This document shows, one piece after another, positions 1 to 64,000 of a stretch of 64,000 nt of DNA. The notes beneath the pieces are model-generated. The model ran no database searches, was not told the origin of the DNA, and saw only the letters and a list, made by a program, of their open reading frames with translations. Each line of letters starts with the position of its first letter. Positions within the stretch are counted from its first letter, which is position 1. This DNA comes from a virus (Duplodnaviria; Caudoviricetes), in the IMG/VR virus record IMGVR_UViG_3300033121_001723, positions 1 to 64,000 of that record; one strand, 5' to 3'. Both the position numbers and the translations under genes were made by a program.

Positions 1-6
1 CAAAAT

Positions 7-138
7 TTACTCAGCGTCATTCCAGCCAGCGAGCCATTCATCGGCATCATAGCTGCCTGCTGGGTAAGGATTAGCTGTCTTTGGCTCACCTTGCACGCGA
101 GCTTCGTATCCAGTGTTGTAGGCTTCTGATCGGTTCAT
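7..138 (-). CDS. Rmf/CrpP-like small protein (43 aa), not in the ORF track
   Basis: Manual translation MNRSEAYNTGYEARVQGEPKTANPYPAGSYDADEWLAGWNDAE*; AYxxGYxA..G..NPY..WxxGW pattern; AAGGA upstream. Confidence 0.7.
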   Translation of the reverse strand: MNRSEAYNTGYEARVQGEPKTANPYPAGSYDADEWLAGWNDAE

Positions 139-233
139 TGTCGCGGTCCTTGTGTTTGCGTTTGTCGTGCGTCGCGTTGCTTTACCTCTAATTAGTCAGT
201 TGCTCGGATACCACGCCTCCGTACGGCTCTAAC

Positions 234-446
234 TCAGTTCTTCGCAGTTCCTCGATAGTTGTCTTTTCGGCAGGTCTGACACTGATAGACGAACAGACCG
301 TTACTCTGATCTTGGCTGGTCAGATGGCACACACCCCTGCCGTCCGCTGGAGGGGGTGCGCTAAAGCCAGTAGGGCAGCACTCCGGACACGGAACGTGCT
401 GCTCCCACTGGTTGTAAATCACAAAATGCTCTCGGGGATCATCCAT
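234..446 (-). CDS. small Cys-rich hypothetical protein
   Basis: CPECC and CQTC pairs; 8-nt overlap with the upstream gene. Confidence 0.55.
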   Translation of the reverse strand: MDDPREHFVIYNQWEQHVPCPECCPTGFSAPPPADGRGVCHLTSQDQSNGLFVYQCQTCRKDNYRGTAKN

Positions 447-816
447 CTGTGAATCTGCTTCTACGGTATTCCGCAGCCGCTAAGTCTTCTTTCTGAAACG
501 TCTCGAACAGGTCGTACAGAGGGGATTCCGCAACCGAATCGAACACGCCTGCAGACTCGGTCGGGAAGTCTCCAGCCGACATTCCGCCCGTCACCCAGTA
601 ATTACAGAACGTAGTTACTTCACGACAGTTGGTGAGTACCGGCAGCTGGCGCACACAGGCCCGCAGACGGTCTTGCCAACGATCGATGCCTGTCGGCTTC
701 TCGTGCTCTGGGATATCGGCCGCCGTCAACTTACTGATCCGGTCGAATATCGCCTGCATACGGGCGTCGGTCCACTCAAACTTTGGCAGTTGGTACAGCA
801 GGAAGTTTGCACCCAT
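439..816 (-). CDS. hypothetical protein
   Basis: Packed - strand ORF; VTGGMSxGDxPTE motif recalled from Planctomycetota hypothetical proteins. Confidence 0.65.
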   Translation of the reverse strand: MGANFLLYQLPKFEWTDARMQAIFDRISKLTAADIPEHEKPTGIDRWQDRLRACVRQLPVLTNCREVTTFCNYWVTGGMSAGDFPTESAGVFDSVAESPLYDLFETFQKEDLAAAEYRRSRFTDG

Positions 817-854
817 GGCTACTTTGTCTCCTCGATTACTAAGCCTTCGGTAGG

Positions 855-1100
855 CTACTTGTTTCGCACGAAATTGAAATAGAACCGTGGGCTGTGCTGG
901 AACTCCAGTGACCCCATGGCTCCGTCGATGATCCGCTGCACGGTGACATACGGGGCCAGAAATCCAAGCACTCGGAAATCCTGCTGCAACTGGGTGGTAT
1001 CCCAGACTTGCCCGTACTGGGCCTCCAAGGCGGTCCGCTCCGCGGCCGCTGCATTCAACTCCGCAACCCGTTCTCGCCGTACACCTTCTGTAATATCCAA
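855..1100 (-). CDS. conserved hypothetical protein (Planctomycetota-type)
   Basis: GQVWDTxQLxxDFxVLGFxAP...GSLEFQHxPRFYFNF motif; GGAGG upstream. Confidence 0.75.
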   Translation of the reverse strand: MDITEGVRRERVAELNAAAAERTALEAQYGQVWDTTQLQQDFRVLGFLAPYVTVQRIIDGAMGSLEFQHSPRFYFNFVRNK

Positions 1101-1145
1101 AGTATTGGCCTCCGCTCCAGCTTTTTGAATGGCCGCTGGCAGCCC

Positions 1146-1775
1146 TCAGTTTTCCAGTTTCAGAACTCGACCCGATACGCTCGGGTCTTCATACAGCCAC
1201 AACGGCTCTCGATCCGGCATCTCTGCCAGCACAACTTGGGAGAGCTGTCCGTCCTGACCTGCAACAGTCCGGCACAGCAGCTTGACGGGATCACCGTCGT
1301 GCTTCCCGAACGATTGGACCAAGGCCAGCTCCCCAGCCGCAGCCGCCGCAACAATGGCCCGCAGCTGGGCCTTATCGGCCTCGGTAAATGCCATGGCCGT
1401 CTGCCGAGCAATCTCCGCAACATCCCGTCGGAACCGGTACAGGCGGGGTTCTCGCTCCTGCCACGGCCTCGTCCCGCCATCAGCATAGACCGCCTTAGAC
1501 TCACCTACCTTCCGGCAGGTGTACAGATTCCCGTTGGGCTCGATCGCGAGGCTCACCCCGAAAGTGGCCAGCGGCGTCACATACGGAACCTTGGACTTCC
1601 AGCCTTTCCGTTTGTTGTAGCCGTCAAACATTTTTTCGGCATTGAGGTACTTCAGATAGACATCCTCGCCGTCGACAGCCGTGATCACGCAGACCATCCG
1701 GCCCTCGGGACATTCGGTCTCGTTGCCGATCACACAGTGTCCGACCGCAATCTCGCTGACTGGCAGCAACATCAA
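1146..1775 (-). CDS. hypothetical protein
   Basis: Packed - strand ORF with protein-like composition. Confidence 0.6.
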   Translation of the reverse strand: MMLLPVSEIAVGHCVIGNETECPEGRMVCVITAVDGEDVYLKYLNAEKMFDGYNKRKGWKSKVPYVTPLATFGVSLAIEPNGNLYTCRKVGESKAVYADGGTRPWQEREPRLYRFRRDVAEIARQTAMAFTEADKAQLRAIVAAAAAGELALVQSFGKHDGDPVKLLCRTVAGQDGQLSQVVLAEMPDREPLWLYEDPSVSGRVLKLEN

Positions 1776-1800
1776 ATCGCCCTTTCTGTTGGAGAGCCGG

Positions 1801-2562
1801 TTAATCCGGAAACTCGATCACCGGGTAGTCATCCCATGGCAGCTTGGCTGCGACCGCTTCGGCGGGCCCTTGAGCGGCCATGTAAATCAGAAATGGACCC
1901 TCGAATCCACGGTCTAGCACGGATTCCAAGAGGAGTGCGTCCGCCTTGTCGAGGCGGGCTTCGCCGTCCGTGGCATTCAGCACGGCTCCTGTAAACGTGG
2001 GTACCCCGTTGGAGTCGGCACAAGCCACCACGTAACGGCGCAGGGCTCGCGGGGGCAGCCCAGACATGTAATCCTCTGGAACACCCAAGGCGTCCAACCA
2101 GCGGCGTAAGGCAAGCCCATCTACGGGCCGCAGATCCTCCGGCACAGTCCACCCTCGCACATACCAATTGCCAGACTCCGGAGCGTAGGAAATCAGCCAC
2201 GCCTGCTCCGGGTCACCGGTCTTGTCCGGTATCCCCCACATCGGAGGGGTTCCCGGCAATAACACAAATCCGAGCTCCCGGAGCAACACCCGGTTGATCG
2301 GTACTACTCTCAACCGCTCTCTCTCCGCAGCCCGCGAAGCAAAGTCGGTCAGGTTCCATTTCGCATCCGCCGGATCTGACTCGGCAACCCACGTTCTCCA
2401 GTCCTTCAGAGGAACCGTATCTGGTTCTTCGTCCGATAGTCTGATGTAGCGGACAACAGGTGCTGTGACCGACAGCACAAATCGCCACGTGTCTACGTCT
2501 TCCGGATCTCCCCATACCTCATACTGTCGCGGCTGACCATCTTGATTCTTGGCCATAGTCAT
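1801..2562 (-). CDS. hypothetical protein
   Basis: Packed - strand ORF; C-terminal YVVAC..NGxPxF...GFEGP...GP module. Confidence 0.65.
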   Translation of the reverse strand: MTMAKNQDGQPRQYEVWGDPEDVDTWRFVLSVTAPVVRYIRLSDEEPDTVPLKDWRTWVAESDPADAKWNLTDFASRAAERERLRVVPINRVLLRELGFVLLPGTPPMWGIPDKTGDPEQAWLISYAPESGNWYVRGWTVPEDLRPVDGLALRRWLDALGVPEDYMSGLPPRALRRYVVACADSNGVPTFTGAVLNATDGEARLDKADALLLESVLDRGFEGPFLIYMAAQGPAEAVAAKLPWDDYPVIEFPD

Positions 2563-2621
2563 CTTTCAAAGTTGTTGGTTGTTCGCCCGGATCTCCACGC
2601 CCTCCGGAAAGCTGTCCGATT

Positions 2622-3194
2622 TCAATCCGTCGAATCAGGTTCGTAGACGATCGGTAACGACACCCGAACGTCCGCCGCCACTCTGACCTGTTGCCGTGGT
2701 CGACCTCGTCCATCCTCGTTCGAGACTGTGATTGTCATTGTCTCATCGATATGTTCGTTCGGTCGCTCGCGGCGGTCCCGAGGCAGACGGACTTCTACCT
2801 TGGCGTCTCGGATACGGTATTTCACCGTCAACTTACCGAGCTCGGCTGCGAATTCCCGGGCCACTTGGGGGATCTGAGGAACCTCAGGGGCAAACTTGCT
2901 CTGCTCTGTCGGACTTTCCTCGGCATAGCTGGCCCGCTGCCGCCTGATACGCAGTAACAGTTCGACCACCTCGGAACACTTGCTGAGCCCAGGGAACTCT
3001 GCGACATTTCCGTCGGGGTCGCGGTGAGAACTCATTCGGACACCGCGTACGGTGTCCACCCTGAACAGCGACAACAGTGCCCACGACCCGGAATAATCTG
3101 CCGGCACTGGCTTACCTTTCTGCGGATCGTAGTACCCGTCGATATCCAGCCAGCCGATTGGTACGGCCGCATAACCACCATTCAATGTAATCAT
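2622..3194 (-). CDS. hypothetical protein (start reassigned to ATG 3194)
   Basis: GGGGA upstream of ATG 3194; packed arrangement. Confidence 0.55.
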   Translation of the reverse strand: MITLNGGYAAVPIGWLDIDGYYDPQKGKPVPADYSGSWALLSLFRVDTVRGVRMSSHRDPDGNVAEFPGLSKCSEVVELLLRIRRQRASYAEESPTEQSKFAPEVPQIPQVAREFAAELGKLTVKYRIRDAKVEVRLPRDRRERPNEHIDETMTITVSNEDGRGRPRQQVRVAADVRVSLPIVYEPDSTD

Positions 3195-3242
3195 GGATTG
3201 ATAATCCCCCGCGTTACAATGCCGTGCGGACGGCAACAACAC

Positions 3243-3593
3243 TCACAGATCGTTCGGGTCTGTCTCCAACAATTCTTCTGCCGCTTCCAGTTCTGCGGCC
3301 TCTGCGGTATGGGCAGTGAGCTGCAAGAATTCCTGCAAATCTTTCACAAGCTGCTCGGACTTCACCAGGAGCCACTCCAAATACCACCGAGGTATCAAGG
3401 ACAGCATCTGCCCAGCATACTGCCCGAACTCCAGCGTTATCGCTGCAACAACCGACAGTTTTCGGCGGACCTCGGCCTTCTCCTCGGCCACGACTTTCGG
3501 CTGCAGCTGCTCTCGCAGCTCTTCGATAAACGTTTCGATGTGGTCCGCGCTGGTCAGCTCATCCCGGACCAGTTCCAGTGCCGTCTTGGCCAT
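3243..3593 (-). CDS. DUF3820-like protein
   Basis: FGQYAGQMLSLIPRWYLEW matches the FGKYxG..L..lP..YLxW motif. Confidence 0.55.
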   Translation of the reverse strand: MAKTALELVRDELTSADHIETFIEELREQLQPKVVAEEKAEVRRKLSVVAAITLEFGQYAGQMLSLIPRWYLEWLLVKSEQLVKDLQEFLQLTAHTAEAAELEAAEELLETDPNDL

Positions 3594-4233
3594 GTTCCGG
3601 CCCTGCACCCGTCTCGTCAGTCTTGCCTTGTCTATCACCTTGGTCCTCCTGAATTGCGTCACTGTACAATGGTGGCCGGTCCACCTGCAGATAATTGAAG
3701 ACCGGGTGGCCGTCTGCGAACGTATCCAGCAACAGCTGGTAGAACACATTCTCGGGAATCCCGTCTACCGGCACTTGGAACTTGTCGTCGTTCAATATCG
3801 CCATGACCAGGTAGGCCAAGCTGGTGCCGACATTCTGAAAGCTCAGCGATTCCACCGCTTCTGTGATTCCCTTGGTCACCTCGGCGATCAGCAGCAACCG
3901 CTGCAGCTCCTTCTCGACATGGGCCACCGTGAGCTGCGGCCGATCGATACTGAGATTACCGTAGGCCCGCTGAACCAGCTGTCTCAACTGGTCTTCACCC
4001 ATGTTCGACAACTGGTAGATAACTGTCAAGTCCATGACGGCCGTCACTGGCACTCGGATCTTATCTGATCCCCTGATCGGGTCGTCGCCCGTCGGTCCGA
4101 TCGCGATTTTTGATCCATTTTCCGCTCCCCACTCCAGCATGTCCGCGACAATCTGTGGATTGGTGACGATGTGCCCATTGCCGCAGTCGATCTGCGTAAT
4201 TTCTTTCCCCGCATCCGGCTCTTCAGTCGACAT
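3559..4233 (-). CDS. hypothetical protein
   Basis: GAGG upstream of ATG 4233; packed arrangement. Confidence 0.6.
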   Translation of the reverse strand: MSTEEPDAGKEITQIDCGNGHIVTNPQIVADMLEWGAENGSKIAIGPTGDDPIRGSDKIRVPVTAVMDLTVIYQLSNMGEDQLRQLVQRAYGNLSIDRPQLTVAHVEKELQRLLLIAEVTKGITEAVESLSFQNVGTSLAYLVMAILNDDKFQVPVDGIPENVFYQLLLDTFADGHPVFNYLQVDRPPLYSDAIQEDQGDRQGKTDETGAGPEHGQDGTGTGPG

Positions 4234-4313
4234 ACCGACTCCTCTCTTCCTACAGTTCTTGTTCCGGACCGTTATACCACGGGTTACCACGCCCTCCGGA
4301 GGGCAGCCTGGAG

Positions 4314-4511
4314 TCAGCTTTCCACCTTCTCCAGTTTGAAATAGTCCACAGTGGGGACAAACACACGCGAGCCTCGGTACAGGTAGAAATAGAGCTTTTC
4401 GCTCCTGCGTGGTTTTGTCCCGCTGTGGATATTGACCTCCCGGCCATCAGCCAGCTTGAACCGGCCCATCTTGCGGAGATTCTGCAATCGGATCTTCATG
4501 GTACTACCCAC
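4314..4511 (-). CDS. small basic hypothetical protein
   Basis: Fills the gap between neighbours; 65 aa. Confidence 0.55.
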   Translation of the reverse strand: MGSTMKIRLQNLRKMGRFKLADGREVNIHSGTKPRRSEKLYFYLYRGSRVFVPTVDYFKLEKVES

Positions 4512-4553
4512 TGCGCTCCTGTCGCCGGGAATACGAAGCGTCCCGGATCGCTG

Positions 4554-5486
4554 TCAGGACTGTGGAATTACCCGGTCCCTGCGAATATACCGCACGTGGG
4601 GATTCCCCTCCTGCGGAATAACATAAAGGCTTTCCGGAGAGGATGCCTCCTTGACGGCACACAAAACAGGCTGATCTTGGTTCCACCACGCCTTAACGTA
4701 AACCAGCTGCCCGACCCAGAACTCCGGATCTTTGTGCAGGCAATCTGAACATTTCTTGCCTCCGGCGTGGATTTTACCGAGAGTCCCGTCAGACCTCTGG
4801 TATGAATTCATGATGGTGTGCCGATACCGACCACACCGCTCACAGCGCCGCTCCTGAACCATCTTGGGATACAGATTCCTCCAGACGCTCTTGACGACGG
4901 ACATATCCAGCCAGTCGCAGTCGTCCCGGAGTTTGCCCTCCATGTCGATCCACGAGTTCTCTTTCGCCACAGTCAGAATGCGCCAAAACTCGGTATCGAT
5001 ATTGTCGAGTCCGAGGCCTCCTGCGAAACCTACCCGCTTGTCTGTTTCTGGAGCTACCCACTCAGCCGGCGTCAGACCTCTTCCTCCCGAGGCGTCGACC
5101 AGTACGGAATGGTTCACGCACGGCACGGCCAGTAACGGTGCGTTCCAGTCGTTGTGCTGTGTGATGATCTCGTGATGCGGATACTTGGTGCACAGCAGCC
5201 GCAGTTCGGCCTCTGAGACATTCCCGTTCACTTGGATTCGCTGAGCGTAAAACGGCTCACTGGGCTGCCCGTACATCAGATCTGCCCGAGATACACTTCC
5301 GCAGAAATGTACCGAGATGGGTATTCCCAAGGATTGCAACTTGGTGAGAATTACGAGCCTCTCGTCTCGGCTCGGGTACCGCGGCCTGTCGCCCGCTTTG
5401 TAGCTTACCAGGACCCCGACCTCCATGTCTCGCGGCAGCTGGCTGATGTCTGTCTTGATATCCACACCGGTCATTGTCAGTTCCAT
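4554..5486 (-). CDS. phosphoribosylanthranilate-isomerase (TrpF)-like TIM-barrel protein with C-terminal Cys-rich extension
   Basis: LVDASGGRG...GFAGGLGLDNI...WIDMEGKLR motifs; CERC and CSDC pairs near the C-terminus. Confidence 0.65.
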   Translation of the reverse strand: MELTMTGVDIKTDISQLPRDMEVGVLVSYKAGDRPRYPSRDERLVILTKLQSLGIPISVHFCGSVSRADLMYGQPSEPFYAQRIQVNGNVSEAELRLLCTKYPHHEIITQHNDWNAPLLAVPCVNHSVLVDASGGRGLTPAEWVAPETDKRVGFAGGLGLDNIDTEFWRILTVAKENSWIDMEGKLRDDCDWLDMSVVKSVWRNLYPKMVQERRCERCGRYRHTIMNSYQRSDGTLGKIHAGGKKCSDCLHKDPEFWVGQLVYVKAWWNQDQPVLCAVKEASSPESLYVIPQEGNPHVRYIRRDRVIPQS

Positions 5487-5498
5487 AATAGCCTTTCT

Positions 5499-5696
5499 CT
5501 ACGGACTGTGTCCGTTCTCGCGTTCGAAATTCTGAATGTATCCTGGCAGCAACGCCGGGGGAGCCTCCGTAGGAACCGGGATTCCGTCAAACACCGATGT
5601 GGCACTGGGTGCCCCACCATGCCCATTGCCGCAGGAGATCCCCGACGGAGTATCAAACTGCGGAGCGCCACAGACTGAACAAATTAAACCTGTCAC
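5499..5696 (-). CDS. small Zn-binding hypothetical protein (GTG start)
   Basis: CSVCGAPQFDTPSGISCGNGHGG motif at the 3' end of ORF 5499..6080. Confidence 0.55.
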   Translation of the reverse strand: MTGLICSVCGAPQFDTPSGISCGNGHGGAPSATSVFDGIPVPTEAPPALLPGYIQNFERENGHSP

Positions 5697-5736
5697 TGCT
5701 ATCCCCTGTTTCCAGTTGTTTCGACTGCCAAATCTG

Positions 5737-6276
5737 TCAGCTATCGATGACTCTGCTTGCTTCGATTCGCGACTTTGGGAACTCGGTCTTCCGGTCGATC
5801 CATCGCTTGTAAAATTCCTCACCCATCCCGGTAGCGTCCGAGGCTCGGTAGAAATTATCGTACAGGATGCTGTAGTACACGTCTGGCGGAATGGTCGGTG
5901 GTCCGCATTCCGCGAACAGCTCAGGGACTTCGACCGTGTACATCTCCGCCAGCAGCTCGCGATCCAGCAGCTGGTGGTCCAGGCTCTCGCAGTAGAACCC
6001 GTCATCGGTCTCCGGAGCGTCTGGTGGTCCAGCTGCCTTCGTTCGCATCTTCCCTGTGAAAACGATCTCCACGTTGCCACCGAACTGCCTGCCGAGGATC
6101 ATTCCGGAATCCTCCGGCCAACTGGCATTTGTAAAATAGTGTTCCGCCCAGTCTGCCGCCGTCAGACGGCCCGGCACAGTCAGGTCAGCACTATGGAAGC
6201 TGTGCCGGACCAGCTTCCCATCCACCAAAAGCAGCCGCCCGTGAACCAGCACTTCGCGAATATCACTTGCCAGCAT
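5737..6276 (-). CDS. hypothetical protein
   Basis: ATG 6276 overlaps the upstream gene end. Confidence 0.55.
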   Translation of the reverse strand: MLASDIREVLVHGRLLLVDGKLVRHSFHSADLTVPGRLTAADWAEHYFTNASWPEDSGMILGRQFGGNVEIVFTGKMRTKAAGPPDAPETDDGFYCESLDHQLLDRELLAEMYTVEVPELFAECGPPTIPPDVYYSILYDNFYRASDATGMGEEFYKRWIDRKTEFPKSRIEASRVIDS

Positions 6277-6550
6277 CGAAGAGTCCTTTCCCGTATTGAG
6301 TTTCAACGATTTGAATGTAACCCTGTTTGTCGTACTTCGTGGCCGCCAAGCCTTCATAGAGCAGCCGGCCGATCGCTTGACGGCTGGCGGCCTTCTCTTG
6401 TCTGCAGGCCCAAAGATCGCCAGCCTGCCGCCAGTAAAACGGCAGGTTCTTACGCAGATCAAAACTGGCCGCCAAGATCTCCCCGGCGTGTAACCGATCC
6501 AGGATTGCCCGCTGGGCCGGGGACAAAATGATTCTGCTAGGCTGGGACAC
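6263..6550 (-). CDS. small hypothetical protein (possible winged helix)
   Basis: GTG start after GGAG; overlaps both neighbours; LSPAQRAILxxL N-terminus. Confidence 0.55.
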   Translation of the reverse strand: MSQPSRIILSPAQRAILDRLHAGEILAASFDLRKNLPFYWRQAGDLWACRQEKAASRQAIGRLLYEGLAATKYDKQGYIQIVETQYGKGLFDAGK

Positions 6551-7013
6551 CTTCCGTCAGCTCCTTTCGATAAGCCTCGATCGTCTCCGTAATCCCGGAC
6601 ACCAGGTTTCGCAACTCGGTGATGACCTCCTCGTGGCCCGCCGAATGTCCGCGGTCGTAGGCGAAATAGCTGGCCCAGCCGTGAAAGGCCCTGGTAATCT
6701 GGGCCAGCAGTTCGTCTTGAATTTTATTGAACTGCTCCTCGGTCATCCGATCTTGCATTACGCGGATCGACAGTTTTCTCTCAGGCCCGTCTGGGACGAC
6801 CTTGCCCTGCTGCAGCTTGTATCTCCGCTGTGAGACCTCCGCAAACTGGTCCGTCCCGTAAGGGGCCCGGACGCCGACGTCTGCGACATACGCTTCAGCT
6901 CCGCGCTGCAGCTTGGTATTGAATTCGAGAGCTGACTCGTATTCGATGTCTAGCCACCTCTCTGGAAACGCACCCATGCGTAAGCACACCGACACAGTTG
7001 TCTTACTCGCCAT
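6537..7013 (-). CDS. hypothetical protein
   Basis: ATG 7013 lies 4 nt after the upstream stop; C-terminal AYDRGHSAGxEEV motif. Confidence 0.6.
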   Translation of the reverse strand: MASKTTVSVCLRMGAFPERWLDIEYESALEFNTKLQRGAEAYVADVGVRAPYGTDQFAEVSQRRYKLQQGKVVPDGPERKLSIRVMQDRMTEEQFNKIQDELLAQITRAFHGWASYFAYDRGHSAGHEEVITELRNLVSGITETIEAYRKELTEGVPA

Positions 7014-7017
7014 TTGG

Positions 7018-7890
7018 TCACTCTGTTTTTGGAAGTTTGTAATCTTTGTCCACCGTACCGAATTTTTCAGACCCTGACGCGTGTGCAGGCCTCCACACCC
7101 GCCCGACAACTCTTCCGAACAACGGCTTGTCGGCCGTATAGGTCGCGAAGTTTCCACGCACAATATGCAAGGCCTTGCCGGGCCCATCGCCCGCGGTGGG
7201 TCCGATCGTCGTGCGCTTCTTACCGCTGTAATTGATCGATAAGACGTGGTACCTGAATTCCGGTACTTTCATTCGCCGGGTCCACTTGGCCTTGGGCGCC
7301 AGCTCCTTGCTCTCGGATTTGACGATGTTCTTGCAATTGGCAAAGCTCAGGGCCAGCATGTACACGTCCCGCATGAGATGAACATACGTGTCGTACATCT
7401 CATCGGTCTGCTCTTTCGAAGCCTCGCCAGGATACATCAACCCACCACCGTAAACGTAGTTACCGTCCTTGTCCAAGAAGTACTCATACCTGGCTACAGG
7501 CATACTCAGTACATCGTCATCAGGAATGTACGTGACATACCGGACATCGACGACCCACTCTGCCTCCTCTGGCACAGGATCGCTTGGCAGCGGACCCCTG
7601 TTTGGCAGGCTGATCGAATGCCACCTACCCATGCTAGCCTTGTGCACCCGCAGCAGAACTCCGCAATGGACAATGTCCTGAGGTACCGCAACACCAGCCG
7701 AATTCCGCATATAGTCTGGCATGATCCACTCGATGAACAGCGGCTCGTGAAATGGCATCTGGCACGGGAAATCGTCCTTGGCTGACCATTCCTGTTTTGT
7801 CTGGTCGCAGTAGTGGAGTGCGACATTGTCTGCGACCAGAATCAAGGCTTGAGCCAGATCCTCTCTGAACTCATCCACAAAGTCCCGCAT
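7018..7890 (-). CDS. conserved phage hypothetical protein
   Basis: C-terminal RYHVL...LHIVRGNFATY...LFG...VWRPAH..G...G.V.KDY pattern. Confidence 0.65.
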   Translation of the reverse strand: MRDFVDEFREDLAQALILVADNVALHYCDQTKQEWSAKDDFPCQMPFHEPLFIEWIMPDYMRNSAGVAVPQDIVHCGVLLRVHKASMGRWHSISLPNRGPLPSDPVPEEAEWVVDVRYVTYIPDDDVLSMPVARYEYFLDKDGNYVYGGGLMYPGEASKEQTDEMYDTYVHLMRDVYMLALSFANCKNIVKSESKELAPKAKWTRRMKVPEFRYHVLSINYSGKKRTTIGPTAGDGPGKALHIVRGNFATYTADKPLFGRVVGRVWRPAHASGSEKFGTVDKDYKLPKTE

Positions 7891-8001
7891 GATGCCTTCT
7901 TTCAGCTTCTGATCGCCAACAGAAGGGCTAAGCAGCAACCAGATCTGACTGGAATTGGCCGCCGCCACTCTACTCGCCAAACGCAACATGACACTGTCTC
8001 C

Positions 8002-8292
8002 TTACGGGATGATCGAGAATCCTGCGGCCTGCCGCACCGCATTACGCCGCCATTTCCAGAACCCTGTCAGCTCTACGGGCAGCTCGGGCGTCATCACCAG
8101 TTCCAAATACAGATCGTGAATAGCTCGTTTACGGTCTGGTCCCAGACCCGTTGCTACACCTTTGTAAAGTGGCACAGAAACGGCGACAACCTGGAACACC
8201 CCTTCCACATTGGCCGCTGTTGTGTAGATGGAGCCGTAACGACTTACCACCCACTGTTCGACACAGTCCGGACCGTTAATCTCTGTGCTCAT
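8002..8292 (-). CDS. hypothetical protein (start reassigned to ATG 8292)
   Basis: GAAGGGAAG RBS between the palindrome and the ATG. Confidence 0.55.
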   Translation of the reverse strand: MSTEINGPDCVEQWVVSRYGSIYTTAANVEGVFQVVAVSVPLYKGVATGLGPDRKRAIHDLYLELVMTPELPVELTGFWKWRRNAVRQAAGFSIIP

Positions 8293-8304
8293 TGTGCTTC
8301 CCTT

Positions 8305-8320
8305 CAATTTCCGGAAATTG
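8305..8320. promoter_or_regulatory. palindromic motif copy 1 CAATTTCCGGAAATTG (perfect 20-bp palindrome 8303-8322)
   Basis: Read directly; 12 nt upstream of ATG 8292. Confidence 0.9.
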
Positions 8321-8330
8321 AAACCCAGCG

Positions 8331-8420
8331 TCAACAACACCACAACACAAAGGGACTGACCAAGCAGACCAGTCCCGAAACAACACAAGCCACCGCATAT
8401 CCAATTTCGTCGTTCGTCAT
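8331..8420 (-). CDS. 29-aa hydrophobic (single-TM) peptide
   Basis: MTNDEIGYAVACVVSGLVCLVSPFVLWCC*; AAGGAG RBS. Confidence 0.55.
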   Translation of the reverse strand: MTNDEIGYAVACVVSGLVCLVSPFVLWCC

Positions 8421-8472
8421 TTGACACTCCTTTGTCGCTGTACCGGAAACCATCCGCCCGGTCGCGGGTTCA

Positions 8473-9195
8473 TCAGCCAAAAATCGGAACGGAGTTTTGC
8501 AGCATCGCCGCGAACTCCGCCCGCAGCGCCGACTCCTCCACGAGGTAGTGGGCCCCCCATCCATTCCGCAGATTGATCTCATTCAAGCGGCTGCCCAGCA
8601 ACTTGTGCCGCGCTACCACCCAGTCGGCACTCAGGTACCTGCAGTGCAGTAATCGCAAATCCGGACTCTGGTACGTACACACCCGCCCAGTCGGTACCGC
8701 ATTGTGGCAGCCGTGGTTGTAACCGATGTCATCGATAGCCTTTGGATCGAACATGACCCACTTGCTGTAGCGCATGTCCTTGACGCCGCGAGATTCGGCT
8801 GTGAACACCGGTTCCGGAAACTCCGGAAACACGTCTGAAACGACTTGCCAGCCGTCCGGAGCCAGGATACTGCAGCCGGCACTCTTGCATTCTGGCAGCA
8901 GCTCGCCCCAGTTCGGATGGTGAATCAGCTCGTCGATGTCCACGCATACGATCCAATCCGGGCTGCGGTCGTCCGTCCAGTGATACCTCTTGACGCGGGT
9001 GATGTCGTCTTCCGAGGTCTCATAGTCCAGGTCTCGCAGCTCGCACTGCGGGTGACTCGCAATCAACTCCCGGGAGCCGTCTGTCGACATATTGTCGTAG
9101 ATGAACATCCGCTCGACGAACTGTTCGTAATGCCGCAGGAAGTGCGGCAGCATCCGGATCTCATTCCAGCAGGTACAGTACAGGTGTATCCGCAA
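8473..9195 (-). CDS. glycosyltransferase (GT-A fold, GT2-like)
   Basis: NE..MLPHFLRHY...IYDNMSTDGS...WIVCVDIDE (DxD); AAGGAG before TTG. Confidence 0.85.
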   Translation of the reverse strand: MRIHLYCTCWNEIRMLPHFLRHYEQFVERMFIYDNMSTDGSRELIASHPQCELRDLDYETSEDDITRVKRYHWTDDRSPDWIVCVDIDELIHHPNWGELLPECKSAGCSILAPDGWQVVSDVFPEFPEPVFTAESRGVKDMRYSKWVMFDPKAIDDIGYNHGCHNAVPTGRVCTYQSPDLRLLHCRYLSADWVVARHKLLGSRLNEINLRNGWGAHYLVEESALRAEFAAMLQNSVPIFG

Positions 9196-9251
9196 CTCTT
9201 TTGCTCCTTTGAACTCAAAGCGGTCAAAGTCCGCTTCACGTAGAATAGATT

Positions 9252-9285
9252 AGAGGCGGCAGTGTATCGCTACACCGCCGCCTCT
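9252..9285 (-). terminator. 15-bp hairpin with GCGA (GNRA) loop and one G-U pair on the - strand
   Basis: AGAGGCGGCGGTGTA-GCGA-TACACTGCCGCCTCT, just after the stop at 9293. Confidence 0.6.
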
Positions 9286-9292
9286 CTGCCGA

Positions 9293-9580
9293 TTACCGGA
9301 AAAATTTGGCTCCCGGACACGCCTTGCGGACTTTTGACTTGGCCTCAGACCGAGTCGAAGCCCGTACAAACCCTTCACCTGTCTCGTCGACAGTTACCCA
9401 TCGATACAGAGGTTTTGTGCCTGGTCCGCCGCCCCAGTAAGCGCCTCCTTGGTCGTAGTCTCCGTCCACAAATCGGACACGCACCAAGTAGTATCTTTGA
9501 GCTGTTGTCTCCGGCATTTTGGTTGGCCGGCCGAACGGGGCCCCGTACCGGCTACCAACCAATGTCAACTTTGGAATCAT
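9293..9580 (-). CDS. conserved phage hypothetical protein
   Basis: SRYGAPxGR...YLxRVR...GDYDxGGAYWG motif. Confidence 0.7.
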   Translation of the reverse strand: MIPKLTLVGSRYGAPFGRPTKMPETTAQRYYLVRVRFVDGDYDQGGAYWGGGPGTKPLYRWVTVDETGEGFVRASTRSEAKSKVRKACPGAKFFR

Positions 9581-9930
9581 CGCGTCTGCAAAGACCGCCT
9601 GCGACGGACCGTGGTGGTGGGGGCCAACTTGGCCGGCTTCGGTGCCTTAACACCGCCCCAAGCCAGCTTGCAGTCGGTGGCCTTCGCCAACTTCATCAGC
9701 GTACGAGCGTGGGTCCCTGGAGTAAAACTGTGCTTACGCAGCCGCAGGATCGTGGCTCGGGACAGTTTGACACGCAGGCACATGTCCCGCAGGTTCAGCC
9801 CGGCCTCTTCTTCGAGTGAGGAGAGGCAGAAGTCGACGAACCCCTGCAGCTGTCCCATGAAATCGGCATCCAGTTGCTTGGATTCTCGGATGAGCTTCTG
9901 TCGCTCGGCTTTGGTCAATTTGCTGGCCAT
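9577..9930 (-). CDS. HTH (XRE-like) DNA-binding protein
   Basis: LNLRDMCLRVKLSRATILRLRK helix-turn-helix-like segment; basic tail. Confidence 0.55.
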   Translation of the reverse strand: MASKLTKAERQKLIRESKQLDADFMGQLQGFVDFCLSSLEEEAGLNLRDMCLRVKLSRATILRLRKHSFTPGTHARTLMKLAKATDCKLAWGGVKAPKPAKLAPTTTVRRRRSLQTR

Positions 9931-9991
9931 GGTTTTCCTTCACAGTACAATACTGATTCCTCCGGACATATTGCCGCCGGGTCGGCTGTAA

Positions 9992-10840
9992 TCAATCGCG
10001 ACATACGAAATCGCCCCATCCGGCGCAGACTTTCCCTGCGTTACGCATCGCATCTCGGATCGCACAGTACCGGCGGTCGTCGCCTGCACTGCCATATCCC
10101 TCCCAGATGTCCCACAGGGCGACATCGTGCACCATCCAATCAGCTTTGTAGGCGTCGCCTACCACGATCGTGAGCCGATCTCCAAACTCCTTTTTGAGCC
10201 GCTCGCCAAAGTACTCGGCGACAGCCTCCTCGTGTTCGTACACGGTCAGAGACGTAACTTGTTTCCGCTCCAAGACCCGTCTGGCGGCCCAGCCCATACC
10301 AAGACCAGCCATGCCCACGTTTCCCTTGGCTCGCTTGATCTGATGACGCTGGGTGTATATCTCACTGGGTGTCAGCGACATCCATGGATTCAGCATCGCT
10401 CCGGCCAGCACCGGAATACCGACAGGGGCCGTAAACCGGCAGTACGCTTTAGCGGCATCCCGCTGGAATATCGCCAAGTCAGCCCGTACAGGCCGAGGCG
10501 TACTGAATGGAAACAGCGATGCCATCATCGCCAGCGGATGCAGCCGGTTGTAGAACAGATACTTGCCGACAGGGATACCCGCACGCTTGGATTCCGTGTG
10601 CGGCACAACCGGCAATTCAGCCAGTTCCGGCAGCAAGGTGTTTAGCCACTCCGTATAGGTGGTGTGGTCAAACAACACGCAGTTCCTGTGACCGGGCCAT
10701 TTGAAATCTTCGGTAAACGGAACGGCCCTCCCGTCGAGGAGGGCCTGCGTGTTTTCAGCGAGCAGCTTATTGGAGAGATACTCCAAACTATTTTCAGGAG
10801 CCTTCCGACTCATCATTGACTTCGGCAACGCCGGCCTCAC
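9992..10840 (-). CDS. class I SAM-dependent methyltransferase, spermidine-synthase-like (start may be 10816)
   Basis: WMSLTPSE...VGMAGLGMG...TVYEHEE...VVGDAY...LWDIW. Confidence 0.7.
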   Translation of the reverse strand: MRPALPKSMMSRKAPENSLEYLSNKLLAENTQALLDGRAVPFTEDFKWPGHRNCVLFDHTTYTEWLNTLLPELAELPVVPHTESKRAGIPVGKYLFYNRLHPLAMMASLFPFSTPRPVRADLAIFQRDAAKAYCRFTAPVGIPVLAGAMLNPWMSLTPSEIYTQRHQIKRAKGNVGMAGLGMGWAARRVLERKQVTSLTVYEHEEAVAEYFGERLKKEFGDRLTIVVGDAYKADWMVHDVALWDIWEGYGSAGDDRRYCAIRDAMRNAGKVCAGWGDFVCRD

Positions 10841-10861
10841 TTTCTAGGGGTGGACCTTGGC

Positions 10862-11938
10862 TTACGGAACAATGTATTTGGTAAAGTCCTTAGGGACACG
10901 AACCGTCAGTGGCCAGTTTTCATTCCGGCCTGTGCGGATAATCATCGGTATCGTGAACGTTCCCGCCGTTGCCGCCGCACTACCTTTCACCTGCAACCAC
11001 GGCACCTCGATCAGTTCACTGCACGCGTCGATACTGATCAGCGACGGTACCGTGTTGATCCCGGTAACAATTGCCGAATTCGGATTGAACTTCGGATTCT
11101 GTCCTGCCGACAACTGGCATTTGTCGAACGTTGTCACAGCTCCGGACTGCGTGTACTTGCTGATCAGATTATCCGTCTGAATCAAGATCGGCAGCCCACC
11201 TGTCTCTCCAGAAAACCTGGTATGCAACGCATGCAGGTTGCCTTTGTTCCTGATCCAGTACTGACTGGTATTGGCTTGGTCTGGCACGAACATGCAGTGC
11301 TCGATGACCATCCGGTTGCCGTTGTTGGTAATACAACCTCCAAACGGACTGGCCCCCCATTGCACCCAGCTGTTGGTAACCTTTGTCAGGTCACACCAGC
11401 TCTCCAGGAACTCTCCCTTGGCTCTGTAACGGCACGAATCGATCACCATCAGACAGGACATATGTCCGTCTCCACCCTCGGCTTTGACGATGATCGACGT
11501 CGAAGTCTGGTCGTCGAACGTGCAGTCACGGATGGTGATCATTGTCCCGTTCACGTTCTGGTTAGAAATCTGGATGGCTGTCGTTCCACCGACGAACTTC
11601 ATCCCAGAGATCCTCACGATCGTCCCAGCTCGACTGCAGTCGAAAATCGACTTGCCTTGGCCATACTGCCGGATAATCGCGTCTTCCCCTCGCACTGTAA
11701 CCACCGGCAACAACTTGATCGTGTCAGTGATCCGGTACTTGCCCCATGGGAACACCACGGTGGGTGAAGTCTGGGCCTGCACGAAGCTGTTGGGATTCTT
11801 GTCGTCCACTGTGGAGTTCACCCACAATGCGGCATTGACGGCCTTCTGGATAGCAGCCGTGCTATCAGCCTTCCCGGTAGGGTCAGCCCCAAAATCAGTC
11901 ACATCGATCGCGAACAGCAGAGCAAATAGCAGATTCAT
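10862..11938 (-). CDS. right-handed beta-helix (pectate-lyase-3-like) protein with hydrophobic N-terminus
   Basis: DVTDFGADPTGKADSTAAIQKAV...VVFPWGKYRITDTI; leader MNLLFALLFA. Confidence 0.75.
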   Translation of the reverse strand: MNLLFALLFAIDVTDFGADPTGKADSTAAIQKAVNAALWVNSTVDDKNPNSFVQAQTSPTVVFPWGKYRITDTIKLLPVVTVRGEDAIIRQYGQGKSIFDCSRAGTIVRISGMKFVGGTTAIQISNQNVNGTMITIRDCTFDDQTSTSIIVKAEGGDGHMSCLMVIDSCRYRAKGEFLESWCDLTKVTNSWVQWGASPFGGCITNNGNRMVIEHCMFVPDQANTSQYWIRNKGNLHALHTRFSGETGGLPILIQTDNLISKYTQSGAVTTFDKCQLSAGQNPKFNPNSAIVTGINTVPSLISIDACSELIEVPWLQVKGSAAATAGTFTIPMIIRTGRNENWPLTVRVPKDFTKYIVP

Positions 11939-11996
11939 GATACCCCCTCATGTTACACCGTTTCTGGTCCCGGACGACAAACCGGTCCGGACGGAT

Positions 11997-12029
11997 AAAA
12001 ACCAAGGGCGGACCCACGGCCGCCCTTGG
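11997..12029 (-). terminator. rho-independent terminator
   Basis: 10-bp stem CCAAGGGCGG/CCGCCCTTGG followed by TTTTT on the - strand. Confidence 0.75.
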
Positions 12030-12062
12030 AAACATTCTCAAAAAGCAGCAGATTTCCGCAGA

Positions 12063-13778
12063 CTACTTGTCGTCGGTTTTCGCGGCTTCCTTCTTGGCAT
12101 CCTGGTCGTCCAGGTAGGCCACAAACTCCTTCAAGTCGGCCGTCCGCTGCTCGATCTCGGCGATGACCCGTCGCGGCTTGTTGGCGATCTTGCCCAGCTC
12201 CGCCAGTTCACGCTCTTCGTCGGCGATCATAAGCGCCACAGCCCCGGTGCTGAGACCCTCGACAGATTTGCCGTTGATGGTGTAATTGGCTTGCAGTTTG
12301 AGTCCCATGTTCGTCGATACTTTCTCTTCTGTTGTCTGGACTTCAGCCCCCTGACACACGTCAGAGGTTTCACTGTTGTCCGGTTCATGCATCAATGCTG
12401 TGTACAGCACCTTGGCGATCCCGCAGCAGATCGCATTTCGCTCTGTTGCCTCTGGTATCAAGTTACCTAGAGGCAGGTTGAAATGTGCCAAATCGGACTG
12501 CCGGAGGAGCCAGTCTCGGATTCCTTGTAGCGTATCGTTTTCCGGTGGGTTTCGCCTCAGCTCCGACCACCAACGATGCAGAGTGGAGAACTGGTAACCG
12601 GTGACCGGTCCAACCGTGTTGTCTATCGCCCACGTCGGTTCATGCGGCCACGACAATCCGGCCCGGTGTGTATGCTTGGCGAAAACCCATCGTGTCAACG
12701 CCTCAGCCCCTAGCACCGCATCCAATCCGTTGAAGATCGTGTTAACCCGGATGTAGCGGGCGGCGGCCAGGTAGATCGCCTCTTCGGAGGTCAACCTCTG
12801 GGTGAAATCCCGCGGCATACTGGCGACGAACCGTTCCAGATGTGACTCCATAACCTCCGGCTGTTGGGTCACATACTTGCACGGAATAATCAGCGTCAAT
12901 GCGACCAATCGGTGGTAAATCGCCTGTGTCACAAGAGTATCGTCAGTACACCACTGCCGATTCCACAGCTTGCCGACGTACTCAAACCGATACCAAGCCC
13001 GGATCTTATCCAGCCACTCGCGACGGTTCTGGAAATGGTTTTGTCCGTGCCCCAAAATAAACTCGTTGGCGAGCTCGTCTGGCGTCCGATCTTGGCCTCT
13101 CCGAGCCACCGCTGGCTTTTCGATAACTCCTCCTTTCTCTGGTTTTTTGTCGTAGACCATCTGCAGGAAATCCACGATCTCCTTACCCGCCAAATATCTG
13201 CTGCCGGCCACGACCACCGACTGGCTTTCAATCGCCCCTGTCACCACTGCGGCAAGCCGCCCCTGCTCCAATTCCTCCAGCAGTGCCGGACTCTTCAAAA
13301 CCTTGTCTACGGCGTTCAGCAAGTGCGTAGGATCTCTAAAGCCTCTTGTGCGGCCGTCGTAATGCATCCAACGGTAGGCGAGCCGGCCGATGAATATCCG
13401 TTGATACTCCAGTCCGTTGCGGGACAGGAGTTCCGCGGTTTTCGCAAACACCTTACGGAAGCTGTCATTGCTCCAGTCCTCCGTGACATTCGCCGCCTTT
13501 CGTAGAATCTGGAACAACCGCTCCACAGCGGTTGGAGACGCCCACTCGTAGCTTGCCGGAGAAAATCCGGTAGCGGCCTCTGGGGAACCTTCATGAACCC
13601 GATACCGTTGGTAATCCGCCAACAGGGCCTTCAGACAGGTATACTCCCGAACCGGTAACGAGGACCAGCCCATCTCCCGTTGGACGGCCGCAACACTGGC
13701 GGGAAAATCACAATCCGGCCTCAGCATAAGCTCGACGGCGCCACGCCGTACGATCTCTTTCAAATACTCAAGTAGCAT
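12063..13778 (-). CDS. hypothetical protein with a C-terminal module shared with 13814..14734
   Basis: 571-aa ORF; GGAG RBS; C-terminal 62 aa align without gaps to the neighbour. Confidence 0.75.
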   Translation of the reverse strand: MLLEYLKEIVRRGAVELMLRPDCDFPASVAAVQREMGWSSLPVREYTCLKALLADYQRYRVHEGSPEAATGFSPASYEWASPTAVERLFQILRKAANVTEDWSNDSFRKVFAKTAELLSRNGLEYQRIFIGRLAYRWMHYDGRTRGFRDPTHLLNAVDKVLKSPALLEELEQGRLAAVVTGAIESQSVVVAGSRYLAGKEIVDFLQMVYDKKPEKGGVIEKPAVARRGQDRTPDELANEFILGHGQNHFQNRREWLDKIRAWYRFEYVGKLWNRQWCTDDTLVTQAIYHRLVALTLIIPCKYVTQQPEVMESHLERFVASMPRDFTQRLTSEEAIYLAAARYIRVNTIFNGLDAVLGAEALTRWVFAKHTHRAGLSWPHEPTWAIDNTVGPVTGYQFSTLHRWWSELRRNPPENDTLQGIRDWLLRQSDLAHFNLPLGNLIPEATERNAICCGIAKVLYTALMHEPDNSETSDVCQGAEVQTTEEKVSTNMGLKLQANYTINGKSVEGLSTGAVALMIADEERELAELGKIANKPRRVIAEIEQRTADLKEFVAYLDDQDAKKEAAKTDDK

Positions 13779-13813
13779 CGTTCAGACTCCTCCAAACCTC
13801 TCGGGGACTGGAA

Positions 13814-14734
13814 CTACTCGGAGGCTGTCTGCGGACCTTCGTCCATGTCGTCCAGGATCTTGACCAGCCGATCCAAAGTCGCCTGCCGTTTGGCAATATC
13901 GGCCTTAACCCGCTTCGGCCGTGCCTTGAGCTTGGCCAACGCCTCCAGAGCCTCCTCTTCGCTCCGGATCAGCTCCGTAATCTGTTCGTTCGTCAACTCA
14001 CGGACGTCCGTGCCATTGACATAGGTGATGGTCTCGATCGTGATTCCATTCGGTTTCGCTTGCCCCATGGTCTGTTGTGGCTCCTCTGAATTGAGCAGAT
14101 TCTCGCTGAAATCCGCAAACTTGTGAACATCTTTGGTACGCTCAGGGACACGCTCCCAGAGCTCTCCGGCAACTGCCTTGATCTCTTCATCGGTAGGCTC
14201 AGGCACCAGACAACTTAGATTGTGCTTGACCATCCTCAGGGCCCCGTCGGTTGACCTGAAGGCTGTGTGCCAGTTCTTGTCGATGGCCGTGATTTCAATG
14301 GCCGCACACTTAACCCACTCAGAACCGGCCTTCGGCTTCCGGTGCTTATATCGGTTCTCCTGTAGAAACTTATTCAAGAACCGGCCTTTGAGCTCATCCC
14401 CTCGCCGGACCTTGGCAAGCTCCTCCTCGGAGATGTAATCCCTGTAGTGCTGCATCACAGCCCAGGCAATCCCCGGACACTCGCAGTCCCAGAACTGGGA
14501 CCAAGCCGACACATCGCCGACAGTGGGTTGTGTGCTACCGCGAATTCCGATACCGGGTCTCCAACCGATATTGAGACCGCACACCCGCTTGCCGTGCTTG
14601 TACACAGCTCCACGGATATCCATGCAGCGGTGATCCATCACACACTGGTAGAATTCGTGATCGTTGACGAGCTCCACCGCCCGCATCTCACACCACTCGT
14701 CGAACTCTCGCTGCCCCGTGTAGGGCGTATTCAT
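13814..14734 (-). CDS. hypothetical protein with shared C-terminal module (start reassigned to ATG 14734)
   Basis: GAGGAGG upstream; palindrome copy 2 upstream. Confidence 0.7.
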   Translation of the reverse strand: MNTPYTGQREFDEWCEMRAVELVNDHEFYQCVMDHRCMDIRGAVYKHGKRVCGLNIGWRPGIGIRGSTQPTVGDVSAWSQFWDCECPGIAWAVMQHYRDYISEEELAKVRRGDELKGRFLNKFLQENRYKHRKPKAGSEWVKCAAIEITAIDKNWHTAFRSTDGALRMVKHNLSCLVPEPTDEEIKAVAGELWERVPERTKDVHKFADFSENLLNSEEPQQTMGQAKPNGITIETITYVNGTDVRELTNEQITELIRSEEEALEALAKLKARPKRVKADIAKRQATLDRLVKILDDMDEGPQTASE

Positions 14735-14757
14735 CTGTTGTCTGCCTCCTCTCTCCT

Positions 14758-14773
14758 GAATTTCCGGAAATTG
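14758..14773. promoter_or_regulatory. palindromic motif copy 2 GAATTTCCGGAAATTG
   Basis: Read directly; 23 nt upstream of ATG 14734. Confidence 0.9.
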
Positions 14774-14777
14774 ACCG

Positions 14778-15116
14778 TCAGAACCATCTGAACAGTCTGA
14801 CATACCACGGACATTGACTGTCCGCATCTACCCGGGCATTCATTTGGAGGTGGTCCCAGACCACTCGTTCAATATGCCGTACGGCGACCGAAACCCGGTG
14901 CACCTCCCACGGCTCGCTTGCCACCTGCGACGCAAAGTCTGACAGACTCTGGCTGCCCCCCTCTGCAAAATAGCCTTCGATCAACTTGATCATCTGGCCC
15001 ATCGCCACCTCATCGGTTGGATCTTCGCTCAGTTCGACGAGGAGGTCGCGGGCAAGCAACTTAGGGTCAATCCTATAGTCGCGACTCCCCTCACGAAACG
15101 ACAGGCTTCCCACCAT
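14778..15116 (-). CDS. hypothetical protein
   Basis: ATG 15116 overlaps the end of the AAA gene; GAGA/GAG upstream. Confidence 0.5.
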   Translation of the reverse strand: MVGSLSFREGSRDYRIDPKLLARDLLVELSEDPTDEVAMGQMIKLIEGYFAEGGSQSLSDFASQVASEPWEVHRVSVAVRHIERVVWDHLQMNARVDADSQCPWYVRLFRWF

Positions 15117-16608
15117 CTCTCTCGGTCTCCCAGAAATAACGTTCTGCCACTTTGAAACAGCGGAACTGGAATGCCGCACCGCTGTCCCCCTCGCCTGCCT
15201 GTACCGTCTGCTCCACGACGTCTTGCGGAAGGCCCAGCAGAATTCTCTGGGCTATTTTTCGCCGCCCTTGCTCTGGCGGCGAGTTCAGTTCGACGACCTT
15301 GTCGATCCGTCCAGGTCTGGTGACATACGACCCGTCTGGCAACTTACGCATCAGGGCTTCATCCAGCTGCTCGGGCTTGTTTGAGGTCACGAAGACGCAG
15401 ACCCCAGCCGAGGCGGAAATCCCGTCCAGGCTGTTCAGCAAACATTCGTAGCCTAAAACCACACCCTCGCGGGGCTTGTCGCCTGAAAACACCCGGTCGA
15501 GATCCTCCAACACTGCTACACAGGGGGCGTGACCATCCAGCATACGCGACCACTCCCGGGCCAGCTCTGCATTTGTCAAACTGGCCAAGTCGTAGAGGAA
15601 CACCGGCAGTCCCAACCCAGCAGCCATGGCCCGGATTACAGACGTCTTGCCATTTCCTGGCGGACCTACCAGTCCGTAGCCCCGTTTCCACGGTACTCCG
15701 CGAGCAGTAAACCAGCTGCGGCCTGTTTTCCAGTGGGTCAATTCTTGGAATATCTCCAAGACCTCGTCCGACACCCAAAGGTCCTCCAACCGGCTACCTA
15801 GAGACAACCCGCGTCTGATGTCGTTACTGGACAGCATACATGGAGTATCTCCAGCCTCTTCGAACGGGGTTGACCCACTGGTATCTAGCTCTAACGCCGC
15901 CCCGGTGGCCTGCGCCTGCATAGCAGCTGCTACCTGAGTAGCCGGACTGTCGTCTGACGGCTCTCCAGGTCTCAGGACTCGCGACTTCGAACTGACATAG
16001 GATTGAGCCGTACCGGTGATAGGGCGTACGAAAAACCTGTTGTATTCGGCCGCACTGGCGTACCACTGAGTCCGGGTCCGGACCATGTCAGTCAACACAT
16101 GATCCGGAGACAACAACCAACGAAATGTCACCAGAACGGTGTTCACGCTGTTGTTGTCGTTGATGTTGTTGCCGGCGCTGTTGACTGACTTTGTAAAGAT
16201 GTTGTTGCCGGCGCTGTTGACTGACTTTGTAAACCAGACAGGCTTCCATCCATGCACCAACCATAGAGATTGTAGAGGGATCAGCCGGTATAGAAACGGA
16301 ATGTATCCGCCACCTTGATCTTCGTGGTAGGCCGCCCAGCTCCGTTCGCGAGTCAAGCACTCCTGAGTGGCCAACCTGTGCGTGGTGCCGTATTGAACGT
16401 TGTTGACGTGCACCATTCTTCCGTTAGCTTTCAGCCATCGGTAGACTTGCCACGCGTATACATCCGTACCGAACGTGTCGATCCGGATGATCACCAGGGA
16501 TTCGATGTACCGCCAGAATCCGAGCACCGCGTTTCTGGCGGCGTAGAACACAGTACTGACCGCCGCCAAGCCTGCCAGTACCCAAGCCCCATGTTCGTCC
16601 AAGTCCAT
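15091..16608 (-). CDS. BCS1-like membrane-anchored AAA+ ATPase
   Basis: N-terminal TM segment; GVPWKRGYGLVGPPGNGKTS (Walker A), VLEDLD (Walker B), LLNSLDG, TSNKPEQLDEAL..RPGRID. Confidence 0.85.
   Translation of the reverse strand: MDLDEHGAWVLAGLAAVSTVFYAARNAVLGFWRYIESLVIIRIDTFGTDVYAWQVYRWLKANGRMVHVNNVQYGTTHRLATQECLTRERSWAAYHEDQGGGYIPFLYRLIPLQSLWLVHGWKPVWFTKSVNSAGNNIFTKSVNSAGNNINDNNSVNTVLVTFRWLLSPDHVLTDMVRTRTQWYASAAEYNRFFVRPITGTAQSYVSSKSRVLRPGEPSDDSPATQVAAAMQAQATGAALELDTSGSTPFEEAGDTPCMLSSNDIRRGLSLGSRLEDLWVSDEVLEIFQELTHWKTGRSWFTARGVPWKRGYGLVGPPGNGKTSVIRAMAAGLGLPVFLYDLASLTNAELAREWSRMLDGHAPCVAVLEDLDRVFSGDKPREGVVLGYECLLNSLDGISASAGVCVFVTSNKPEQLDEALMRKLPDGSYVTRPGRIDKVVELNSPPEQGRRKIAQRILLGLPQDVVEQTVQAGEGDSGAAFQFRCFKVAERYFWETERDGGKPVVS
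16162..16233. repeat. perfect 36-bp tandem duplication, in frame (FTKSVNSAGNNI x2)
   Basis: GATGTTGTTGCCGGCGCTGTTGACTGACTTTGTAAA at 16162-16197 and 16198-16233. Confidence 0.95.
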
Positions 16609-16617
16609 CCCTTTCGT

Positions 16618-17043
16618 TCAGACTACAACACTTTCTTTCACAGCGTCGGCATCAGAGGGCTCGTTATACAGTTCGGTGTATATCTCCCGGGCTCTCGCCC
16701 AGACCGGATGCCCTCCCTCCAAATCCGACGTCACAATAATCTTGTCCTTGAGGACCTTGTCTGCCAGCAGCAACGCCGTGCAGACACACAGCTCCATGAT
16801 CTCGCCGCGAGCTTTGAAGTGCTCCTTGACCGCCGTGCTCGATCGCGGTATCCGAAATGGCTCCTCTGTCAGCGCTCCGGTGTCGCTGAACGTCAGAACG
16901 TCCCTGAGCCGCACGTACTCCAACTTAACACAGTCGCAGCGGGCCCAGTCGACTATCTTCAGAATCTTGCTTCCCAGCTCTTCCCACTCGGCCCTGCTCG
17001 GCTTTCTGACGACGGTCCAATAGTGTGTAAATCCCATCAGCAC
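16618..17043 (-). CDS. conserved phage hypothetical protein
   Basis: MGFTHYW N-terminus; GGGGAG RBS. Confidence 0.65.
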   Translation of the reverse strand: MLMGFTHYWTVVRKPSRAEWEELGSKILKIVDWARCDCVKLEYVRLRDVLTFSDTGALTEEPFRIPRSSTAVKEHFKARGEIMELCVCTALLLADKVLKDKIIVTSDLEGGHPVWARAREIYTELYNEPSDADAVKESVVV

Positions 17044-17396
17044 TCCCCCAAGAACAGATTCCTATGCCCGGCAAATACGCTCGGTTCGTAATGTTTCGGC
17101 CTCCTGACCCCGAGCCCTATCAGCAGCAGAACCCGGAGTACATATGCCTCGTGTATCAACGGCCACCGGTCAGCGTGGTTGTCATCTCGGGTCGCATGAA
17201 TAAACGCCAGCTGGACGACCTTCCAGTCCTCCGCCTCCCGGGCCAGCCAGGCGTCGATGGCGGCGTTGGTGTCCGCCTTGTCCATCAGAGCCTTGTGCAC
17301 CGGTGCCTTCTCGTAGAACTCCAGCAAGGCCTGCCTGACCTTCTTGAAGTCTTTCATCGCTTCCGGAGACGGAACCCACTTTTCTTTTTTAACCAT
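17037..17396 (-). CDS. hypothetical protein (start approximate, MVKKEKW)
   Basis: GGAG upstream; start abuts the upstream stop. Confidence 0.55.
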   Translation of the reverse strand: MVKKEKWVPSPEAMKDFKKVRQALLEFYEKAPVHKALMDKADTNAAIDAWLAREAEDWKVVQLAFIHATRDDNHADRWPLIHEAYVLRVLLLIGLGVRRPKHYEPSVFAGHRNLFLGEC

Positions 17397-17974
17397 CAGT
17401 ACAGGTCTCCCGGTTTTCCCACATAAATCAGGTCTGGCACTTCGTACACGAATACTCCGTCCAGATCCACCGGTTCGCTCGCATTGCCCATGAGGGTCGC
17501 GGATTCCCACCCAGGACTATTCTCTTCCTCCAGCTGGTACTCGCAGTACCGCTCAGGAGGGATTACCAGCTGGTCGGCCGCCGCATCACACTCGTCGATC
17601 AACGTCTCGATATGGTCATCCCCGTAGGCCTCGACGACGTAGTGATCCCCGCTCGGAAGCAACACGACTTTCGCTTCGCCACTACATGCCCCCGGGTTGA
17701 CCACAACAGTCTCCGTATACCTCACCCCGTTCAAGGTGTAATGGGCCGTTACCGGAAAGACTTGGGTGACAAACGCCTCCCAATACCCCGGCGGAACAGC
17801 CAGCCCGTGGGAATCCATGTCATTGACATGGCCCCACTGTGCGGCTGACTGCCTCTCCTCCTCGGAAAACTCCGTCGCATCAGTTGCGGAGTCCACCCAT
17901 CCGCGTTCAACGTTCCAGCACTGAGTGGACTCGGTGTCCGGGTGGTGCAGGATGTAGGTGCGAATCTCGGCCAC
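17396..17974 (-). CDS. acidic hypothetical protein
   Basis: WNxExGWVD...ATxFSEEER motif; coupled to the GHKL gene. Confidence 0.6.
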   Translation of the reverse strand: MAEIRTYILHHPDTESTQCWNVERGWVDSATDATEFSEEERQSAAQWGHVNDMDSHGLAVPPGYWEAFVTQVFPVTAHYTLNGVRYTETVVVNPGACSGEAKVVLLPSGDHYVVEAYGDDHIETLIDECDAAADQLVIPPERYCEYQLEEENSPGWESATLMGNASEPVDLDGVFVYEVPDLIYVGKPGDLY

Positions 17975-19138
17975 TTACTCTGCCTTGGCCGTCGCCACCT
18001 TACCGAACTTCGCCAAGGCTGCGTCAGCCTTGGCAACAGAATCCAGATTTCGCAGCGCACGCTTGGAGACCTTTCGACCCTCCGACTGCATGATCTGCGG
18101 GAAATAGCTCAGACAACAATACGCGAACCGTGAAATCGCCTTGGAGGCGTTGTGGTAGTCCTCGTAGAACTCCGGGCTGTGGACGTGAGTTTCCGAGTCT
18201 GGTGCTCCGTGAATGTACTCATGCAGTAGCAGGGCCCCCACATTGCCGAATCCTTGCACGTTGAATGGCTGCTTCATCAACCACTCCCGGGCAATGGCAA
18301 TCCAAGAACAACCATTCGTCCAGCCTGCTAGAGACAGACTGCTGCCGATCATGTACTGCCGCTCCTTGCACGCCACATCCGAGAACTGCTTGACGATACT
18401 CACGATTTCGTGACCGCACTTTTCCATCAGCCGCAACCATACCAGCTCGTTGGGGCAGTAATCCTTAACAGCCAGCAGTTTGTGGTCACTCCGAAGTGCC
18501 TTGGCCAAGTCCTCAAACTGGGCAATGGTAAACTTGGCGTAATGCGGTAAATCGCACTTCACCACCAGTTCTTCCAAGCTGTCGACTCCGAAGTCTGACA
18601 GTACAGACTCGCACAGAACTTGGGCTATACCATCCTGCTGCAGTTTATCCCCAATCGGATCTCGTGCCTTGCACCATGTGATGGTTCTGCCGGTGGTGAA
18701 CACGACGTTCGGAGTCGTACATTTTCCATTCACCAGTTCCAAGACCTTCAACCGGCAGAAATCCCACCATTTCATTTCTCCGGTTACAAACTGGGCGATC
18801 AGCCGAGAACGCTCGCCGTCTGTGAGCTGTCCGCGGCCCATCCGAAATGTCCCGTAGACTTTACCTTCCTCGGGTGTGTGCGGAGCTCCGAAGACTTCGA
18901 ACAACCGCCGTACCTCGTCTGCCGACATGCCCTTGCCATTGTCGACGACTTCCAGATCAGTCTCCGACAAGGCAATCCGGCACTCCGTAGCCTTGGCGTC
19001 CACGGCATTCATAACCCCTTCGAGGATAGCCTTGGCCAGGGTACCGGCCTGTCGCTTGATCGTATCGATCAGCAGTTTTTCGTTCATCTGAAATCGACGA
19101 TCTTCGACGACTGGTTTCTGTGTTTTCGCTCTACTCAT
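17975..19138 (-). CDS. GHKL (Hsp90/MORC-like) ATPase with C-terminal HExxH zincin-like motif
   Basis: ILEGVMNAVDA (N box), VVDNGKGM (G1), GTFRMGRGQ (G2), LLLHEYIH...HSPEFY. Confidence 0.75.
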   Translation of the reverse strand: MSRAKTQKPVVEDRRFQMNEKLLIDTIKRQAGTLAKAILEGVMNAVDAKATECRIALSETDLEVVDNGKGMSADEVRRLFEVFGAPHTPEEGKVYGTFRMGRGQLTDGERSRLIAQFVTGEMKWWDFCRLKVLELVNGKCTTPNVVFTTGRTITWCKARDPIGDKLQQDGIAQVLCESVLSDFGVDSLEELVVKCDLPHYAKFTIAQFEDLAKALRSDHKLLAVKDYCPNELVWLRLMEKCGHEIVSIVKQFSDVACKERQYMIGSSLSLAGWTNGCSWIAIAREWLMKQPFNVQGFGNVGALLLHEYIHGAPDSETHVHSPEFYEDYHNASKAISRFAYCCLSYFPQIMQSEGRKVSKRALRNLDSVAKADAALAKFGKVATAKAE

Positions 19139-19565
19139 CAGACGCTGTCCTTTTGTGTTCTTTAATGACTTCACCGTTTTGCATCAGCACGACAAACTCG
19201 CCACTAGCCCGGCCTTTGCCAGACTTGGACTGCCTAACATAGGTACGGAAGGCCTCTTCTGCCGTTTCGATACTGTCGTCGTCGTAGACTGTGCCGACAT
19301 TGCCGACGATCACCTGTATCGCAGGCGGACCGCCATCCTCTATCTGCCATACCACTCGCTTGCCGAAGTCACCCACAGACCCTGGCAGGTCTGTCGCCGC
19401 ATAGGCCAGCTCTACCAAAGCCGGAAGCGCAGCTACCTTGCGCACCAAGTCCAACATTACCGAATCGCTCAAATCGCTGTTCTTTGGGATCAGGCATATG
19501 GCTTTGCCTCCAGCTACTTCCAAGCAGGCATAACAGTCTTCTCGCTCTTCCACAATCCAGCCCAT
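19131..19565 (-). CDS. hypothetical protein (3' part of ORF 19131..20048, MGWIVEE...)
   Basis: GGAGG upstream of the internal ATG; stop overlaps the GHKL start. Confidence 0.6.
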   Translation of the reverse strand: MGWIVEEREDCYACLEVAGGKAICLIPKNSDLSDSVMLDLVRKVAALPALVELAYAATDLPGSVGDFGKRVVWQIEDGGPPAIQVIVGNVGTVYDDDSIETAEEAFRTYVRQSKSGKGRASGEFVVLMQNGEVIKEHKRTASDE

Positions 19566-19582
19566 TCTAACACCTCCAAGGA

Positions 19583-19912
19583 CTATACGACCATTTCCAC
19601 CAGCTTCAGCAGCTCCAGTAGGATCTCGTGCATGGCTTCTGAAACGAGAGCCTTGAAACTGAAGACCCGGTACTCCGGACCGCCCGGAGAATTCACCATA
19701 GCCTCCATCTGATCGATTCCTGTGTCGGCCAAATCTTCCCGGCCGAGTATCCTGAACAGCGTCTTGCGAAGCTGCCGCCGCAGGATGGAGATCTTCTGGG
19801 CCGGCAGTAACCCAAACTGGAGCCGTATCCGCTCGTCTTCGGTGAAGAGGTCGTACAGCCCAGCCGCCAGCGCCGCTGTATCCAGAGTGATCGGAAGCAC
19901 TGTCAATTGCAT
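19583..19912 (-). CDS. hypothetical protein (ATG 19912)
   Basis: LYDLFxEDE...LxFGLLPAxK motif; GAAGG upstream. Confidence 0.6.
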   Translation of the reverse strand: MQLTVLPITLDTAALAAGLYDLFTEDERIRLQFGLLPAQKISILRRQLRKTLFRILGREDLADTGIDQMEAMVNSPGGPEYRVFSFKALVSEAMHEILLELLKLVEMVV

Positions 19913-19963
19913 ACGGATGACCTTCGTATTCCGGGTAATTAACGCCCCCGGCAGCCTGTCTGT

Positions 19964-19979
19964 GAATTTCCGGAAATTC
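19964..19979. promoter_or_regulatory. palindromic motif copy 3 GAATTTCCGGAAATTC (perfect 18-bp palindrome 19963-19980)
   Basis: Read directly; 51 nt upstream of ATG 19912, downstream of a candidate promoter. Confidence 0.9.
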
Positions 19980-20062
19980 AACCGCCTGCGCGCGCTTGTA
20001 CTCAGCAGCAAACAACTGTACGTCGAGTTTGGATACATGACGCAACACGTTTAACCAGTCGA

Positions 20063-20091
20063 AGTTAAGTAAATAATGCGACTGTTTTCAA
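20063..20091 (-). promoter_or_regulatory. candidate sigma70-like promoter TTGAAA-17-TTAACT
   Basis: AT-rich intergenic region; exact 17-nt spacer; imperfect -10. Confidence 0.35.
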
Positions 20092-20273
20092 ATCGAGCTA
20101 TTGGCTCGTATCCGGACGGCCGACCAATCCAGGCCTCCGCCTCTGTCTGACTACGTAAACTGCGTTCTATGAACAGTTTGCGTATTTTAATCCTCAACGA
20201 AAAAACCCTGAAATCCGACACCCGCTACGCGGGGTAAGAAATCAGGGCTTTTTCTGTGACAAATAATCGCAAC

Positions 20274-20567
20274 TCAGTCTGTCAGCACCAAGTTGCTGCG
20301 GCGACAGTCCAGCCGGTTTTTGTTCTTGAATCCGACCCGTCTGGGAGCCTTGTCCGTACCCCGCAGCCGCTTGGCAACCTCTCGATGGAACCACATCAGA
20401 CGCCTGTACTTTCCGTTTTTAGAACTCCGTGTTGGTCGGCAATACGCATATCCGAACTCGTGCTGGTACCAGATGTACTGCCCGAGGTCTGCGTCTTGTT
20501 TGGAAAACAGGATCTCCGATCCGGCAGTCGTGTACAGACGTTGAGCCACGCTGGTGCCCCCTCTCAA
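20274..20567 (-). CDS. degenerate HNH-endonuclease-like protein
   Basis: WFHREV...VGFKNKNRLDCRRSNL resembles VDHINxNxLDNRRxNL without the catalytic His. Confidence 0.55.
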   Translation of the reverse strand: MRGGTSVAQRLYTTAGSEILFSKQDADLGQYIWYQHEFGYAYCRPTRSSKNGKYRRLMWFHREVAKRLRGTDKAPRRVGFKNKNRLDCRRSNLVLTD

Positions 20568-20585
20568 AGCAGCCTCGAAGCAGGC

Positions 20586-21119
20586 CTAGATGTCCTGCAG
20601 ACAGATGTCGGGAATGATCCCGAGTAAAGCCATCTGAGCTGCCGTCAGCTCAAATACGACCTCCGGATTCCGAATGATCTCGTGCTGCATTGCCGTCTGG
20701 TGCACCACGATAGCCCGCCGTTTACAGGCAAGCTGGTAGACCAGCGAGACATTCTCGGCCAGCTGTTCCAGATCGTCGTAGTCCCTGAATTGGCCATCCG
20801 AGTGCAAACTGACAATACCGAACGCCGTCGTGACCCCCTGCGACAACGCAACAAGGTCGTCATTGTCGGGGGCCGCCTCGGCAATTTCCATATCCAGCAG
20901 TTTCCGCCAAGACGCGGCCGACTTCCTCAACTTGTCGCACGCAGCTTCTAGTCTGAGTTTGTTGGCCTCCAGCGCCTTGTCCAAGAAGGGGCTAAGCTCA
21001 CTGCCCGTGTAAGAGTACCGCATCCCACCGGTAACTTTCATCTGTTCAATCCGACCTACCCGCTCTTGCGGGAATGAGAGATAACTGACCTCGGCCATCA
21101 ATCTCGCCAATACGGACAC
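20586..21119 (-). CDS. helical hypothetical protein downstream of tubulin
   Basis: Start overlaps the tubulin stop; 177 aa. Confidence 0.6.
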   Translation of the reverse strand: MSVLARLMAEVSYLSFPQERVGRIEQMKVTGGMRYSYTGSELSPFLDKALEANKLRLEAACDKLRKSAASWRKLLDMEIAEAAPDNDDLVALSQGVTTAFGIVSLHSDGQFRDYDDLEQLAENVSLVYQLACKRRAIVVHQTAMQHEIIRNPEVVFELTAAQMALLGIIPDICLQDI

Positions 21120-22150
21120 GCCATGTGTCCAAATCCAAACAGCGCCGTCATACCAGGTTTGTCCTGACGGTACACACCACGGAAGACAGTCGTACCGGGT
21201 TTGACGAGGCGGCCGACCGTCGAGAATGCCTGATCCAGTGTCTCCGCAGAAACCGTGTCGTAGGCGTCAGGCCCGCACATGAACACCAAGCCAGCTGTCA
21301 TGGCCGTGTTGATCGGCAATGGAGCCAGTAGCGACTGCTCGACCGCCTTCCGGATACGGTCCGACACGGCAACACCGGACGCCCAGTCAGTAATGACCTG
21401 TGTCCCAAACACGACATTTCCGATCAGAAGCCGTTTGAAATCGGCAGCGTCGAACGAAGTGTGCTCCGCCGGAGTCGCTGCCAGGCAATTGAAGGCATGG
21501 AACAGCTTCGACAAAGCACTGTTTCCAGTCGCATATTCGAGCGAAGCTGACGGTCGGTACAGATTGACGATCCGGTCGTTATCCAGCCACAGTATGGAGG
21601 AAATACCGACCGCATCGACCGTGGCCAAAGCCTCGGCTGCGTTCTGCTGCGGCAACGTCCCTTCCGTCAGCTTGGGCCACGCCAGTACGGCACTCACCCG
21701 TTCGTCACCGGGCGAGATCCCCATGGTGTGGTAACAGAGATTGGCAATGACCGGAAACATCCCAGCCCCTGACCCACCGCCCAGACCGCAGCACAGAAAC
21801 ACCCGGTCTGGATTCGTAGCCAGCACATCATGCAGAAAGGCCCGGATGTCCTCCGCCCGTTTCGAGGCTGTGGCTTTGGCGACAGCCAAGTCCTTACCGG
21901 CCCCGCCGCTATCCAGACACAACTTGTTGGCGTCGGGAATCTTCAGACTGGCCAAATCTATCGCTGCGGTGTTGATGGCAAACACCTTACGATAGCCCAA
22001 CCTGTAGAAGGCCTCTGCAATACGTCCGCCACCTTGGCCGAGGCCGATGAACACACAGGAGAGTGCCACCGGGCCGTTTGGGAACTCGTCAGTCCATTTG
22101 TCGCCACCGCTCGGCTGCGGCTCTATTGGCAACGGAAGGTCCAGATCCAT
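21098..22150 (-). CDS. tubulin/FtsZ-family GTPase (PhuZ/TubZ-like); start uncertain
   Basis: VFIGLGQGGGRIA, AINTA, GAGKD, CGLGGGSGAG signature, LDNDRI, DAADF. Confidence 0.9.
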   Translation of the reverse strand: MDLDLPLPIEPQPSGGDKWTDEFPNGPVALSCVFIGLGQGGGRIAEAFYRLGYRKVFAINTAAIDLASLKIPDANKLCLDSGGAGKDLAVAKATASKRAEDIRAFLHDVLATNPDRVFLCCGLGGGSGAGMFPVIANLCYHTMGISPGDERVSAVLAWPKLTEGTLPQQNAAEALATVDAVGISSILWLDNDRIVNLYRPSASLEYATGNSALSKLFHAFNCLAATPAEHTSFDAADFKRLLIGNVVFGTQVITDWASGVAVSDRIRKAVEQSLLAPLPINTAMTAGLVFMCGPDAYDTVSAETLDQAFSTVGRLVKPGTTVFRGVYRQDKPGMTALFGFGHMACPYWRD

Positions 22151-22208
22151 GTCGTCGTCGCTTTCTACCGCAGATACTGCGGCTGAAACGGAAAGGTAAC
22201 AGCCCGCC

Positions 22209-22547
22209 TTACTCGGCAGGAGCTGCTTCCGGCTGGGGAGACACCTTAGTGTCGACTGCTTCCCCGCTCGGAACTGATTCTTGTGATTTTGGGTCAGGTG
22301 TCGCCGGTTCGGCAGCTTTGGTGGGTCCGCCAAGAGTGTCCGGCGCAGGAGGCGTGGGTCCGCCGTCAGCTGCTTGCGGTTGATCTTGAGAGGGTCCACT
22401 GACGCCGCCGACCACGACTCCTTCATCCACCGTAAGTGCTGCTGGCTGGATAGCAGCCGGAGGAGGAGATGTATCACCTGCGTCCGGAACGCCCGGAATG
22501 AAGGTGGTTCGTTGATGACGAAATTCAGCCTCTGACAGTTCTGACAT
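22209..22547 (-). CDS. Pro/acidic low-complexity protein
   Basis: 112 aa; GGAG upstream; lies between portal and tubulin. Confidence 0.6.
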   Translation of the reverse strand: MSELSEAEFRHQRTTFIPGVPDAGDTSPPPAAIQPAALTVDEGVVVGGVSGPSQDQPQAADGGPTPPAPDTLGGPTKAAEPATPDPKSQESVPSGEAVDTKVSPQPEAAPAE

Positions 22548-22624
22548 GCTTGGGCTCCGTTAAAGTTTGTGACAAACCACTCGCCGCAGCATATCGTGAT
22601 TGTGACAAAATTCAACCGAGTAGC

Positions 22625-24466
22625 CTACTGGGCTCCCTGTTGTTGCAGCAATTGAGCCCCGCCCTGCATCCGTGCGTCGTAGCGGATCTTCTCCAAGGCG
22701 TCCAGCACGACTCGGCCAAGCACAGGATTTTGGGATTTGATGGCCGTGATCTGCCGCTTGCGGCTGGTCTCGTCCATGGTGAGCAACTGCTGTGCGATCG
22801 AGTTGCCTGTCGCCATGTATTCTTCTGGCGTTTTTGGGTTACCCAGCTGGAAGCTCTGCGTAGGATCTGCTCCGGCCGCCGCAGGAGCTCCGCCACCACC
22901 ACCAGGCTGGCCTCCTGGAGCCGCTCCTGGTTGTTGCAGCAGTGACGAGGCGGTGATAGCCCCCTGCGACGATACCTGCTGAGCCGCAGCCTGCTGATCG
23001 GCCTCTTCTTGGGCTTTGTTGGCAAGCTCGTTGGTGATCTGGGTCTCTTCGTTCTTCCGGCGTTGTTCCTCTTCCCAATCGATGCCGAGCGCTCGCAGGG
23101 CGGTCGTCTGGGAAATCTGCTGATTGAGACCCAGCTGCAGCTGTGTAGTCTGCCGTTGGATATCGTCAGCATGTGTCGGCTTATCGAGTGTCAGCTTGAC
23201 CGGTTGCCACTGCCTACGGGACGAGATGACCTTCGCATAAAAAGCCAACAGGTCGATCAGCTGATCGCGGAAGTGAGTATGATGGGACTCGAAGATCCGC
23301 AGAGCCGGGATAGCCCCTTGAGCCGTCAGTGTCCCCTTGTACAGCTCGATCGGGCAGCCGATGGAGTTGAACAGCACATCATAGCCTTGGTCCAGCAAGT
23401 CTTTCGGAGTGAAGGCAGTCGCGTCGCCTCCAAGGGCTTGGTATTTGATCGGGAACGGGAGCACGTTCCAGCGTGTCGGATCGTTGCGTCGGGCGCGGAC
23501 CATGCTATTCACGCGGGCTGCAAACGTGCTGAGCCCGAGTTTGTAACTGGGCTCACTCTCAATCGGACCGCCTGTGATCTCCGGCGTAATTACCCGGAAT
23601 GGCACCACGTAGTCCAGCGCCAAGGCCTCGTTGTACTTGTGCAACATCTGTACGTAGTACGCCACCCCGAAATTCGTCAAGGCCTTGCTGATCCCCCAGC
23701 CGCGATTGATCTGGCCGGCCAGCCGCTTCTCCTTCATGTGGTAGACGAAGCCGTCTTCAAACTCCAACCACTTGGACTCCTTGACCGCTTGGATGATCTC
23801 CCAGTTGGCTGTCTCCAAGACGCACATGTCGCCACGCCGGATCTGGTCCCGGTAATCGGCAGGAATTTTCCAGACGTAAGAGCACCGTTCTGTCAGTGGG
23901 TCGAAGATTATCTCGATCTCATACGGATTCCACCGCTTGAGGATCAAACCGCTCCCCTCAGACGATCGCCGATCGCGAGGCACCCACGGGCCTCGCTTGG
24001 TACAGCGGGGGCATCGCATGTTGAACTCGAAGTTCGACCACTGGTAGCTGAACACAGACCGCTGCTGTTTGATTGTCGACAGCGGCCGCTCAAGCCCGCA
24101 CTGAGGGCAGGCCAAGTACCGCTTGATCGGAATCAACCCTGACCCGAAGTAATTGCCGTAGAAAAAGAAGTCCAAGGACGCTTCGATCAAGTGGCTCTTG
24201 ATGTTCAGCTCTTCGTAAAGATAGTCCCGGTAACGTTTTTTCTCCTTACGGTCATCACCTTCGACAGAAACTTCCGTGATGAAGTATGCGATGATTCGCT
24301 CAATACCGGAACGGTAGACGCCCATCCGCTCGAAGATGCGTTCGCACCAGCGGAGGGCGTCAACCATCGTAGACGGCATCGTAAGTGCCGAGATATCGCA
24401 GAACGGGTCTGGCAAGCCTTCAGCTCCGCGGGACCCGCCCGCCATCATCGCACCGATTTGGGACAT
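22625..24466 (-). CDS. probable portal protein
   Basis: 613 aa; PDPF.D...MP.T...LRWCE.I...YR....RII.YF N-terminus, central RGWG motif, Q/A-rich tail; recalled similarity to large-phage portals. Confidence 0.5.
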   Translation of the reverse strand: MSQIGAMMAGGSRGAEGLPDPFCDISALTMPSTMVDALRWCERIFERMGVYRSGIERIIAYFITEVSVEGDDRKEKKRYRDYLYEELNIKSHLIEASLDFFFYGNYFGSGLIPIKRYLACPQCGLERPLSTIKQQRSVFSYQWSNFEFNMRCPRCTKRGPWVPRDRRSSEGSGLILKRWNPYEIEIIFDPLTERCSYVWKIPADYRDQIRRGDMCVLETANWEIIQAVKESKWLEFEDGFVYHMKEKRLAGQINRGWGISKALTNFGVAYYVQMLHKYNEALALDYVVPFRVITPEITGGPIESEPSYKLGLSTFAARVNSMVRARRNDPTRWNVLPFPIKYQALGGDATAFTPKDLLDQGYDVLFNSIGCPIELYKGTLTAQGAIPALRIFESHHTHFRDQLIDLLAFYAKVISSRRQWQPVKLTLDKPTHADDIQRQTTQLQLGLNQQISQTTALRALGIDWEEEQRRKNEETQITNELANKAQEEADQQAAAQQVSSQGAITASSLLQQPGAAPGGQPGGGGGAPAAAGADPTQSFQLGNPKTPEEYMATGNSIAQQLLTMDETSRKRQITAIKSQNPVLGRVVLDALEKIRYDARMQGGAQLLQQQGAQ

Positions 24467-24500
24467 CCGTGTCGCTTCCGGTTAGTACTTCAATCCGAGA

Positions 24501-25199
24501 TCACAGAGTGACCTTATTCAAAATTTCCGCAACCTTGAACCGCACGCCAAGATAATCGAATTTGACCTCGTTGGCTACCACAAGGTAGACAACCGGACTG
24601 CCGGCAATCTGCATTGCCACTTGGTCGCCCTTAGGTAGATCCTCCGGAAACCACGGCTCCTCTTTGTCCAATGGATGCACGAAGATCATCCACTTTCCGA
24701 AAATACACACGTCGCCAAATCCGGCCAAGACGTCTTGGGACTCGGTCGGTGTCCCGACAGCAAACGTCACCCAGACCAACCCTGGGTCCTCTGCAACCTG
24801 CGGTGGTGTGGGTTCTGGGGCCGCCTGAAACAAGCCGAGCAGAGACGGGTTCCCGGCGGATTTCTGCAACTGAGGTGCTGTCCGCTGGACCGCAGGAAAC
24901 GGTGTCGCAGATTGGGCCGGTTGCGGCTGATTGAACATAGGCGTCTCTCCAGGCATGGTGGTCGGTGCAGTCTGCTCGGCGGCAACGGTAATCATGTCTA
25001 TGACCTGATACTTGCCATTCGAATTGTCGATCAGTGGGATGTTCGGGTCCGGCACGCGCCGTAACTCCGTGTGTGCCGGGATATTTTGTCGCTCGTGTGT
25101 TGTCGCCGCATGTACGGCACCGAGCGGTCTGTTGACCGGGACTTGAAAACCTGTCAACCCGGGATCTATTCCCGGAGGAGTTGTTACCGGTCTGGCCAT
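24501..25199 (-). CDS. Pro-rich hypothetical protein
   Basis: AGGGATAGGA upstream; first gene after the terminator pair. Confidence 0.65.
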   Translation of the reverse strand: MARPVTTPPGIDPGLTGFQVPVNRPLGAVHAATTHERQNIPAHTELRRVPDPNIPLIDNSNGKYQVIDMITVAAEQTAPTTMPGETPMFNQPQPAQSATPFPAVQRTAPQLQKSAGNPSLLGLFQAAPEPTPPQVAEDPGLVWVTFAVGTPTESQDVLAGFGDVCIFGKWMIFVHPLDKEEPWFPEDLPKGDQVAMQIAGSPVVYLVVANEVKFDYLGVRFKVAEILNKVTL

Positions 25200-25221
25200 G
25201 TCCTATCCCTGATAAATAGCT

Positions 25222-25256
25222 AAAAAAAATGAAAGTTCCGGGGTTGCCCCCGGAAC
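25222..25256 (-). terminator. rho-independent terminator with GCAA loop
   Basis: GTTCCGGGG-GCAA-CCCCGGAAC then TTTCATTTTTTTT. Confidence 0.8.
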
Positions 25257-25288
25257 CGGAAGCCTCTGCGTTAAGGCTTCACAAGACA

Positions 25289-25318
25289 AACCCGGCCGAC
25301 TCGATGAGTCGGCGGGTT
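25289..25318 (-). terminator. second hairpin upstream of the terminator above
   Basis: AACCCG-CCGACTC-ATC-GAGTCGG-C-CGGGTT then TGTCTT. Confidence 0.55.
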
Positions 25319-25321
25319 GTC

Positions 25322-25337
25322 CAATTTCCGGAAATTC
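25322..25337. promoter_or_regulatory. palindromic motif copy 4 CAATTTCCGGAAATTC
   Basis: Read directly; overlaps the TGA stop (25336-25338), adjacent to the hairpins. Confidence 0.9.
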
Positions 25338-25587
25338 AGCTTACCGGGTCTGCCTCGCGCTGAAGCTTACCCCAGTACTCCGCCGGAACTAAGAAAAACA
25401 ACCTACTGTTAACTGGCGTCCCCGTCAATGTATACGGCTGGCACAGAACAGTACCATCTTCCGGATTCTTCCAGACGGCCAGGGCGCCCTGACCGTCTGG
25501 AATTGGCCGAGAGTTTGGAAATATACTGAAACCCGGGTCAACTTGCGTCGACAGGTGCTCCAGCTGTTGAAACGTCAATCTGACCAT
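25336..25587 (-). CDS. small hypothetical protein
   Basis: GGAGG RBS; overlaps the end of the upstream gene. Confidence 0.55.
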   Translation of the reverse strand: MVRLTFQQLEHLSTQVDPGFSIFPNSRPIPDGQGALAVWKNPEDGTVLCQPYTLTGTPVNSRLFFLVPAEYWGKLQREADPVS

Positions 25588-26950
25588 GGACAGCCTCCAA
25601 GTAGGTTTGGGCGGCCTCGGGAGTCCCGTGCTTGGCCAGCAGATTCAGTACCCCGACAGCATGTTCCGGCCCGCCATTAGCCGCCAACATCTGTGCTGCC
25701 GTCGCCGCATTGAACTCTCCGCAAGCTTTTGCCGCGGCCTCGGCGGCCTCCAGCACGGCGTGGGCCCGTGCTGCAGGAACTTTCGAGGGGTCCATGACAC
25801 CGTACTTGGCCTCCCACCGTCTCCGCAAACCTCCGAAGTTTGCGAATGACGTCGGACTCTTGACCTGCAAGTCCGCAAACTTGCAAACCACCCAGTTCTG
25901 GACTACCGGCATGCCGCTCAGTTGGACCGGACCGCCATCCAAGCTGCTGAGGATGTCCTCGTTGGTCGCATATGCCGCCAACCCGCCCAGCAATGCCTTG
26001 CCAGTCGCTAAGGCCCGGTTGCGCTCCGGAGTTCCAAACTCGCCCACTGGCCGTTCTAGATGGCAACGCATCCGAACTTCCTGACTGATGTCCGGTCCTT
26101 CGGCACCCAACAACAGTGAGACGTCCTCGAACACATTGACCGGGACATGGCCTTCCCGGACCAGCGGACGGCACAGTTCGAGAGGTATGCGTGCATACAT
26201 ACCGCACTTGCTGGTCTGCTGCGCGTCGTTCCAGACAAGATCCTCGGCAACAGCCTGCGGGGTTTCCGTGGTCAACCGAAAAATCGGATTACCCTCTTGA
26301 ACCTCGCCACCCATCTGGAACAGAGCCTGTCCTTGCGTTGGGAGAACCATGTCGTAGGTTTCCCCGGACTCGGTCTGGATGCAATACCACGTCCACTCGG
26401 GCTGTCCTTCGGCCACCCAACTGCGAATAACACGGCCGGAAATCGGGACGATCAAACTTCGCATGTTGATGTTGTTCGCCATTCCACGACGCAGCGTACC
26501 GGCCTGATTGGCCAGCGCCTGCGTTCTGACACGCTCCCGTAGCGTGTCCACCGGAAACTCGACCAAGACCTCAGGCAGTGTCACGTCGCTGGCGGCCATC
26601 TCGGCCCCGGCGGCCATTTGCTGCAGCATCCGCTTCGCCATAAACAGAACAGATTCACCCCGAGGAGCCTCGCCCGTCTGACCGTTCAGATCGTGCACGA
26701 AGTCATTCCGTTGTTTTCCGCCGATCACCACTTCTGCCGAACGGGCGTCGAACTCCGCCCGATACCCTCGCAGCTGGATCTTGCCGGAAAAATCGACTTG
26801 GATTGCAATGTACTTCAGGCCACCCAACGGCACCACGCCGTTCTCGAAAGCCCCTGTCGCACTGTTTCGCCACAGTGTGTAGGCCACCGAGCCTTCAGCC
26901 AACCGCAAATCCATTGCCGACACTTCTGCTACAAATTTCGAGAAATTCAT
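25538..26950 (-). CDS. hypothetical protein with an SBHM-like segment (possible RNA polymerase beta'-like fragment)
   Basis: VPISGRV...IQTESGE...VLP.....F..G.EV.EG.PI pattern. Confidence 0.6.
   Translation of the reverse strand: MNFSKFVAEVSAMDLRLAEGSVAYTLWRNSATGAFENGVVPLGGLKYIAIQVDFSGKIQLRGYRAEFDARSAEVVIGGKQRNDFVHDLNGQTGEAPRGESVLFMAKRMLQQMAAGAEMAASDVTLPEVLVEFPVDTLRERVRTQALANQAGTLRRGMANNINMRSLIVPISGRVIRSWVAEGQPEWTWYCIQTESGETYDMVLPTQGQALFQMGGEVQEGNPIFRLTTETPQAVAEDLVWNDAQQTSKCGMYARIPLELCRPLVREGHVPVNVFEDVSLLLGAEGPDISQEVRMRCHLERPVGEFGTPERNRALATGKALLGGLAAYATNEDILSSLDGGPVQLSGMPVVQNWVVCKFADLQVKSPTSFANFGGLRRRWEAKYGVMDPSKVPAARAHAVLEAAEAAAKACGEFNAATAAQMLAANGGPEHAVGVLNLLAKHGTPEAAQTYLEAVHGQIDVSTAGAPVDAS
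26933..26948. promoter_or_regulatory. palindromic motif copy 5 AAATTTCGAGAAATTC (variant centre)
   Basis: Read directly; overlaps the start codon and first codons of 25538..26950. Confidence 0.75.
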
Positions 26951-27053
26951 CGAAGCTACCCTTTATCAAGCGTTACACAGGTCGGCCCGGCAAGCACCGT
27001 CTGGTGCTACAATTTCCAGTCCAACCTTACACCGCCGCAAACGGATCACAAAC

Positions 27054-27083
27054 AAAAAGGCCGACTGGTTTTCCAGTCGGCCT
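27054..27083 (-). terminator. rho-independent terminator
   Basis: AGGCCGACTGG-AAAA-CCAGTCGGCCT then TTTTGTTT. Confidence 0.85.
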
Positions 27084-27242
27084 CACCTCCTCACAAACTC
27101 CAGCACGGTCCTCTGTCGACACAGCAGCTCAGAACTTCATGGCACACCTCCCGTTGGTCGTTAAACCGCAAGAACCTACCGAACAGCTAAGCACGTCCGA
27201 GTAGTTATGACGCGTATCCGCGTATAATTTAGACGAACCGGA

Positions 27243-27839
27243 TCAGATACTGAAGTCTTCCTCTTTCGACAGCTTCCAAGATTTGACGATCTCTTGGGCT
27301 TGTGCCACCAACTTGGGAGTAAACAGCTGCCCGTCCGTGATGCCGTCTTTCAGCTCGCTCAGGTACCTGGCGTCCATAAGCTTTTCGGCTTCAACAGCCG
27401 ACTCGTGGTCCAAGCGGCCCAGATCGCGCTCCACCTCACTGAACTCCACGACATACTCGTCCATCGGACCTGCGGCCGTGATCGCAGACTCGGACTGGAC
27501 GAGCGGCAATCGCCGCCCATGGAACAACAGGGCGTGCGTTCCAGACCGTCGTAGTAGCCGGCACAGTGTCAGAGCCTTTTCCAACTCGACCAGCCTGTAG
27601 GCTTCGACGGAGAGGCTTCGAGGAGATGTACCGACAACCCAGTAGGCCGGAAGTTGTCTTGCGACTTCCTTGTCCAGCAGTTTCCGCGGCACCGCTGCGT
27701 CCACACTAGTCGGTACGAATTTGTACGGCTCGAAGTCGCTAAGATTGGTGAGATTCAGCATCGCCGACTTCTCCTGGCTCGCCCGGACCCTTGTCGAAGT
27801 CTGCAACTCCCCCGCAGTCGAGATTGTTGGCTCCGACAC
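27243..27839 (-). CDS. hypothetical protein
   Basis: 198-aa packed - strand ORF. Confidence 0.55.
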   Translation of the reverse strand: MSEPTISTAGELQTSTRVRASQEKSAMLNLTNLSDFEPYKFVPTSVDAAVPRKLLDKEVARQLPAYWVVGTSPRSLSVEAYRLVELEKALTLCRLLRRSGTHALLFHGRRLPLVQSESAITAAGPMDEYVVEFSEVERDLGRLDHESAVEAEKLMDARYLSELKDGITDGQLFTPKLVAQAQEIVKSWKLSKEEDFSI

Positions 27840-28021
27840 GACCGGTCTGGGAATTTACAGTACAATTCGCCCGGGACTCGTTGCCCTTCGCCCCAGACAC
27901 CAGCACACTGACCACAGTTAGCTCTTTGGCTTTTTTCGGGATGACCTTGGGAAGGACGATGACTTTGCGAGCCGCCTCGTCGAAGGTGACATCGGCCTCG
28001 AACTCCCCCGGCAAATACAAT

Positions 28022-28594
28022 TCAATCTGCATGTCTGGCTCCCAGTACGACCGGTGTCGCTGCACCCGGGTCTCTGATAACTCCGACACGAACCTCACGG
28101 TGAGATCCGCGTAATGTCAACACTTGAACAACCGCCTGCCACGACTCTGGCAGCACAGCTGATTGACCTAACAGTAGCCTGTCTGGAACGCACGCCTCTG
28201 TCCATCCACACTCGATCACGTTGGCCAACGGATCATCCGTCACTTGCGGTCCTGCTCGAAACAGGCAGCTGCCAAACATATCCCGCACGGTGGGCCACTG
28301 CTCTTTGGATACCCAAAGCAGTGCGTGGTTCCAGTGTGCGGCAAACCCGGAAAAAAACGGCTCCCGAATCACCAGAACTTGAACATCGATATCGGGCCTT
28401 CTCGCCAGAAAATCGACCAGCGGGTCGGCTGGCTGCGGCAGGTAGGTATGGCAACTGGCGTGCGTGAACCACACGCCAGTTGCCGCTAACGTCTGCAGAG
28501 TATCCGTCGCAGAGTAGCTCAATGGACGCAAGACACCCTTGGCAACCTTGTCGGAGCCGGTGGTGCCTTCCTTCACTGGTGTCCATTGCTCCAC
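28022..28594 (-). CDS. hypothetical protein
   Basis: GGAG upstream; packed arrangement. Confidence 0.55.
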   Translation of the reverse strand: MEQWTPVKEGTTGSDKVAKGVLRPLSYSATDTLQTLAATGVWFTHASCHTYLPQPADPLVDFLARRPDIDVQVLVIREPFFSGFAAHWNHALLWVSKEQWPTVRDMFGSCLFRAGPQVTDDPLANVIECGWTEACVPDRLLLGQSAVLPESWQAVVQVLTLRGSHREVRVGVIRDPGAATPVVLGARHAD

Positions 28595-28605
28595 GACATC
28601 AACCC

Positions 28606-29217
28606 TTAGATCAGCCCAACCTTCTCAGCCAGGTACTGCCCGGTATAGGCGAACTCTTTGGCATTTGCCGGAGTCTTGGAGACGCTTGGCAGCCCTTCGT
28701 AGTCACCGAAGAACTCCATGAGCGACCCCAGCCCAAACCCGTTCTGGAGATTCGCGGGAACAGCGTGGTCCGGGGTAGACAAGTTTCTTTCCGGGACCAC
28801 GTCGCCATACACGTCAAGCAAACCCGGCGTATCATGCCAGAACCTTACCGGAAGGCTGATAGACTCGTGCCAAGCCATGGCCGCTAGCGACCGAAATAAG
28901 GCGCGAATGTTGATCCCCACAAACAGGTGCTCAGCCTGCACCGGCCCGGGCGGCATGCCATGGAACTCTCCCAGGTCACAGATCTCCGCCAGAACGGACT
29001 CCAGCGGATACTGCGGAAAACTGACTTCCTCGCCGTCAGAGAGCATCACCAACTCTGAGACCTTCCCCACGAACGGGGCCAAGGTCTCGAACTCACGCAG
29101 CTCCTGAATCCGCGACGCTATCGACTCCGGTTTCGTGTACGACTTCCCCGGCTGCGGCGTCCACAGCTCCGGTCTCCACCCCACCCCCGTCCACCCGATC
29201 ACTGTCACTCGACTCAT
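28606..29217 (-). CDS. hypothetical protein (possibly degenerate 3'-5' exonuclease fold)
   Basis: LFVGINIR resembles the ExoII region; weak. Confidence 0.55.
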   Translation of the reverse strand: MSRVTVIGWTGVGWRPELWTPQPGKSYTKPESIASRIQELREFETLAPFVGKVSELVMLSDGEEVSFPQYPLESVLAEICDLGEFHGMPPGPVQAEHLFVGINIRALFRSLAAMAWHESISLPVRFWHDTPGLLDVYGDVVPERNLSTPDHAVPANLQNGFGLGSLMEFFGDYEGLPSVSKTPANAKEFAYTGQYLAEKVGLI

Positions 29218-29653
29218 TGTCTTCTGCTTTCTTTGCCTCGGCCGCAGCGGCGTCCTTGGCGGCCAGTTCCTTTGCGTCCTGCTCCAGCAGCCGGACGGCA
29301 GTAATGCCGAACGTCTCCAGTTGCACGCGCACTTCCTCCAAGCTGAACGGGGTCAATGCCCTCGCCCGAGAGGCTTGGACCAAATAGTCGACCACCTGCG
29401 GCACATGTTCAGGAGGTACCGAATCGTTGGCGAGTCGTTCCAGCCTGTGGCGTGCCGCATAGTAGATCTGCCAGCCCAGAGTTGCCAGCACGACCAAAAC
29501 ATTGGCCGACTTGCACTCCCGCATAAAGACGACAGGATCGAACACATCCTGTCCATCCACCAGTTTGACCGTCGGAACACCTTCCGGTACCGCGACGTCA
29601 CTGCCCTCCGGGATCTCCGGTGTCTGTACCGGCTCCACTTGTGCCTCCTCCAT
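29093..29653 (-). CDS. hypothetical protein
   Basis: AAGGAG upstream. Confidence 0.55.
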   Translation of the reverse strand: MEEAQVEPVQTPEIPEGSDVAVPEGVPTVKLVDGQDVFDPVVFMRECKSANVLVVLATLGWQIYYAARHRLERLANDSVPPEHVPQVVDYLVQASRARALTPFSLEEVRVQLETFGITAVRLLEQDAKELAAKDAAAAEAKKAEDNESSDSDRVDGGGVETGAVDAAAGEVVHETGVDSVADSGAA

Positions 29654-30413
29654 CTTCTGCTCCTTGCCTTCTCGCAGGACTCTCTAACTCACGCCGTAGA
29701 TCCTCGCTGGCAACGCGACTGAGATCGATCGGTAGCGTATCAAACTGCACCCCGGCTGCATACAACTCCAGCCCCTGTACCAGAATCCAAGCGGCGTCTG
29801 CCACATTGTCCACGCCGGAAGATTCATAGCCTTCGACCGCGAAGTCTGTTCCGAAATACTCATTGCAGGCAAGGATCATATCCTCCTTACTGCAATTTCC
29901 GTGGCCGGACGCCCGGCGTTTAATCTCGCCGATCGACAAGCCGCAACAGGGTACTCCGTTTCGCTCGGCGTATAGATTGACCGTGGCTTTGAAACCACCG
30001 ATCAACTCGGCCGTCGAGTACGTTCTGGCCATGACCTGTCCGATGGTTGTCTTGTTGATGGGGCCGCTCGGCGTGAACCGCACCTGTTCATAGAAGATGA
30101 TTGACGGACGCAGTTCTTCCAAGGCCTTTATCAACCGTACGAACCGGATGGCTCCCGACTCGTACTGGGCTGCGGACAGATCCAACTGCCCTAAAAATAT
30201 CGGAGATAGACTCTCGCGATTGATCGGACCGTGCGGATCGAATTCCGCAAAAGCCAGCCCGGTATTCGTGGCTAAGTCCAGGGCTACAGCCCGTGGCCTT
30301 GTCACGCTCCGTGGGTAGGCGGCCAGTTGGCGGACATCCCGGATAACAGGGGCTTGGGTACCCCCGCGGCTGGACACGGACACAGCAGACGTCTTACGAG
30401 CTCTCTTCGGCAT
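29598..30413 (-). CDS. ruvC: RuvC-like Holliday-junction resolvase
   Basis: ALDLATNTG (D1), FYEQVR (E), EIKRRASGHGNCSKEDM, DNVADA. Confidence 0.8.
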   Translation of the reverse strand: MPKRARKTSAVSVSSRGGTQAPVIRDVRQLAAYPRSVTRPRAVALDLATNTGLAFAEFDPHGPINRESLSPIFLGQLDLSAAQYESGAIRFVRLIKALEELRPSIIFYEQVRFTPSGPINKTTIGQVMARTYSTAELIGGFKATVNLYAERNGVPCCGLSIGEIKRRASGHGNCSKEDMILACNEYFGTDFAVEGYESSGVDNVADAAWILVQGLELYAAGVQFDTLPIDLSRVASEDLRRELESPARRQGAEDGGGTSGAGTDTGDPGGQ

Positions 30414-30414
30414 C

Positions 30415-31245
30415 TTAACCCATCAATTCTCTGTAGGACTCGACCAAGTGGTAAGTCAGTCGGCAGTCGTCGCCTGCGTCGTGGGAGGCTGCCGGGTCCA
30501 AGCCTGATTTCCTCCACAGGTCGTAGGTATCGGCACAGTAACCGTCCAGCTTCCAATACACCCCGGTGGCGCGTACCTCCAGGGACCTTCGACACCATTC
30601 GGCCAGCAGCTCGTCACGCTGCGGTGTCATCAGCAACTGCCGACCTTTGGCGATCGCCCCGGAGTCAAACACCAGATCCGCCGGATACACCGGCACGATT
30701 CCAAACAATTCTTGGGTGTGCTTGGCAATCTTAGGCATATCGAACTGCTGGACGTTGTGTCCAGTCAGCCCATAGTTGTTTCGCTCCAGAGCCTGCAACT
30801 TGTCCAAGAACACCCGAAATACTTCCTGCGGCGGTCGCCCGTGCTGCAAGATGTGCGCCATCCGGACTTTGTAGACCGCCCCTTTCTTCGCCATCGAGGC
30901 TGTCGTAGCCTCGATACGGCCACGCAACCACTCTTCGGTGATGCCGTTGTAGCCGATCCAGTTGACATAAACCGAATCGACATCGATCAGTTTGGTGCCC
31001 TGCACTAAGGCCTGACCCAACTGTACGATCACATCGTCCGGTGTAAACCCTGTGGTTTCGACATCGGTGATGCCGTAGTTGACCGGCAACTCTCCGAACT
31101 GCCGGCGCATCGCCAACCACCACTCCCGCTCCAGGTCTGACAAGATCAACTCGTTTCTAGCTGGTCTTGGCCAGCAACTTGTCGGCAAAGGCTCCCGCCA
31201 TATCCACCAGAGCCGCCACGCTCCGTGCCTGCGGTGGCTCACCAC
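30415..31245 (-). CDS. DnaQ-like (DEDDh) 3'-5' exonuclease; true start probably internal
   Basis: TDVETTG, GHNVQQFD, HDAGDDC. Confidence 0.85.
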   Translation of the reverse strand: MVSHRRHGAWRLWWIWREPLPTSCWPRPARNELILSDLEREWWLAMRRQFGELPVNYGITDVETTGFTPDDVIVQLGQALVQGTKLIDVDSVYVNWIGYNGITEEWLRGRIEATTASMAKKGAVYKVRMAHILQHGRPPQEVFRVFLDKLQALERNNYGLTGHNVQQFDMPKIAKHTQELFGIVPVYPADLVFDSGAIAKGRQLLMTPQRDELLAEWCRRSLEVRATGVYWKLDGYCADTYDLWRKSGLDPAASHDAGDDCRLTYHLVESYRELMG

Positions 31246-31657
31246 CCATCGGCGTAATGTCCTGCATCGCCGAATAGATCGCTCCGAGCATCACCTCGCC
31301 CAGCCTAGACATCAAGGCTGCGCGAATGCCTATAGGAATCTCCCGCAGCAATCCGGCCTCTTCGGCCGCCGTCTTGATGCAGTTCTGGTCCCCCTTGAAC
31401 GACGAATTGAGGAACCGGGCCAAGGCCATGACCCCGTCAGCCAGATGCCGGCGGCACTCGTCTTCCGAGACACCCTCCATCAACATCCTGTAATACTCGT
31501 CCGGATGTGGCACCGTGTCGAAGTGTGAAGCCACCTTGCGCAGCAGCTCCGGACCGATGACGGAGATGTCACGCTCCGGATGATACCAACGCTTATCTCC
31601 ACCGTCGGGTCTTGCCCCGATCGGTGTCGGTGCTCGCAGCACTGATTCGTCTAACAT
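31157..31657 (-). CDS. hypothetical protein
   Basis: Packed - strand ORF. Confidence 0.55.
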   Translation of the reverse strand: MLDESVLRAPTPIGARPDGGDKRWYHPERDISVIGPELLRKVASHFDTVPHPDEYYRMLMEGVSEDECRRHLADGVMALARFLNSSFKGDQNCIKTAAEEAGLLREIPIGIRAALMSRLGEVMLGAIYSAMQDITPMGGEPPQARSVAALVDMAGAFADKLLAKTS

Positions 31658-31723
31658 GCAACCCGCCCTTCATCTTGCTTAGGTTTTTGGGAATTTCACC
31701 GCCAAACCGGTTCCCGCCCAGGA

Positions 31724-32389
31724 CTATACCAAGGCTCTCCCGCGGAGCCAACTCAGCAGCATCTGCGACCAGCCCTCCATCTCGTCTCGTCGGGACTCCA
31801 GCTCGCCGACAGTTCCCCAGCCTACTTCCGTCAACTCGTCTGATGGTGTCACTACCTTACCGACAGCCGATACTTCATAGACGACACCGAAGTGTACCGA
31901 TGCGACCTCCGTATCATCGTGATTGATCATGGCCAGAGGTATCGCCGACGGAAGCTCTGGGGCAAAGTTTACCTCCTCCAGGACCTCCCGATGGGCGGCA
32001 CACCGGACGACGTCCGACAAGCTGCCGACATCCCCTTGAGAGTCAGCAGGCAAATCCGAATAGTCCACGTGCCCACCGATCCCGATTGACACCTTTCCGT
32101 GCAACCTGGTTTCAGCGGTGCTCCCTGGACGACGGTAGAAGAAATATTCTGTTTCTCCCGTTTGTGCCCGCTCGCGGGCTAGCAGACAGTACGGTATCGG
32201 CTGCTTCCACGCCGGGTCCTTCTCGACAGTGTCCCGTTCCTTGAACGTCAGAGGCTGCCGCCTCAACCACTCCTCACCGGCCCAATAGCCGACTAATCCC
32301 GGCACCACCCCGTAAAATGGGACAACCTGCCCCCTGCTCACCACCAGAATTTTTCCCAAGACACACTCCTCAACCGCAACGAATTTCAT
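31724..32389 (-). CDS. NUDIX-family hydrolase
   Basis: EKDPAWKQPIPY...RLHGKVSIGIGGH...AHREVLEEV...VHFG...MEGWS. Confidence 0.8.
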   Translation of the reverse strand: MKFVAVEECVLGKILVVSRGQVVPFYGVVPGLVGYWAGEEWLRRQPLTFKERDTVEKDPAWKQPIPYCLLARERAQTGETEYFFYRRPGSTAETRLHGKVSIGIGGHVDYSDLPADSQGDVGSLSDVVRCAAHREVLEEVNFAPELPSAIPLAMINHDDTEVASVHFGVVYEVSAVGKVVTPSDELTEVGWGTVGELESRRDEMEGWSQMLLSWLRGRALV

Positions 32390-32430
32390 TCCGACATAAA
32401 AATCCGGCCGTCCGGATACAAACGACACAC

Positions 32431-33441
32431 CTAGCTCTGCTGTGCGTCCTCGATGCTGAAGCCAAGCCGGCGTAACTTTTCGACGAGTTCGTCGCGTTCC
32501 CGGCACCGGGCACCTTGCCACTCCGGAGGGCAGGCGGTAAGTAGCCGATTCATGGTGACCGTAGCGATGTTCGGCAGCTTTCGGACAACCTCGATGTCCA
32601 AGGCACTCAGTCGCATCGCCTTCAGCTCGTAGTGCTCAAACGCTTGGTAAGAGCACGGAAACAGATGCTTGATGATCTTTTCCCCGAACGTCGTGGCATA
32701 CTCCCGGATCTCTTTCTGGGCGTGGGAATCCATCCGCAGCCCGAGGAAATGGAAGATGTTTCGCAGATCTGCCGTCCACCACAACTTGGTGTAAGTCGAC
32801 AAAGGGAGGTCCTTTCTCGCCTGTTCTTTCGCGACCCCCAGCTGCAGCCTGCGGTCGTAGACCTGCCGAGCTTTCTGCTGCAGCTCACGCTCTTCCAGGG
32901 ACAACAGCTTACCAGGCGTAGAAATGTCCTCGTTGCAGGTCATCGTGAAACTGCCGTCAGGTGATGCCACGCGGTTCTGTTCCGAGTCGTAGGTCCAACC
33001 TTCCGGCCAAGCGGTCAGCGATCCTCCGCTGCCTTGCCGGTTGGTTGTCGATTGCGTCCTCCAAGCGTCTTCCGGAGTCGTATCGGCGACATCGATCGCC
33101 GGACTGTACCGTGTCGAATACTCGTTGATGGACGCCATGCGATGCCTTACAAATTGTCTGTGCGCGTCCATAGGAATCATCACTTCGATCGCGACTTGGG
33201 CGAACTCTGACGGAGTTCCATGCCGGTGGCGCATCAAATATCGCATCAGGATTTCGTCGGCCTCTGCTCCCTTGGGTTGCAGGTCGCTGGTTGTTCGGGC
33301 GGCCTGCAGAACAGCTGCGTCCCCACCCATCGCATCCTGCAGCATAATGTACCCGGCAGACAGCAGTGGGAACTTTACCCCCACCAGCTCTTCCACCCGC
33401 TGCCTGAACTCCGCCCGTGTCAGTACTTTCTCAAAAGCCAT
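32431..33441 (-). CDS. thyX: flavin-dependent thymidylate synthase
   Basis: RHRHGTPSEF, RQFVRHRMASINEYSTRYS, EQARKDLP, RMDSHAQKEIR. Confidence 0.95.
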   Translation of the reverse strand: MAFEKVLTRAEFRQRVEELVGVKFPLLSAGYIMLQDAMGGDAAVLQAARTTSDLQPKGAEADEILMRYLMRHRHGTPSEFAQVAIEVMIPMDAHRQFVRHRMASINEYSTRYSPAIDVADTTPEDAWRTQSTTNRQGSGGSLTAWPEGWTYDSEQNRVASPDGSFTMTCNEDISTPGKLLSLEERELQQKARQVYDRRLQLGVAKEQARKDLPLSTYTKLWWTADLRNIFHFLGLRMDSHAQKEIREYATTFGEKIIKHLFPCSYQAFEHYELKAMRLSALDIEVVRKLPNIATVTMNRLLTACPPEWQGARCRERDELVEKLRRLGFSIEDAQQS

Positions 33442-33442
33442 A

Positions 33443-34297
33443 TCACACTTTCTTCATTGCTTCCCGGCGATGACAGACATAACACATGCCCATCCCACAC
33501 TCCGGGTCAAACCACGATTTCGTACCACAAACCACACAATCGCCAGAGATATACGTGTCCCTGTGAACACCACCGAGGCATTCCACGTAGCCCACCGGGC
33601 AGGCATGACATTCGTGCCGGTATCGCCTCGGGCAGTCGACACCCTGCCGGAAACGCAACTTCAAAATTGCCAGATTGTAGTCCTGTAGACTCGCCGGACA
33701 CCGGACTTCGAAGAAGCCTGGTCGACCGTTACGGGCGAACTCCGGTTCCAGTTTCCCGTACAGACGCAGCCCCGTCATCTCCTCTGATCGCTGCATAGAG
33801 CGTCCGCCGCGGCCGTTGGTAAAACCCAGCTCACGGCCTATGACAGACAAGGCCCGCCTGACAAACAGCTTTGTCACCAACATCGGACAGGCTGACCCAG
33901 CCAGCACACGGAACTGCACCGAGCATTGCGGCTCTCCTCGAAACTCGGCGGCAGGAAACACCCGCATGACCTGCATCGGAACCCACTCAACAGTTCCTGG
34001 GTATACCCAAGCCAGAACAGGCTTATTCTTTTTCAGCTTGTCGGTGTTTCCAGCAAGCCTCCAAGCCAAGTCATGCAGAAACTGCAATTCCAGTTTGACA
34101 CCGACATGCTGTCGCAGCGTCTCGAACAACGCCGGCGTTGGTAACGAAGGTTGCAGTTTCTGGATATCCTCCAGCACCGCTGCCAAAGTGCCGGCGTCCA
34201 GCTCCAGTCCGGCGTATTTGAACTTAAACTCGTGATACAGCTTATCACGGACCTTCAGGATCGTTCCGAGCGAATACCTCGGCAGACTGGCGTTCAT
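33443..34297 (-). CDS. hypothetical protein with C-terminal Cys-rich Zn-finger-like region
   Basis: CP..YRHECHAC...C...H...CVVC...C..CYVC. Confidence 0.7.
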   Translation of the reverse strand: MNASLPRYSLGTILKVRDKLYHEFKFKYAGLELDAGTLAAVLEDIQKLQPSLPTPALFETLRQHVGVKLELQFLHDLAWRLAGNTDKLKKNKPVLAWVYPGTVEWVPMQVMRVFPAAEFRGEPQCSVQFRVLAGSACPMLVTKLFVRRALSVIGRELGFTNGRGGRSMQRSEEMTGLRLYGKLEPEFARNGRPGFFEVRCPASLQDYNLAILKLRFRQGVDCPRRYRHECHACPVGYVECLGGVHRDTYISGDCVVCGTKSWFDPECGMGMCYVCHRREAMKKV

Positions 34298-34662
34298 GAT
34301 TCCAAGATCAACAATAGCCCCAGATACTCGCCAATCGGATCTTTTCCGGAGGCCACGATATTTAACTCCAGGATCTTGGAGTCCTTCGGAATGGCGTGAC
34401 CCGCCTGTAACAACTGCTCGGCAATGAACAACCTCTCGTAAACCGGATCGTTACATACCAGCTTCAGTATCGGGACCCTTGCAGCATCCCCTGCGATCGA
34501 GCAAAGTGCCCACTGGTACCTGCCGTCTGCCCATGTCAACGCATACGGCGATCCGGTACTACCAATCTTCAAGGCGACGCTGTTGTGTCCCTCCGCGACC
34601 AGCTTGTCATGGTCGATCAAATGGATTTTTCTGTTCACAATTCCCTTTCTTGCAGTAGCCAA
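34294..34662 (-). CDS. hypothetical protein
   Basis: Tightly coupled to both neighbours. Confidence 0.6.
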   Translation of the reverse strand: MATARKGIVNRKIHLIDHDKLVAEGHNSVALKIGSTGSPYALTWADGRYQWALCSIAGDAARVPILKLVCNDPVYERLFIAEQLLQAGHAIPKDSKILELNIVASGKDPIGEYLGLLLILES

Positions 34663-35388
34663 CTATGCCGACCACCCTGTACCCAGCGGAGGTTCGGATA
34701 AGCCCCGCCGCTTGGACGCACTTTCCCGCCCGTCCGCGTCCGCATTGATATGCACACCCGTTCGGAAATGTTTCTGAGTCAGCCCCAGCTGCTTTAGACA
34801 CACCCCCAACATCACGTCCCCGCCATTGTGCGACAAGGCCGGCCATGGCCACCCTGTTTCAGCCAACACCGTTCGACGAGCCGCCCACCAACCGCCTGTG
34901 ATAAATGAAGGCTGGTCTTCGACCGGCTGGCCTCTATACCACGGCTGCTGCTCAATCCATTGCCGCTGCCCGTTCCTCCAGGCTCTCAACCTGTACATAC
35001 TTCCAATCATATCGGCAGACTGCAGCTCGTTTGCCACAGTTGACAGCCAGGTTCCCGGCTCCTTGGTCACCTCCGGGTCCAAATACGAGTCGTCGTCAAA
35101 CCACATGACGACAGTTCCAACAGGCCCTACGTCAAGCAATTCCCGCATACGCCTGTACTTAGGTGTGTTGGGGCCGTCGATCAACGTAAACCGCTCCTGC
35201 CATCGCTCGTGAAGTGGCTCCAAGAGCTGCCATGTCGCCTCACACGTGACACTGTTGAAGGCTATTCGGAGCTCGCACCGCTCCGTCGGTAGATTATGAA
35301 GCGACTGCAGACAGCGGCGATGAAGGTAGTGATACTCATCGCCGCCGTACAGCAGTGCACAAACCGTAAACTCCGGCAGGCCATCCAT
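34663..35388 (-). CDS. glycosyltransferase-like (GT-A) protein
   Basis: VMWFDDDSY (DxD), FITGGWWA, HNGGDVMLG. Confidence 0.7.
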   Translation of the reverse strand: MDGLPEFTVCALLYGGDEYHYLHRRCLQSLHNLPTERCELRIAFNSVTCEATWQLLEPLHERWQERFTLIDGPNTPKYRRMRELLDVGPVGTVVMWFDDDSYLDPEVTKEPGTWLSTVANELQSADMIGSMYRLRAWRNGQRQWIEQQPWYRGQPVEDQPSFITGGWWAARRTVLAETGWPWPALSHNGGDVMLGVCLKQLGLTQKHFRTGVHINADADGRESASKRRGLSEPPLGTGWSA

Positions 35389-35422
35389 GGCTCATTATCC
35401 GATTAGAGCGTACCGCCGCGAC

Positions 35423-36229
35423 TCAGGCGGCTTCCCCGGCCTCGTCTCCGGGCTCTGCGTCCTGCAGGATACCCTTCTTCTTCAGAACAGTGTCCGTACG
35501 CTTCAAGGCCTTCTTGGCCAGTTCGAGCTGCTTCTTGCAGGCGTCAACAGCTGCTGCGCCGGCATCCACCAGCTTCAGCAGATTTGCCCGGGTCTTCAGT
35601 GTCACCGAGTCTGGTGGTGACTCCGAGAACTGCTCGAACATCGGCTCCCAAACTTGGGTTGCCCGACGCACCATTTCCGACAAAGTCGATGAAGCATTCA
35701 GTGCTCCGTCGTCCATGTTCTTCGGCATGGCCATCGGCCGTCCCGCGTTCGGGTTCTTGTTCCCGGTCTCTTCGACCAAGTAGGCATGTAGTTCCTTCGG
35801 ACTCCAGTGGTTGACCAGGGCCAACCGCTGCCACTTGGCTCGCTCCTTCTTGTCTGCAACCGTCAGCAGGACAAACACGTGACTGAGGTTCAGCTTGCGG
35901 CCGAACTTCGTTTCCGCCTGCTTGAGCTGCTCGTACTCCTTGTCGGTGTACTTCTCGACAAACGCCAGCCGTTTGTACAGCATATCCGGGTTTTCGCCCA
36001 AGGCTTCCGCCAAGGCAACAACCGACCCCTTGTTGAAATGTTCGGTGTCTCGCGTCAGATCTTGAATCAGCCGCCCTTGGGCTCGGGCGATATCCAAGAC
36101 GTTCTGGATCGCTTCCCCTTCGAGTTCACACCATTGCTTGTACGTCGGCACCAACTCTTTCGGGAGATTATCCCGAGCCTCGATCAATTTCGTGTTTGGC
36201 TGTAGTGTCGCCAATGCCGTTACCGTCAT
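35423..36229 (-). CDS. YhcG-N (DUF1016_N)/ParB-like HTH DNA-binding protein without a nuclease domain
   Basis: VVALAEALG...LYKRLAFVEKY...LNLSHVFVLLTVADKKER...WSPKEL matches LSWSHY..LL.V.D...R...WSxREL. Confidence 0.6.
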   Translation of the reverse strand: MTVTALATLQPNTKLIEARDNLPKELVPTYKQWCELEGEAIQNVLDIARAQGRLIQDLTRDTEHFNKGSVVALAEALGENPDMLYKRLAFVEKYTDKEYEQLKQAETKFGRKLNLSHVFVLLTVADKKERAKWQRLALVNHWSPKELHAYLVEETGNKNPNAGRPMAMPKNMDDGALNASSTLSEMVRRATQVWEPMFEQFSESPPDSVTLKTRANLLKLVDAGAAAVDACKKQLELAKKALKRTDTVLKKKGILQDAEPGDEAGEAA

Positions 36230-36243
36230 GTCTCGCCTTTCTA

Positions 36244-37338
36244 TCACCGTAGAAATACCTGGAAAGCCACGCTCTCCAGTAGTTCGCGTAGCCGCTGCGA
36301 CCGCCCGCTGGCGTATCCAATCAGCGACTTAAACAGATCCAATTCTGTCCTTTCGAGTATTTCCGAGACGTGTGGTGCCCGGCCCAGCTCAGTCCTGGGC
36401 AGGAACAGGCTTCCCACAGTCGCCTCGGCAATCTCCGCAGGTACGTTAGCCATTCTCAACGTCTGAATCCACCGTCTGCGCTCCTGCGCAAGATACATTT
36501 CGTCAGGTTCATCGAACAGCATGGTATCCGCCAGCTCGGCGAGACTGTCTGCAATGTCCAGCGGATCTGGCCTAAGGACTCCGACCAGCAGCTGCCGCAG
36601 CTTGATCGTAAACCGAGACCCTGTCCGCCGCTGCCGCTGCCGGAATCGAGACGGAGCCTGCAGACAGGCGCTGCCGTCTGTCATCCTCTGGTACAACAGA
36701 TAGGCGCGAATCGCGTCATCACCGGCCTCGTCGATGCAGAACGCGTAACCCTGCCGATAGGGTCCGTCCACCGTGGCGATATCTTCAGACTTCAAGTACC
36801 GCAGAAATAACCGGCGGCCAACCAAGCTGGCTCCGGCAAATTCCACGTCATCGGCGGCATCGCAAATGATGCTCTCCACCAGTTCCATGAAGCTCGACGC
36901 TTCAAGGTAGTGGGTTTTCGGTCCAAGAAACCCGTCTATTCGGCGAGCCTTGGCATCGACCACCATCTGGTAATTGGACAGCAGCGGTCCAAACCGTAGA
37001 GCGGCCACTTCATTGAAAATGTTGCAAGCCGAAGTACGGCTAAAAAACTCTGCCGAAGTGTCAGTGGGTCGAGCGTCTCCAGCGATGTTCTGGACAACCT
37101 TCGACAATCCGGGGGCCAGCAGCTTGCAGACGCGTGTAAACGCATAGGATGAGTACCGCAGCCCGGAGGCTGTGGCCAATGTTCTCGGCTCAAGCCGGAC
37201 GGACCTTATCGACTCCGGTGACGTAACCTGTGTGTTTCCATTCATTCTGGCTAGTTCTTCCGCCAGGTTCTCTCGCCCGGCTTTCCCTTCCGGGAAGTCC
37301 CAGACGTTCGGCATGTCACACAAGGTTACTGCAGCCAT
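36244..37338 (-). CDS. DUF932-like protein
   Basis: RIDGFLG..Y...F...V...GASL..RRLFLR...GYAF...E.G...I.A...QRM pattern; weak. Confidence 0.5.
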   Translation of the reverse strand: MAAVTLCDMPNVWDFPEGKAGRENLAEELARMNGNTQVTSPESIRSVRLEPRTLATASGLRYSSYAFTRVCKLLAPGLSKVVQNIAGDARPTDTSAEFFSRTSACNIFNEVAALRFGPLLSNYQMVVDAKARRIDGFLGPKTHYLEASSFMELVESIICDAADDVEFAGASLVGRRLFLRYLKSEDIATVDGPYRQGYAFCIDEAGDDAIRAYLLYQRMTDGSACLQAPSRFRQRQRRTGSRFTIKLRQLLVGVLRPDPLDIADSLAELADTMLFDEPDEMYLAQERRRWIQTLRMANVPAEIAEATVGSLFLPRTELGRAPHVSEILERTELDLFKSLIGYASGRSQRLRELLESVAFQVFLR

Positions 37339-37386
37339 AAGTCAACCACCAATCCGCGGATTATAACAAAACCTCCGCGACGGTTC

Positions 37387-37932
37387 TCATTCCTGCGGCA
37401 TCGTAGCCGCAACACCTGCAATCAGAGAGTCCAGAGACTCCAAGTAATAGACCCTGGGCGGGTTGAATTTACCAGTGACCATGGTGAACTTACCGAATCC
37501 TTTTCGACGATCCAGCGTTTCCTCCAGATGCGTCCAGTTGTGTAACACAGCCTCCGTCGCATGAGGCCACGGCATCACCATGCCAATACAAGACTTGGTT
37601 TCATCCCACCCGAGATGCTCGATCTCTTCGAGATAGCATCGAAACATGTGCAACGAAAACAGGTCGCCGCATAACAGCTGGTTCACCCCCACCTCCGCCA
37701 AGTAGGGCACATTCTTCGTGAACAGCTTTAACGGGAAATCCGGCAGGGCTTTTTTGAGCAACCCTAGATGGATGGGAGACTTGTCGTCAGCCGCCCGCTT
37801 GAGCTCAGGAATTGAAATCCGCGGGGCCAGCTTACTCAAGATCCTGCATGTCACAACTGACTCGTGCCGGATACGGGATGCCTCGACTTCAGCCGCATCC
37901 AACCTGCTGACAATCTCGTCTCGTCGGGACAT
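37387..37932 (-). CDS. hypothetical protein (start reassigned to ATG 37932)
   Basis: ATG lies 3 nt downstream of palindrome copy 6. Confidence 0.6.
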   Translation of the reverse strand: MSRRDEIVSRLDAAEVEASRIRHESVVTCRILSKLAPRISIPELKRAADDKSPIHLGLLKKALPDFPLKLFTKNVPYLAEVGVNQLLCGDLFSLHMFRCYLEEIEHLGWDETKSCIGMVMPWPHATEAVLHNWTHLEETLDRRKGFGKFTMVTGKFNPPRVYYLESLDSLIAGVAATMPQE

Positions 37933-37935
37933 TTT

Positions 37936-37951
37936 GAATTTCCGGAAATTG
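37936..37951. promoter_or_regulatory. palindromic motif copy 6 GAATTTCCGGAAATTG
   Basis: Read directly; fills most of the 22-nt gap after the RecA stop. Confidence 0.9.
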
Positions 37952-37954
37952 AAC

Positions 37955-39307
37955 TCAGCTGTCTTCGGCGTCGTCCAAGTTACTGAGACGACACCCACGA
38001 GGATACGGGGCTGGCTGCGGAACATCGAGAATAGGAATCTCTCCTCGCCACAGCTTCCCGAGGTCGCCATTTACTGGCAATATCGGCCGGCGTTCGATAG
38101 CCAGTAGCTTATACAGCTCCGGCAGCAGGTGCGGGTGGTCGTACTCCAGGATCTCTCCGGCCTCGCTGTAAGACACCGGCGACGACTCCGGAATGCCGAG
38201 AGCTCTGGACCACACCGTCTGGGCCTTGCACTTGTGCAAATCCACGATCTTGGAGAGGTTTTTGAACAGCGTCTTCTTCCCGTCTGTGACGTCGAACGTC
38301 AGCAGCAAATCGATCGTGCTGGCGTGCCAGTCCCAGAGGAATAGTTGTTCCAGCTCACCGGTAACAGGGTTCGGCTGGTAACCCCACCTTGCCCTTGCCA
38401 CGATCTTCCTGTGGGTCGGACCCAGGGAGTTTTTTGAGCACGACATGGCAATGTTCATACCGCCGCTGTTGTCCGCACCCTCTTTGAGATTCGATAGCCG
38501 TTTCATCTCGATGGCCACGGTCTTGGCGAATCCGATCTCTGCCCCACCCTTGTGGGTGATCTTGGTCACCCCGGGCATCCGGTCGACCTGCACTTCATTA
38601 CTGTGCTGAATCAGCAGACACAAGTACGGAGCTCGTCCGATACGCCCGGTAATGTGTGTGACCCAGTCGCTGTTCAACAAAGCCATAGACGCGTAACCGC
38701 GAGCCCCGGCACCACCCTTTTCCTTCAGAAACTTTTCCCGCTCCTCCTGCGGCTTAGCGGCAGCCACTGAGTCGACAATGCCCACACCAAGCACGTCCAT
38801 CACACCATCTTTACCGGGTGTTAACCCGTCCACGTCCATCGACACGGCTCCCTGCCATTGCTGCTGAGATTCGCAATCGACTCGGCTGATGTACTTCAGC
38901 AGCTCCGGATCTTGCCGGTAGATCGCCCTGCGTAAGCCTGGCGAGTCCTTCTGCTCGACATCGTAATATCGGGCGTACCCACCGTATGTCACGATCCAGC
39001 GGGAGATCTCGAACGCCATGGCTGTCTTGCAGCTACCAAACAAGCCAGCCACGGTCAGTACCCGGCTGAGAGGCATCGCCTCGTTGTGGAACAGCCATCG
39101 CAGACAGAGACTTGGCAGGGCAATGCCTCCGCAACGGAGCTCCGCTTGCTCTTGGTTCAGTATCGCGTCACCCCCAAACAGATGATTGATCTGCCGGTTA
39201 GCCGCGGCCTGCAGTGCGTCTCTACGGGCGCTGCGTCCTTCCGGCCCTCCGTGGGCTTGGGCTTTCATGCCGGCCGTCTTCGGAGAAACGGCCTTTTTCT
39301 TAGCCAT
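37955..39307 (-). CDS. recA: RecA/UvsX-like recombinase
   Basis: LPSLCLRWL...P..RVLTVAGLFGSCKT (Walker A), YYDVE, IVDSVAA (Walker B), KGG..I.F, KNSLGP. Confidence 0.85.
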   Translation of the reverse strand: MAKKKAVSPKTAGMKAQAHGGPEGRSARRDALQAAANRQINHLFGGDAILNQEQAELRCGGIALPSLCLRWLFHNEAMPLSRVLTVAGLFGSCKTAMAFEISRWIVTYGGYARYYDVEQKDSPGLRRAIYRQDPELLKYISRVDCESQQQWQGAVSMDVDGLTPGKDGVMDVLGVGIVDSVAAAKPQEEREKFLKEKGGAGARGYASMALLNSDWVTHITGRIGRAPYLCLLIQHSNEVQVDRMPGVTKITHKGGAEIGFAKTVAIEMKRLSNLKEGADNSGGMNIAMSCSKNSLGPTHRKIVARARWGYQPNPVTGELEQLFLWDWHASTIDLLLTFDVTDGKKTLFKNLSKIVDLHKCKAQTVWSRALGIPESSPVSYSEAGEILEYDHPHLLPELYKLLAIERRPILPVNGDLGKLWRGEIPILDVPQPAPYPRGCRLSNLDDAEDS

Positions 39308-39351
39308 TCTCGTTTTTCCCTTCTAAACTCGAAAACCGTAGTACGGACAAG

Positions 39352-39381
39352 AAAGCAGCCCCCGAGAACCTCGGGGGCTGC
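39352..39381 (-). terminator. rho-independent terminator after the putative SSB
   Basis: GCAGCCCCCGAG-GTT-CTCGGGGGCTGC then TTTCTTGT. Confidence 0.8.
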
Positions 39382-39396
39382 GGTTACAGGCTCAGA

Positions 39397-41043
39397 CTAC
39401 TGCCCGAGGAAACTACGTGCGGACGCCAAGGCGGCCGCATTCGGATCGTACGGTGCGGGCTGCTGCTGCATCGGAGGCTGCATCGGCTGCGGGGCGTACC
39501 CGGGCGGGTACTGACCGGGCTGCTGCTGTTGATAACCCCCTTGCTGCGGCGGCTGCTGCTGCTGCGGCTGCGGCTGCTGCTGCGGCTGCTGCGGCGCCGG
39601 AGCGTTAAACACAGACCCGGCCGCTTGGACAACCGGATCTTGCGGAACACGCCGCATCGCCGGATCGGCATTCACGTCTGTCCCGAGGCCCAAGTTAGCC
39701 CAAGGATTTACCCCTGGCTGCGGCGGAGCCGAAGGAGTCGGCTGTGCCACCGGTGCGGCTGTCCCGGCCAGCGGGGGAACACCAGGATACTGACCCTGTG
39801 CCGGAGGAGGCTGGTAGCCCTGTGGTGGGTACGGCCCCTGAGCCGGAGGCTGGTAGCCCTGTGGCACGTACTGGCCTTGAGCTGGGTACTGACCCTGCGG
39901 AGAGTACTGAACCGGAGGCTGGTACCCCTGCGGAGGATACTGTCCTTGCGGTGGGTACTGGGCCTGAGATCCGGCCATCGGCACAGAAACACGAGCCCGA
40001 ACGATCTTGAGCACGTCGCCTGTCAACCAATCTGGATGGTCTTGGAATGCGTATTCGATCGCATTTCCAGGGAACACCCGCGTCAGCAACAGCACCTGCT
40101 CTTCGACACTCGGGAAGTGCAACAACTCTCGCCAAGTCTTGCTGCGGGCCCGCATCGCAGCCTCCGCACCAGAGGCTTTGACAAAGTTGGCCGGCCACTG
40201 CCCATACATCGGCTCGATTCGAATATCGTAGCCGATTTCCTTGTCCTTCGACCCTCCGCCGCTTCCGTTGCCGGTTGCGTCAAAAGAGATCGGACCCGAC
40301 GGGGCCGCTTGGGCTTGAGCCAAAGCACCCCCAGCCTGACAGAATCGGATGAAGCGTCCGGTTTCATACGAAATCGGATCACCATACCGCATGTAGGTCT
40401 CCAAGTCGTTGGGGTTGGTCGCCGCTGGATTTACCTCGTTCAGCATGGCGACCAGCTTACGACCAGTCCCACCTTTCAGCTGCAGAATGTGCAACTTGTG
40501 ATCGGCACCCATCCCCCGAGGCGGGTTGAGGTACTTCTCGTTTTTGCACTCCAGCAACAGACCCTGCATGAAGTGGTAGTTGTCCGGCCTGGCCAGCTGT
40601 GTTCCCTTGGGCGAACTCTTCAGCCAGTTGTGCCAAGACTGATCCAACGCCTGACTGGCCTTACAGGCCTGCTCGATAGCGTTGTACAGGACGTACGGCG
40701 GGCAATTCGACATGTCGAAGCCCTCGTCAGCCGCCGGGTCATACAGCAAGAACGTTGTGAAACCGTTGACACCCCCGCTGAAGGCCGGGTAGGCCACAAG
40801 CCACTGTCCAAACTGGTCCGGCTCCCAAGCCTCATGCCCCTCGCCGGCTTCCCGGTAAGGAGAGAATGTGCCATCCTCGTGCCTGACTGGCAACGGACGG
40901 AACGTGGTGATTGTGTTGCCCCAGCTGGGACGCCACAGAGACGCTGCGACACCAGGCTTCAGCAGTTTGCTGTCGCCAGAATTGAAATTTGTGGCTCCGT
41001 GATCTGCGAAACGGTAGCCACGCCGCGGTGCGGGTGCGTTCAT
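39397..41043 (-). CDS. putative ssDNA-binding protein with long Q/P/G/Y low-complexity tail
   Basis: Position between PolA and RecA; TITTFRPLP N-terminal pattern; repeated QYPPQG units. Confidence 0.5.
   Translation of the reverse strand: MNAPAPRRGYRFADHGATNFNSGDSKLLKPGVAASLWRPSWGNTITTFRPLPVRHEDGTFSPYREAGEGHEAWEPDQFGQWLVAYPAFSGGVNGFTTFLLYDPAADEGFDMSNCPPYVLYNAIEQACKASQALDQSWHNWLKSSPKGTQLARPDNYHFMQGLLLECKNEKYLNPPRGMGADHKLHILQLKGGTGRKLVAMLNEVNPAATNPNDLETYMRYGDPISYETGRFIRFCQAGGALAQAQAAPSGPISFDATGNGSGGGSKDKEIGYDIRIEPMYGQWPANFVKASGAEAAMRARSKTWRELLHFPSVEEQVLLLTRVFPGNAIEYAFQDHPDWLTGDVLKIVRARVSVPMAGSQAQYPPQGQYPPQGYQPPVQYSPQGQYPAQGQYVPQGYQPPAQGPYPPQGYQPPPAQGQYPGVPPLAGTAAPVAQPTPSAPPQPGVNPWANLGLGTDVNADPAMRRVPQDPVVQAAGSVFNAPAPQQPQQQPQPQQQQPPQQGGYQQQQPGQYPPGYAPQPMQPPMQQQPAPYDPNAAALASARSFLGQ
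39537..39960. repeat. low-complexity coding repeats (CAG/CCG runs; repeated GGAGGCTGGTAGCCCTGTGG units)
   Basis: Encodes PQG(Q)YxPP and poly-Q/P on the - strand. Confidence 0.8.
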
Positions 41044-41160
41044 CGACTTCCTATCTTCAAAAAACTTCGGAAACTCTTACCGCGACGACATTGCCGCGAT
41101 AATCAGATTGTCACAATCGCAAGCACTAAACGCAAGCGACCTGACCCACTTCCGTAACAC

Positions 41161-44100
41161 CTACGCGACAGCCAGTTTGTGCAGCAAATCTATAACTGTG
41201 CCATCATTTTTCGGATCTTCCAGCAGCTGCGTAATCTTCGGATGGTCTGCACCCATCTTGGCTTCACAGACATCATCGATCGACTCACCGGCTCTGTAAC
41301 CGATCTCGCGACTACCCTGCAGGTGGTACGGTTCCAGCAGTGGCAGCCGGTGCCCATCAAAATCGCAGGGCCAGATATCGACCCCGTTGAACATACACTC
41401 CGGGAATACGGTCCGGTAAACCTCTGGAACATGTTCGTACGGAACCGCCAACCGGATGGCGTCGTGGATCTGCAGCGAGAACTTGAACAGGTTCGGGTTT
41501 CCCCGTCGTTCCCGGTACTCGTACATATTTCCAAGTGCTGTCCAGACAGAGTCGGCAACTAGGTTCTGAATTCGAAAATTCTTCGCTTGGCGTTCCTGAT
41601 CTGACCGCACTTTTTCGTCGTCGGTCCATGGAAACCGCCTGCGGCGTCCAAACACACCACACAGGTGCCCGGGCTCGTACACCCGTTTCACACACTCGTC
41701 CAGCTGCTCCTTGACCGCTGGATACCGCTCAAAATAGTAATCGATGATCGCCTGAGCTTCTGCCTCGGTACATGGTGTCCCTTCCGCCAGGCAGGCCATC
41801 GCAATCGCTTGGGCACTGATCCCGTACGGAGTTCCGAACACTACACCCTTGGCAGCGGTACGCAAGGACGACTTGTTGAGCTTCTTCAAGGCTTTCTTCG
41901 TAGGCTCACACTGCAGCTTGAACGCACGAACCGCCATCATCGAATGGATGTCTTGGTACTCCGGATGATTTTCCGGAAGCAGATTTCGCCGTACGTCGTC
42001 CATCCCCTGCGGGTCCTGAGACAACCACATGATCCCGGCAATTTCCGCACCGGTATAATCCGACTCCATGAACACGTGACCGGCCGGAGGGATGAATATC
42101 GACTTCACCGACACCGTGTACAACGGCTCAGGGAACAGCCGGATGTAGCTACCGCGGTGAACAGGCCCTTCGCTTGACTCTTCCAAGTAGCCCATGATTA
42201 ACCGGTAGTTGTCTTCACGCCGCGAACTGATCGCCTGCAGGTTCGGCTTCGACATCGAGCCGCGGCCTGTTTCCTTATCCTGCCGCTGTCGCCCATGCAC
42301 ACGGCCGTCGGAACTCAAATAGGACAGAAGTCCCTTTTCGTAGACGAACTCCCCGTCTTCGTCGACTTGGTAATCCCCGGTGTTCTTATCGATGTCTGGT
42401 CGTCGCAACGTTGTGGTCAACATCTGTCCTAAGAAGCGAGTGTCTCGCAACTGTGAGGCCACAAGGCTCCGTTCGGACAGGATTCCCAGCACCGTCTTGT
42501 CTGTCGACGGTGAAAACGAATCTTCCAGTCCGTCAGCTTCGATACGCGACCAGAGTTTCTTTCTCTTACCTGTCGTCAGCACAGGTTTCAGGTTCTGACT
42601 GACAGCCCCTTCCGGCAGCAGATATATCCATTGCTGCTCGGCAAATGACCCGTTCGGCGGGTTCTCCTTGTGGTACTTGTTGATCTTGGTGTTTGCCGCT
42701 TTCCACTGCTGGAAAACCTTTTTCATTTCCTTCGGCACGTAGTCCTTGTGTGGCTTACCGACATCGTCCGGCATGTAAGGCATCAACTGGGCTTCCAGTT
42801 CTTGCCGTTCTGCGTCAAACGGTGTCGGCCGCATGGCCAGGATTCTTTTGGCCCCTTCGGCAGGCGTCTCACCGTCCAGCAGCCGAAACGACGGATAACC
42901 AGGTGGTGCCATTTTCTTGGCGAACTTGTCTCCAAACAGCATCGCCCGACACTGACTATCGGACGCCGGGTTGAACGTAGGCCAATTCAGCTGCACCCGC
43001 AGGTCCGCAATTAGCTGATTCCTGACAAAGGTGAACTTGGTGGCCAACTCGGCGATGCGGACAGGATCTGGTACTACCCCCTCCATCTCCATCTCTAGGA
43101 CCGCCAATGATGCCCTATGATTCCTCCAGTACGGCTCGCGGCAGTCGTGTCCGTTGCTGTCCTTCTCGACGATCTTCGAGAGCGTGTCGCATATTCTCCA
43201 TGTCACGTCGGCGTCGTAACAGTTCGAGACAAACCCCGCCTTTGTCAGAAAATTTCCGGCCCCTTCTACTGTTAAACAGTACCGCACCCCGAGTCCCCGC
43301 CGAACCTGGGCTGCCTGGTCTAAGGCTACGACTTCCAGCACTTCCTCGCAGAAGTAGTCCGCTCCGTGCCGGATTTCGTAAGGCTTCCGGCTGGGCTTCA
43401 ACATCTTATAGCTCATCGCCGGATGACCATACCGTTCCACTAGGTTTTGCAACCCTTGGAAGGCGGCACCGACAAACTGTATAAACCGTCCCGGTGTATT
43501 GTAGGTCACGCCTGGTCCGAGCCGTGCCGACAGCCAGTCCAAAACCAGCACCTGCTCCTCGGCGTCTATTACCGCCGCGATTCTCGCACTCGGCGACTGT
43601 CGCTCGCACCCGACGAGGGTTCCGTCATCTTGGTACCATACCGCCAGCCCGATATCACCCAGGTTGGCTAACACCTCCTTCGTGATCCGTAGTTTCCGGT
43701 GCCCGTGCTCGGCCTCCGGCTTGGTTGGGAATCTGTCCGCCAAGTATCTGAAATACTTCCCATACGGAGTTTCGTACCGACGCTGCCGGCTCCTGACCCT
43801 AAGCTTCGGCTTGTGTGTCGAAAAACATGCGGCCTTCCAGTCCGCATATTCCGCCACGGCGTTACGTTGTCCGAACCCGAATCCAACAGACTTGCCGTTC
43901 TGGTGCTGCAGCCCTCCGTCTCCTAGCAAGCAGGCCAGGAAAACACTCAGCTGATCGCTAGAAAACTCAAGCTCGTCTGTTCGAATACGGTCTCCAGGCT
44001 GGAGCCGGTCGATCCGGCACTTGCCCCGTTGCGTCAAAATCTTGTGATCCGGAGTGAACACCGGACCCATTAAACCGTGCCGGCCCTGTGGCGTAGTTGC

Positions 44101-45738
44101 AGTACGTAACCGTACCCAATTTTTTTGCCCGACGTCGTTCCTGTGCCAGCCGACAACTGAGGCGTCGATAACGTCGCCGCAGGGCCCGTAGGCCTTTACT
44201 TGGCCGCCGTACTTCTCTTTAACCAACACGTCTATGGCCCGCCACGAGCCGTCAGACAATTGCACCAAGCTGCCTTTCTGCAGGCAGGCGTAGCTGTAGA
44301 ACTCGGGTTCGTCCCAGTCTCCAAACCCTTCGAGCTCGTCCTCCTCCAGTCCGTTCTTTAGACAATAGGCTTTCTTCCAGCGTTCCAACTTCACTTCATA
44401 CGGCGGGGCCGTGGTGTACTTCGACCGTAATGCTTCCAGGCCGAACGGACCGGTCTCATTGACGGCGTGCTCCATCAAGTTGGTTTCCCAGCCTGATCCC
44501 GGCTTGAACACGTCTGCCGGAGCCGGTCCCGGCTTGTAATACGGCCGCAGATCAATGCCGGCCTTCAGCAGGAACCACGGAGTATCCGACCGAAGAAAGT
44601 GCCCGCCGATCCGGGCTCCCGGCTGCGTAACTAACCGGGAAATCTGCCGGTATGCCGCCTCCGGACTCGGAGTAAAGGCAGGCTGACCGCCCGGGTGGGT
44701 CAACTTGACACAGACCGCAAACTTGGCTTTGTGGCTGAACTGGATGGTTCGCAAGTACGAACCCGGGTCCCACGGGTTTCGACCATGCCACTCGGCATCA
44801 AGGGCTCTGACCAGGGACGATGGATTTGGATCAGCCAGAATCTCGTCGACAATCTGTGCCAGCTCTGCCTCGTTGTCGACGACACGGTGGTCCACGTCTG
44901 TCTCGTCTCCTCCGATGTCGTCGCCGCACAGCAGTCGCCAGAACAGTGCTAATCCGCTGTTCAGTTCTCCCGCCATCTCGGGTTTGTTGTAGACCTGAGC
45001 AGGATGCAGGACGGCCATGACTTGGGCTGTGCCAAACTCATTCTCGCCGATCTGGTAGGTGAACTGCTCGACTCGGCCTCGCATGGCCTTCAGCGTCAGT
45101 CCTGTCAGCTCACGACAGGTGTCCGCCCCGAGACACAGGATGTACTTGGGCCGGACCAGTCTGAGTTCTTGGTGCAGTAGCGGAGCACAGTCCTCGATCA
45201 GCGTTGTAGACATCTTGGAGGCATTCTGATCGGGCGGTCGAAACCGTACGAGATTTGTCAGATACCAAGATTCTCTGGCAGTCTCGTCGATTCCGAGCTG
45301 TCCGCAGGTTCTCCAGAACAACTCGCTGGTAGGACCTTGAAAATTCAATCCCTGCTCTTCTTCTTCGGCCCCCGGGTGTTTCCCGATAACCATCACAGGG
45401 CACGGGTGGATCTCCCCGGGTGTCCAGTTATACCTGTGTCCCCGCAGAAACTTACAGGACACGTTTTTGTTACCCACCGGTATCGGTAAGGCAAAATCGT
45501 CGCTGTACAAGGCTTGAAAATGGAGCAGGGATAGCAGCGGACCCGGCTTCACCAAACGCCGGCTTCTCCCGACCCCATCGTACGTCGACACGTCTCCCAG
45601 CTGCTCGGCGTGTGCCGCAAAATGCGGGCCTGGTAAAGGCATTCCTGCGGACTCCAGGGGGTAGAACGGAGCCCCGGGCACATCTAAAACGCCTGTCGTC
45701 AACAACTGCCGGTAGACCGTCTCATCCAATGGATACAA
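41161..45738 (-). CDS. polA: family A DNA polymerase with N-terminal UDG-like domain, 3'-5' exonuclease and intein
   Basis: UDG: IGKHPG, LTNLVRFRPP, LHPA; ExoI ALDAEW; motif A ESDYTGAE, motif B AKGVVFGTPYG, motif C IHDA; GGAGG before TTG. Confidence 0.95.
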   Translation of the reverse strand: MYPLDETVYRQLLTTGVLDVPGAPFYPLESAGMPLPGPHFAAHAEQLGDVSTYDGVGRSRRLVKPGPLLSLLHFQALYSDDFALPIPVGNKNVSCKFLRGHRYNWTPGEIHPCPVMVIGKHPGAEEEEQGLNFQGPTSELFWRTCGQLGIDETARESWYLTNLVRFRPPDQNASKMSTTLIEDCAPLLHQELRLVRPKYILCLGADTCRELTGLTLKAMRGRVEQFTYQIGENEFGTAQVMAVLHPAQVYNKPEMAGELNSGLALFWRLLCGDDIGGDETDVDHRVVDNEAELAQIVDEILADPNPSSLVRALDAEWHGRNPWDPGSYLRTIQFSHKAKFAVCVKLTHPGGQPAFTPSPEAAYRQISRLVTQPGARIGGHFLRSDTPWFLLKAGIDLRPYYKPGPAPADVFKPGSGWETNLMEHAVNETGPFGLEALRSKYTTAPPYEVKLERWKKAYCLKNGLEEDELEGFGDWDEPEFYSYACLQKGSLVQLSDGSWRAIDVLVKEKYGGQVKAYGPCGDVIDASVVGWHRNDVGQKNWVRLRTATTPQGRHGLMGPVFTPDHKILTQRGKCRIDRLQPGDRIRTDELEFSSDQLSVFLACLLGDGGLQHQNGKSVGFGFGQRNAVAEYADWKAACFSTHKPKLRVRSRQRRYETPYGKYFRYLADRFPTKPEAEHGHRKLRITKEVLANLGDIGLAVWYQDDGTLVGCERQSPSARIAAVIDAEEQVLVLDWLSARLGPGVTYNTPGRFIQFVGAAFQGLQNLVERYGHPAMSYKMLKPSRKPYEIRHGADYFCEEVLEVVALDQAAQVRRGLGVRYCLTVEGAGNFLTKAGFVSNCYDADVTWRICDTLSKIVEKDSNGHDCREPYWRNHRASLAVLEMEMEGVVPDPVRIAELATKFTFVRNQLIADLRVQLNWPTFNPASDSQCRAMLFGDKFAKKMAPPGYPSFRLLDGETPAEGAKRILAMRPTPFDAERQELEAQLMPYMPDDVGKPHKDYVPKEMKKVFQQWKAANTKINKYHKENPPNGSFAEQQWIYLLPEGAVSQNLKPVLTTGKRKKLWSRIEADGLEDSFSPSTDKTVLGILSERSLVASQLRDTRFLGQMLTTTLRRPDIDKNTGDYQVDEDGEFVYEKGLLSYLSSDGRVHGRQRQDKETGRGSMSKPNLQAISSRREDNYRLIMGYLEESSEGPVHRGSYIRLFPEPLYTVSVKSIFIPPAGHVFMESDYTGAEIAGIMWLSQDPQGMDDVRRNLLPENHPEYQDIHSMMAVRAFKLQCEPTKKALKKLNKSSLRTAAKGVVFGTPYGISAQAIAMACLAEGTPCTEAEAQAIIDYYFERYPAVKEQLDECVKRVYEPGHLCGVFGRRRRFPWTDDEKVRSDQERQAKNFRIQNLVADSVWTALGNMYEYRERRGNPNLFKFSLQIHDAIRLAVPYEHVPEVYRTVFPECMFNGVDIWPCDFDGHRLPLLEPYHLQGSREIGYRAGESIDDVCEAKMGADHPKITQLLEDPKNDGTVIDLLHKLAVA
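43222..44286 (-). mobile_element. 355-aa intein with LAGLIDADG homing endonuclease (residues 485-839)
   Basis: YA|CLQKGSLVQLSDG start, block B TPDH, LACLLGDG and LAVWYQDDG, end FVSN|CYDAD. Confidence 0.92.
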
Positions 45739-45748
45739 GCAACACCTC

Positions 45749-45764
45749 CAATTTCCAGAAATTG
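45749..45764. promoter_or_regulatory. palindromic motif copy 7 CAATTTCCAGAAATTG
   Basis: Read directly; abuts the GGAGG RBS of polA. Confidence 0.9.
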
Positions 45765-45817
45765 ACCCGACTCGCCCCTACCCCCGGTTATCACGACTCC
45801 GGGTAGTCTGTTCAGTG

Positions 45818-46493
45818 TCACTGGCCCCACTGTTGGGCCATCGCCGCAGCAATCCCACGATAGGTCAAAGACCGTATCGCTCCACGGTCTTTTGTTGGAG
45901 GCAGCTTATTTTGACCACTGTCGGTCTGATTTGACCACCGCTCCACGAGTTTTCCTGTTCGCGGATCTTTGACAATCCGCCCTTGAATTCTCTTGGTCGG
46001 CTGCAAACAGGGCACCCCGTTTAACCACAGGGCGGTGCCCTTACTGGCGTCTTCTCCGAAATCATACGGCTGCACGATCTGGTCTGGAGGCCTCCATTCC
46101 GTGGATAACACCCCCGTCGGGTTCTCGATCACCGTTTTCGGTATGCCGCAGTCCCCGGAGTCTGTAGACAAACTCCAGTGCCTGCTCCCTTGCCTCCCGT
46201 CTGACAGACCCGGTCAGTGTCCCAGGCTTCACCTTTTGGTGATAACCCACTCCGGGATACCGCTCGAAGTCCGGGTCCTTGTAGGCCCACTCCGCTGAAC
46301 ACGTCAGATACGTACACGTCGGGTGGAATATCCCCAAATCCCAATCCCGGTCCAATACCGTCAAGACGTCAACTTGCAAATGCTGCCCTCCTGTGGGGCA
46401 GGGCAGCAGATCGCAAGACCACGCGTCGTGCCCGAGTTTTGCAAACTCGTCTCGAACACGACCTGAACATTCACAACCCACTAGAACTCGCAT
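45818..46493 (-). pseudogene. C5-cytosine DNA methyltransferase split by a 1-nt frameshift near 46153-46156
   Basis: 5' part MRVLVGCECSGRVRDEF...HPTCTYL; 3' part IENP...QPYDFG...KGTALWL..RWSNQTDSGQNKL in another frame. Confidence 0.85.
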
Positions 46494-46499
46494 CGGCGT

Positions 46500-47639
46500 T
46501 CACTCTGTGTCCCGCAATGCCCGGCGGATAATGGACTGGCCCGGTGTGGTCTGTTTCAGACTGTTGACCGGCTCGTTCCACCCCCGTTCGACCAAAGCCT
46601 TGGTTATCAAACTCCACAACGCGTCCGGCTGATAATCGTCCGGTTTAACACCGTCCGGCATCCGGATAATGATTGAATGGTTTGGGGCGCATGCCTGCAG
46701 CATGCGTACCGCTTGAGCTGCTTTGTCTCGCCCCGACTGCGGGTTAACCCGCCAGGTATCGCCGTCTAGCAGACTCACCACAAATCCCTCGCGGGACAAC
46801 TCCGACAACAGCTCCGCTTGCGGACTACTGATACTCGACCCGAAACACGATACGAATTGAGGTCCGAAAGTCCACGTCGTTGTCACACCCTCGACCAAGC
46901 AGACAATCTTGTATTTCTTGGCTGCGTCGAAGTTGTACAGGTATTCAGACTTTGAAAACTGATTGGAATTGTAGTACTTCTGGACCCTGAACCGTTTCCA
47001 GTCCAAATCACCAACGTACCGGCCCTGCCAGCCCACGCAGATCCCGTTCGAATACACAGGTATAACAATCCGACCCTGCATCGCCGGATACTGTTCTGCC
47101 GCCTCTTCGCAATAGCCGACAGAGTACTTGTCCGACAGCTCACGAATGTTGTACCCACGAATCCCCAGGTACTGGACAGCTGGGTGTGTCAAAGGCAGGT
47201 CGCCGATCGGAATCACGGCCCCCGGTGGATCGACAGCTCCCGCCACTCTGGTGGACTGTTTTACACCTTTTCTGATATTCGACACGCACCGGATCTGGTG
47301 TGGCATCGCCCCGTAAATCTCGTAGTCGAGCTGGGCCGTTCTCCCGGGGTTTCTCTGGTAGCAATACTCATTGTTGCAATGCAACAAGTTTTTGTGGCGG
47401 CTCTTGGCCTCCGGGTCCCACATCCCCCACAGATAACTCACCCAAAGCCTGCGTCTCGTGTCGCCGCACCATGGGCAATTAACCCGGTAGTACTCGCCGC
47501 CTCTGTACTTTACTTGGGGGCCAGACAGCGTTAATTCCGGGTACGGAACAGCCTCGATGCCAGCGTTGGCTACTTGCACGTCTCCGAACCGTTGCAACAG
47601 CCGTCCGTACAACAGCTCGTTTAACGGTCGACCTATCAT
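46500..47639 (-). CDS. dnaG: DnaG-like primase
   Basis: CPWCGD Zn finger, YLGIRG, GRIVIPV, GRY, LVEG..T, LLDGD Toprim. Confidence 0.85.
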   Translation of the reverse strand: MIGRPLNELLYGRLLQRFGDVQVANAGIEAVPYPELTLSGPQVKYRGGEYYRVNCPWCGDTRRRLWVSYLWGMWDPEAKSRHKNLLHCNNEYCYQRNPGRTAQLDYEIYGAMPHQIRCVSNIRKGVKQSTRVAGAVDPPGAVIPIGDLPLTHPAVQYLGIRGYNIRELSDKYSVGYCEEAAEQYPAMQGRIVIPVYSNGICVGWQGRYVGDLDWKRFRVQKYYNSNQFSKSEYLYNFDAAKKYKIVCLVEGVTTTWTFGPQFVSCFGSSISSPQAELLSELSREGFVVSLLDGDTWRVNPQSGRDKAAQAVRMLQACAPNHSIIIRMPDGVKPDDYQPDALWSLITKALVERGWNEPVNSLKQTTPGQSIIRRALRDTE

Positions 47640-47667
47640 TTTTACCCCCTCTCACATCACTTGGAGG

Positions 47668-49335
47668 TTAAAGAGTCACAACCACAGCAGGCTGCTGCAA
47701 CACCGCCGCCAGAGAACCTTCACTGGCTTCCGTGTCATACTGTTCATCGTCTCCCGACTGCACTTGATTGAGGTGGCTGGCCAACTCGATCCGTCGCCGG
47801 TTGTAGTTGATGGCGAACTTCTTGCCGCCGTCTTCCATGCGAGCCATGGCCCCGTTGATATAGAGGATCTTCGGCTCCGGTAGTCCGGCCGACCGCCGGG
47901 TTTTGCTGAAGTTCAGCAGAGTACAGCTGCTGCCTTTGTCCTTGGTGCCTAGGCAGGCGCAGTAAGTCAGGGGTGCCGCGAACGCCGAACTCTCAGCAGC
48001 CTGCGTATGACTTGTCACACGCGTTGGATCTCCCTTATTCCCTTCATTGTTCAACTGGTGGAGCAGCCACACCGGTGTGTTGAATTTACCGGCCACGATC
48101 AGCCGGCAACGATCCACATAGCTGGCAACCGCATGTCGCTTATGCTTGGTCTCGTCCAAGCTCTCTTTGGCCAGCCAGCGATTCACCGCCAACAGGACAT
48201 AATCTATGATCACATTGGCAACCCCGGGGTTACCACGTCGCTGCTGATCCAGTTCGATCAGTGCGGCCACTTCCTCGATAAACCCGTCACCGGTACGGCT
48301 CTCCCGTGTGACCCCTGACAGATCGATAATCTGGATGATGTCCCGAAGTAGGGTTTGCTGCCCCATCAGTCTCTCATACTCGCCTGCCTGTACGGTACTT
48401 TGAGCATCAGTACCGAACCTGTCGGCATGGATCGCCCGTTCGTAAGGTTGGTAGTCACCTCTCAGACATGATGACAACTGCTCTGCGGGCTTGGATACCT
48501 CTGCCAAACGTCGCGTCAGAATGCTGGCGGCATTAGCCCGCAGCAAAATCTGGATATCAGACAGCGGCTGCTCGTATGTCACCACATACACAATCTTGAA
48601 CGGCGTTAGCGGCTGTCCGGCAGATTTTTGAGCGTCCCTTTTCGCCAGTTGAACCCGGCCACTGCCGACAGCCAATGTCACAGCCATAGTCGTCTTACCG
48701 ACACCCATCGGACCCAACAGCCCGTTGACGTCACCCGGCGCTGCCCCGCCTTCCATGAAGACATCGAAGAACGGGACTCCCGTGCTTTCAACAAACCTCT
48801 GGACAGACTGCTCTGTCCAGTTGTCGGGCAGTGCAGACTGCACCGGGAACTTGTCGACCTGCAGGATGTGCTGGTATCTCGCCGAAGCCTCAGCCAGCAA
48901 CTCCGGCAGTTCTGGTGTGTTTCCATTGGCCAGCGACGCAGCCAGCGGAGCGTACACGTAACGTTCCCGGAGAAACTGCCTCACGTACTCGCGAGTTATG
49001 CCGATCTCCAGCTCGGCCACCTTGACCCCATAGAACGCATAGACAAGGAGCCCAGGCCGCTCCCCCTCTGCCAGCAGTTCGAACAGGAGTTGCTCCGGAA
49101 ATCCGGTAAGCTCTGAGGCGGTCTTCATGACCGTATCCGCGATGCTGGAGAATGTCAGAGACCCGTACCGGTTGAACACATCCAGAGCGGACTTCCAAAG
49201 CAGCGCGTAGTGCTGCTCGTCTGGCAACTGGAAATGCTCAACACGGAGTAACCCGGCGGCCTCTTGGAACGCCGCCGGAGTGCGCAGCAACCGCACCAGC
49301 ATCGCTTCAATCATGGCGGATGTGAACTGCGTCAT
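47668..49335 (-). CDS. dnaB: DnaB-like replicative helicase
   Basis: GPMGVGKTT (Walker A), VTYEQ, IIDYV (Walker B), LLHQLN. Confidence 0.85.
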   Translation of the reverse strand: MTQFTSAMIEAMLVRLLRTPAAFQEAAGLLRVEHFQLPDEQHYALLWKSALDVFNRYGSLTFSSIADTVMKTASELTGFPEQLLFELLAEGERPGLLVYAFYGVKVAELEIGITREYVRQFLRERYVYAPLAASLANGNTPELPELLAEASARYQHILQVDKFPVQSALPDNWTEQSVQRFVESTGVPFFDVFMEGGAAPGDVNGLLGPMGVGKTTMAVTLAVGSGRVQLAKRDAQKSAGQPLTPFKIVYVVTYEQPLSDIQILLRANAASILTRRLAEVSKPAEQLSSCLRGDYQPYERAIHADRFGTDAQSTVQAGEYERLMGQQTLLRDIIQIIDLSGVTRESRTGDGFIEEVAALIELDQQRRGNPGVANVIIDYVLLAVNRWLAKESLDETKHKRHAVASYVDRCRLIVAGKFNTPVWLLHQLNNEGNKGDPTRVTSHTQAAESSAFAAPLTYCACLGTKDKGSSCTLLNFSKTRRSAGLPEPKILYINGAMARMEDGGKKFAINYNRRRIELASHLNQVQSGDDEQYDTEASEGSLAAVLQQPAVVVTL

Positions 49336-50048
49336 TTGTGTCCCTTGTGGTTACGGTAGGCATACAGTTGTTCCATAGTGGCCTCCCTCAGTTTCTGTGG
49401 GATTTTGCTACCCCACAACCTGTCGTACAAATCCCTTTTCAGCAGGTATTCCGTCACGGCCGCTGGAAGCAGCTTATCGGCCAGATCGCTTATCCCGGTC
49501 TGCACGGCCAGGCAGTACCGGAACAGGATCGTCAGCACCGATCTTCGGTCGGCTACCAGCTCCCGGTAAATCTGGGTCTGGCTCTGGTAAGCCGGATTCC
49601 GTGTCAACGTAGAAAACTGCGTGTTGGCGTAGTCCGACTGCATCCGCAGCGACGCTGCCAGCACTTCTTCAGAGCTCGGCGAGTTGTAATACTTGGCGAG
49701 GTTCGCCTGAGATAACGCGCCGCGAGGCTCCGGAGGTCGGACACCCGGCCATGACTCCAGAAACAAATCGATCAGCCTGAGCGGGTCTATTCCGCTAGCC
49801 GACAAGGCCGCAAACTCCGGCCAGATCGGATTGTGTCGACGCCCATGGGATGTCGTTCCCCCATCCCAACTTTTCCGGAAAGCCGCCACCTCGGCTAACG
49901 CATCCGAATCTGTTCCATTACGGGCGTTGAGCATATTGGACACCGAATTGACCCAATACTCCCGGATTTGCAGCTCCCACGGAGTCGGCTCCGGTATTAC
50001 TTGGGCCTTGTTTGCCAACGCCCGTCGGAGCTTCGGATTGTTACTCAT
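49332..50048 (-). CDS. hypothetical protein (start reassigned to ATG 50048)
   Basis: Stop overlaps the helicase start (ATGA). Confidence 0.6.
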   Translation of the reverse strand: MSNNPKLRRALANKAQVIPEPTPWELQIREYWVNSVSNMLNARNGTDSDALAEVAAFRKSWDGGTTSHGRRHNPIWPEFAALSASGIDPLRLIDLFLESWPGVRPPEPRGALSQANLAKYYNSPSSEEVLAASLRMQSDYANTQFSTLTRNPAYQSQTQIYRELVADRRSVLTILFRYCLAVQTGISDLADKLLPAAVTEYLLKRDLYDRLWGSKIPQKLREATMEQLYAYRNHKGHK

Positions 50049-50061
50049 TCCTGGGACCCCT

Positions 50062-51558
50062 TTACAGTCGTACTGGCTGCCGCACCTGCGTCCAGCCCTT
50101 TTTCTTATACCTACGAAATCGGGCTGCGGACTTCGCAGCAAACCTCTTATCGAAGTAATCCCAACAGTCGTACACGATCCCGATCGCCTTCCCAGACGCC
50201 TCGTGAGTTCGCACCACCCGGCCTGGGGCTTGATCGTCCGCTGTCTCACTATCTCCAGCGGCACCACGGATCAGAACCGCTAGCTGCTCGAAGGAGACCC
50301 CCGTACTCCACACGTCGGTCGCGATCACGTGCCGCAGTGTCCCCTCTTCAAACTCTTGCCGCATCCGCTCGCGGTCGGCCGGCTTTAACGCTTTGTACCC
50401 TTCAGGGAGCGTCCCTTCGGCTACAAACTCGTCAAATCGGGCGTCTTCTGAATTACCGTAGCACAATGAGTAACCAGGAAGCAGCTGATGCAGCCGTACG
50501 GCATGCTCGATGGTGTCCACCAAGATCAATACCTGTTCATCGCCGTGTGCCAAGGCAGCATTGGCGATGATGGTGTTGCGGACGGTGTTGTTCCACAAAC
50601 CGTGCTTCTTGACGTAGGTGTCATTGCTGTAACCGGCCGCCGGATTGATGTCCAGCTGCACATTGAGCCACCGGACCTCGACCGGCACCACCAGCCCGTT
50701 GGCTGTCCCCTCTTGCCAGCTCAGGTAGAAAATTTGAGGCCCGAACATGTACTCCAGCCGAATACTGGTCCCGTCCTTACGCCCGTACGGCGTCGCGGTG
50801 AATGCGAAATTGCGAGAGTACACGAACGTCCTGAGAATCATCTCAGCGTCGGTGTCCGTGCATAACTCATGCGCCTCGTCGGCAAACATGAAATCGACGT
50901 CCGGATCGGCGTGCCGCAGCGATTTTGACACGTACACGGTAACCCGGCCGTACTTTCGCTTGCCGTCCCCGACGAACCCCACTTGCGGAATAACACGGGT
51001 CAGACGCCTGAAAATGGTTTGAGCCACATCCCTGCGTCTGGTAACGACAGCAAACTTGGCTGTCGGAAACAGGACGGCCAACCGACACAGCATCTCCGTC
51101 TTACCAAAAGCCGGAATGGCGTTGATCACACCGCCGAGAGCTTGGGCCACTATGCCAACACACTCCCTTTGTCTGTACCGCCAGACGGTAAATCTGGCGT
51201 CGAGCCGCTCCCAATCGGGTACGTAGGCTTTAGGTCTAGTCTTGGCCGGAGACAGGTCTTGATGGGTCAGGCTGTAACCACAACCCGCCGCGATTTGTGC
51301 CAATCTCGGCAGCATCCCCAACGATGTCTGTAACTCGCCTGTCGGCAACTTGTCGTATAGCCGTCGCGGTGTTATCTCCACATGCCGTCGTGTCCCGTCG
51401 GCCTGCAGCTGCTCCACGCCCCGCAGATGTTCAACATGATTGTACACCAGTGGTTTTGTCAGCATATCCCACAGATACTGCGGAATAGGCGACCCGTCGG
51501 CCATGCCGATAGCGATGAATATGCCGTGCCTGCGCACCAGCAGTTGCGGACCGCTCAT
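50062..51558 (-). CDS. SF2 DExH helicase (UvsW-like)
   Basis: AIPAFGKT, DEAH, TATP, IATDVWSTGVS, QAPGRVVR. Confidence 0.9.
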   Translation of the reverse strand: MSGPQLLVRRHGIFIAIGMADGSPIPQYLWDMLTKPLVYNHVEHLRGVEQLQADGTRRHVEITPRRLYDKLPTGELQTSLGMLPRLAQIAAGCGYSLTHQDLSPAKTRPKAYVPDWERLDARFTVWRYRQRECVGIVAQALGGVINAIPAFGKTEMLCRLAVLFPTAKFAVVTRRRDVAQTIFRRLTRVIPQVGFVGDGKRKYGRVTVYVSKSLRHADPDVDFMFADEAHELCTDTDAEMILRTFVYSRNFAFTATPYGRKDGTSIRLEYMFGPQIFYLSWQEGTANGLVVPVEVRWLNVQLDINPAAGYSNDTYVKKHGLWNNTVRNTIIANAALAHGDEQVLILVDTIEHAVRLHQLLPGYSLCYGNSEDARFDEFVAEGTLPEGYKALKPADRERMRQEFEEGTLRHVIATDVWSTGVSFEQLAVLIRGAAGDSETADDQAPGRVVRTHEASGKAIGIVYDCWDYFDKRFAAKSAARFRRYKKKGWTQVRQPVRL

Positions 51559-51644
51559 GGCGACACCGCAACATTTAGCGTTTTTGCGTAGCTTGCGGAT
51601 TGAAATCCGGACGGTACGCGAGTAGATTTACGAAACCGAGGCAT
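51555..51644 (-). CDS. 29-aa basic peptide coupled to the SF2 helicase
   Basis: MPRFRKSTRVPSGFQSASYAKTLNVAVSP*; AAGGAG/GGAG RBS; ATGA overlap. Confidence 0.5.
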   Translation of the reverse strand: MPRFRKSTRVPSGFQSASYAKTLNVAVSP

Positions 51645-51673
51645 CTCCACACTCCTTGCCTTGGATTGATATC

Positions 51674-51706
51674 GAACCCGGGGTGCCGGCGAAGCACCCC
51701 GGGTTC
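51674..51706. terminator. 13-bp perfect hairpin
   Basis: GAACCCGGGGTGC-7nt-GCACCCCGGGTTC; weak U tract. Confidence 0.55.
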
Positions 51707-51724
51707 TTTCATGGACCGACCAAC

Positions 51725-51973
51725 TTAACCAGTATGCGCTGGTTTTTCCAGTGTCGTCTTTCTGGCAAAACCTTGGGCGGCTGGCTTAGCCCCCTCCAAG
51801 GCCCGTTCTACCGCCAGGCACGGCTGACAAGCCCGTCCGGAACGTCCCGGTCCGATCTTGCAACCACAAGCCCTGCAATAACGTTGCGCGAATTGACTGG
51901 TTGGCACCGGTACTGGAAGGTTGTATGTATCCGCCAGCTTAGCCAGCTGTACCAACGCGGCGTTGACCAACAT
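51725..51973 (-). CDS. small Zn-finger protein
   Basis: CRACGC...CQPC; AGGAG upstream of ATG 51973. Confidence 0.55.
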   Translation of the reverse strand: MLVNAALVQLAKLADTYNLPVPVPTSQFAQRYCRACGCKIGPGRSGRACQPCLAVERALEGAKPAAQGFARKTTLEKPAHTG

Positions 51974-51986
51974 AATGACTCCTGAA

Positions 51987-52913
51987 CTACTGCGATTTGG
52001 TGAAGTCCCGAAAAGCTTGTTGCTCCTCCGGACGTACAAAAAACTGGTCTGGACTGAACAATGGTCCATGGGCGCCTCCCTGCGTCAGCAGGTCGATCCA
52101 CACGTCTCTCAGGTAACTTACCAAGATCTGTGACGAACGCACGGCCGCTACCGCCCGGCTTCTGGCGACATGACATCCGAATACACGAAACAGGAAATTC
52201 CGCGGGTCCCGCATATCGACCAGCCTCGCCTCCTCTGGAGTCTGCGGCATCCAGCACCAATAGACAGTCCAACAGCTGAAATGCCGCCCGGTCAATTGCC
52301 CGTCCAGGCACTCTGAAAACGTCTGCGGCCTCAAACCCAAGTACGCATACAGTGCCGCATGCCTGTCAGGCTTATCCCTGTTGATATACCAACGCGGATC
52401 GAGCACATTTCCTACAAACCGGCCAAACCATTCGGCAGAGATAGTCGGTACGAACTGGGCCATTGACCACAGAGGGTGGGAATGCACCAAATCCAGCGGC
52501 ACCGGTTTCTTCGCGTCCCGGGCGTAATCCGCCAGCTGATAGGAGACCACATCCGACGCTACAGACTTCCGCCACCCACCGAGGCTGGCGGGATAAGCCG
52601 GGGCACTGGCTAAAGCATGCAGGGTATCTTGGGTTCCAAACCCACCCGGGGCCAGTCTGGGAGACCCCAACTGTACTTGGATGTCCGGGTTGTATTTCGC
52701 ATGCTGCAGTAAAGCCGACACAAGCGAAGCATTCTCATACCCGCCCGTAACCCGGATCACTCCGGTCAATTTAGCGGAGTCTATGTACTCCCAAACCTCC
52801 AGCCGTGTCCGAGAAGGAACACGGCCGCCAGAACGGCAAGTCCAAACTTGGCCTTCGTCATCCAGGTGCAAAAACAGAGGGTATTCATCGTCTTGGATTA
52901 AAGGTCTCGACAT
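51987..52913 (-). CDS. degenerate IS110-family-like protein
   Basis: TGGY...L...L....V.LGSPR and VPTIS....RFVGNVLDPRWY...AALYAYLGLRP resemble the IS110 DEDD and HhH (Transposase_20) segments. Confidence 0.5.
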   Translation of the reverse strand: MSRPLIQDDEYPLFLHLDDEGQVWTCRSGGRVPSRTRLEVWEYIDSAKLTGVIRVTGGYENASLVSALLQHAKYNPDIQVQLGSPRLAPGGFGTQDTLHALASAPAYPASLGGWRKSVASDVVSYQLADYARDAKKPVPLDLVHSHPLWSMAQFVPTISAEWFGRFVGNVLDPRWYINRDKPDRHAALYAYLGLRPQTFSECLDGQLTGRHFSCWTVYWCWMPQTPEEARLVDMRDPRNFLFRVFGCHVARSRAVAAVRSSQILVSYLRDVWIDLLTQGGAHGPLFSPDQFFVRPEEQQAFRDFTKSQ

Positions 52914-55047
52914 GATCGACTAGGTGTCCCACGGCCTCGTGTGTGATCAGTATGCACTGCAGGCTGCGGCTCTGGGACAACTGATGCAACTTACCCAACG
53001 CCAAGTCCAGACATCCGATGTTATCGGAGTCCAGATAAGCTGTTGGCTCGTCGAGGCATAGCATCCCCAGGTCCTTCGCGAAGCGTGCGTTGATTGCGAT
53101 ACGAAACGCCAAGGCCGTGATCACCCTCTGACCGCCGGACAACCGCACCAACGGTTGGTTCCGACCATCGAAAAAGTTCGCGCGGTAGCTCAGTCCGTCC
53201 TCCGATTGTAACCGAAATTCCGCATTAAACATGCTCAGAATATCGTTAGTGTCATAAGCCAATGCGTCCAAGTACCTCTTGGCCGCCAAGCTTGGTAAAT
53301 TGTCTCGATGCAGCACCGTCCTGATGCTATTCAACTTTTCCCGAATCTTTCGGGTCTTCTGGGCGCTGACCACAATGGCCATCGCACCGGCGAGTCGCAG
53401 GTTCACTGCTGCGATATCTGCTGTCAGCCGAACGACAGCCGCTTCTGCGACTGCCAACTCGGTTTTTGCTTTGCGCTTGGCCTCCAGAGACTGGAGTGCC
53501 GTAGCGTAGGCGGCCTCAGACGGGTTGGCTTGGATCTGCCGCAACAACTCCTCTTCCGCAGCCACCAGCTGGGCTTGTGTCGTATGTGCCGCAGCCAACT
53601 CCGGCTGCAGCACGTTGGACAAAGCTTGAACGTTATCTCGACCGGACCGCCATGTCTGAATTGACGCAAGCAATGCGCTGGCAGCCTGCCAATCCGCCTC
53701 CGGTACGTCGAACACCGGTGGTGTCGCCATGTCGAAGTCGGCGAGGGCTTTCTTAGCGGCGTTGAGCGATGCGCGAGCTCTCAGCTCAGAGTCCGCGTAA
53801 GAAGTCGCCTTCAACTGATGAGCCTCCACGGCCGCAGCATACTTGCGATACGAGGCCAGTTGGGCCTCTAACCGCGGCTTATCGACCTTGGCTTGTCGCA
53901 CCGAAGCCGCCAGCCCGTCGTCCGATTTACGTTTGCACGTCGGACATACCGTGGCCCCGTCCTCGAACGTCTTCAGCAGCCCGTCCGCTTCTGCTAACTT
54001 GATCGCGGTCTTTTCGATCTCGGCCCGCACATCCGTCACTTCCGCAGGTCCGGTCCAAGTTACCTCAAGCACAGGCGGCTTGCCCAGCCTTTCCAACTCG
54101 GCCTCCGCCCTGGTCAAGGCCTCTGCGAGCGGCGTCCTGCGGGCTGCGTAAGATTGAGCTGACACCCGCTGACTCAGCCGCCCTTTGGACTCCTCCTCCC
54201 GCGACTCAGCGGCGGTAATCGCCTTGGACAACAGCTCGTACTGACTACGATACCCCTCCAGTTTATTGGATAGCTCGACAATCCTGGCCGCACCCTGCAA
54301 TTTACGGCTTTCGGCTTCCGGTCGTTTCGCCGCGGCTTCATTAGCCTTCCTGCGGCAGTCCAGCACCGCGGAATCTTCGTCCGGCTCCGACCAGTTCCGT
54401 AGATGTTCCAGCCGAGAAACTTTACCGGCCTCGACCGTCAAGGCCTCAACCAAGGCGGCCTTCTCGGCCTCGATCGAAGCTACGTCCGGTGGCGTGATCT
54501 CCGGAGTGGTTGCCAGCTTGGTGCCGATCACCGCCCAGCACTCCTCCGCCCGGCTCAGCCCGAACAGCTTCTGGAACGCCACAGCCCTGTCTGCCGGACG
54601 TGTCTTGGCCGAGAACGGAGCAAACAGCTCTTCCTGCCCGACAAACACGTAGTCCGACAGCACCTGCTGTGTCGTACCAAGTAGCGCCAAAACCCGCTCC
54701 GTGGTTTTGGTATCCCCCTTCACCGACTCGATCTCAACACCGGCGGCGTTGAAAAGCGTAATGCTTGTCTGACCTCCTTTGAGGTACCGCTTCACAACCG
54801 CCCTGAAATCCCCATGCAGGAACTCCACCTCGACCAGTGATTGTGTCGGGTTGTCTGCCAGCTGTGAAACGTTCTCGGCCTTGGTTCCATCTTCCAGCGA
54901 CCCCACCAAGGCAAATGGGATGGCTTTCACCGCATTGGACTTCCCGGAGCCGTTAGGCCCCAGAAACGCCGTCACCCCCGGCGGCAACTTCATTACCCGG
55001 TCTTGGTGCTGGCACCAGTTCACCAATCGCACACTTGTCACTCGCAT
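52885..55047 (-). CDS. sbcC: SbcC/Rad50-like ATPase
   Basis: GPNGSGKS, CPTC Zn hook, LSGGQ, LCLDEPTAYLD, ITH. Confidence 0.92.
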   Translation of the reverse strand: MRVTSVRLVNWCQHQDRVMKLPPGVTAFLGPNGSGKSNAVKAIPFALVGSLEDGTKAENVSQLADNPTQSLVEVEFLHGDFRAVVKRYLKGGQTSITLFNAAGVEIESVKGDTKTTERVLALLGTTQQVLSDYVFVGQEELFAPFSAKTRPADRAVAFQKLFGLSRAEECWAVIGTKLATTPEITPPDVASIEAEKAALVEALTVEAGKVSRLEHLRNWSEPDEDSAVLDCRRKANEAAAKRPEAESRKLQGAARIVELSNKLEGYRSQYELLSKAITAAESREEESKGRLSQRVSAQSYAARRTPLAEALTRAEAELERLGKPPVLEVTWTGPAEVTDVRAEIEKTAIKLAEADGLLKTFEDGATVCPTCKRKSDDGLAASVRQAKVDKPRLEAQLASYRKYAAAVEAHQLKATSYADSELRARASLNAAKKALADFDMATPPVFDVPEADWQAASALLASIQTWRSGRDNVQALSNVLQPELAAAHTTQAQLVAAEEELLRQIQANPSEAAYATALQSLEAKRKAKTELAVAEAAVVRLTADIAAVNLRLAGAMAIVVSAQKTRKIREKLNSIRTVLHRDNLPSLAAKRYLDALAYDTNDILSMFNAEFRLQSEDGLSYRANFFDGRNQPLVRLSGGQRVITALAFRIAINARFAKDLGMLCLDEPTAYLDSDNIGCLDLALGKLHQLSQSRSLQCILITHEAVGHLVDHVETFNPRR

Positions 55048-56158
55048 CGATCTCGGCTCCCCACCGTTGAACAATCTCATCTAACACCGTTGCCGGAGGC
55101 CTGGGAGACTCCAGCAGCTGTAACGTATCCGGCTTGATCGCCGAGTCGGATTCCACCAGGGCGTCCAGACAAGCCGACAACGTCGCATCTACGACCTTGG
55201 AGCTGTCGATCACCGTGTTGAACCGGATCAAATCTTCCTTAGACTCCTCCAGCAGTTTCAGCCACCAGTGGGCCTTTCCATCCAGTGCAGATGTAATCTT
55301 CCGGTACCCGTCTGCGAACTCGGCTGGGTACGAAACTTCACACAATGGCTTACTGAGCTCTGGCGGCAGCTGTCCAATCGTCGCCAGATTCTCCACCAAG
55401 CTGACCAACTTATCCAGCTGGTCGGAAGAATCGATGCGGACCTTCAAGCACTGACGGGTCTTGAGCCGCACTGACCTGTAAGACAATTGCCGCCGCCCCG
55501 AGGAATCCACACCACCGTCGAAGCAGTACCAGAACATCTTCTCTGGAGGCTCAGCCAGATTCCGCATGCTCATCGACCCTGCTGAAAACATCGTCACAGG
55601 GCCTCGTGACGTATCGTGGGTTGTCACTTGGTGTTGATGGTAGTCTCCGGTCAGGATGTACCTGGCGTAGGGGACGTCCCGTACCGAACACTCAGGGTTC
55701 GTCAGCGACCCCATGTGCTCTGACCAGACTTGGTGACACACCAAGATGTCTGTGTCATCAGGTATTTTTGCAAACTCGGACTGTACTTCAGCACCTGCCG
55801 TCCAGTCCAAGCCGTAAAACCGCATGCCTGCAATACCGAATGCCGCTTGATGAACATGCGTCGGATGCGGATGCACGCTCATCCACGGAGGGTACCGGCG
55901 TTCGTGCTGCCCTTGCGTGAAAAACACAGGCAGTCCTGCCGCCTGCATTCTGTCCATCTGACGACACATACCCGCCACAGCCCCGGAATCAGGGCTCTCG
56001 CTGTCGAACAAGTCTCCGGCGGCGATCAACGGACAGCCGTTATCGATGCAGAAATCGACCAGTTGCTGCAAACTGAACAATGAATCGCCTGTCAGCGTGA
56101 CCCGGTGTTTCCAAGTCAGTGTCGACAGGTGCCAGTCAGACGAATGAACAAACGTCAT
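54953..56158 (-). CDS. sbcD: SbcD/Mre11-like metallophosphoesterase nuclease
   Basis: SDWHL, AGDLFD, QGQHE, HQ, GDYH. Confidence 0.92.
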   Translation of the reverse strand: MTFVHSSDWHLSTLTWKHRVTLTGDSLFSLQQLVDFCIDNGCPLIAAGDLFDSESPDSGAVAGMCRQMDRMQAAGLPVFFTQGQHERRYPPWMSVHPHPTHVHQAAFGIAGMRFYGLDWTAGAEVQSEFAKIPDDTDILVCHQVWSEHMGSLTNPECSVRDVPYARYILTGDYHQHQVTTHDTSRGPVTMFSAGSMSMRNLAEPPEKMFWYCFDGGVDSSGRRQLSYRSVRLKTRQCLKVRIDSSDQLDKLVSLVENLATIGQLPPELSKPLCEVSYPAEFADGYRKITSALDGKAHWWLKLLEESKEDLIRFNTVIDSSKVVDATLSACLDALVESDSAIKPDTLQLLESPRPPATVLDEIVQRWGAEIDASDKCAIGELVPAPRPGNEVAAGGDGVSGA

Positions 56159-56781
56159 GTTGCCTCTTTTGGGTTCCAGTTGATGTTGTCTTGGCAGAAC
56201 TTAACCGCAAACTCCTGGGCCTCCGTGGAGTTGTCTCGCACCGTGTTGGTAACTGCCCCGGCGACCCGGGCCGTAACCGAGTAACCGGGTTCTCCGCCCG
56301 TCATCTTGCGGATATAGCCTATCCGCTCTCCGGACAACAGGATCTCGAATTCTTTGTTCTTTGCTGCCCCCAGCTTTTTGAAAGAGACTTCACAGTCCCG
56401 CTTCTCCAACGTATGGTAGCACTCCAGCTTTCCGGGAGGGATTACGGGATCGTCCGGCACATTACGCAGCTCGTCCTGAAACTTTCCGAGCTCTTCATCC
56501 CGGGACCGTTTGAAGCAGGAATTGGCGTAGCGAACCATCCCGACGCACATCTGCCCACTGTCTGAGATAGCGGCGGGTGTCTTACCATCTGCCTGCAGGG
56601 CTGCGATATCCATATGGCAGATCAACTCCCCTATGTCACCAACCCGACCCACCCCTTCGACAAGCGGTCCGTGCGCGGTGTCCAGCAGATTATTGACCGT
56701 TAACGGGCCAAGGTAGCCTCGCACCGCGCCTAATCGGAACGGGCACTCCGCGCACATCTTTTTTCTCTTGAACGTCGGCAT
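56155..56781 (-). CDS. Cys-rich hypothetical protein
   Basis: CAECPFR...ICH...QMCVG motif; ATGA overlap with sbcD. Confidence 0.65.
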   Translation of the reverse strand: MPTFKRKKMCAECPFRLGAVRGYLGPLTVNNLLDTAHGPLVEGVGRVGDIGELICHMDIAALQADGKTPAAISDSGQMCVGMVRYANSCFKRSRDEELGKFQDELRNVPDDPVIPPGKLECYHTLEKRDCEVSFKKLGAAKNKEFEILLSGERIGYIRKMTGGEPGYSVTARVAGAVTNTVRDNSTEAQEFAVKFCQDNINWNPKEAT

Positions 56782-56796
56782 ATGAACCTAGCTATT

Positions 56797-56812
56797 GAAT
56801 TTCTGGAAATTG
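56797..56812. promoter_or_regulatory. palindromic motif copy 8 GAATTTCTGGAAATTG in the divergent junction
   Basis: Read directly; 15 nt from ATG 56781 (-) and 19 nt from ATG 56832 (+). Confidence 0.9.
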
Positions 56813-56831
56813 ACTGTGTACCATTACCGCG

Positions 56832-57524
56832 ATGGAAACACCTGCCGTTACCGCTGTTATGATTACCGGTAAAGACGAACGGAGAATACCGCTCGCTTTG
56901 GCCTCAGTGCGGTCATTCATGGGCCAAACCTACAAGAACAAGGAGCTCCTGATCGTCACAGACGGGTTCTCCTTGTTGCCCCAGATCGCTAACGCGAAAA
57001 ACATCCGAGAAGTCCGGGCCGAGCGGCAGACTCTCGGCGGGCTACGCAATGTCGCCTTGGATAATTGCGATAGCCCGTGGATCATCCAGTGGGATGACGA
57101 CGATTGGTCTCACCCGGAGCGGATCGAAGCACAGATGTACTGGGCAGACGTAATGACGGAAGCCCACGGGTCACCACGCCCTGTCACACTCGGTAAGCAA
57201 ATCCGATACAGCTTTGAATTGAACAACGCTTACGTCTACTCTGACAACAGGTCTGGAATCCACGGGACAGTGCTGCACCCGCAGACCGACCTCCGCTACG
57301 AGACGATCGGAAAGCACGAAGACTCGCACTTTTTGGACAACTTCCCGGCAGTCTCAATCCTGACGTCACGGCCAGAACTCTACATCCGAATGCAACACTC
57401 GGCCAACACTTGGGACCTGCGGCACATCATGCGGCAGCACGCCAAAGGCCGGGACCGCTGGGACTTGACACAACAGGACGCCGATTACCTCCGGCAGGTG
57501 CTAGCGGAGAATTACCCGACATGA
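56832..57524 (+). CDS. GT2-like glycosyltransferase
   Basis: VTAVMIT...Q.Y.NKELLIV...LGGLRN...WDDDDWSHPERI..Q. Confidence 0.85.
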   Translation: METPAVTAVMITGKDERRIPLALASVRSFMGQTYKNKELLIVTDGFSLLPQIANAKNIREVRAERQTLGGLRNVALDNCDSPWIIQWDDDDWSHPERIEAQMYWADVMTEAHGSPRPVTLGKQIRYSFELNNAYVYSDNRSGIHGTVLHPQTDLRYETIGKHEDSHFLDNFPAVSILTSRPELYIRMQHSANTWDLRHIMRQHAKGRDRWDLTQQDADYLRQVLAENYPT

Positions 57525-58264
57525 ACCAAGATCTGGTCATCGGGATGAATGCCGCCCCGAGAAAAACAAGCTACCTGGCTGAAACTCTGCGTTCCATCCG
57601 CAGCCAGGTCGATGCCGACGTACACATCTTTTACGAGCCTGAAACCAAGCTCCCCAAGCCCCTGCCTGATTTCTGCCACTGCCATGGAAACCCTGAGAGG
57701 CTCGGCAACTTCTTCAACTGGATCAACATGGCCCGGTGGCTGCTGGATCACACAACCTCCAAATGGATAATGACGGTCGAAGACGACGTCGTGTTTGCTA
57801 AAGACGCTATTCCGTTTGCACTTGAGATCTGTGCGGATTACGAACCAGACGACTGTGGCTTCTTTTCACTTTACAAATCAGCCCGCTTCAACCACGCCTT
57901 TCGCGGCACTGACGGCCCGTTATTTCAGATACTGCCCAATGTGCAACCGTGGGGCTCTTGTGCTTGGCTGTTTCGCCGCGAATCCGTTGCCCCGATGCTC
58001 CGCCACCCCATAATCCGGGACTGGCGTGGCACAACTCCGGAGCGCGGCCTGCGTGACGACACGGTAGATGGTATCGATATCGTGGTGGCCGTGGCTTATC
58101 AAGCCATGAGCCGTAAGCTATTCTTGTTCTCTCCCAGCTTGGTTCAGCACATCGGTGCCGACTCAGCCGTAGGAAACAACCAAGGACTGACATTTGGCCG
58201 AACGGCCAACGACTTTAACCAGGATGCCCGACTATGGACGAAGCCCAAGCCCTCGCCGCAATGA
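57521..58264 (+). CDS. glycosyltransferase (GT-A; start ATG 57521)
   Basis: APRKTSYL..TL.S...MTVEDDVVF...PSLVQHIG..S; ATGA overlap. Confidence 0.8.
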   Translation: MNQDLVIGMNAAPRKTSYLAETLRSIRSQVDADVHIFYEPETKLPKPLPDFCHCHGNPERLGNFFNWINMARWLLDHTTSKWIMTVEDDVVFAKDAIPFALEICADYEPDDCGFFSLYKSARFNHAFRGTDGPLFQILPNVQPWGSCAWLFRRESVAPMLRHPIIRDWRGTTPERGLRDDTVDGIDIVVAVAYQAMSRKLFLFSPSLVQHIGADSAVGNNQGLTFGRTANDFNQDARLWTKPKPSPQ

Positions 58265-59196
58265 CACCGCCCGGGGCTCAGAAAAACACACCGTGGCTGA
58301 ATGGAGTCATCCAGATCTGGATCACTCGGGCTTGCGACAAGTCCTGTTTCAACTGTACCCAGGCCTCCAACTTCGGAGGCAATCCCGGAATGATTACTCC
58401 GGAAAACTTCGAGAAGGCGGTGATTAGCCTTAAAGACTACCACGGCGTCGTTGGCATGATCGGAGGCAACCCCTGTCTGCATCCGAAGTTTGAGCAGCTG
58501 TGTGATATCTTGGCACAGCACATCCCGTCTGTACGGCGTGGTTTATGGTCAAATAACCCGCTTGACAAGGGGGCAATCTGCCGCCGGACGTTCAACCCGG
58601 CCTTTTCCAACCTGAACGTACACTTGGACGCCGACGCCTACGCCAGGTTCAAGAGAGATTGGCCTGAGTGCCAGCCGGTAGGGCTGACCACAGATTCTAA
58701 ACATAGCCCGGTATGGGGGTCGATGCTCGACCTAACGGATCTGCCGGAAGAAGAGCGATGGCGCAGAATCTCCCAGTGCGACATCAACCACAACTGGTCG
58801 GGAATGTACGGGCAGTTCCGCGGCGAGCTCCGCTGGTGGTTCTGCGAGATCGCAGCCGCACAGGCGATGCTTCGCCAGCATCAGCCCGACTATCCGGACA
58901 CCGGCCTCAAGCTGGACGGAGACTACGGAGGACGACAACCTTGGCAGCTCTCCATGTCCGAATATGCAGACCAAGTCCGATGGCACTGCCAGCGGTGCTT
59001 GGTTCCGATGAAGGGGCTCGGCGAATTCGCCCAAGCGGGAGTCTCGGGCATCGAACAGTACACCCAAGAGTACGCAGGAGTCGTAAAGCCCAAAACACAG
59101 GGCCGATTGGTACAGCTGGTCACGACAGCTGCCGAACTACGTAAGGACGGTGTCGGACACGTTACCGACTACATCAAGAACGCCCAGACAAAGTGA
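58261..59196 (+). CDS. radical SAM enzyme (start ATG 58261)
   Basis: ITRACDKSCFNCTQ (CxxxCxxC), GGNPCLHP, additional C-terminal Cys; ATGA overlap. Confidence 0.9.
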   Translation: MTPPGAQKNTPWLNGVIQIWITRACDKSCFNCTQASNFGGNPGMITPENFEKAVISLKDYHGVVGMIGGNPCLHPKFEQLCDILAQHIPSVRRGLWSNNPLDKGAICRRTFNPAFSNLNVHLDADAYARFKRDWPECQPVGLTTDSKHSPVWGSMLDLTDLPEEERWRRISQCDINHNWSGMYGQFRGELRWWFCEIAAAQAMLRQHQPDYPDTGLKLDGDYGGRQPWQLSMSEYADQVRWHCQRCLVPMKGLGEFAQAGVSGIEQYTQEYAGVVKPKTQGRLVQLVTTAAELRKDGVGHVTDYIKNAQTK

Positions 59197-59203
59197 CATA
59201 CCG

Positions 59204-59950
59204 ATGAAGCTGTCTATCCTTATGCCGGCCCTGAGCAGCCGGAAATGGCAACCTCTGGCCGAGGAAATAAAGCGGCAGTGTGCCAGGCACAAACCTGGAG
59301 AAGCCCGCTTGGCGGTGCTCGAAGACGCTGGAGAGCTGTCCAGCGGCGTGAAACGGCAAAAACTGATGGATTCGTCGACAGGTGAATACCTGTGCTTCAT
59401 CGATGATGACGACGCGGTGGCTCCCGAGTACGTCGCCAACTTGCTGCATGGCTGTAACAAGAATCCGTCCGTGGTGTCGTTCAATTTGGATCTCAAGCAC
59501 AAGAACAAGCTTGAGATCTGGAAATTCGGCATGTACCCAAACGACCGCCGACGGGGGAAAATGACCGTCAATCACCTCTGCCCTTGGCGAAGAGAGTTGG
59601 CCAGCCGGGTCGCTTGGTGCCCAGCTCTCGGCTACGCGGACGACCAGGTATGGCTGCAGCCGCTGGCCCACGCCGGGTTTCCGATCCATGAGCACCATAT
59701 CGAGCGCGTACTCTACCACTACCAGTATTCCGATGCCGTCACCGCCAACCAGACCTCCCCTCGCAAGCTGGCCGCCAAGGAGTACGTTGGCCGAGGCCTG
59801 CGGTGCTTCTTTTACGGTGAGGAGATCGTGATCGAAGTCGGTGGCACGCCTCGCCACGAAACGTCAGTTGTCGTCCGAGACCGGCACAATGTCGAACGCC
59901 GCATCCCGCTCGATGAACTGAAATGGTTCCACACGATTCGGATCGAATAA
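59204..59950 (+). CDS. GT2-like glycosyltransferase (start ATG 59204)
   Basis: MKLSILMP...SG.KRQ.L...GEYLCFIDDDD.V...Y. Confidence 0.85.
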   Translation: MKLSILMPALSSRKWQPLAEEIKRQCARHKPGEARLAVLEDAGELSSGVKRQKLMDSSTGEYLCFIDDDDAVAPEYVANLLHGCNKNPSVVSFNLDLKHKNKLEIWKFGMYPNDRRRGKMTVNHLCPWRRELASRVAWCPALGYADDQVWLQPLAHAGFPIHEHHIERVLYHYQYSDAVTANQTSPRKLAAKEYVGRGLRCFFYGEEIVIEVGGTPRHETSVVVRDRHNVERRIPLDELKWFHTIRIE

Positions 59951-60013
59951 CATGGCGACCAGCGATCTCCGGACACCACGCCGCTGGACCGGCAAATAAC
60001 CCACGGAGGGGTC

Positions 60014-60700
60014 ATGACAATCAAACATTTAACAGGCCTGACGGTCTGTGTCGACTACACGATGTACCTTGAAACGGGCATCGCACGCTGGGCAGCAGGT
60101 TTGGACAAACTGATCGTCGTGACAACGCCCAGAGACTCCGAGACACGGGATCTGTGCCGGACTTGGGGGATCATCCCACACCTCACCGACGTATTTTACG
60201 CCAACGGCGCCCACTTCAACAAAGGGGCGGCGATGGCCGAAGCTTTCGATGCGTGTGGCGACAAGCCCGACTGGTTCCTGTTCTTTGACTCTGACATTGT
60301 GCCGCCCGCCGGCTGGCGCGATGCCATTAACGCAATGGCACTGCGGCCCACGGCGTTGCACGGCTGCAACCGTACCGAGGTTGACGGGCGTCCGATCAGG
60401 GACGCAGAGATCGCTGGATTCTTTCACTTGGCACACGTATCCGATCCGAATATGCAAATCAAACCTGTCGTCGATACCCACTTCATCCACGCAGGAAACT
60501 ACGACACAACATTCATGGAGCGATGGGCTCCTGCCGATCGCGTCCGCTTGCCACTCTCCGTGGTACACGTTGGCGAGCCGCACGCAAACTGGTGCGGCAT
60601 CGGCAACGCGGACAAGCTTCAAGAAATTGTCCAGCAACGCCGACGAGGCCGGAGCTGGAGAACCGAGACGATAACACCGGATCAGCCGTTGGACAACTGA
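60014..60700 (+). CDS. glycosyltransferase-like protein
   Basis: VCVDY..YL...FNKG.AM...WFLFFDSDIV...GFFHL; GGAGG RBS. Confidence 0.8.
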   Translation: MTIKHLTGLTVCVDYTMYLETGIARWAAGLDKLIVVTTPRDSETRDLCRTWGIIPHLTDVFYANGAHFNKGAAMAEAFDACGDKPDWFLFFDSDIVPPAGWRDAINAMALRPTALHGCNRTEVDGRPIRDAEIAGFFHLAHVSDPNMQIKPVVDTHFIHAGNYDTTFMERWAPADRVRLPLSVVHVGEPHANWCGIGNADKLQEIVQQRRRGRSWRTETITPDQPLDN

Positions 60701-61347
60701 GCCGCCGCCAACCTCAATCCGTAGTGGTGCAGCTGCACCTGCATCGTTGGAATGAACCCGTCGATGTTATCGTCGTCTGGAAACAGGATGTCTCCAAACT
60801 CGTCTACCAAAGCTTGCAGATCCTCCGGGCTGCCGCAAGCCTCGTCAATCTCCTCCAGTGTGAGGTTGTTGCCTAGCAGCTCTACCGTCACAGGCTTGCT
60901 CAGCCAGTGGCTCACAAAATTTTCATCCGAGAGTTCTTGTCTATCTTGGCCTCGCTGCTGTGCAATCACGGTGACACACCGGAAAAGCGCAGTCTCAGCG
61001 TGCCAGGTGTGTCCGACTGGCGACATTTCCGACGTCCCGGCTACTAACCGGTCCAAGAAATGCTCAAGGCTGCTGCCAGCCAGTTCCAGCAAGTCACTGT
61101 GGGACTTGAACTGGTACACGGCGTCCCCTTGATCTCCCGTCACGGTCAGCTCGTTGTCCACCATACAGTAGACCAAGCTGTCGATGCCGGAACCTGGTTT
61201 TCGCCAGTTGATGACATCTAGCTGGACGCCGGCCAACACCCCTTGCTCTCGCACAGCTTTATGGTCTTTGAAAAACCGAGACATAAAGGCATCGGAGTAA
61301 AAACCCGCGTACCGGTTATACCACTTTTCGTCAGTGGCCCAGTTCAT
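60682..61347 (-). CDS. hypothetical protein
   Basis: Converges on the GT cassette with 19-nt overlap; W.KPG...Y...L.V.GD.G.AVY motif. Confidence 0.65.
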   Translation of the reverse strand: MNWATDEKWYNRYAGFYSDAFMSRFFKDHKAVREQGVLAGVQLDVINWRKPGSGIDSLVYCMVDNELTVTGDQGDAVYQFKSHSDLLELAGSSLEHFLDRLVAGTSEMSPVGHTWHAETALFRCVTVIAQQRGQDRQELSDENFVSHWLSKPVTVELLGNNLTLEEIDEACGSPEDLQALVDEFGDILFPDDDNIDGFIPTMQVQLHHYGLRLAAAQLSNG

Positions 61348-62018
61348 AACTGCGTCTCTTGTGTGACAGTCCTGTAAACGTAGTCGGATACGAGGTCCTT
61401 TGTATCCGTCTGAACGGTCTGGTAATCATGCACCGTTCGCCATGGCGACATACAGCTGTCGCTGGCCATCCGTCGATAAACGTCAATCACGCGTTTCAGG
61501 TAGGGCTTAGCAGCCTCGTGGAGATCTTCCGCCTTGTCTGTGTAGGCCCGCTTCTGCTTCAACAGCACGCGAGCCGCGGCCAGCTCCGGTGGGACATCCA
61601 ATAACAACTGCAGATCCGGAACAGGCATCGCGTTGACCGTGTACTCGACGTACGTGATCCAGTTTCTCAACGCTTCCGCCTGCTCTGCCGGCACCTTGGC
61701 ACATTGATGGGCGATGTTTGAACTCACGTACCTGTCGCACAAGACCACGTCGGAGGACGACAGGGCAGCCATCAGATCCGCCCGGGCAGCCACCCGGTCC
61801 ATGGCGTAAATCAGCGACACCAAGTGCGGGTCGTTGGCATCTCCGAAATCGCCGTTCAGGTACTTCCCCACCATCTCCCCACACTTGGACTGTGTGTAGC
61901 GGGGAAATGAAAACACCGCGACCTTGTGTCCGGCGTCCTGTAACTTCTCGGCCAAGAGGGCCGTCTGTGTCCCCTTTCCGGAGCCGTCGACCCCCTCGAT
62001 TGCGATAAAAACTGCCAA
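61344..62018 (-). CDS. tmk: thymidylate kinase
   Basis: FIAIEGVDGSGKGTQ, CDRYVSSN.AHQ, PDLQLLLDV. Confidence 0.92.
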   Translation of the reverse strand: MAVFIAIEGVDGSGKGTQTALLAEKLQDAGHKVAVFSFPRYTQSKCGEMVGKYLNGDFGDANDPHLVSLIYAMDRVAARADLMAALSSSDVVLCDRYVSSNIAHQCAKVPAEQAEALRNWITYVEYTVNAMPVPDLQLLLDVPPELAAARVLLKQKRAYTDKAEDLHEAAKPYLKRVIDVYRRMASDSCMSPWRTVHDYQTVQTDTKDLVSDYVYRTVTQETQL

Positions 62019-62026
62019 TGCTCCTC

Positions 62027-62042
62027 CAATTTCTGGAAATTG
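62027..62042. promoter_or_regulatory. palindromic motif copy 9 CAATTTCTGGAAATTG
   Basis: Read directly; between the upstream stop (62045) and the GGAGGAG RBS of tmk. Confidence 0.9.
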
Positions 62043-62044
62043 AC

Positions 62045-62944
62045 TTACCGATCCAAGAACCTGCGGACTTCTTCCCAGTTGTCCGCCACAGCCAGCAACT
62101 GCCTACGGCCCTCGTCCCGGGCCTCCTCGCGCTCCGCCCAGATCTCTGAATCGATCAGCGGCTGCACCGCATCCGCAATAATTTCCCCCACGGTTGTCGG
62201 AGGTAGTGAATCCAACTCCCACGACTGTTCGCCATGGATCGCTTGATAGCCAGCAAACCTGGCGTCCGTAGTTTTCGCAGGGTTTGGTGGTGGGTTGTAC
62301 GTCTCGATCTGGTCCATGTTCAGGGCCAGTCGAATCACCCGGATGTCCATACCGGAAAACAGCCGCAACCGCTCTTCGATATCCCGAGTCATATCGATAC
62401 CACTGGGGTCGTGGTCCCCCAAGTGCAGGATCAAGGCCTCCTGCTCGAAACGGCGGTACCGGTTGTAGGCGGCCGCCCAAGTCTCCGAGTCACTCATGTA
62501 GCCTTTACAGGCCAAGTATGGCAGGTGCCACGGCTCGCAAGCCCTTGCTACCACGCCTACCATAGCTTCCTTCTCGACCCACACCACGGGCCGGACATCC
62601 TGCCCTTCCCACCAGTCAACGTCGTACTGGTCCGCGACGGCCTGGATGATTTGGTGTGGTGAATCCCAAGCCGGCGGCCTGTGCTCGTTACGGGTCAGGT
62701 CACACATGTATGACCAGTCAATCAAACCGGCCCGCCGGCCATCTGAGATAATCGTCCCCAGCCGTTTGTAATCACGCTGGGTGTTCGGCAACCAGTCTCT
62801 GGATACGAAACCGTAGAACACGGATCGCAGCGTCACATCGGTGTAGCCGCCTCTGGCAAACTCTTCCAGGATTTCATTGGCCCGTTCGATAATTGTCAAG
62901 TGGTCGTCACTGAACTTCTTGTCGACATAACAAATCTTAGGCAT
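62045..62944 (-). CDS. TopoVI-A/JetD-like winged-helix + Toprim protein (start ATG 62944)
   Basis: TLRSVFYGFVS...YKRL..II.DGR..GLIDW; VWVEKEA; KGY.S; LGDHDPSGIDM; ELDSL. Confidence 0.8.
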   Translation of the reverse strand: MPKICYVDKKFSDDHLTIIERANEILEEFARGGYTDVTLRSVFYGFVSRDWLPNTQRDYKRLGTIISDGRRAGLIDWSYMCDLTRNEHRPPAWDSPHQIIQAVADQYDVDWWEGQDVRPVVWVEKEAMVGVVARACEPWHLPYLACKGYMSDSETWAAAYNRYRRFEQEALILHLGDHDPSGIDMTRDIEERLRLFSGMDIRVIRLALNMDQIETYNPPPNPAKTTDARFAGYQAIHGEQSWELDSLPPTTVGEIIADAVQPLIDSEIWAEREEARDEGRRQLLAVADNWEEVRRFLDR

Positions 62945-63941
62945 CTGCTTCGGCTTTCCAGCGGAGGTTCTCCGCAATACCGCCGGACCGAGTCCAAACG
63001 GTCAAAGACCAAGACCCGGCCCACGGATCGTAGTCTCCTTGGGTATCGTATTCCTGCTTGCTGTCGGCGGCATCGTAGCCTCCGGCAATGTAGATTTCCA
63101 TCACCTCTGGATACTTCTCCTCCACTTCCCGGATCAGATCATAGATCTCTTTGGTTGTCCGGTTCCAGGCGGGGCAGTCGGCCTCGACTCGGGGTCGACA
63201 CTGGCCTTCCCGCCCTGAAGTTGCAAGACACGTACCCCGAGAAAAAATCATGGCTCGGCCAGACCCCTTGGCGTCCCTCCTGCCTTCGTCCCTTGCGGCA
63301 GCCACGGCCGCCCGCAAGGCCGTCCGATCTATTTTCAAAACAGGCTCTGTGCTTCGCTTCAGACCTCCGGCACCAGTGTCAGATTGAAGCATTTGCCGCA
63401 AGCCTTCCGCCGCCTCGGCCTTGGTACAACCTTGGGCCGACAGATCAGCTGCGAACTTTTTAGCCTCTGCTACAATGTCCGGCACAGCCGGCAATGTGAC
63501 TCGGTCTGACTCCAAGGCCCGGTCCAGCAGAATTTCATGCGTAGCGTCCGAGCGGTTGATGTCCCCCCACACACGTAGCAACGGAGCCTCCGGCCTGTTT
63601 TCCAGCACCAGCACTTCGTCAAATCCTGTCGCCATGTCGGCTAAGCCGCAACCTTGAATACCGAGCGCCAGAGCACCGTCCTCCAGCAATCGCACGGTTA
63701 CTTGCCGCTTCGGGCAGCCTGGCTCATGTCCGGGCAACCAGAGAGCAATTTTCTCCTTGGCTTCGCACAGAGCACCCAACAGCAAGTCAGCGGCAGTCTC
63801 TGTCTGCACCACTGCCACCAACTCTTCTGGGGGCCACTCCTCAGATGGACCGACGTCATCTGCCTCCAATTGTCGATAGATCCCCCAACACTCGGTGCAA
63901 TCGCCGAGTTCCTGATCCTGTTCTTTTCGATACCGGGCCAT
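62937..63941 (-). CDS. multi-module hypothetical protein
   Basis: AAGG RBS; central LRVWGDINxxDxTHxI.LD.A.E module and distinct C-terminal GGYD...YDPW...W module. Confidence 0.65.
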   Translation of the reverse strand: MARYRKEQDQELGDCTECWGIYRQLEADDVGPSEEWPPEELVAVVQTETAADLLLGALCEAKEKIALWLPGHEPGCPKRQVTVRLLEDGALALGIQGCGLADMATGFDEVLVLENRPEAPLLRVWGDINRSDATHEILLDRALESDRVTLPAVPDIVAEAKKFAADLSAQGCTKAEAAEGLRQMLQSDTGAGGLKRSTEPVLKIDRTALRAAVAAARDEGRRDAKGSGRAMIFSRGTCLATSGREGQCRPRVEADCPAWNRTTKEIYDLIREVEEKYPEVMEIYIAGGYDAADSKQEYDTQGDYDPWAGSWSLTVWTRSGGIAENLRWKAEADA

Positions 63942-64000
63942 CCTTACTCCCTGTACACACTGGCGTAACTACCGGAGTCCCTTTTGATCCGGCCTGCAAA

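Follow-up and report, generated by a model that had tools for sequence, protein, structure and literature searches.

Cluster O mycobacteriophages carry a 17-bp dyad repeat, 5′-TGTTCGGNNNCCGAACA, which has been read as the site of a dimeric regulator and whose function was left unexplained (PMC4351075). The motif described here, AATTTC-NN-GAAATT, from the virus record (IMGVR_UViG_3300033121_001723) of a large uncultured phage whose hosts are probably planctomycete bacteria, resembles this repeat. In each case a short inverted repeat, its arms invariant and its centre variable, is scattered along the genome in many copies, mostly in short intergenic gaps or at gene 5′ ends; each is missing from host genomes and tied to indels between relatives (PMC4351075). 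Given these shared properties, the motif may be read in the same way. The two are unrelated in sequence and host phylum, and they differ in layout (6-N2-6, or 5-N4-5, for the motif vs. 7-N3-7) and density (about 1 per 7–9 kb vs. 1 per 2 kb). Unlike the Cluster O dyad, the motif has AT-rich arms in a GC-rich genome and almost no copies within coding sequence, and its conservation at orthologous junctions could be shown across about 20–40% protein divergence.

Two further systems show partial likeness, the first of them in function as well if the reading favoured below is right. Cluster A stoperators (L5 gp71-type repressor) are, like the motif, near-identical genome-wide sites in short intergenic spaces, away from recognisable promoters and with a specificity that varies among related phages (PMC9283540, PMC6550527). 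However, each of the dozens of stoperators is 13 bp long and asymmetric, is bound in one orientation by a monomer and belongs to a temperate phage (PMC9283540, PMC6550527), whereas the motif is a perfect dyad. No lysogeny genes or lysogeny module were seen in the phage, so that stoperator-like silencing is left without support from the lifestyle. The SAS/ESAS sequences of Cluster K mycobacteriophages are also repeated, tied to gene starts, not found in the host and of unexplained function (PMC3203893). SAS are asymmetric, keep a short, constant distance and overlap the Shine-Dalgarno sequence (PMC3203893), while the motif stands 3–51 nt from start codons and one conserved copy lies at a gene end.

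In the window, the whole 64,000-nt stretch analysed, pattern matching to AATTTCNNGAAATT recovered exactly the nine dispersed copies reported in the initial annotation, at 8306, 14759, 19965, 25323, 26934, 37937, 45750, 56798, and 62028; the starts given there were 1 nt lower, since the flanking S base had been counted in. Dinucleotide-preserving shuffles of the window (n = 100) gave a mean count of 0.00 and a maximum of 0. With up to two mismatches permitted, a single extra site appeared (60615), roughly what chance would give (1.35 sites expected). The whole 75,953-bp record (G000) holds ten exact copies, the tenth (68443) lying outside the window, and one near copy with a single mismatch close to 71200; the site set thus has almost no degenerate tail. 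Five further copies, one of them upstream of a baseplate-wedge gene, were found in G003/G008, a second fragment from the same or a sibling phage that is colinear with the other half of the relative G001. With exact copies far above the shuffles and spread across the record and G003/G008, the motif is real and non-random in its occurrence and extends over the genome as a whole, as had been proposed.

All nine window copies lie at gene junctions in the manner first described, relative to genes of the − strand; being palindromic, they are given here with no strand of their own. Copy 1 (AATTTCCGGAAATT, 8306..8319; 18-bp dyad 8304–8321) is found 33 nt past an intrinsic terminator, and the ATG of a 96-aa gene (8292) follows 13 nt on. 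Copy 2 (14759..14772) lies 5 nt past the stop of 14778..15116, with the next ATG (14734) 24 nt on and AGGAGG between. Copy 3 (19965..19978) occupies an intergenic region of about 290 nt, downstream of two terminator-like hairpins and 51 nt before an ATG (19912). Copy 4 (25323..25336) shares bases with the TGA that ends 25336..25587; three hairpins come next on the − strand, the last being a canonical terminator with a U8–9 tail. Copy 5 (26934..26947), with the centre GA/TC, lies just past the ATG at 26950 or, alternatively, 19 nt upstream of an in-frame ATG at 26914, and 110 nt past a terminator (27084–27057). Copy 6 (37937..37950) takes up the 22-nt junction between the stop of a recA-like gene (37955) and the ATG (37932) of a 181-aa gene, 4 nt away, with no separate ribosome-binding site. 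Copy 7 (45750..45763) adjoins GGAGG, 11 nt before the TTG start of a UDG-polA gene (41161..45738), and a terminator-like hairpin is located about 250 nt earlier. Copy 8 (56798..56811) stands in the middle of a 50-nt divergent junction between 56155..56781 (− strand) and a + strand glycosyltransferase block, 16 nt from a start codon. Copy 9 (62028..62041) lies 3 nt past the TAA of 62045..62977 and, like the polA copy, touches GGAGG, as had been noted for these two; the TTG start of the thymidylate kinase (tmk) gene (61344..62018) follows 9 nt on.

Distances of 13, 24, 4, 11, 16, and 9 nt to the start, as seen for six copies, are by themselves weak evidence, since in so compact a genome a start is rarely more than 50 nt away from an intergenic position. 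Non-coding placement is more telling: at least nine of the ten copies are non-coding, though only about 9–12% of the record is (binomial P ~2e-9). The proposed regulon of replication, nucleotide and glycosylation genes proved too narrow. Copies are also found before many unknown genes and before the baseplate-wedge gene, while a conserved one marks a gene 3′ end, before a terminator.

With its flanks the motif forms an 18-bp dyad, T-S-AATTTC-YR-GAAATT-S-A. The centre is CG in six of the ten copies, CA/TG in three and GA in one; the S flanks are found in 9/10 and 10/10 copies and the outer A in 10/10 (+ strand). Outside the core, conservation is limited to T at −2 and A at +2. The inner arms are invariant, while the outer S bases pair in just 6/10 copies and vary independently, with no co-variation, in agreement with the uncompensated variation reported at the outset. 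Folding as RNA gives a marginal hairpin (0 to −2.4 kcal/mol), which most local minimum-energy folds lack. Taken together, the dyad, the independent S bases and the weak hairpin uphold the earlier preference for a dimeric DNA-binding protein over an RNA stem. The motif might still act as RNA, as an endoribonuclease site (phage or host) or a translational-repressor site beside the ribosome-binding site: every copy is on a transcribed junction, the palindrome is identical in RNA of either strand, several copies adjoin GGAGG or stand in for a Shine-Dalgarno sequence, and RNase E typically targets single-stranded, AU-rich parts of GC-rich mRNA. Yet the outer positions pair no more than chance and show no compensatory changes, the folding is poor, the distance to the start ranges from 3 to 51 nt with one conserved copy at a gene end, no Rfam match was obtained for the motif, and an RNA signal does not need DNA dyad symmetry. 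We therefore regard action at the RNA level as very doubtful.

Conservation at orthologous junctions holds in the closest relative, scaffold_65 (212 kb; RecA 83% identical), where the motif is exact at five of them and has one mismatch at two. At these junctions the arms are identical at 71/72 positions (98.6%) vs. 36–39% in the flanks, and the motif is probably under purifying selection. It is kept with 1 mismatch at the copy 1 junction, exactly at that of copy 2 (L291 4646), with the centre CA at that of copy 3 (L295 19242), and upstream of polA (copy 7; L292 4586). For copy 4 (L295 13832) the entire arrangement of motif, stop and terminator is preserved, and for copy 8 (L296 3230) the motif is exact and the flanks are conserved too. 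Copy 5 has no counterpart in scaffold_65, and at the copy 6 junction scaffold_65 and G001 have no motif, the stop and start nearly overlapping. Scaffold_65 additionally contains six one-mismatch sites, where we ourselves estimate about 0.1 from the base frequencies. In every one of them one half-site is intact, as a dimer site would predict. Relatives with 47–54% RecA identity have zero copies, and their equivalent junctions are plain stop/start overlaps. Instead, G001/G002 are enriched for another dyad of the same 5-N4-5 layout, TATTG-N4-CAATA, which is what a co-evolving pair of protein and site would give.

The 61 host-family genomes searched (~390 Mb) contained only 11 copies, and this near-absence indicates that the motif is not a host regulon. 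Three of the 11 lie within one Schlesneria genomic island, where they bracket cassettes of about 1.9 kb; each Schlesneria MAG has 6–7 copies, some within a coding paralogue family. As the motif is kept at the same junctions in the relative and nearly missing from the hosts, a binding site for a phage regulatory protein is, judging from sequence, most likely.

The turnover of copies also bears on whether the motif could be a selfish or recombination-linked mini-element, spread by copy-paste or gene conversion and marking module boundaries with no regulatory role, to be likened to REP/RAYT elements or the PeSL cassettes of T4-type phages. Relative to G001 it is a 15–22-nt insertion into otherwise tight junctions, and copies were gained and lost between close relatives. 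Copies 19965 and 56798 sit just beyond both ends of a G002-colinear block, the polA copy borders a lineage-specific insert of about 750 nt, and three copies bracket the cassettes of the Schlesneria island. On the other hand, the copies have neither target-site duplications nor shared flanks, Pfam scans gave no Y1 transposase (RAYT or IS200-type), the hairpin is too weak for REP, and the contrast between arms and flanks (98.6% vs. 37% identical) argues for functional selection, unless conversion is continuous. A purely selfish element is, in our judgment, the least probable of the readings considered.

Phage-specific promoter sets offer another comparison. T7 class II/III and N4 hairpin promoters are likewise invariant, recur every few kb immediately before ribosome-binding sites, and such sets are lineage-specific and missing from the host. 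The motif could accordingly be a promoter or promoter core from which phage-directed transcription starts within or just past it, possibly in both directions, with host RNA polymerase plus a phage sigma-70-family factor, or an unseen phage polymerase, as the recogniser. The T7-like pattern extends to copies in operons and after terminators, four of which (8306, 19965, 26934, 45750) are downstream of terminator-like hairpins. No other upstream word is clearly enriched in the phage, and each half-site reads S-AATTT, whose second-position A and sixth-position T are those of a −10-like hexamer. Moreover, the 50-nt divergent junction must fit two promoters, and there the motif is central and kept in scaffold_65. 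Among the phage proteins is a sigma-like one (Sigma70_r3 at 26 bits, vs. 39 bits in G001), although this family is equally present in relatives that have no motif. Against a promoter, sigma factors and single-subunit polymerases do not read perfect 18-bp dyads, and the symmetry would drive antisense transcription at all copies. T7 promoters are asymmetric and co-oriented with genes and N4 promoters are GC-stemmed hairpins, and the motif is neither. The flanks hold no −35 or −10 element at a fixed distance from the copies, the start codon is just 3–4 nt from three of them, genes after four strong terminators have no motif, and one conserved copy would fire directly at a U9 terminator and the three hairpins there. 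The search for a T7-type polymerase was negative, a weak result as its controls were silent. On balance, a promoter seems rather unlikely.

Dispersed dyads are also known from DNA-organising systems. KorB operators act at or far from promoters. Like parS (TGTTTCAC-GTGAAACA), the Noc-binding site (NBS; TATTTCCC-GGGAAATA) and KorB OB, the motif is a dispersed 14–18-bp dyad of the TTTC...GAAA type, and its half-site resembles those of NBS and parS (PMC7383237 for parS and NBS). It could thus belong to a centromere-, ParB/Noc/KorB- or loop-anchor-like set, evenly spaced and bound by a phage protein, with a role in genome compaction, positioning, replication or packaging, and be located at junctions only because coding sequence cannot hold sites. 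The spacing is more regular than chance (CV 0.446; P ~0.007 vs. random junctions), but the test was post hoc, and by our own arithmetic on the coordinates G003/G008 and scaffold_65 look less even. Copies occur at gene starts and at a gene end with no consistent relation to expression signals, and the phage carries a tubulin gene; known phage tubulin centromeres, however, are clustered iterons. The ParB/KorB/parS version put forward in the initial annotation is further weakened by the TTTC/GAAA gap (2 bp vs. 4 bp in parS and NBS), by the strict gene-junction placement and by the lack of a ParB_N domain in G000–G003 and G008, five records that together represent about two thirds of the genome type, in a search whose positive controls worked. 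A DNA-organising role is in our view improbable.

Two proteins had been suggested as binders of the motif. The first, 9577..9930 (− strand, 117 aa), is a genuine Cro/C1-type HTH protein (Pfam HTH_26, 23.3 bits; cut-off 22), and no other recognisable sequence-specific HTH protein was found in the window, whereas 35423..36229 gave a weak DUF1016_N match and occurs in motif-less relatives too. The AF2 model of 9577..9930 (pLDDT 72) resembles the dimeric XRE regulators C.Esp1396I, HipB, SinR, and P22 c2. Its scaffold_65 ortholog is 61% identical, with the HTH region nearly identical, so that both genomes with the motif (G000 and scaffold_65) also encode an XRE-type HTH protein whose recognition region is conserved. 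No homologue was found in G001, G003, G008 or the Schlesneria MAGs G012 and G013. The protein is thus the only candidate seen, and may be the binder. Its own promoter has no motif.

The reading that we favour, tentatively and at somewhat less than an even chance, is that the motif is a predicted site for a phage-encoded dimeric DNA-binding protein that acts at cistron boundaries and affects transcription. Several observations run counter to it. The candidate HTH protein is missing from the Schlesneria island that has three perfect sites, and so sharp a site set would be less usual for operators than for phage-polymerase promoters or copy-paste elements. An identical 14-mer inserted independently 15 times or more is not easily produced by point mutation, which implies some templated spread. 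Copy 25323, before the triple-hairpin terminator, is not obviously useful as a roadblock, and regular spacing and junction placement fit a DNA-organising role equally well. Under the favoured reading, a homodimer would recognise the 18-bp dyad with one monomer per half-site, leaving the central two base pairs unread. Sites would have been inserted into short junctions of co-directional genes and retained by selection; once occupied, they would most likely act on transcription, either as roadblocks or by serving as operators for weak internal starts. In this way the long arrays of genes on one strand would be divided into units of about 5–11 kb, each controllable on its own, and the single site at the divergent junction would control both outward units. 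The motif would then belong to a kind of feature that is already known from other phages.

Nine exact matches to AATTTCNNGAAATT were found in the window (starting at 8306, 14759, 19965, 25323, 26934, 37937, 45750, 56798, and 62028), in agreement with the initial annotation, and none in 100 dinucleotide-preserving shuffles of the window, which rules out a chance origin of the motif set. When two mismatches were tolerated, the window yielded one further site only, which is chance level. The window makes up the first 64 kb of a 75,953-bp IMG/VR virus record, in which a tenth exact copy is located at 68443 and a one-mismatch copy near 71200; as CheckV estimates the record to be 37% complete, the full genome should reach ~200 kb. 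The motif is by far the strongest over-represented word in the record. Lone half-sites (AATTTC and GAAATT) occur there in numbers close to the base-frequency estimate, indicating that only paired half-sites are special. At least nine of the ten record copies are non-coding (P about 2e-9).

Scanning IMG/VR with the CG-centred 14-mer returned mostly single chance matches. A 41-kb contig, G003, carries four copies, and a fifth lies in G008, a contig that overlaps and continues G003; no other viral contigs with multiple copies were detected in the IMG/VR scans, and a RecA-based metagenome scan found nothing. The tenth record copy and these five more confirm that the motif recurs beyond the window, at densities of 10 copies per 76 kb in the record (G000) and 5 per 56 kb in G003/G008. 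G003 is colinear with 52–97 kb of the syntenic relative G001 and the window with 0–38 kb of the same genome, and both modules are present in a 212-kb relative. From this arrangement we infer that G000 and G003/G008 are probably separate portions of the same or a sibling phage. The G003/G008 copies lie 3–37 nt ahead of start codons, three of them overlapping the upstream stop codon by one or two bases. One precedes a baseplate-wedge gene, so the motif extends beyond replication and glycosylation genes, and the regulon of replication, nucleotide and glycosylation genes proposed in the initial annotation does not hold.

To describe the site itself, the 15 exact copies of G000, G003, and G008 were aligned by gene direction. 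All 30 arms are invariant, while the centres are CG, CA/TG or GA. Conservation beyond the core is limited to T at −2 and A at +2, which defines the site as an 18-bp dyad, T-S-AATTTC-YR-GAAATT-S-A. Deviations from this form are seen in copies that directly adjoin a ribosome-binding site, and the flank asymmetry can be attributed to such neighbours. A function at the RNA level appears a weaker explanation. The hairpin that the motif could form has a free energy of 0 to −2.4 kcal/mol and is missing from most local minimum-energy folds, and pairing between the outer S positions, seen in 6 of 10 copies, is close to the chance expectation. No Rfam matches and no tRNAs were found. The weak folds and the lack of an Rfam match argue against an RNA hairpin or known RNA family. 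The preference for a dimeric DNA-binding protein over an RNA stem, expressed earlier from the invariant arms, is thus upheld by the weak hairpin and the lack of covariation. Taken together, the strict dyad symmetry over 18 bp, the invariant arms around a free centre, variants that preserve a half-site, and the absence of a stable or covarying RNA stem point to recognition of the motif as double-stranded DNA, presumably by a phage-encoded homodimer.

Genes of the record are almost all on the minus strand. In gene direction, the motif typically begins 3–11 nt past the upstream stop codon and the next start codon follows 3–51 nt further, the junctions holding copies being 22–65 nt long. The polA and tmk copies abut GGAGG, and the copy after the recA-like gene fills its 22-nt junction, where a separate ribosome-binding site is lacking. 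Copy 56798 occupies the centre of a 50-nt divergent junction, the sole one, as had been noted for copy 8. Terminator-like hairpins lie 33–290 nt ahead of four copies (8306, 19965, 26934, and 45750), and the genes after four other strong terminators are without the motif. At 25323, the motif overlaps a stop codon, and three hairpins come next, ending with a canonical terminator. The whole arrangement of stop codon, motif, three hairpins and U-rich tail (window 25190–25336, minus strand) is conserved in scaffold_65, the closest motif-bearing relative. The third hairpin (CCGGGGGCAACCCCGG followed by U8–9) is nearly identical there, while the first two differ in sequence and still fold as hairpins; the gene beyond the U-tract begins just ~20–25 nt downstream. 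At copy 5 (window 26934–27020, minus strand), the right half of the motif with its downstream bases (GAAATTTGTAGCA) recurs ~70 nt upstream as GGAAATTGTAGCA, so that a half-site is directly repeated in this region.

No −35/−10 hexamers 16–18 bp apart were found at the copies, and conserved columns are absent upstream of the motif. Across the window, sigma-70-like promoter matches are no more frequent than by chance, and sigma-70 promoters at the copies were rejected. A serious rival is that the motif is itself a self-contained promoter, as would suit its T7-like placement, its presence in the divergent junction, and the phage-encoded sigma factor. However, phage-polymerase promoters are asymmetric and co-oriented with genes, whereas the motif is a dyad; one copy faces a terminator, and the sigma factor is also encoded by motif-less relatives. 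A T7-type RNA polymerase (PF00940) was not found, the control genomes being likewise silent for this profile. Because the copies sit at cistron boundaries, lack flanking promoter elements and lie too near to start codons for an upstream activator site, the most economical interpretation is that the bound motif acts as a roadblock or operator. In this role the bound site would partition the long co-directional gene arrays.

To evaluate the conservation of the motif, we compared the junctions with those of related phages. Protein searches retrieved scaffold_65, an ENA record of 212,089 bp, of which five loci (about 82 kb) were examined; its RecA, HTH protein and sigma factor are 83, 61, and 74% identical to those of this phage. 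These loci hold six exact and six one-mismatch copies, and each of the latter keeps one perfect half-site. In answer to the check proposed in the initial annotation, the motif is conserved at orthologous junctions of this relative: it is exact at those corresponding to 14759, 19965, 25323, 45750, and 56798, and has one mismatch at those corresponding to 8306 and to G003 24188. Copies 26934 and 37937 have no counterpart in scaffold_65, which has one extra copy. In a motif-anchored comparison, 71 of 72 arm positions are identical vs. 36–39% in the 45-nt flanks. Retention at orthologous junctions demonstrates selection on the motif.

Relatives with 54 and 50% RecA identity have no motif in about 16–20 kb around recA. 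The syntenic relatives G001 and G002 (30–57% protein identity) have no copies, even at one mismatch. Their orthologous junctions are plain stop/start overlaps with a Shine-Dalgarno sequence, so that the motif in the G000 lineage looks like a 15–22-nt insertion. The block colinear with G002 extends from about 20274 to 56158, with copies 19965 and 56798 outside its ends by 300 and 640 nt, and the glycosyltransferase and tmk homologues of G002 are placed elsewhere in its genome. A different dyad that shares the 5-N4-5 layout, TATTG-N4-CAATA, is enriched in G001 and G002, with six distinct sites vs. about 0.05 by the base-frequency estimate. These sites, with the fuller form (CTT)TATTG-N4-CAATA(AAG), are located at 14330, 35861, 40433, 45476, and 61860 of G001 and 24130 of G002. 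As just two of the six are intergenic, this dyad is at best a partial analogue. In two cases the dyad is placed after a terminator and ahead of a start codon, once that of the recA-like gene, and an ATT-N6-AAT register is common to both dyads.

Candidate trans-acting factors were sought by Pfam scans of nearly all called G000 proteins and of G003 and G008 proteins up to 400 aa, and by PHROGs searches of ten larger G003 proteins. The scans recovered polA with UDG and LAGLIDADG domains, SbcCD, RecA-like, tubulin, AAA and GHKL ATPases, primase, helicase, ThyX, Tmk, glycosyltransferases, HNH, terminase, and collagen-like proteins; PHROGs gave no match for the large unknown G003 proteins. Only two candidates for DNA recognition emerged, a Cro/C1-type HTH protein and a sigma-70-family protein. 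The HTH protein (9577..9930, 117 aa) matches HTH_26 at 23.3 bits against a cut-off of 22, and its AF2 model (pLDDT 72) resembles dimeric XRE regulators. Best Foldseek matches of the model were C.Esp1396I, C.AhdI, HipB, ClgR, SinR, and P22 c2, with a probability of about 1 and weak E-values of 0.05–0.5. The protein co-occurs with the motif in G000 and scaffold_65, with an HTH region that is almost unchanged between them. No homologue was found in G001, G003, G008, the Schlesneria MAGs G012 and G013, or the Schlesneria island described below. On its co-occurrence with the motif and its conserved recognition region, the protein is a candidate binder.

The sigma-70-family protein (263 aa; G003 22527..23321, L134:2530-3321; G001 67647..68354) exceeds the Pfam cut-off for Sigma70_r3 and carries an HTH at its C-terminus. 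It is conserved in the phage group, with orthologues in G001 and many motif-less relatives; 33 relatives were retrieved, some labelled 'specialized sigma subunit' by JGI. A sigma-70 region 2 domain was searched for and not found. The polA product (window 41161–45738, 1525 aa) has a UDG domain at its N-terminus and, at residues 600–738, a LAGLIDADG_2 insert. This insert is absent from the orthologues of scaffold_65 (1170 aa), G001 (1127 aa), and L293 (1123 aa) and therefore represents a lineage-specific intein or homing-endonuclease insertion. The window has a single 336-aa thyX gene (32431..33441), while in scaffold_65 (L292:15998-17336) two Thy1-matching ORFs (105 and 248 aa) lie about 275 nt apart, and an intron or other insertion may account for the split. 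A tubulin/FtsZ-family protein is encoded at window 21098–22615 (Pfam Tubulin, 5.5e-13), with a counterpart in scaffold_65 (L295 16719..18086).

A function as a DNA-organising site is suggested by the spacing of the ten copies, more even than that of random junctions (CV 0.446, P about 0.007 in a post hoc test), and by resemblance to the Noc-binding site (PMC7383237), but lacks protein support. ParB_N (PF02195) was not found in G000–G003 and G008, which cover about two thirds of this genome type; the controls were positive. Moreover, parS and NBS are 16-bp dyads in which TTTC and GAAA are separated by 4 bp, in contrast to 2 bp in the motif. With this half-site spacing, and with no ParB-family protein seen in the five records, the ParB/KorB/parS-like site set proposed initially is not supported.

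A selfish element was likewise considered a weaker explanation. REP/RAYT elements or MITEs are characterized by a stable GC-rich hairpin of 20–40 nt, or by terminal inverted repeats with target duplications, and by a Y1 transposase; none of these traits accompanies the motif, which has only the marginal hairpin, no target duplications, and no Y1 transposase among the Pfam matches. In contrast to the Cluster K start-associated sequence, which keeps a fixed short distance to the start, one orientation and a Shine-Dalgarno overlap, the motif lies 3–51 nt from the start and one conserved copy sits on a stop codon before a terminator. In its presumed function the motif would resemble stoperators (PMC9283540), and in form it resembles the Cluster O repeats (PMC4351075). 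Like stoperators, it occupies short intergenic spaces genome-wide without −35/−10 elements. Stoperators, however, are asymmetric and have one orientation to transcription, whereas the motif is a perfect 14–18-bp dyad; they are sites at which the immunity repressor of temperate phages blocks elongation, and no integrase or repressor module was recognised for this phage in the Pfam scans. Like the Cluster O repeat (TGTTCGGNNNCCGAACA), the motif is a short inverted repeat whose arms are invariant and whose centre varies, and its many copies are dispersed over the phage genome and rare or absent in hosts. Since the sequences are unlike, the two are analogues rather than homologues. Literature searches with the motif sequence retrieved only unrelated NF-kappaB probes.

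A scan of species genomes for the 18-bp form gave scattered single matches, mostly in AT-rich taxa, and three perfect sites about 1.9 kb apart on a 34.6-kb contig of the Schlesneria MAG G012 (CAXBSB010000056.1). The island in which they lie (25–32 kb of the contig; L272:5400-12300) adjoins ordinary metabolic genes. Besides unknown genes, it encodes an RT-RNase H, an HTH_17 protein, and a homologue, at 32% identity, of a 324-aa G008 protein; for this protein, the only one that island and G008 have in common, no family and no useful atlas lead were obtained. The island could represent a satellite, defence island or prophage remnant adapted to this phage. In total, the two Schlesneria MAGs (7.8 and 8.4 Mb) contain 6–7 motif copies each, some within the conserved coding context of a paralogue family that recurs on three contigs, and sixty other genomes of the family have 0 or 1 copy each. 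In 61 genomes of this family (about 390 Mb) only 11 copies were counted, roughly 0.03 per Mb vs. about 130 per Mb in the phage, which excludes a host regulon. The location of several MAG copies inside the coding paralogue family likewise spoke against a host regulon or promoter. Absence of the motif from the host and from more distant relatives shows a lineage-specific, self-contained system. As the host, a planctomycete resembling Schlesneria is a reasonable candidate.

A more far-reaching scenario, to which we assign a low likelihood, is that the evenly spaced dyads mark an undescribed phage genome-control system. A symmetric factor at every transcription-unit boundary would recruit or modify host RNA polymerase, for bidirectional start, insulation or antitermination, or would couple genome organisation to expression in a tubulin-encoding planctomycete jumbo phage. 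The reverse transcriptase-carrying island would then be wired to the phage regulator as a phage-sensing island or satellite.

Dispersed, perfectly conserved dyads are known in few phage groups, such as those with Cluster O repeats or stoperators, and most are unexplained; the motif is an addition to this kind of phage feature. For the first time, such dyads are described in a large uncultured phage lineage, one that probably infects planctomycetes. The motif also offers direct comparative evidence of selection, being exact at orthologous junctions with diverged flanks, gained or lost elsewhere, and replaced by another dyad in a sister lineage. Two testable partners are supplied, an XRE-type HTH protein and a phage-encoded sigma factor, and the motif serves as a sequence tag tying phage fragments to each other and to Schlesneria-type hosts. 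Further value comes from the comparative support for selection and turnover, from the connection with a host island, and from the planctomycete setting. If the sites are indeed roadblocks or insulators in a lytic jumbo phage, the stoperator idea would reach beyond temperate actinophages.
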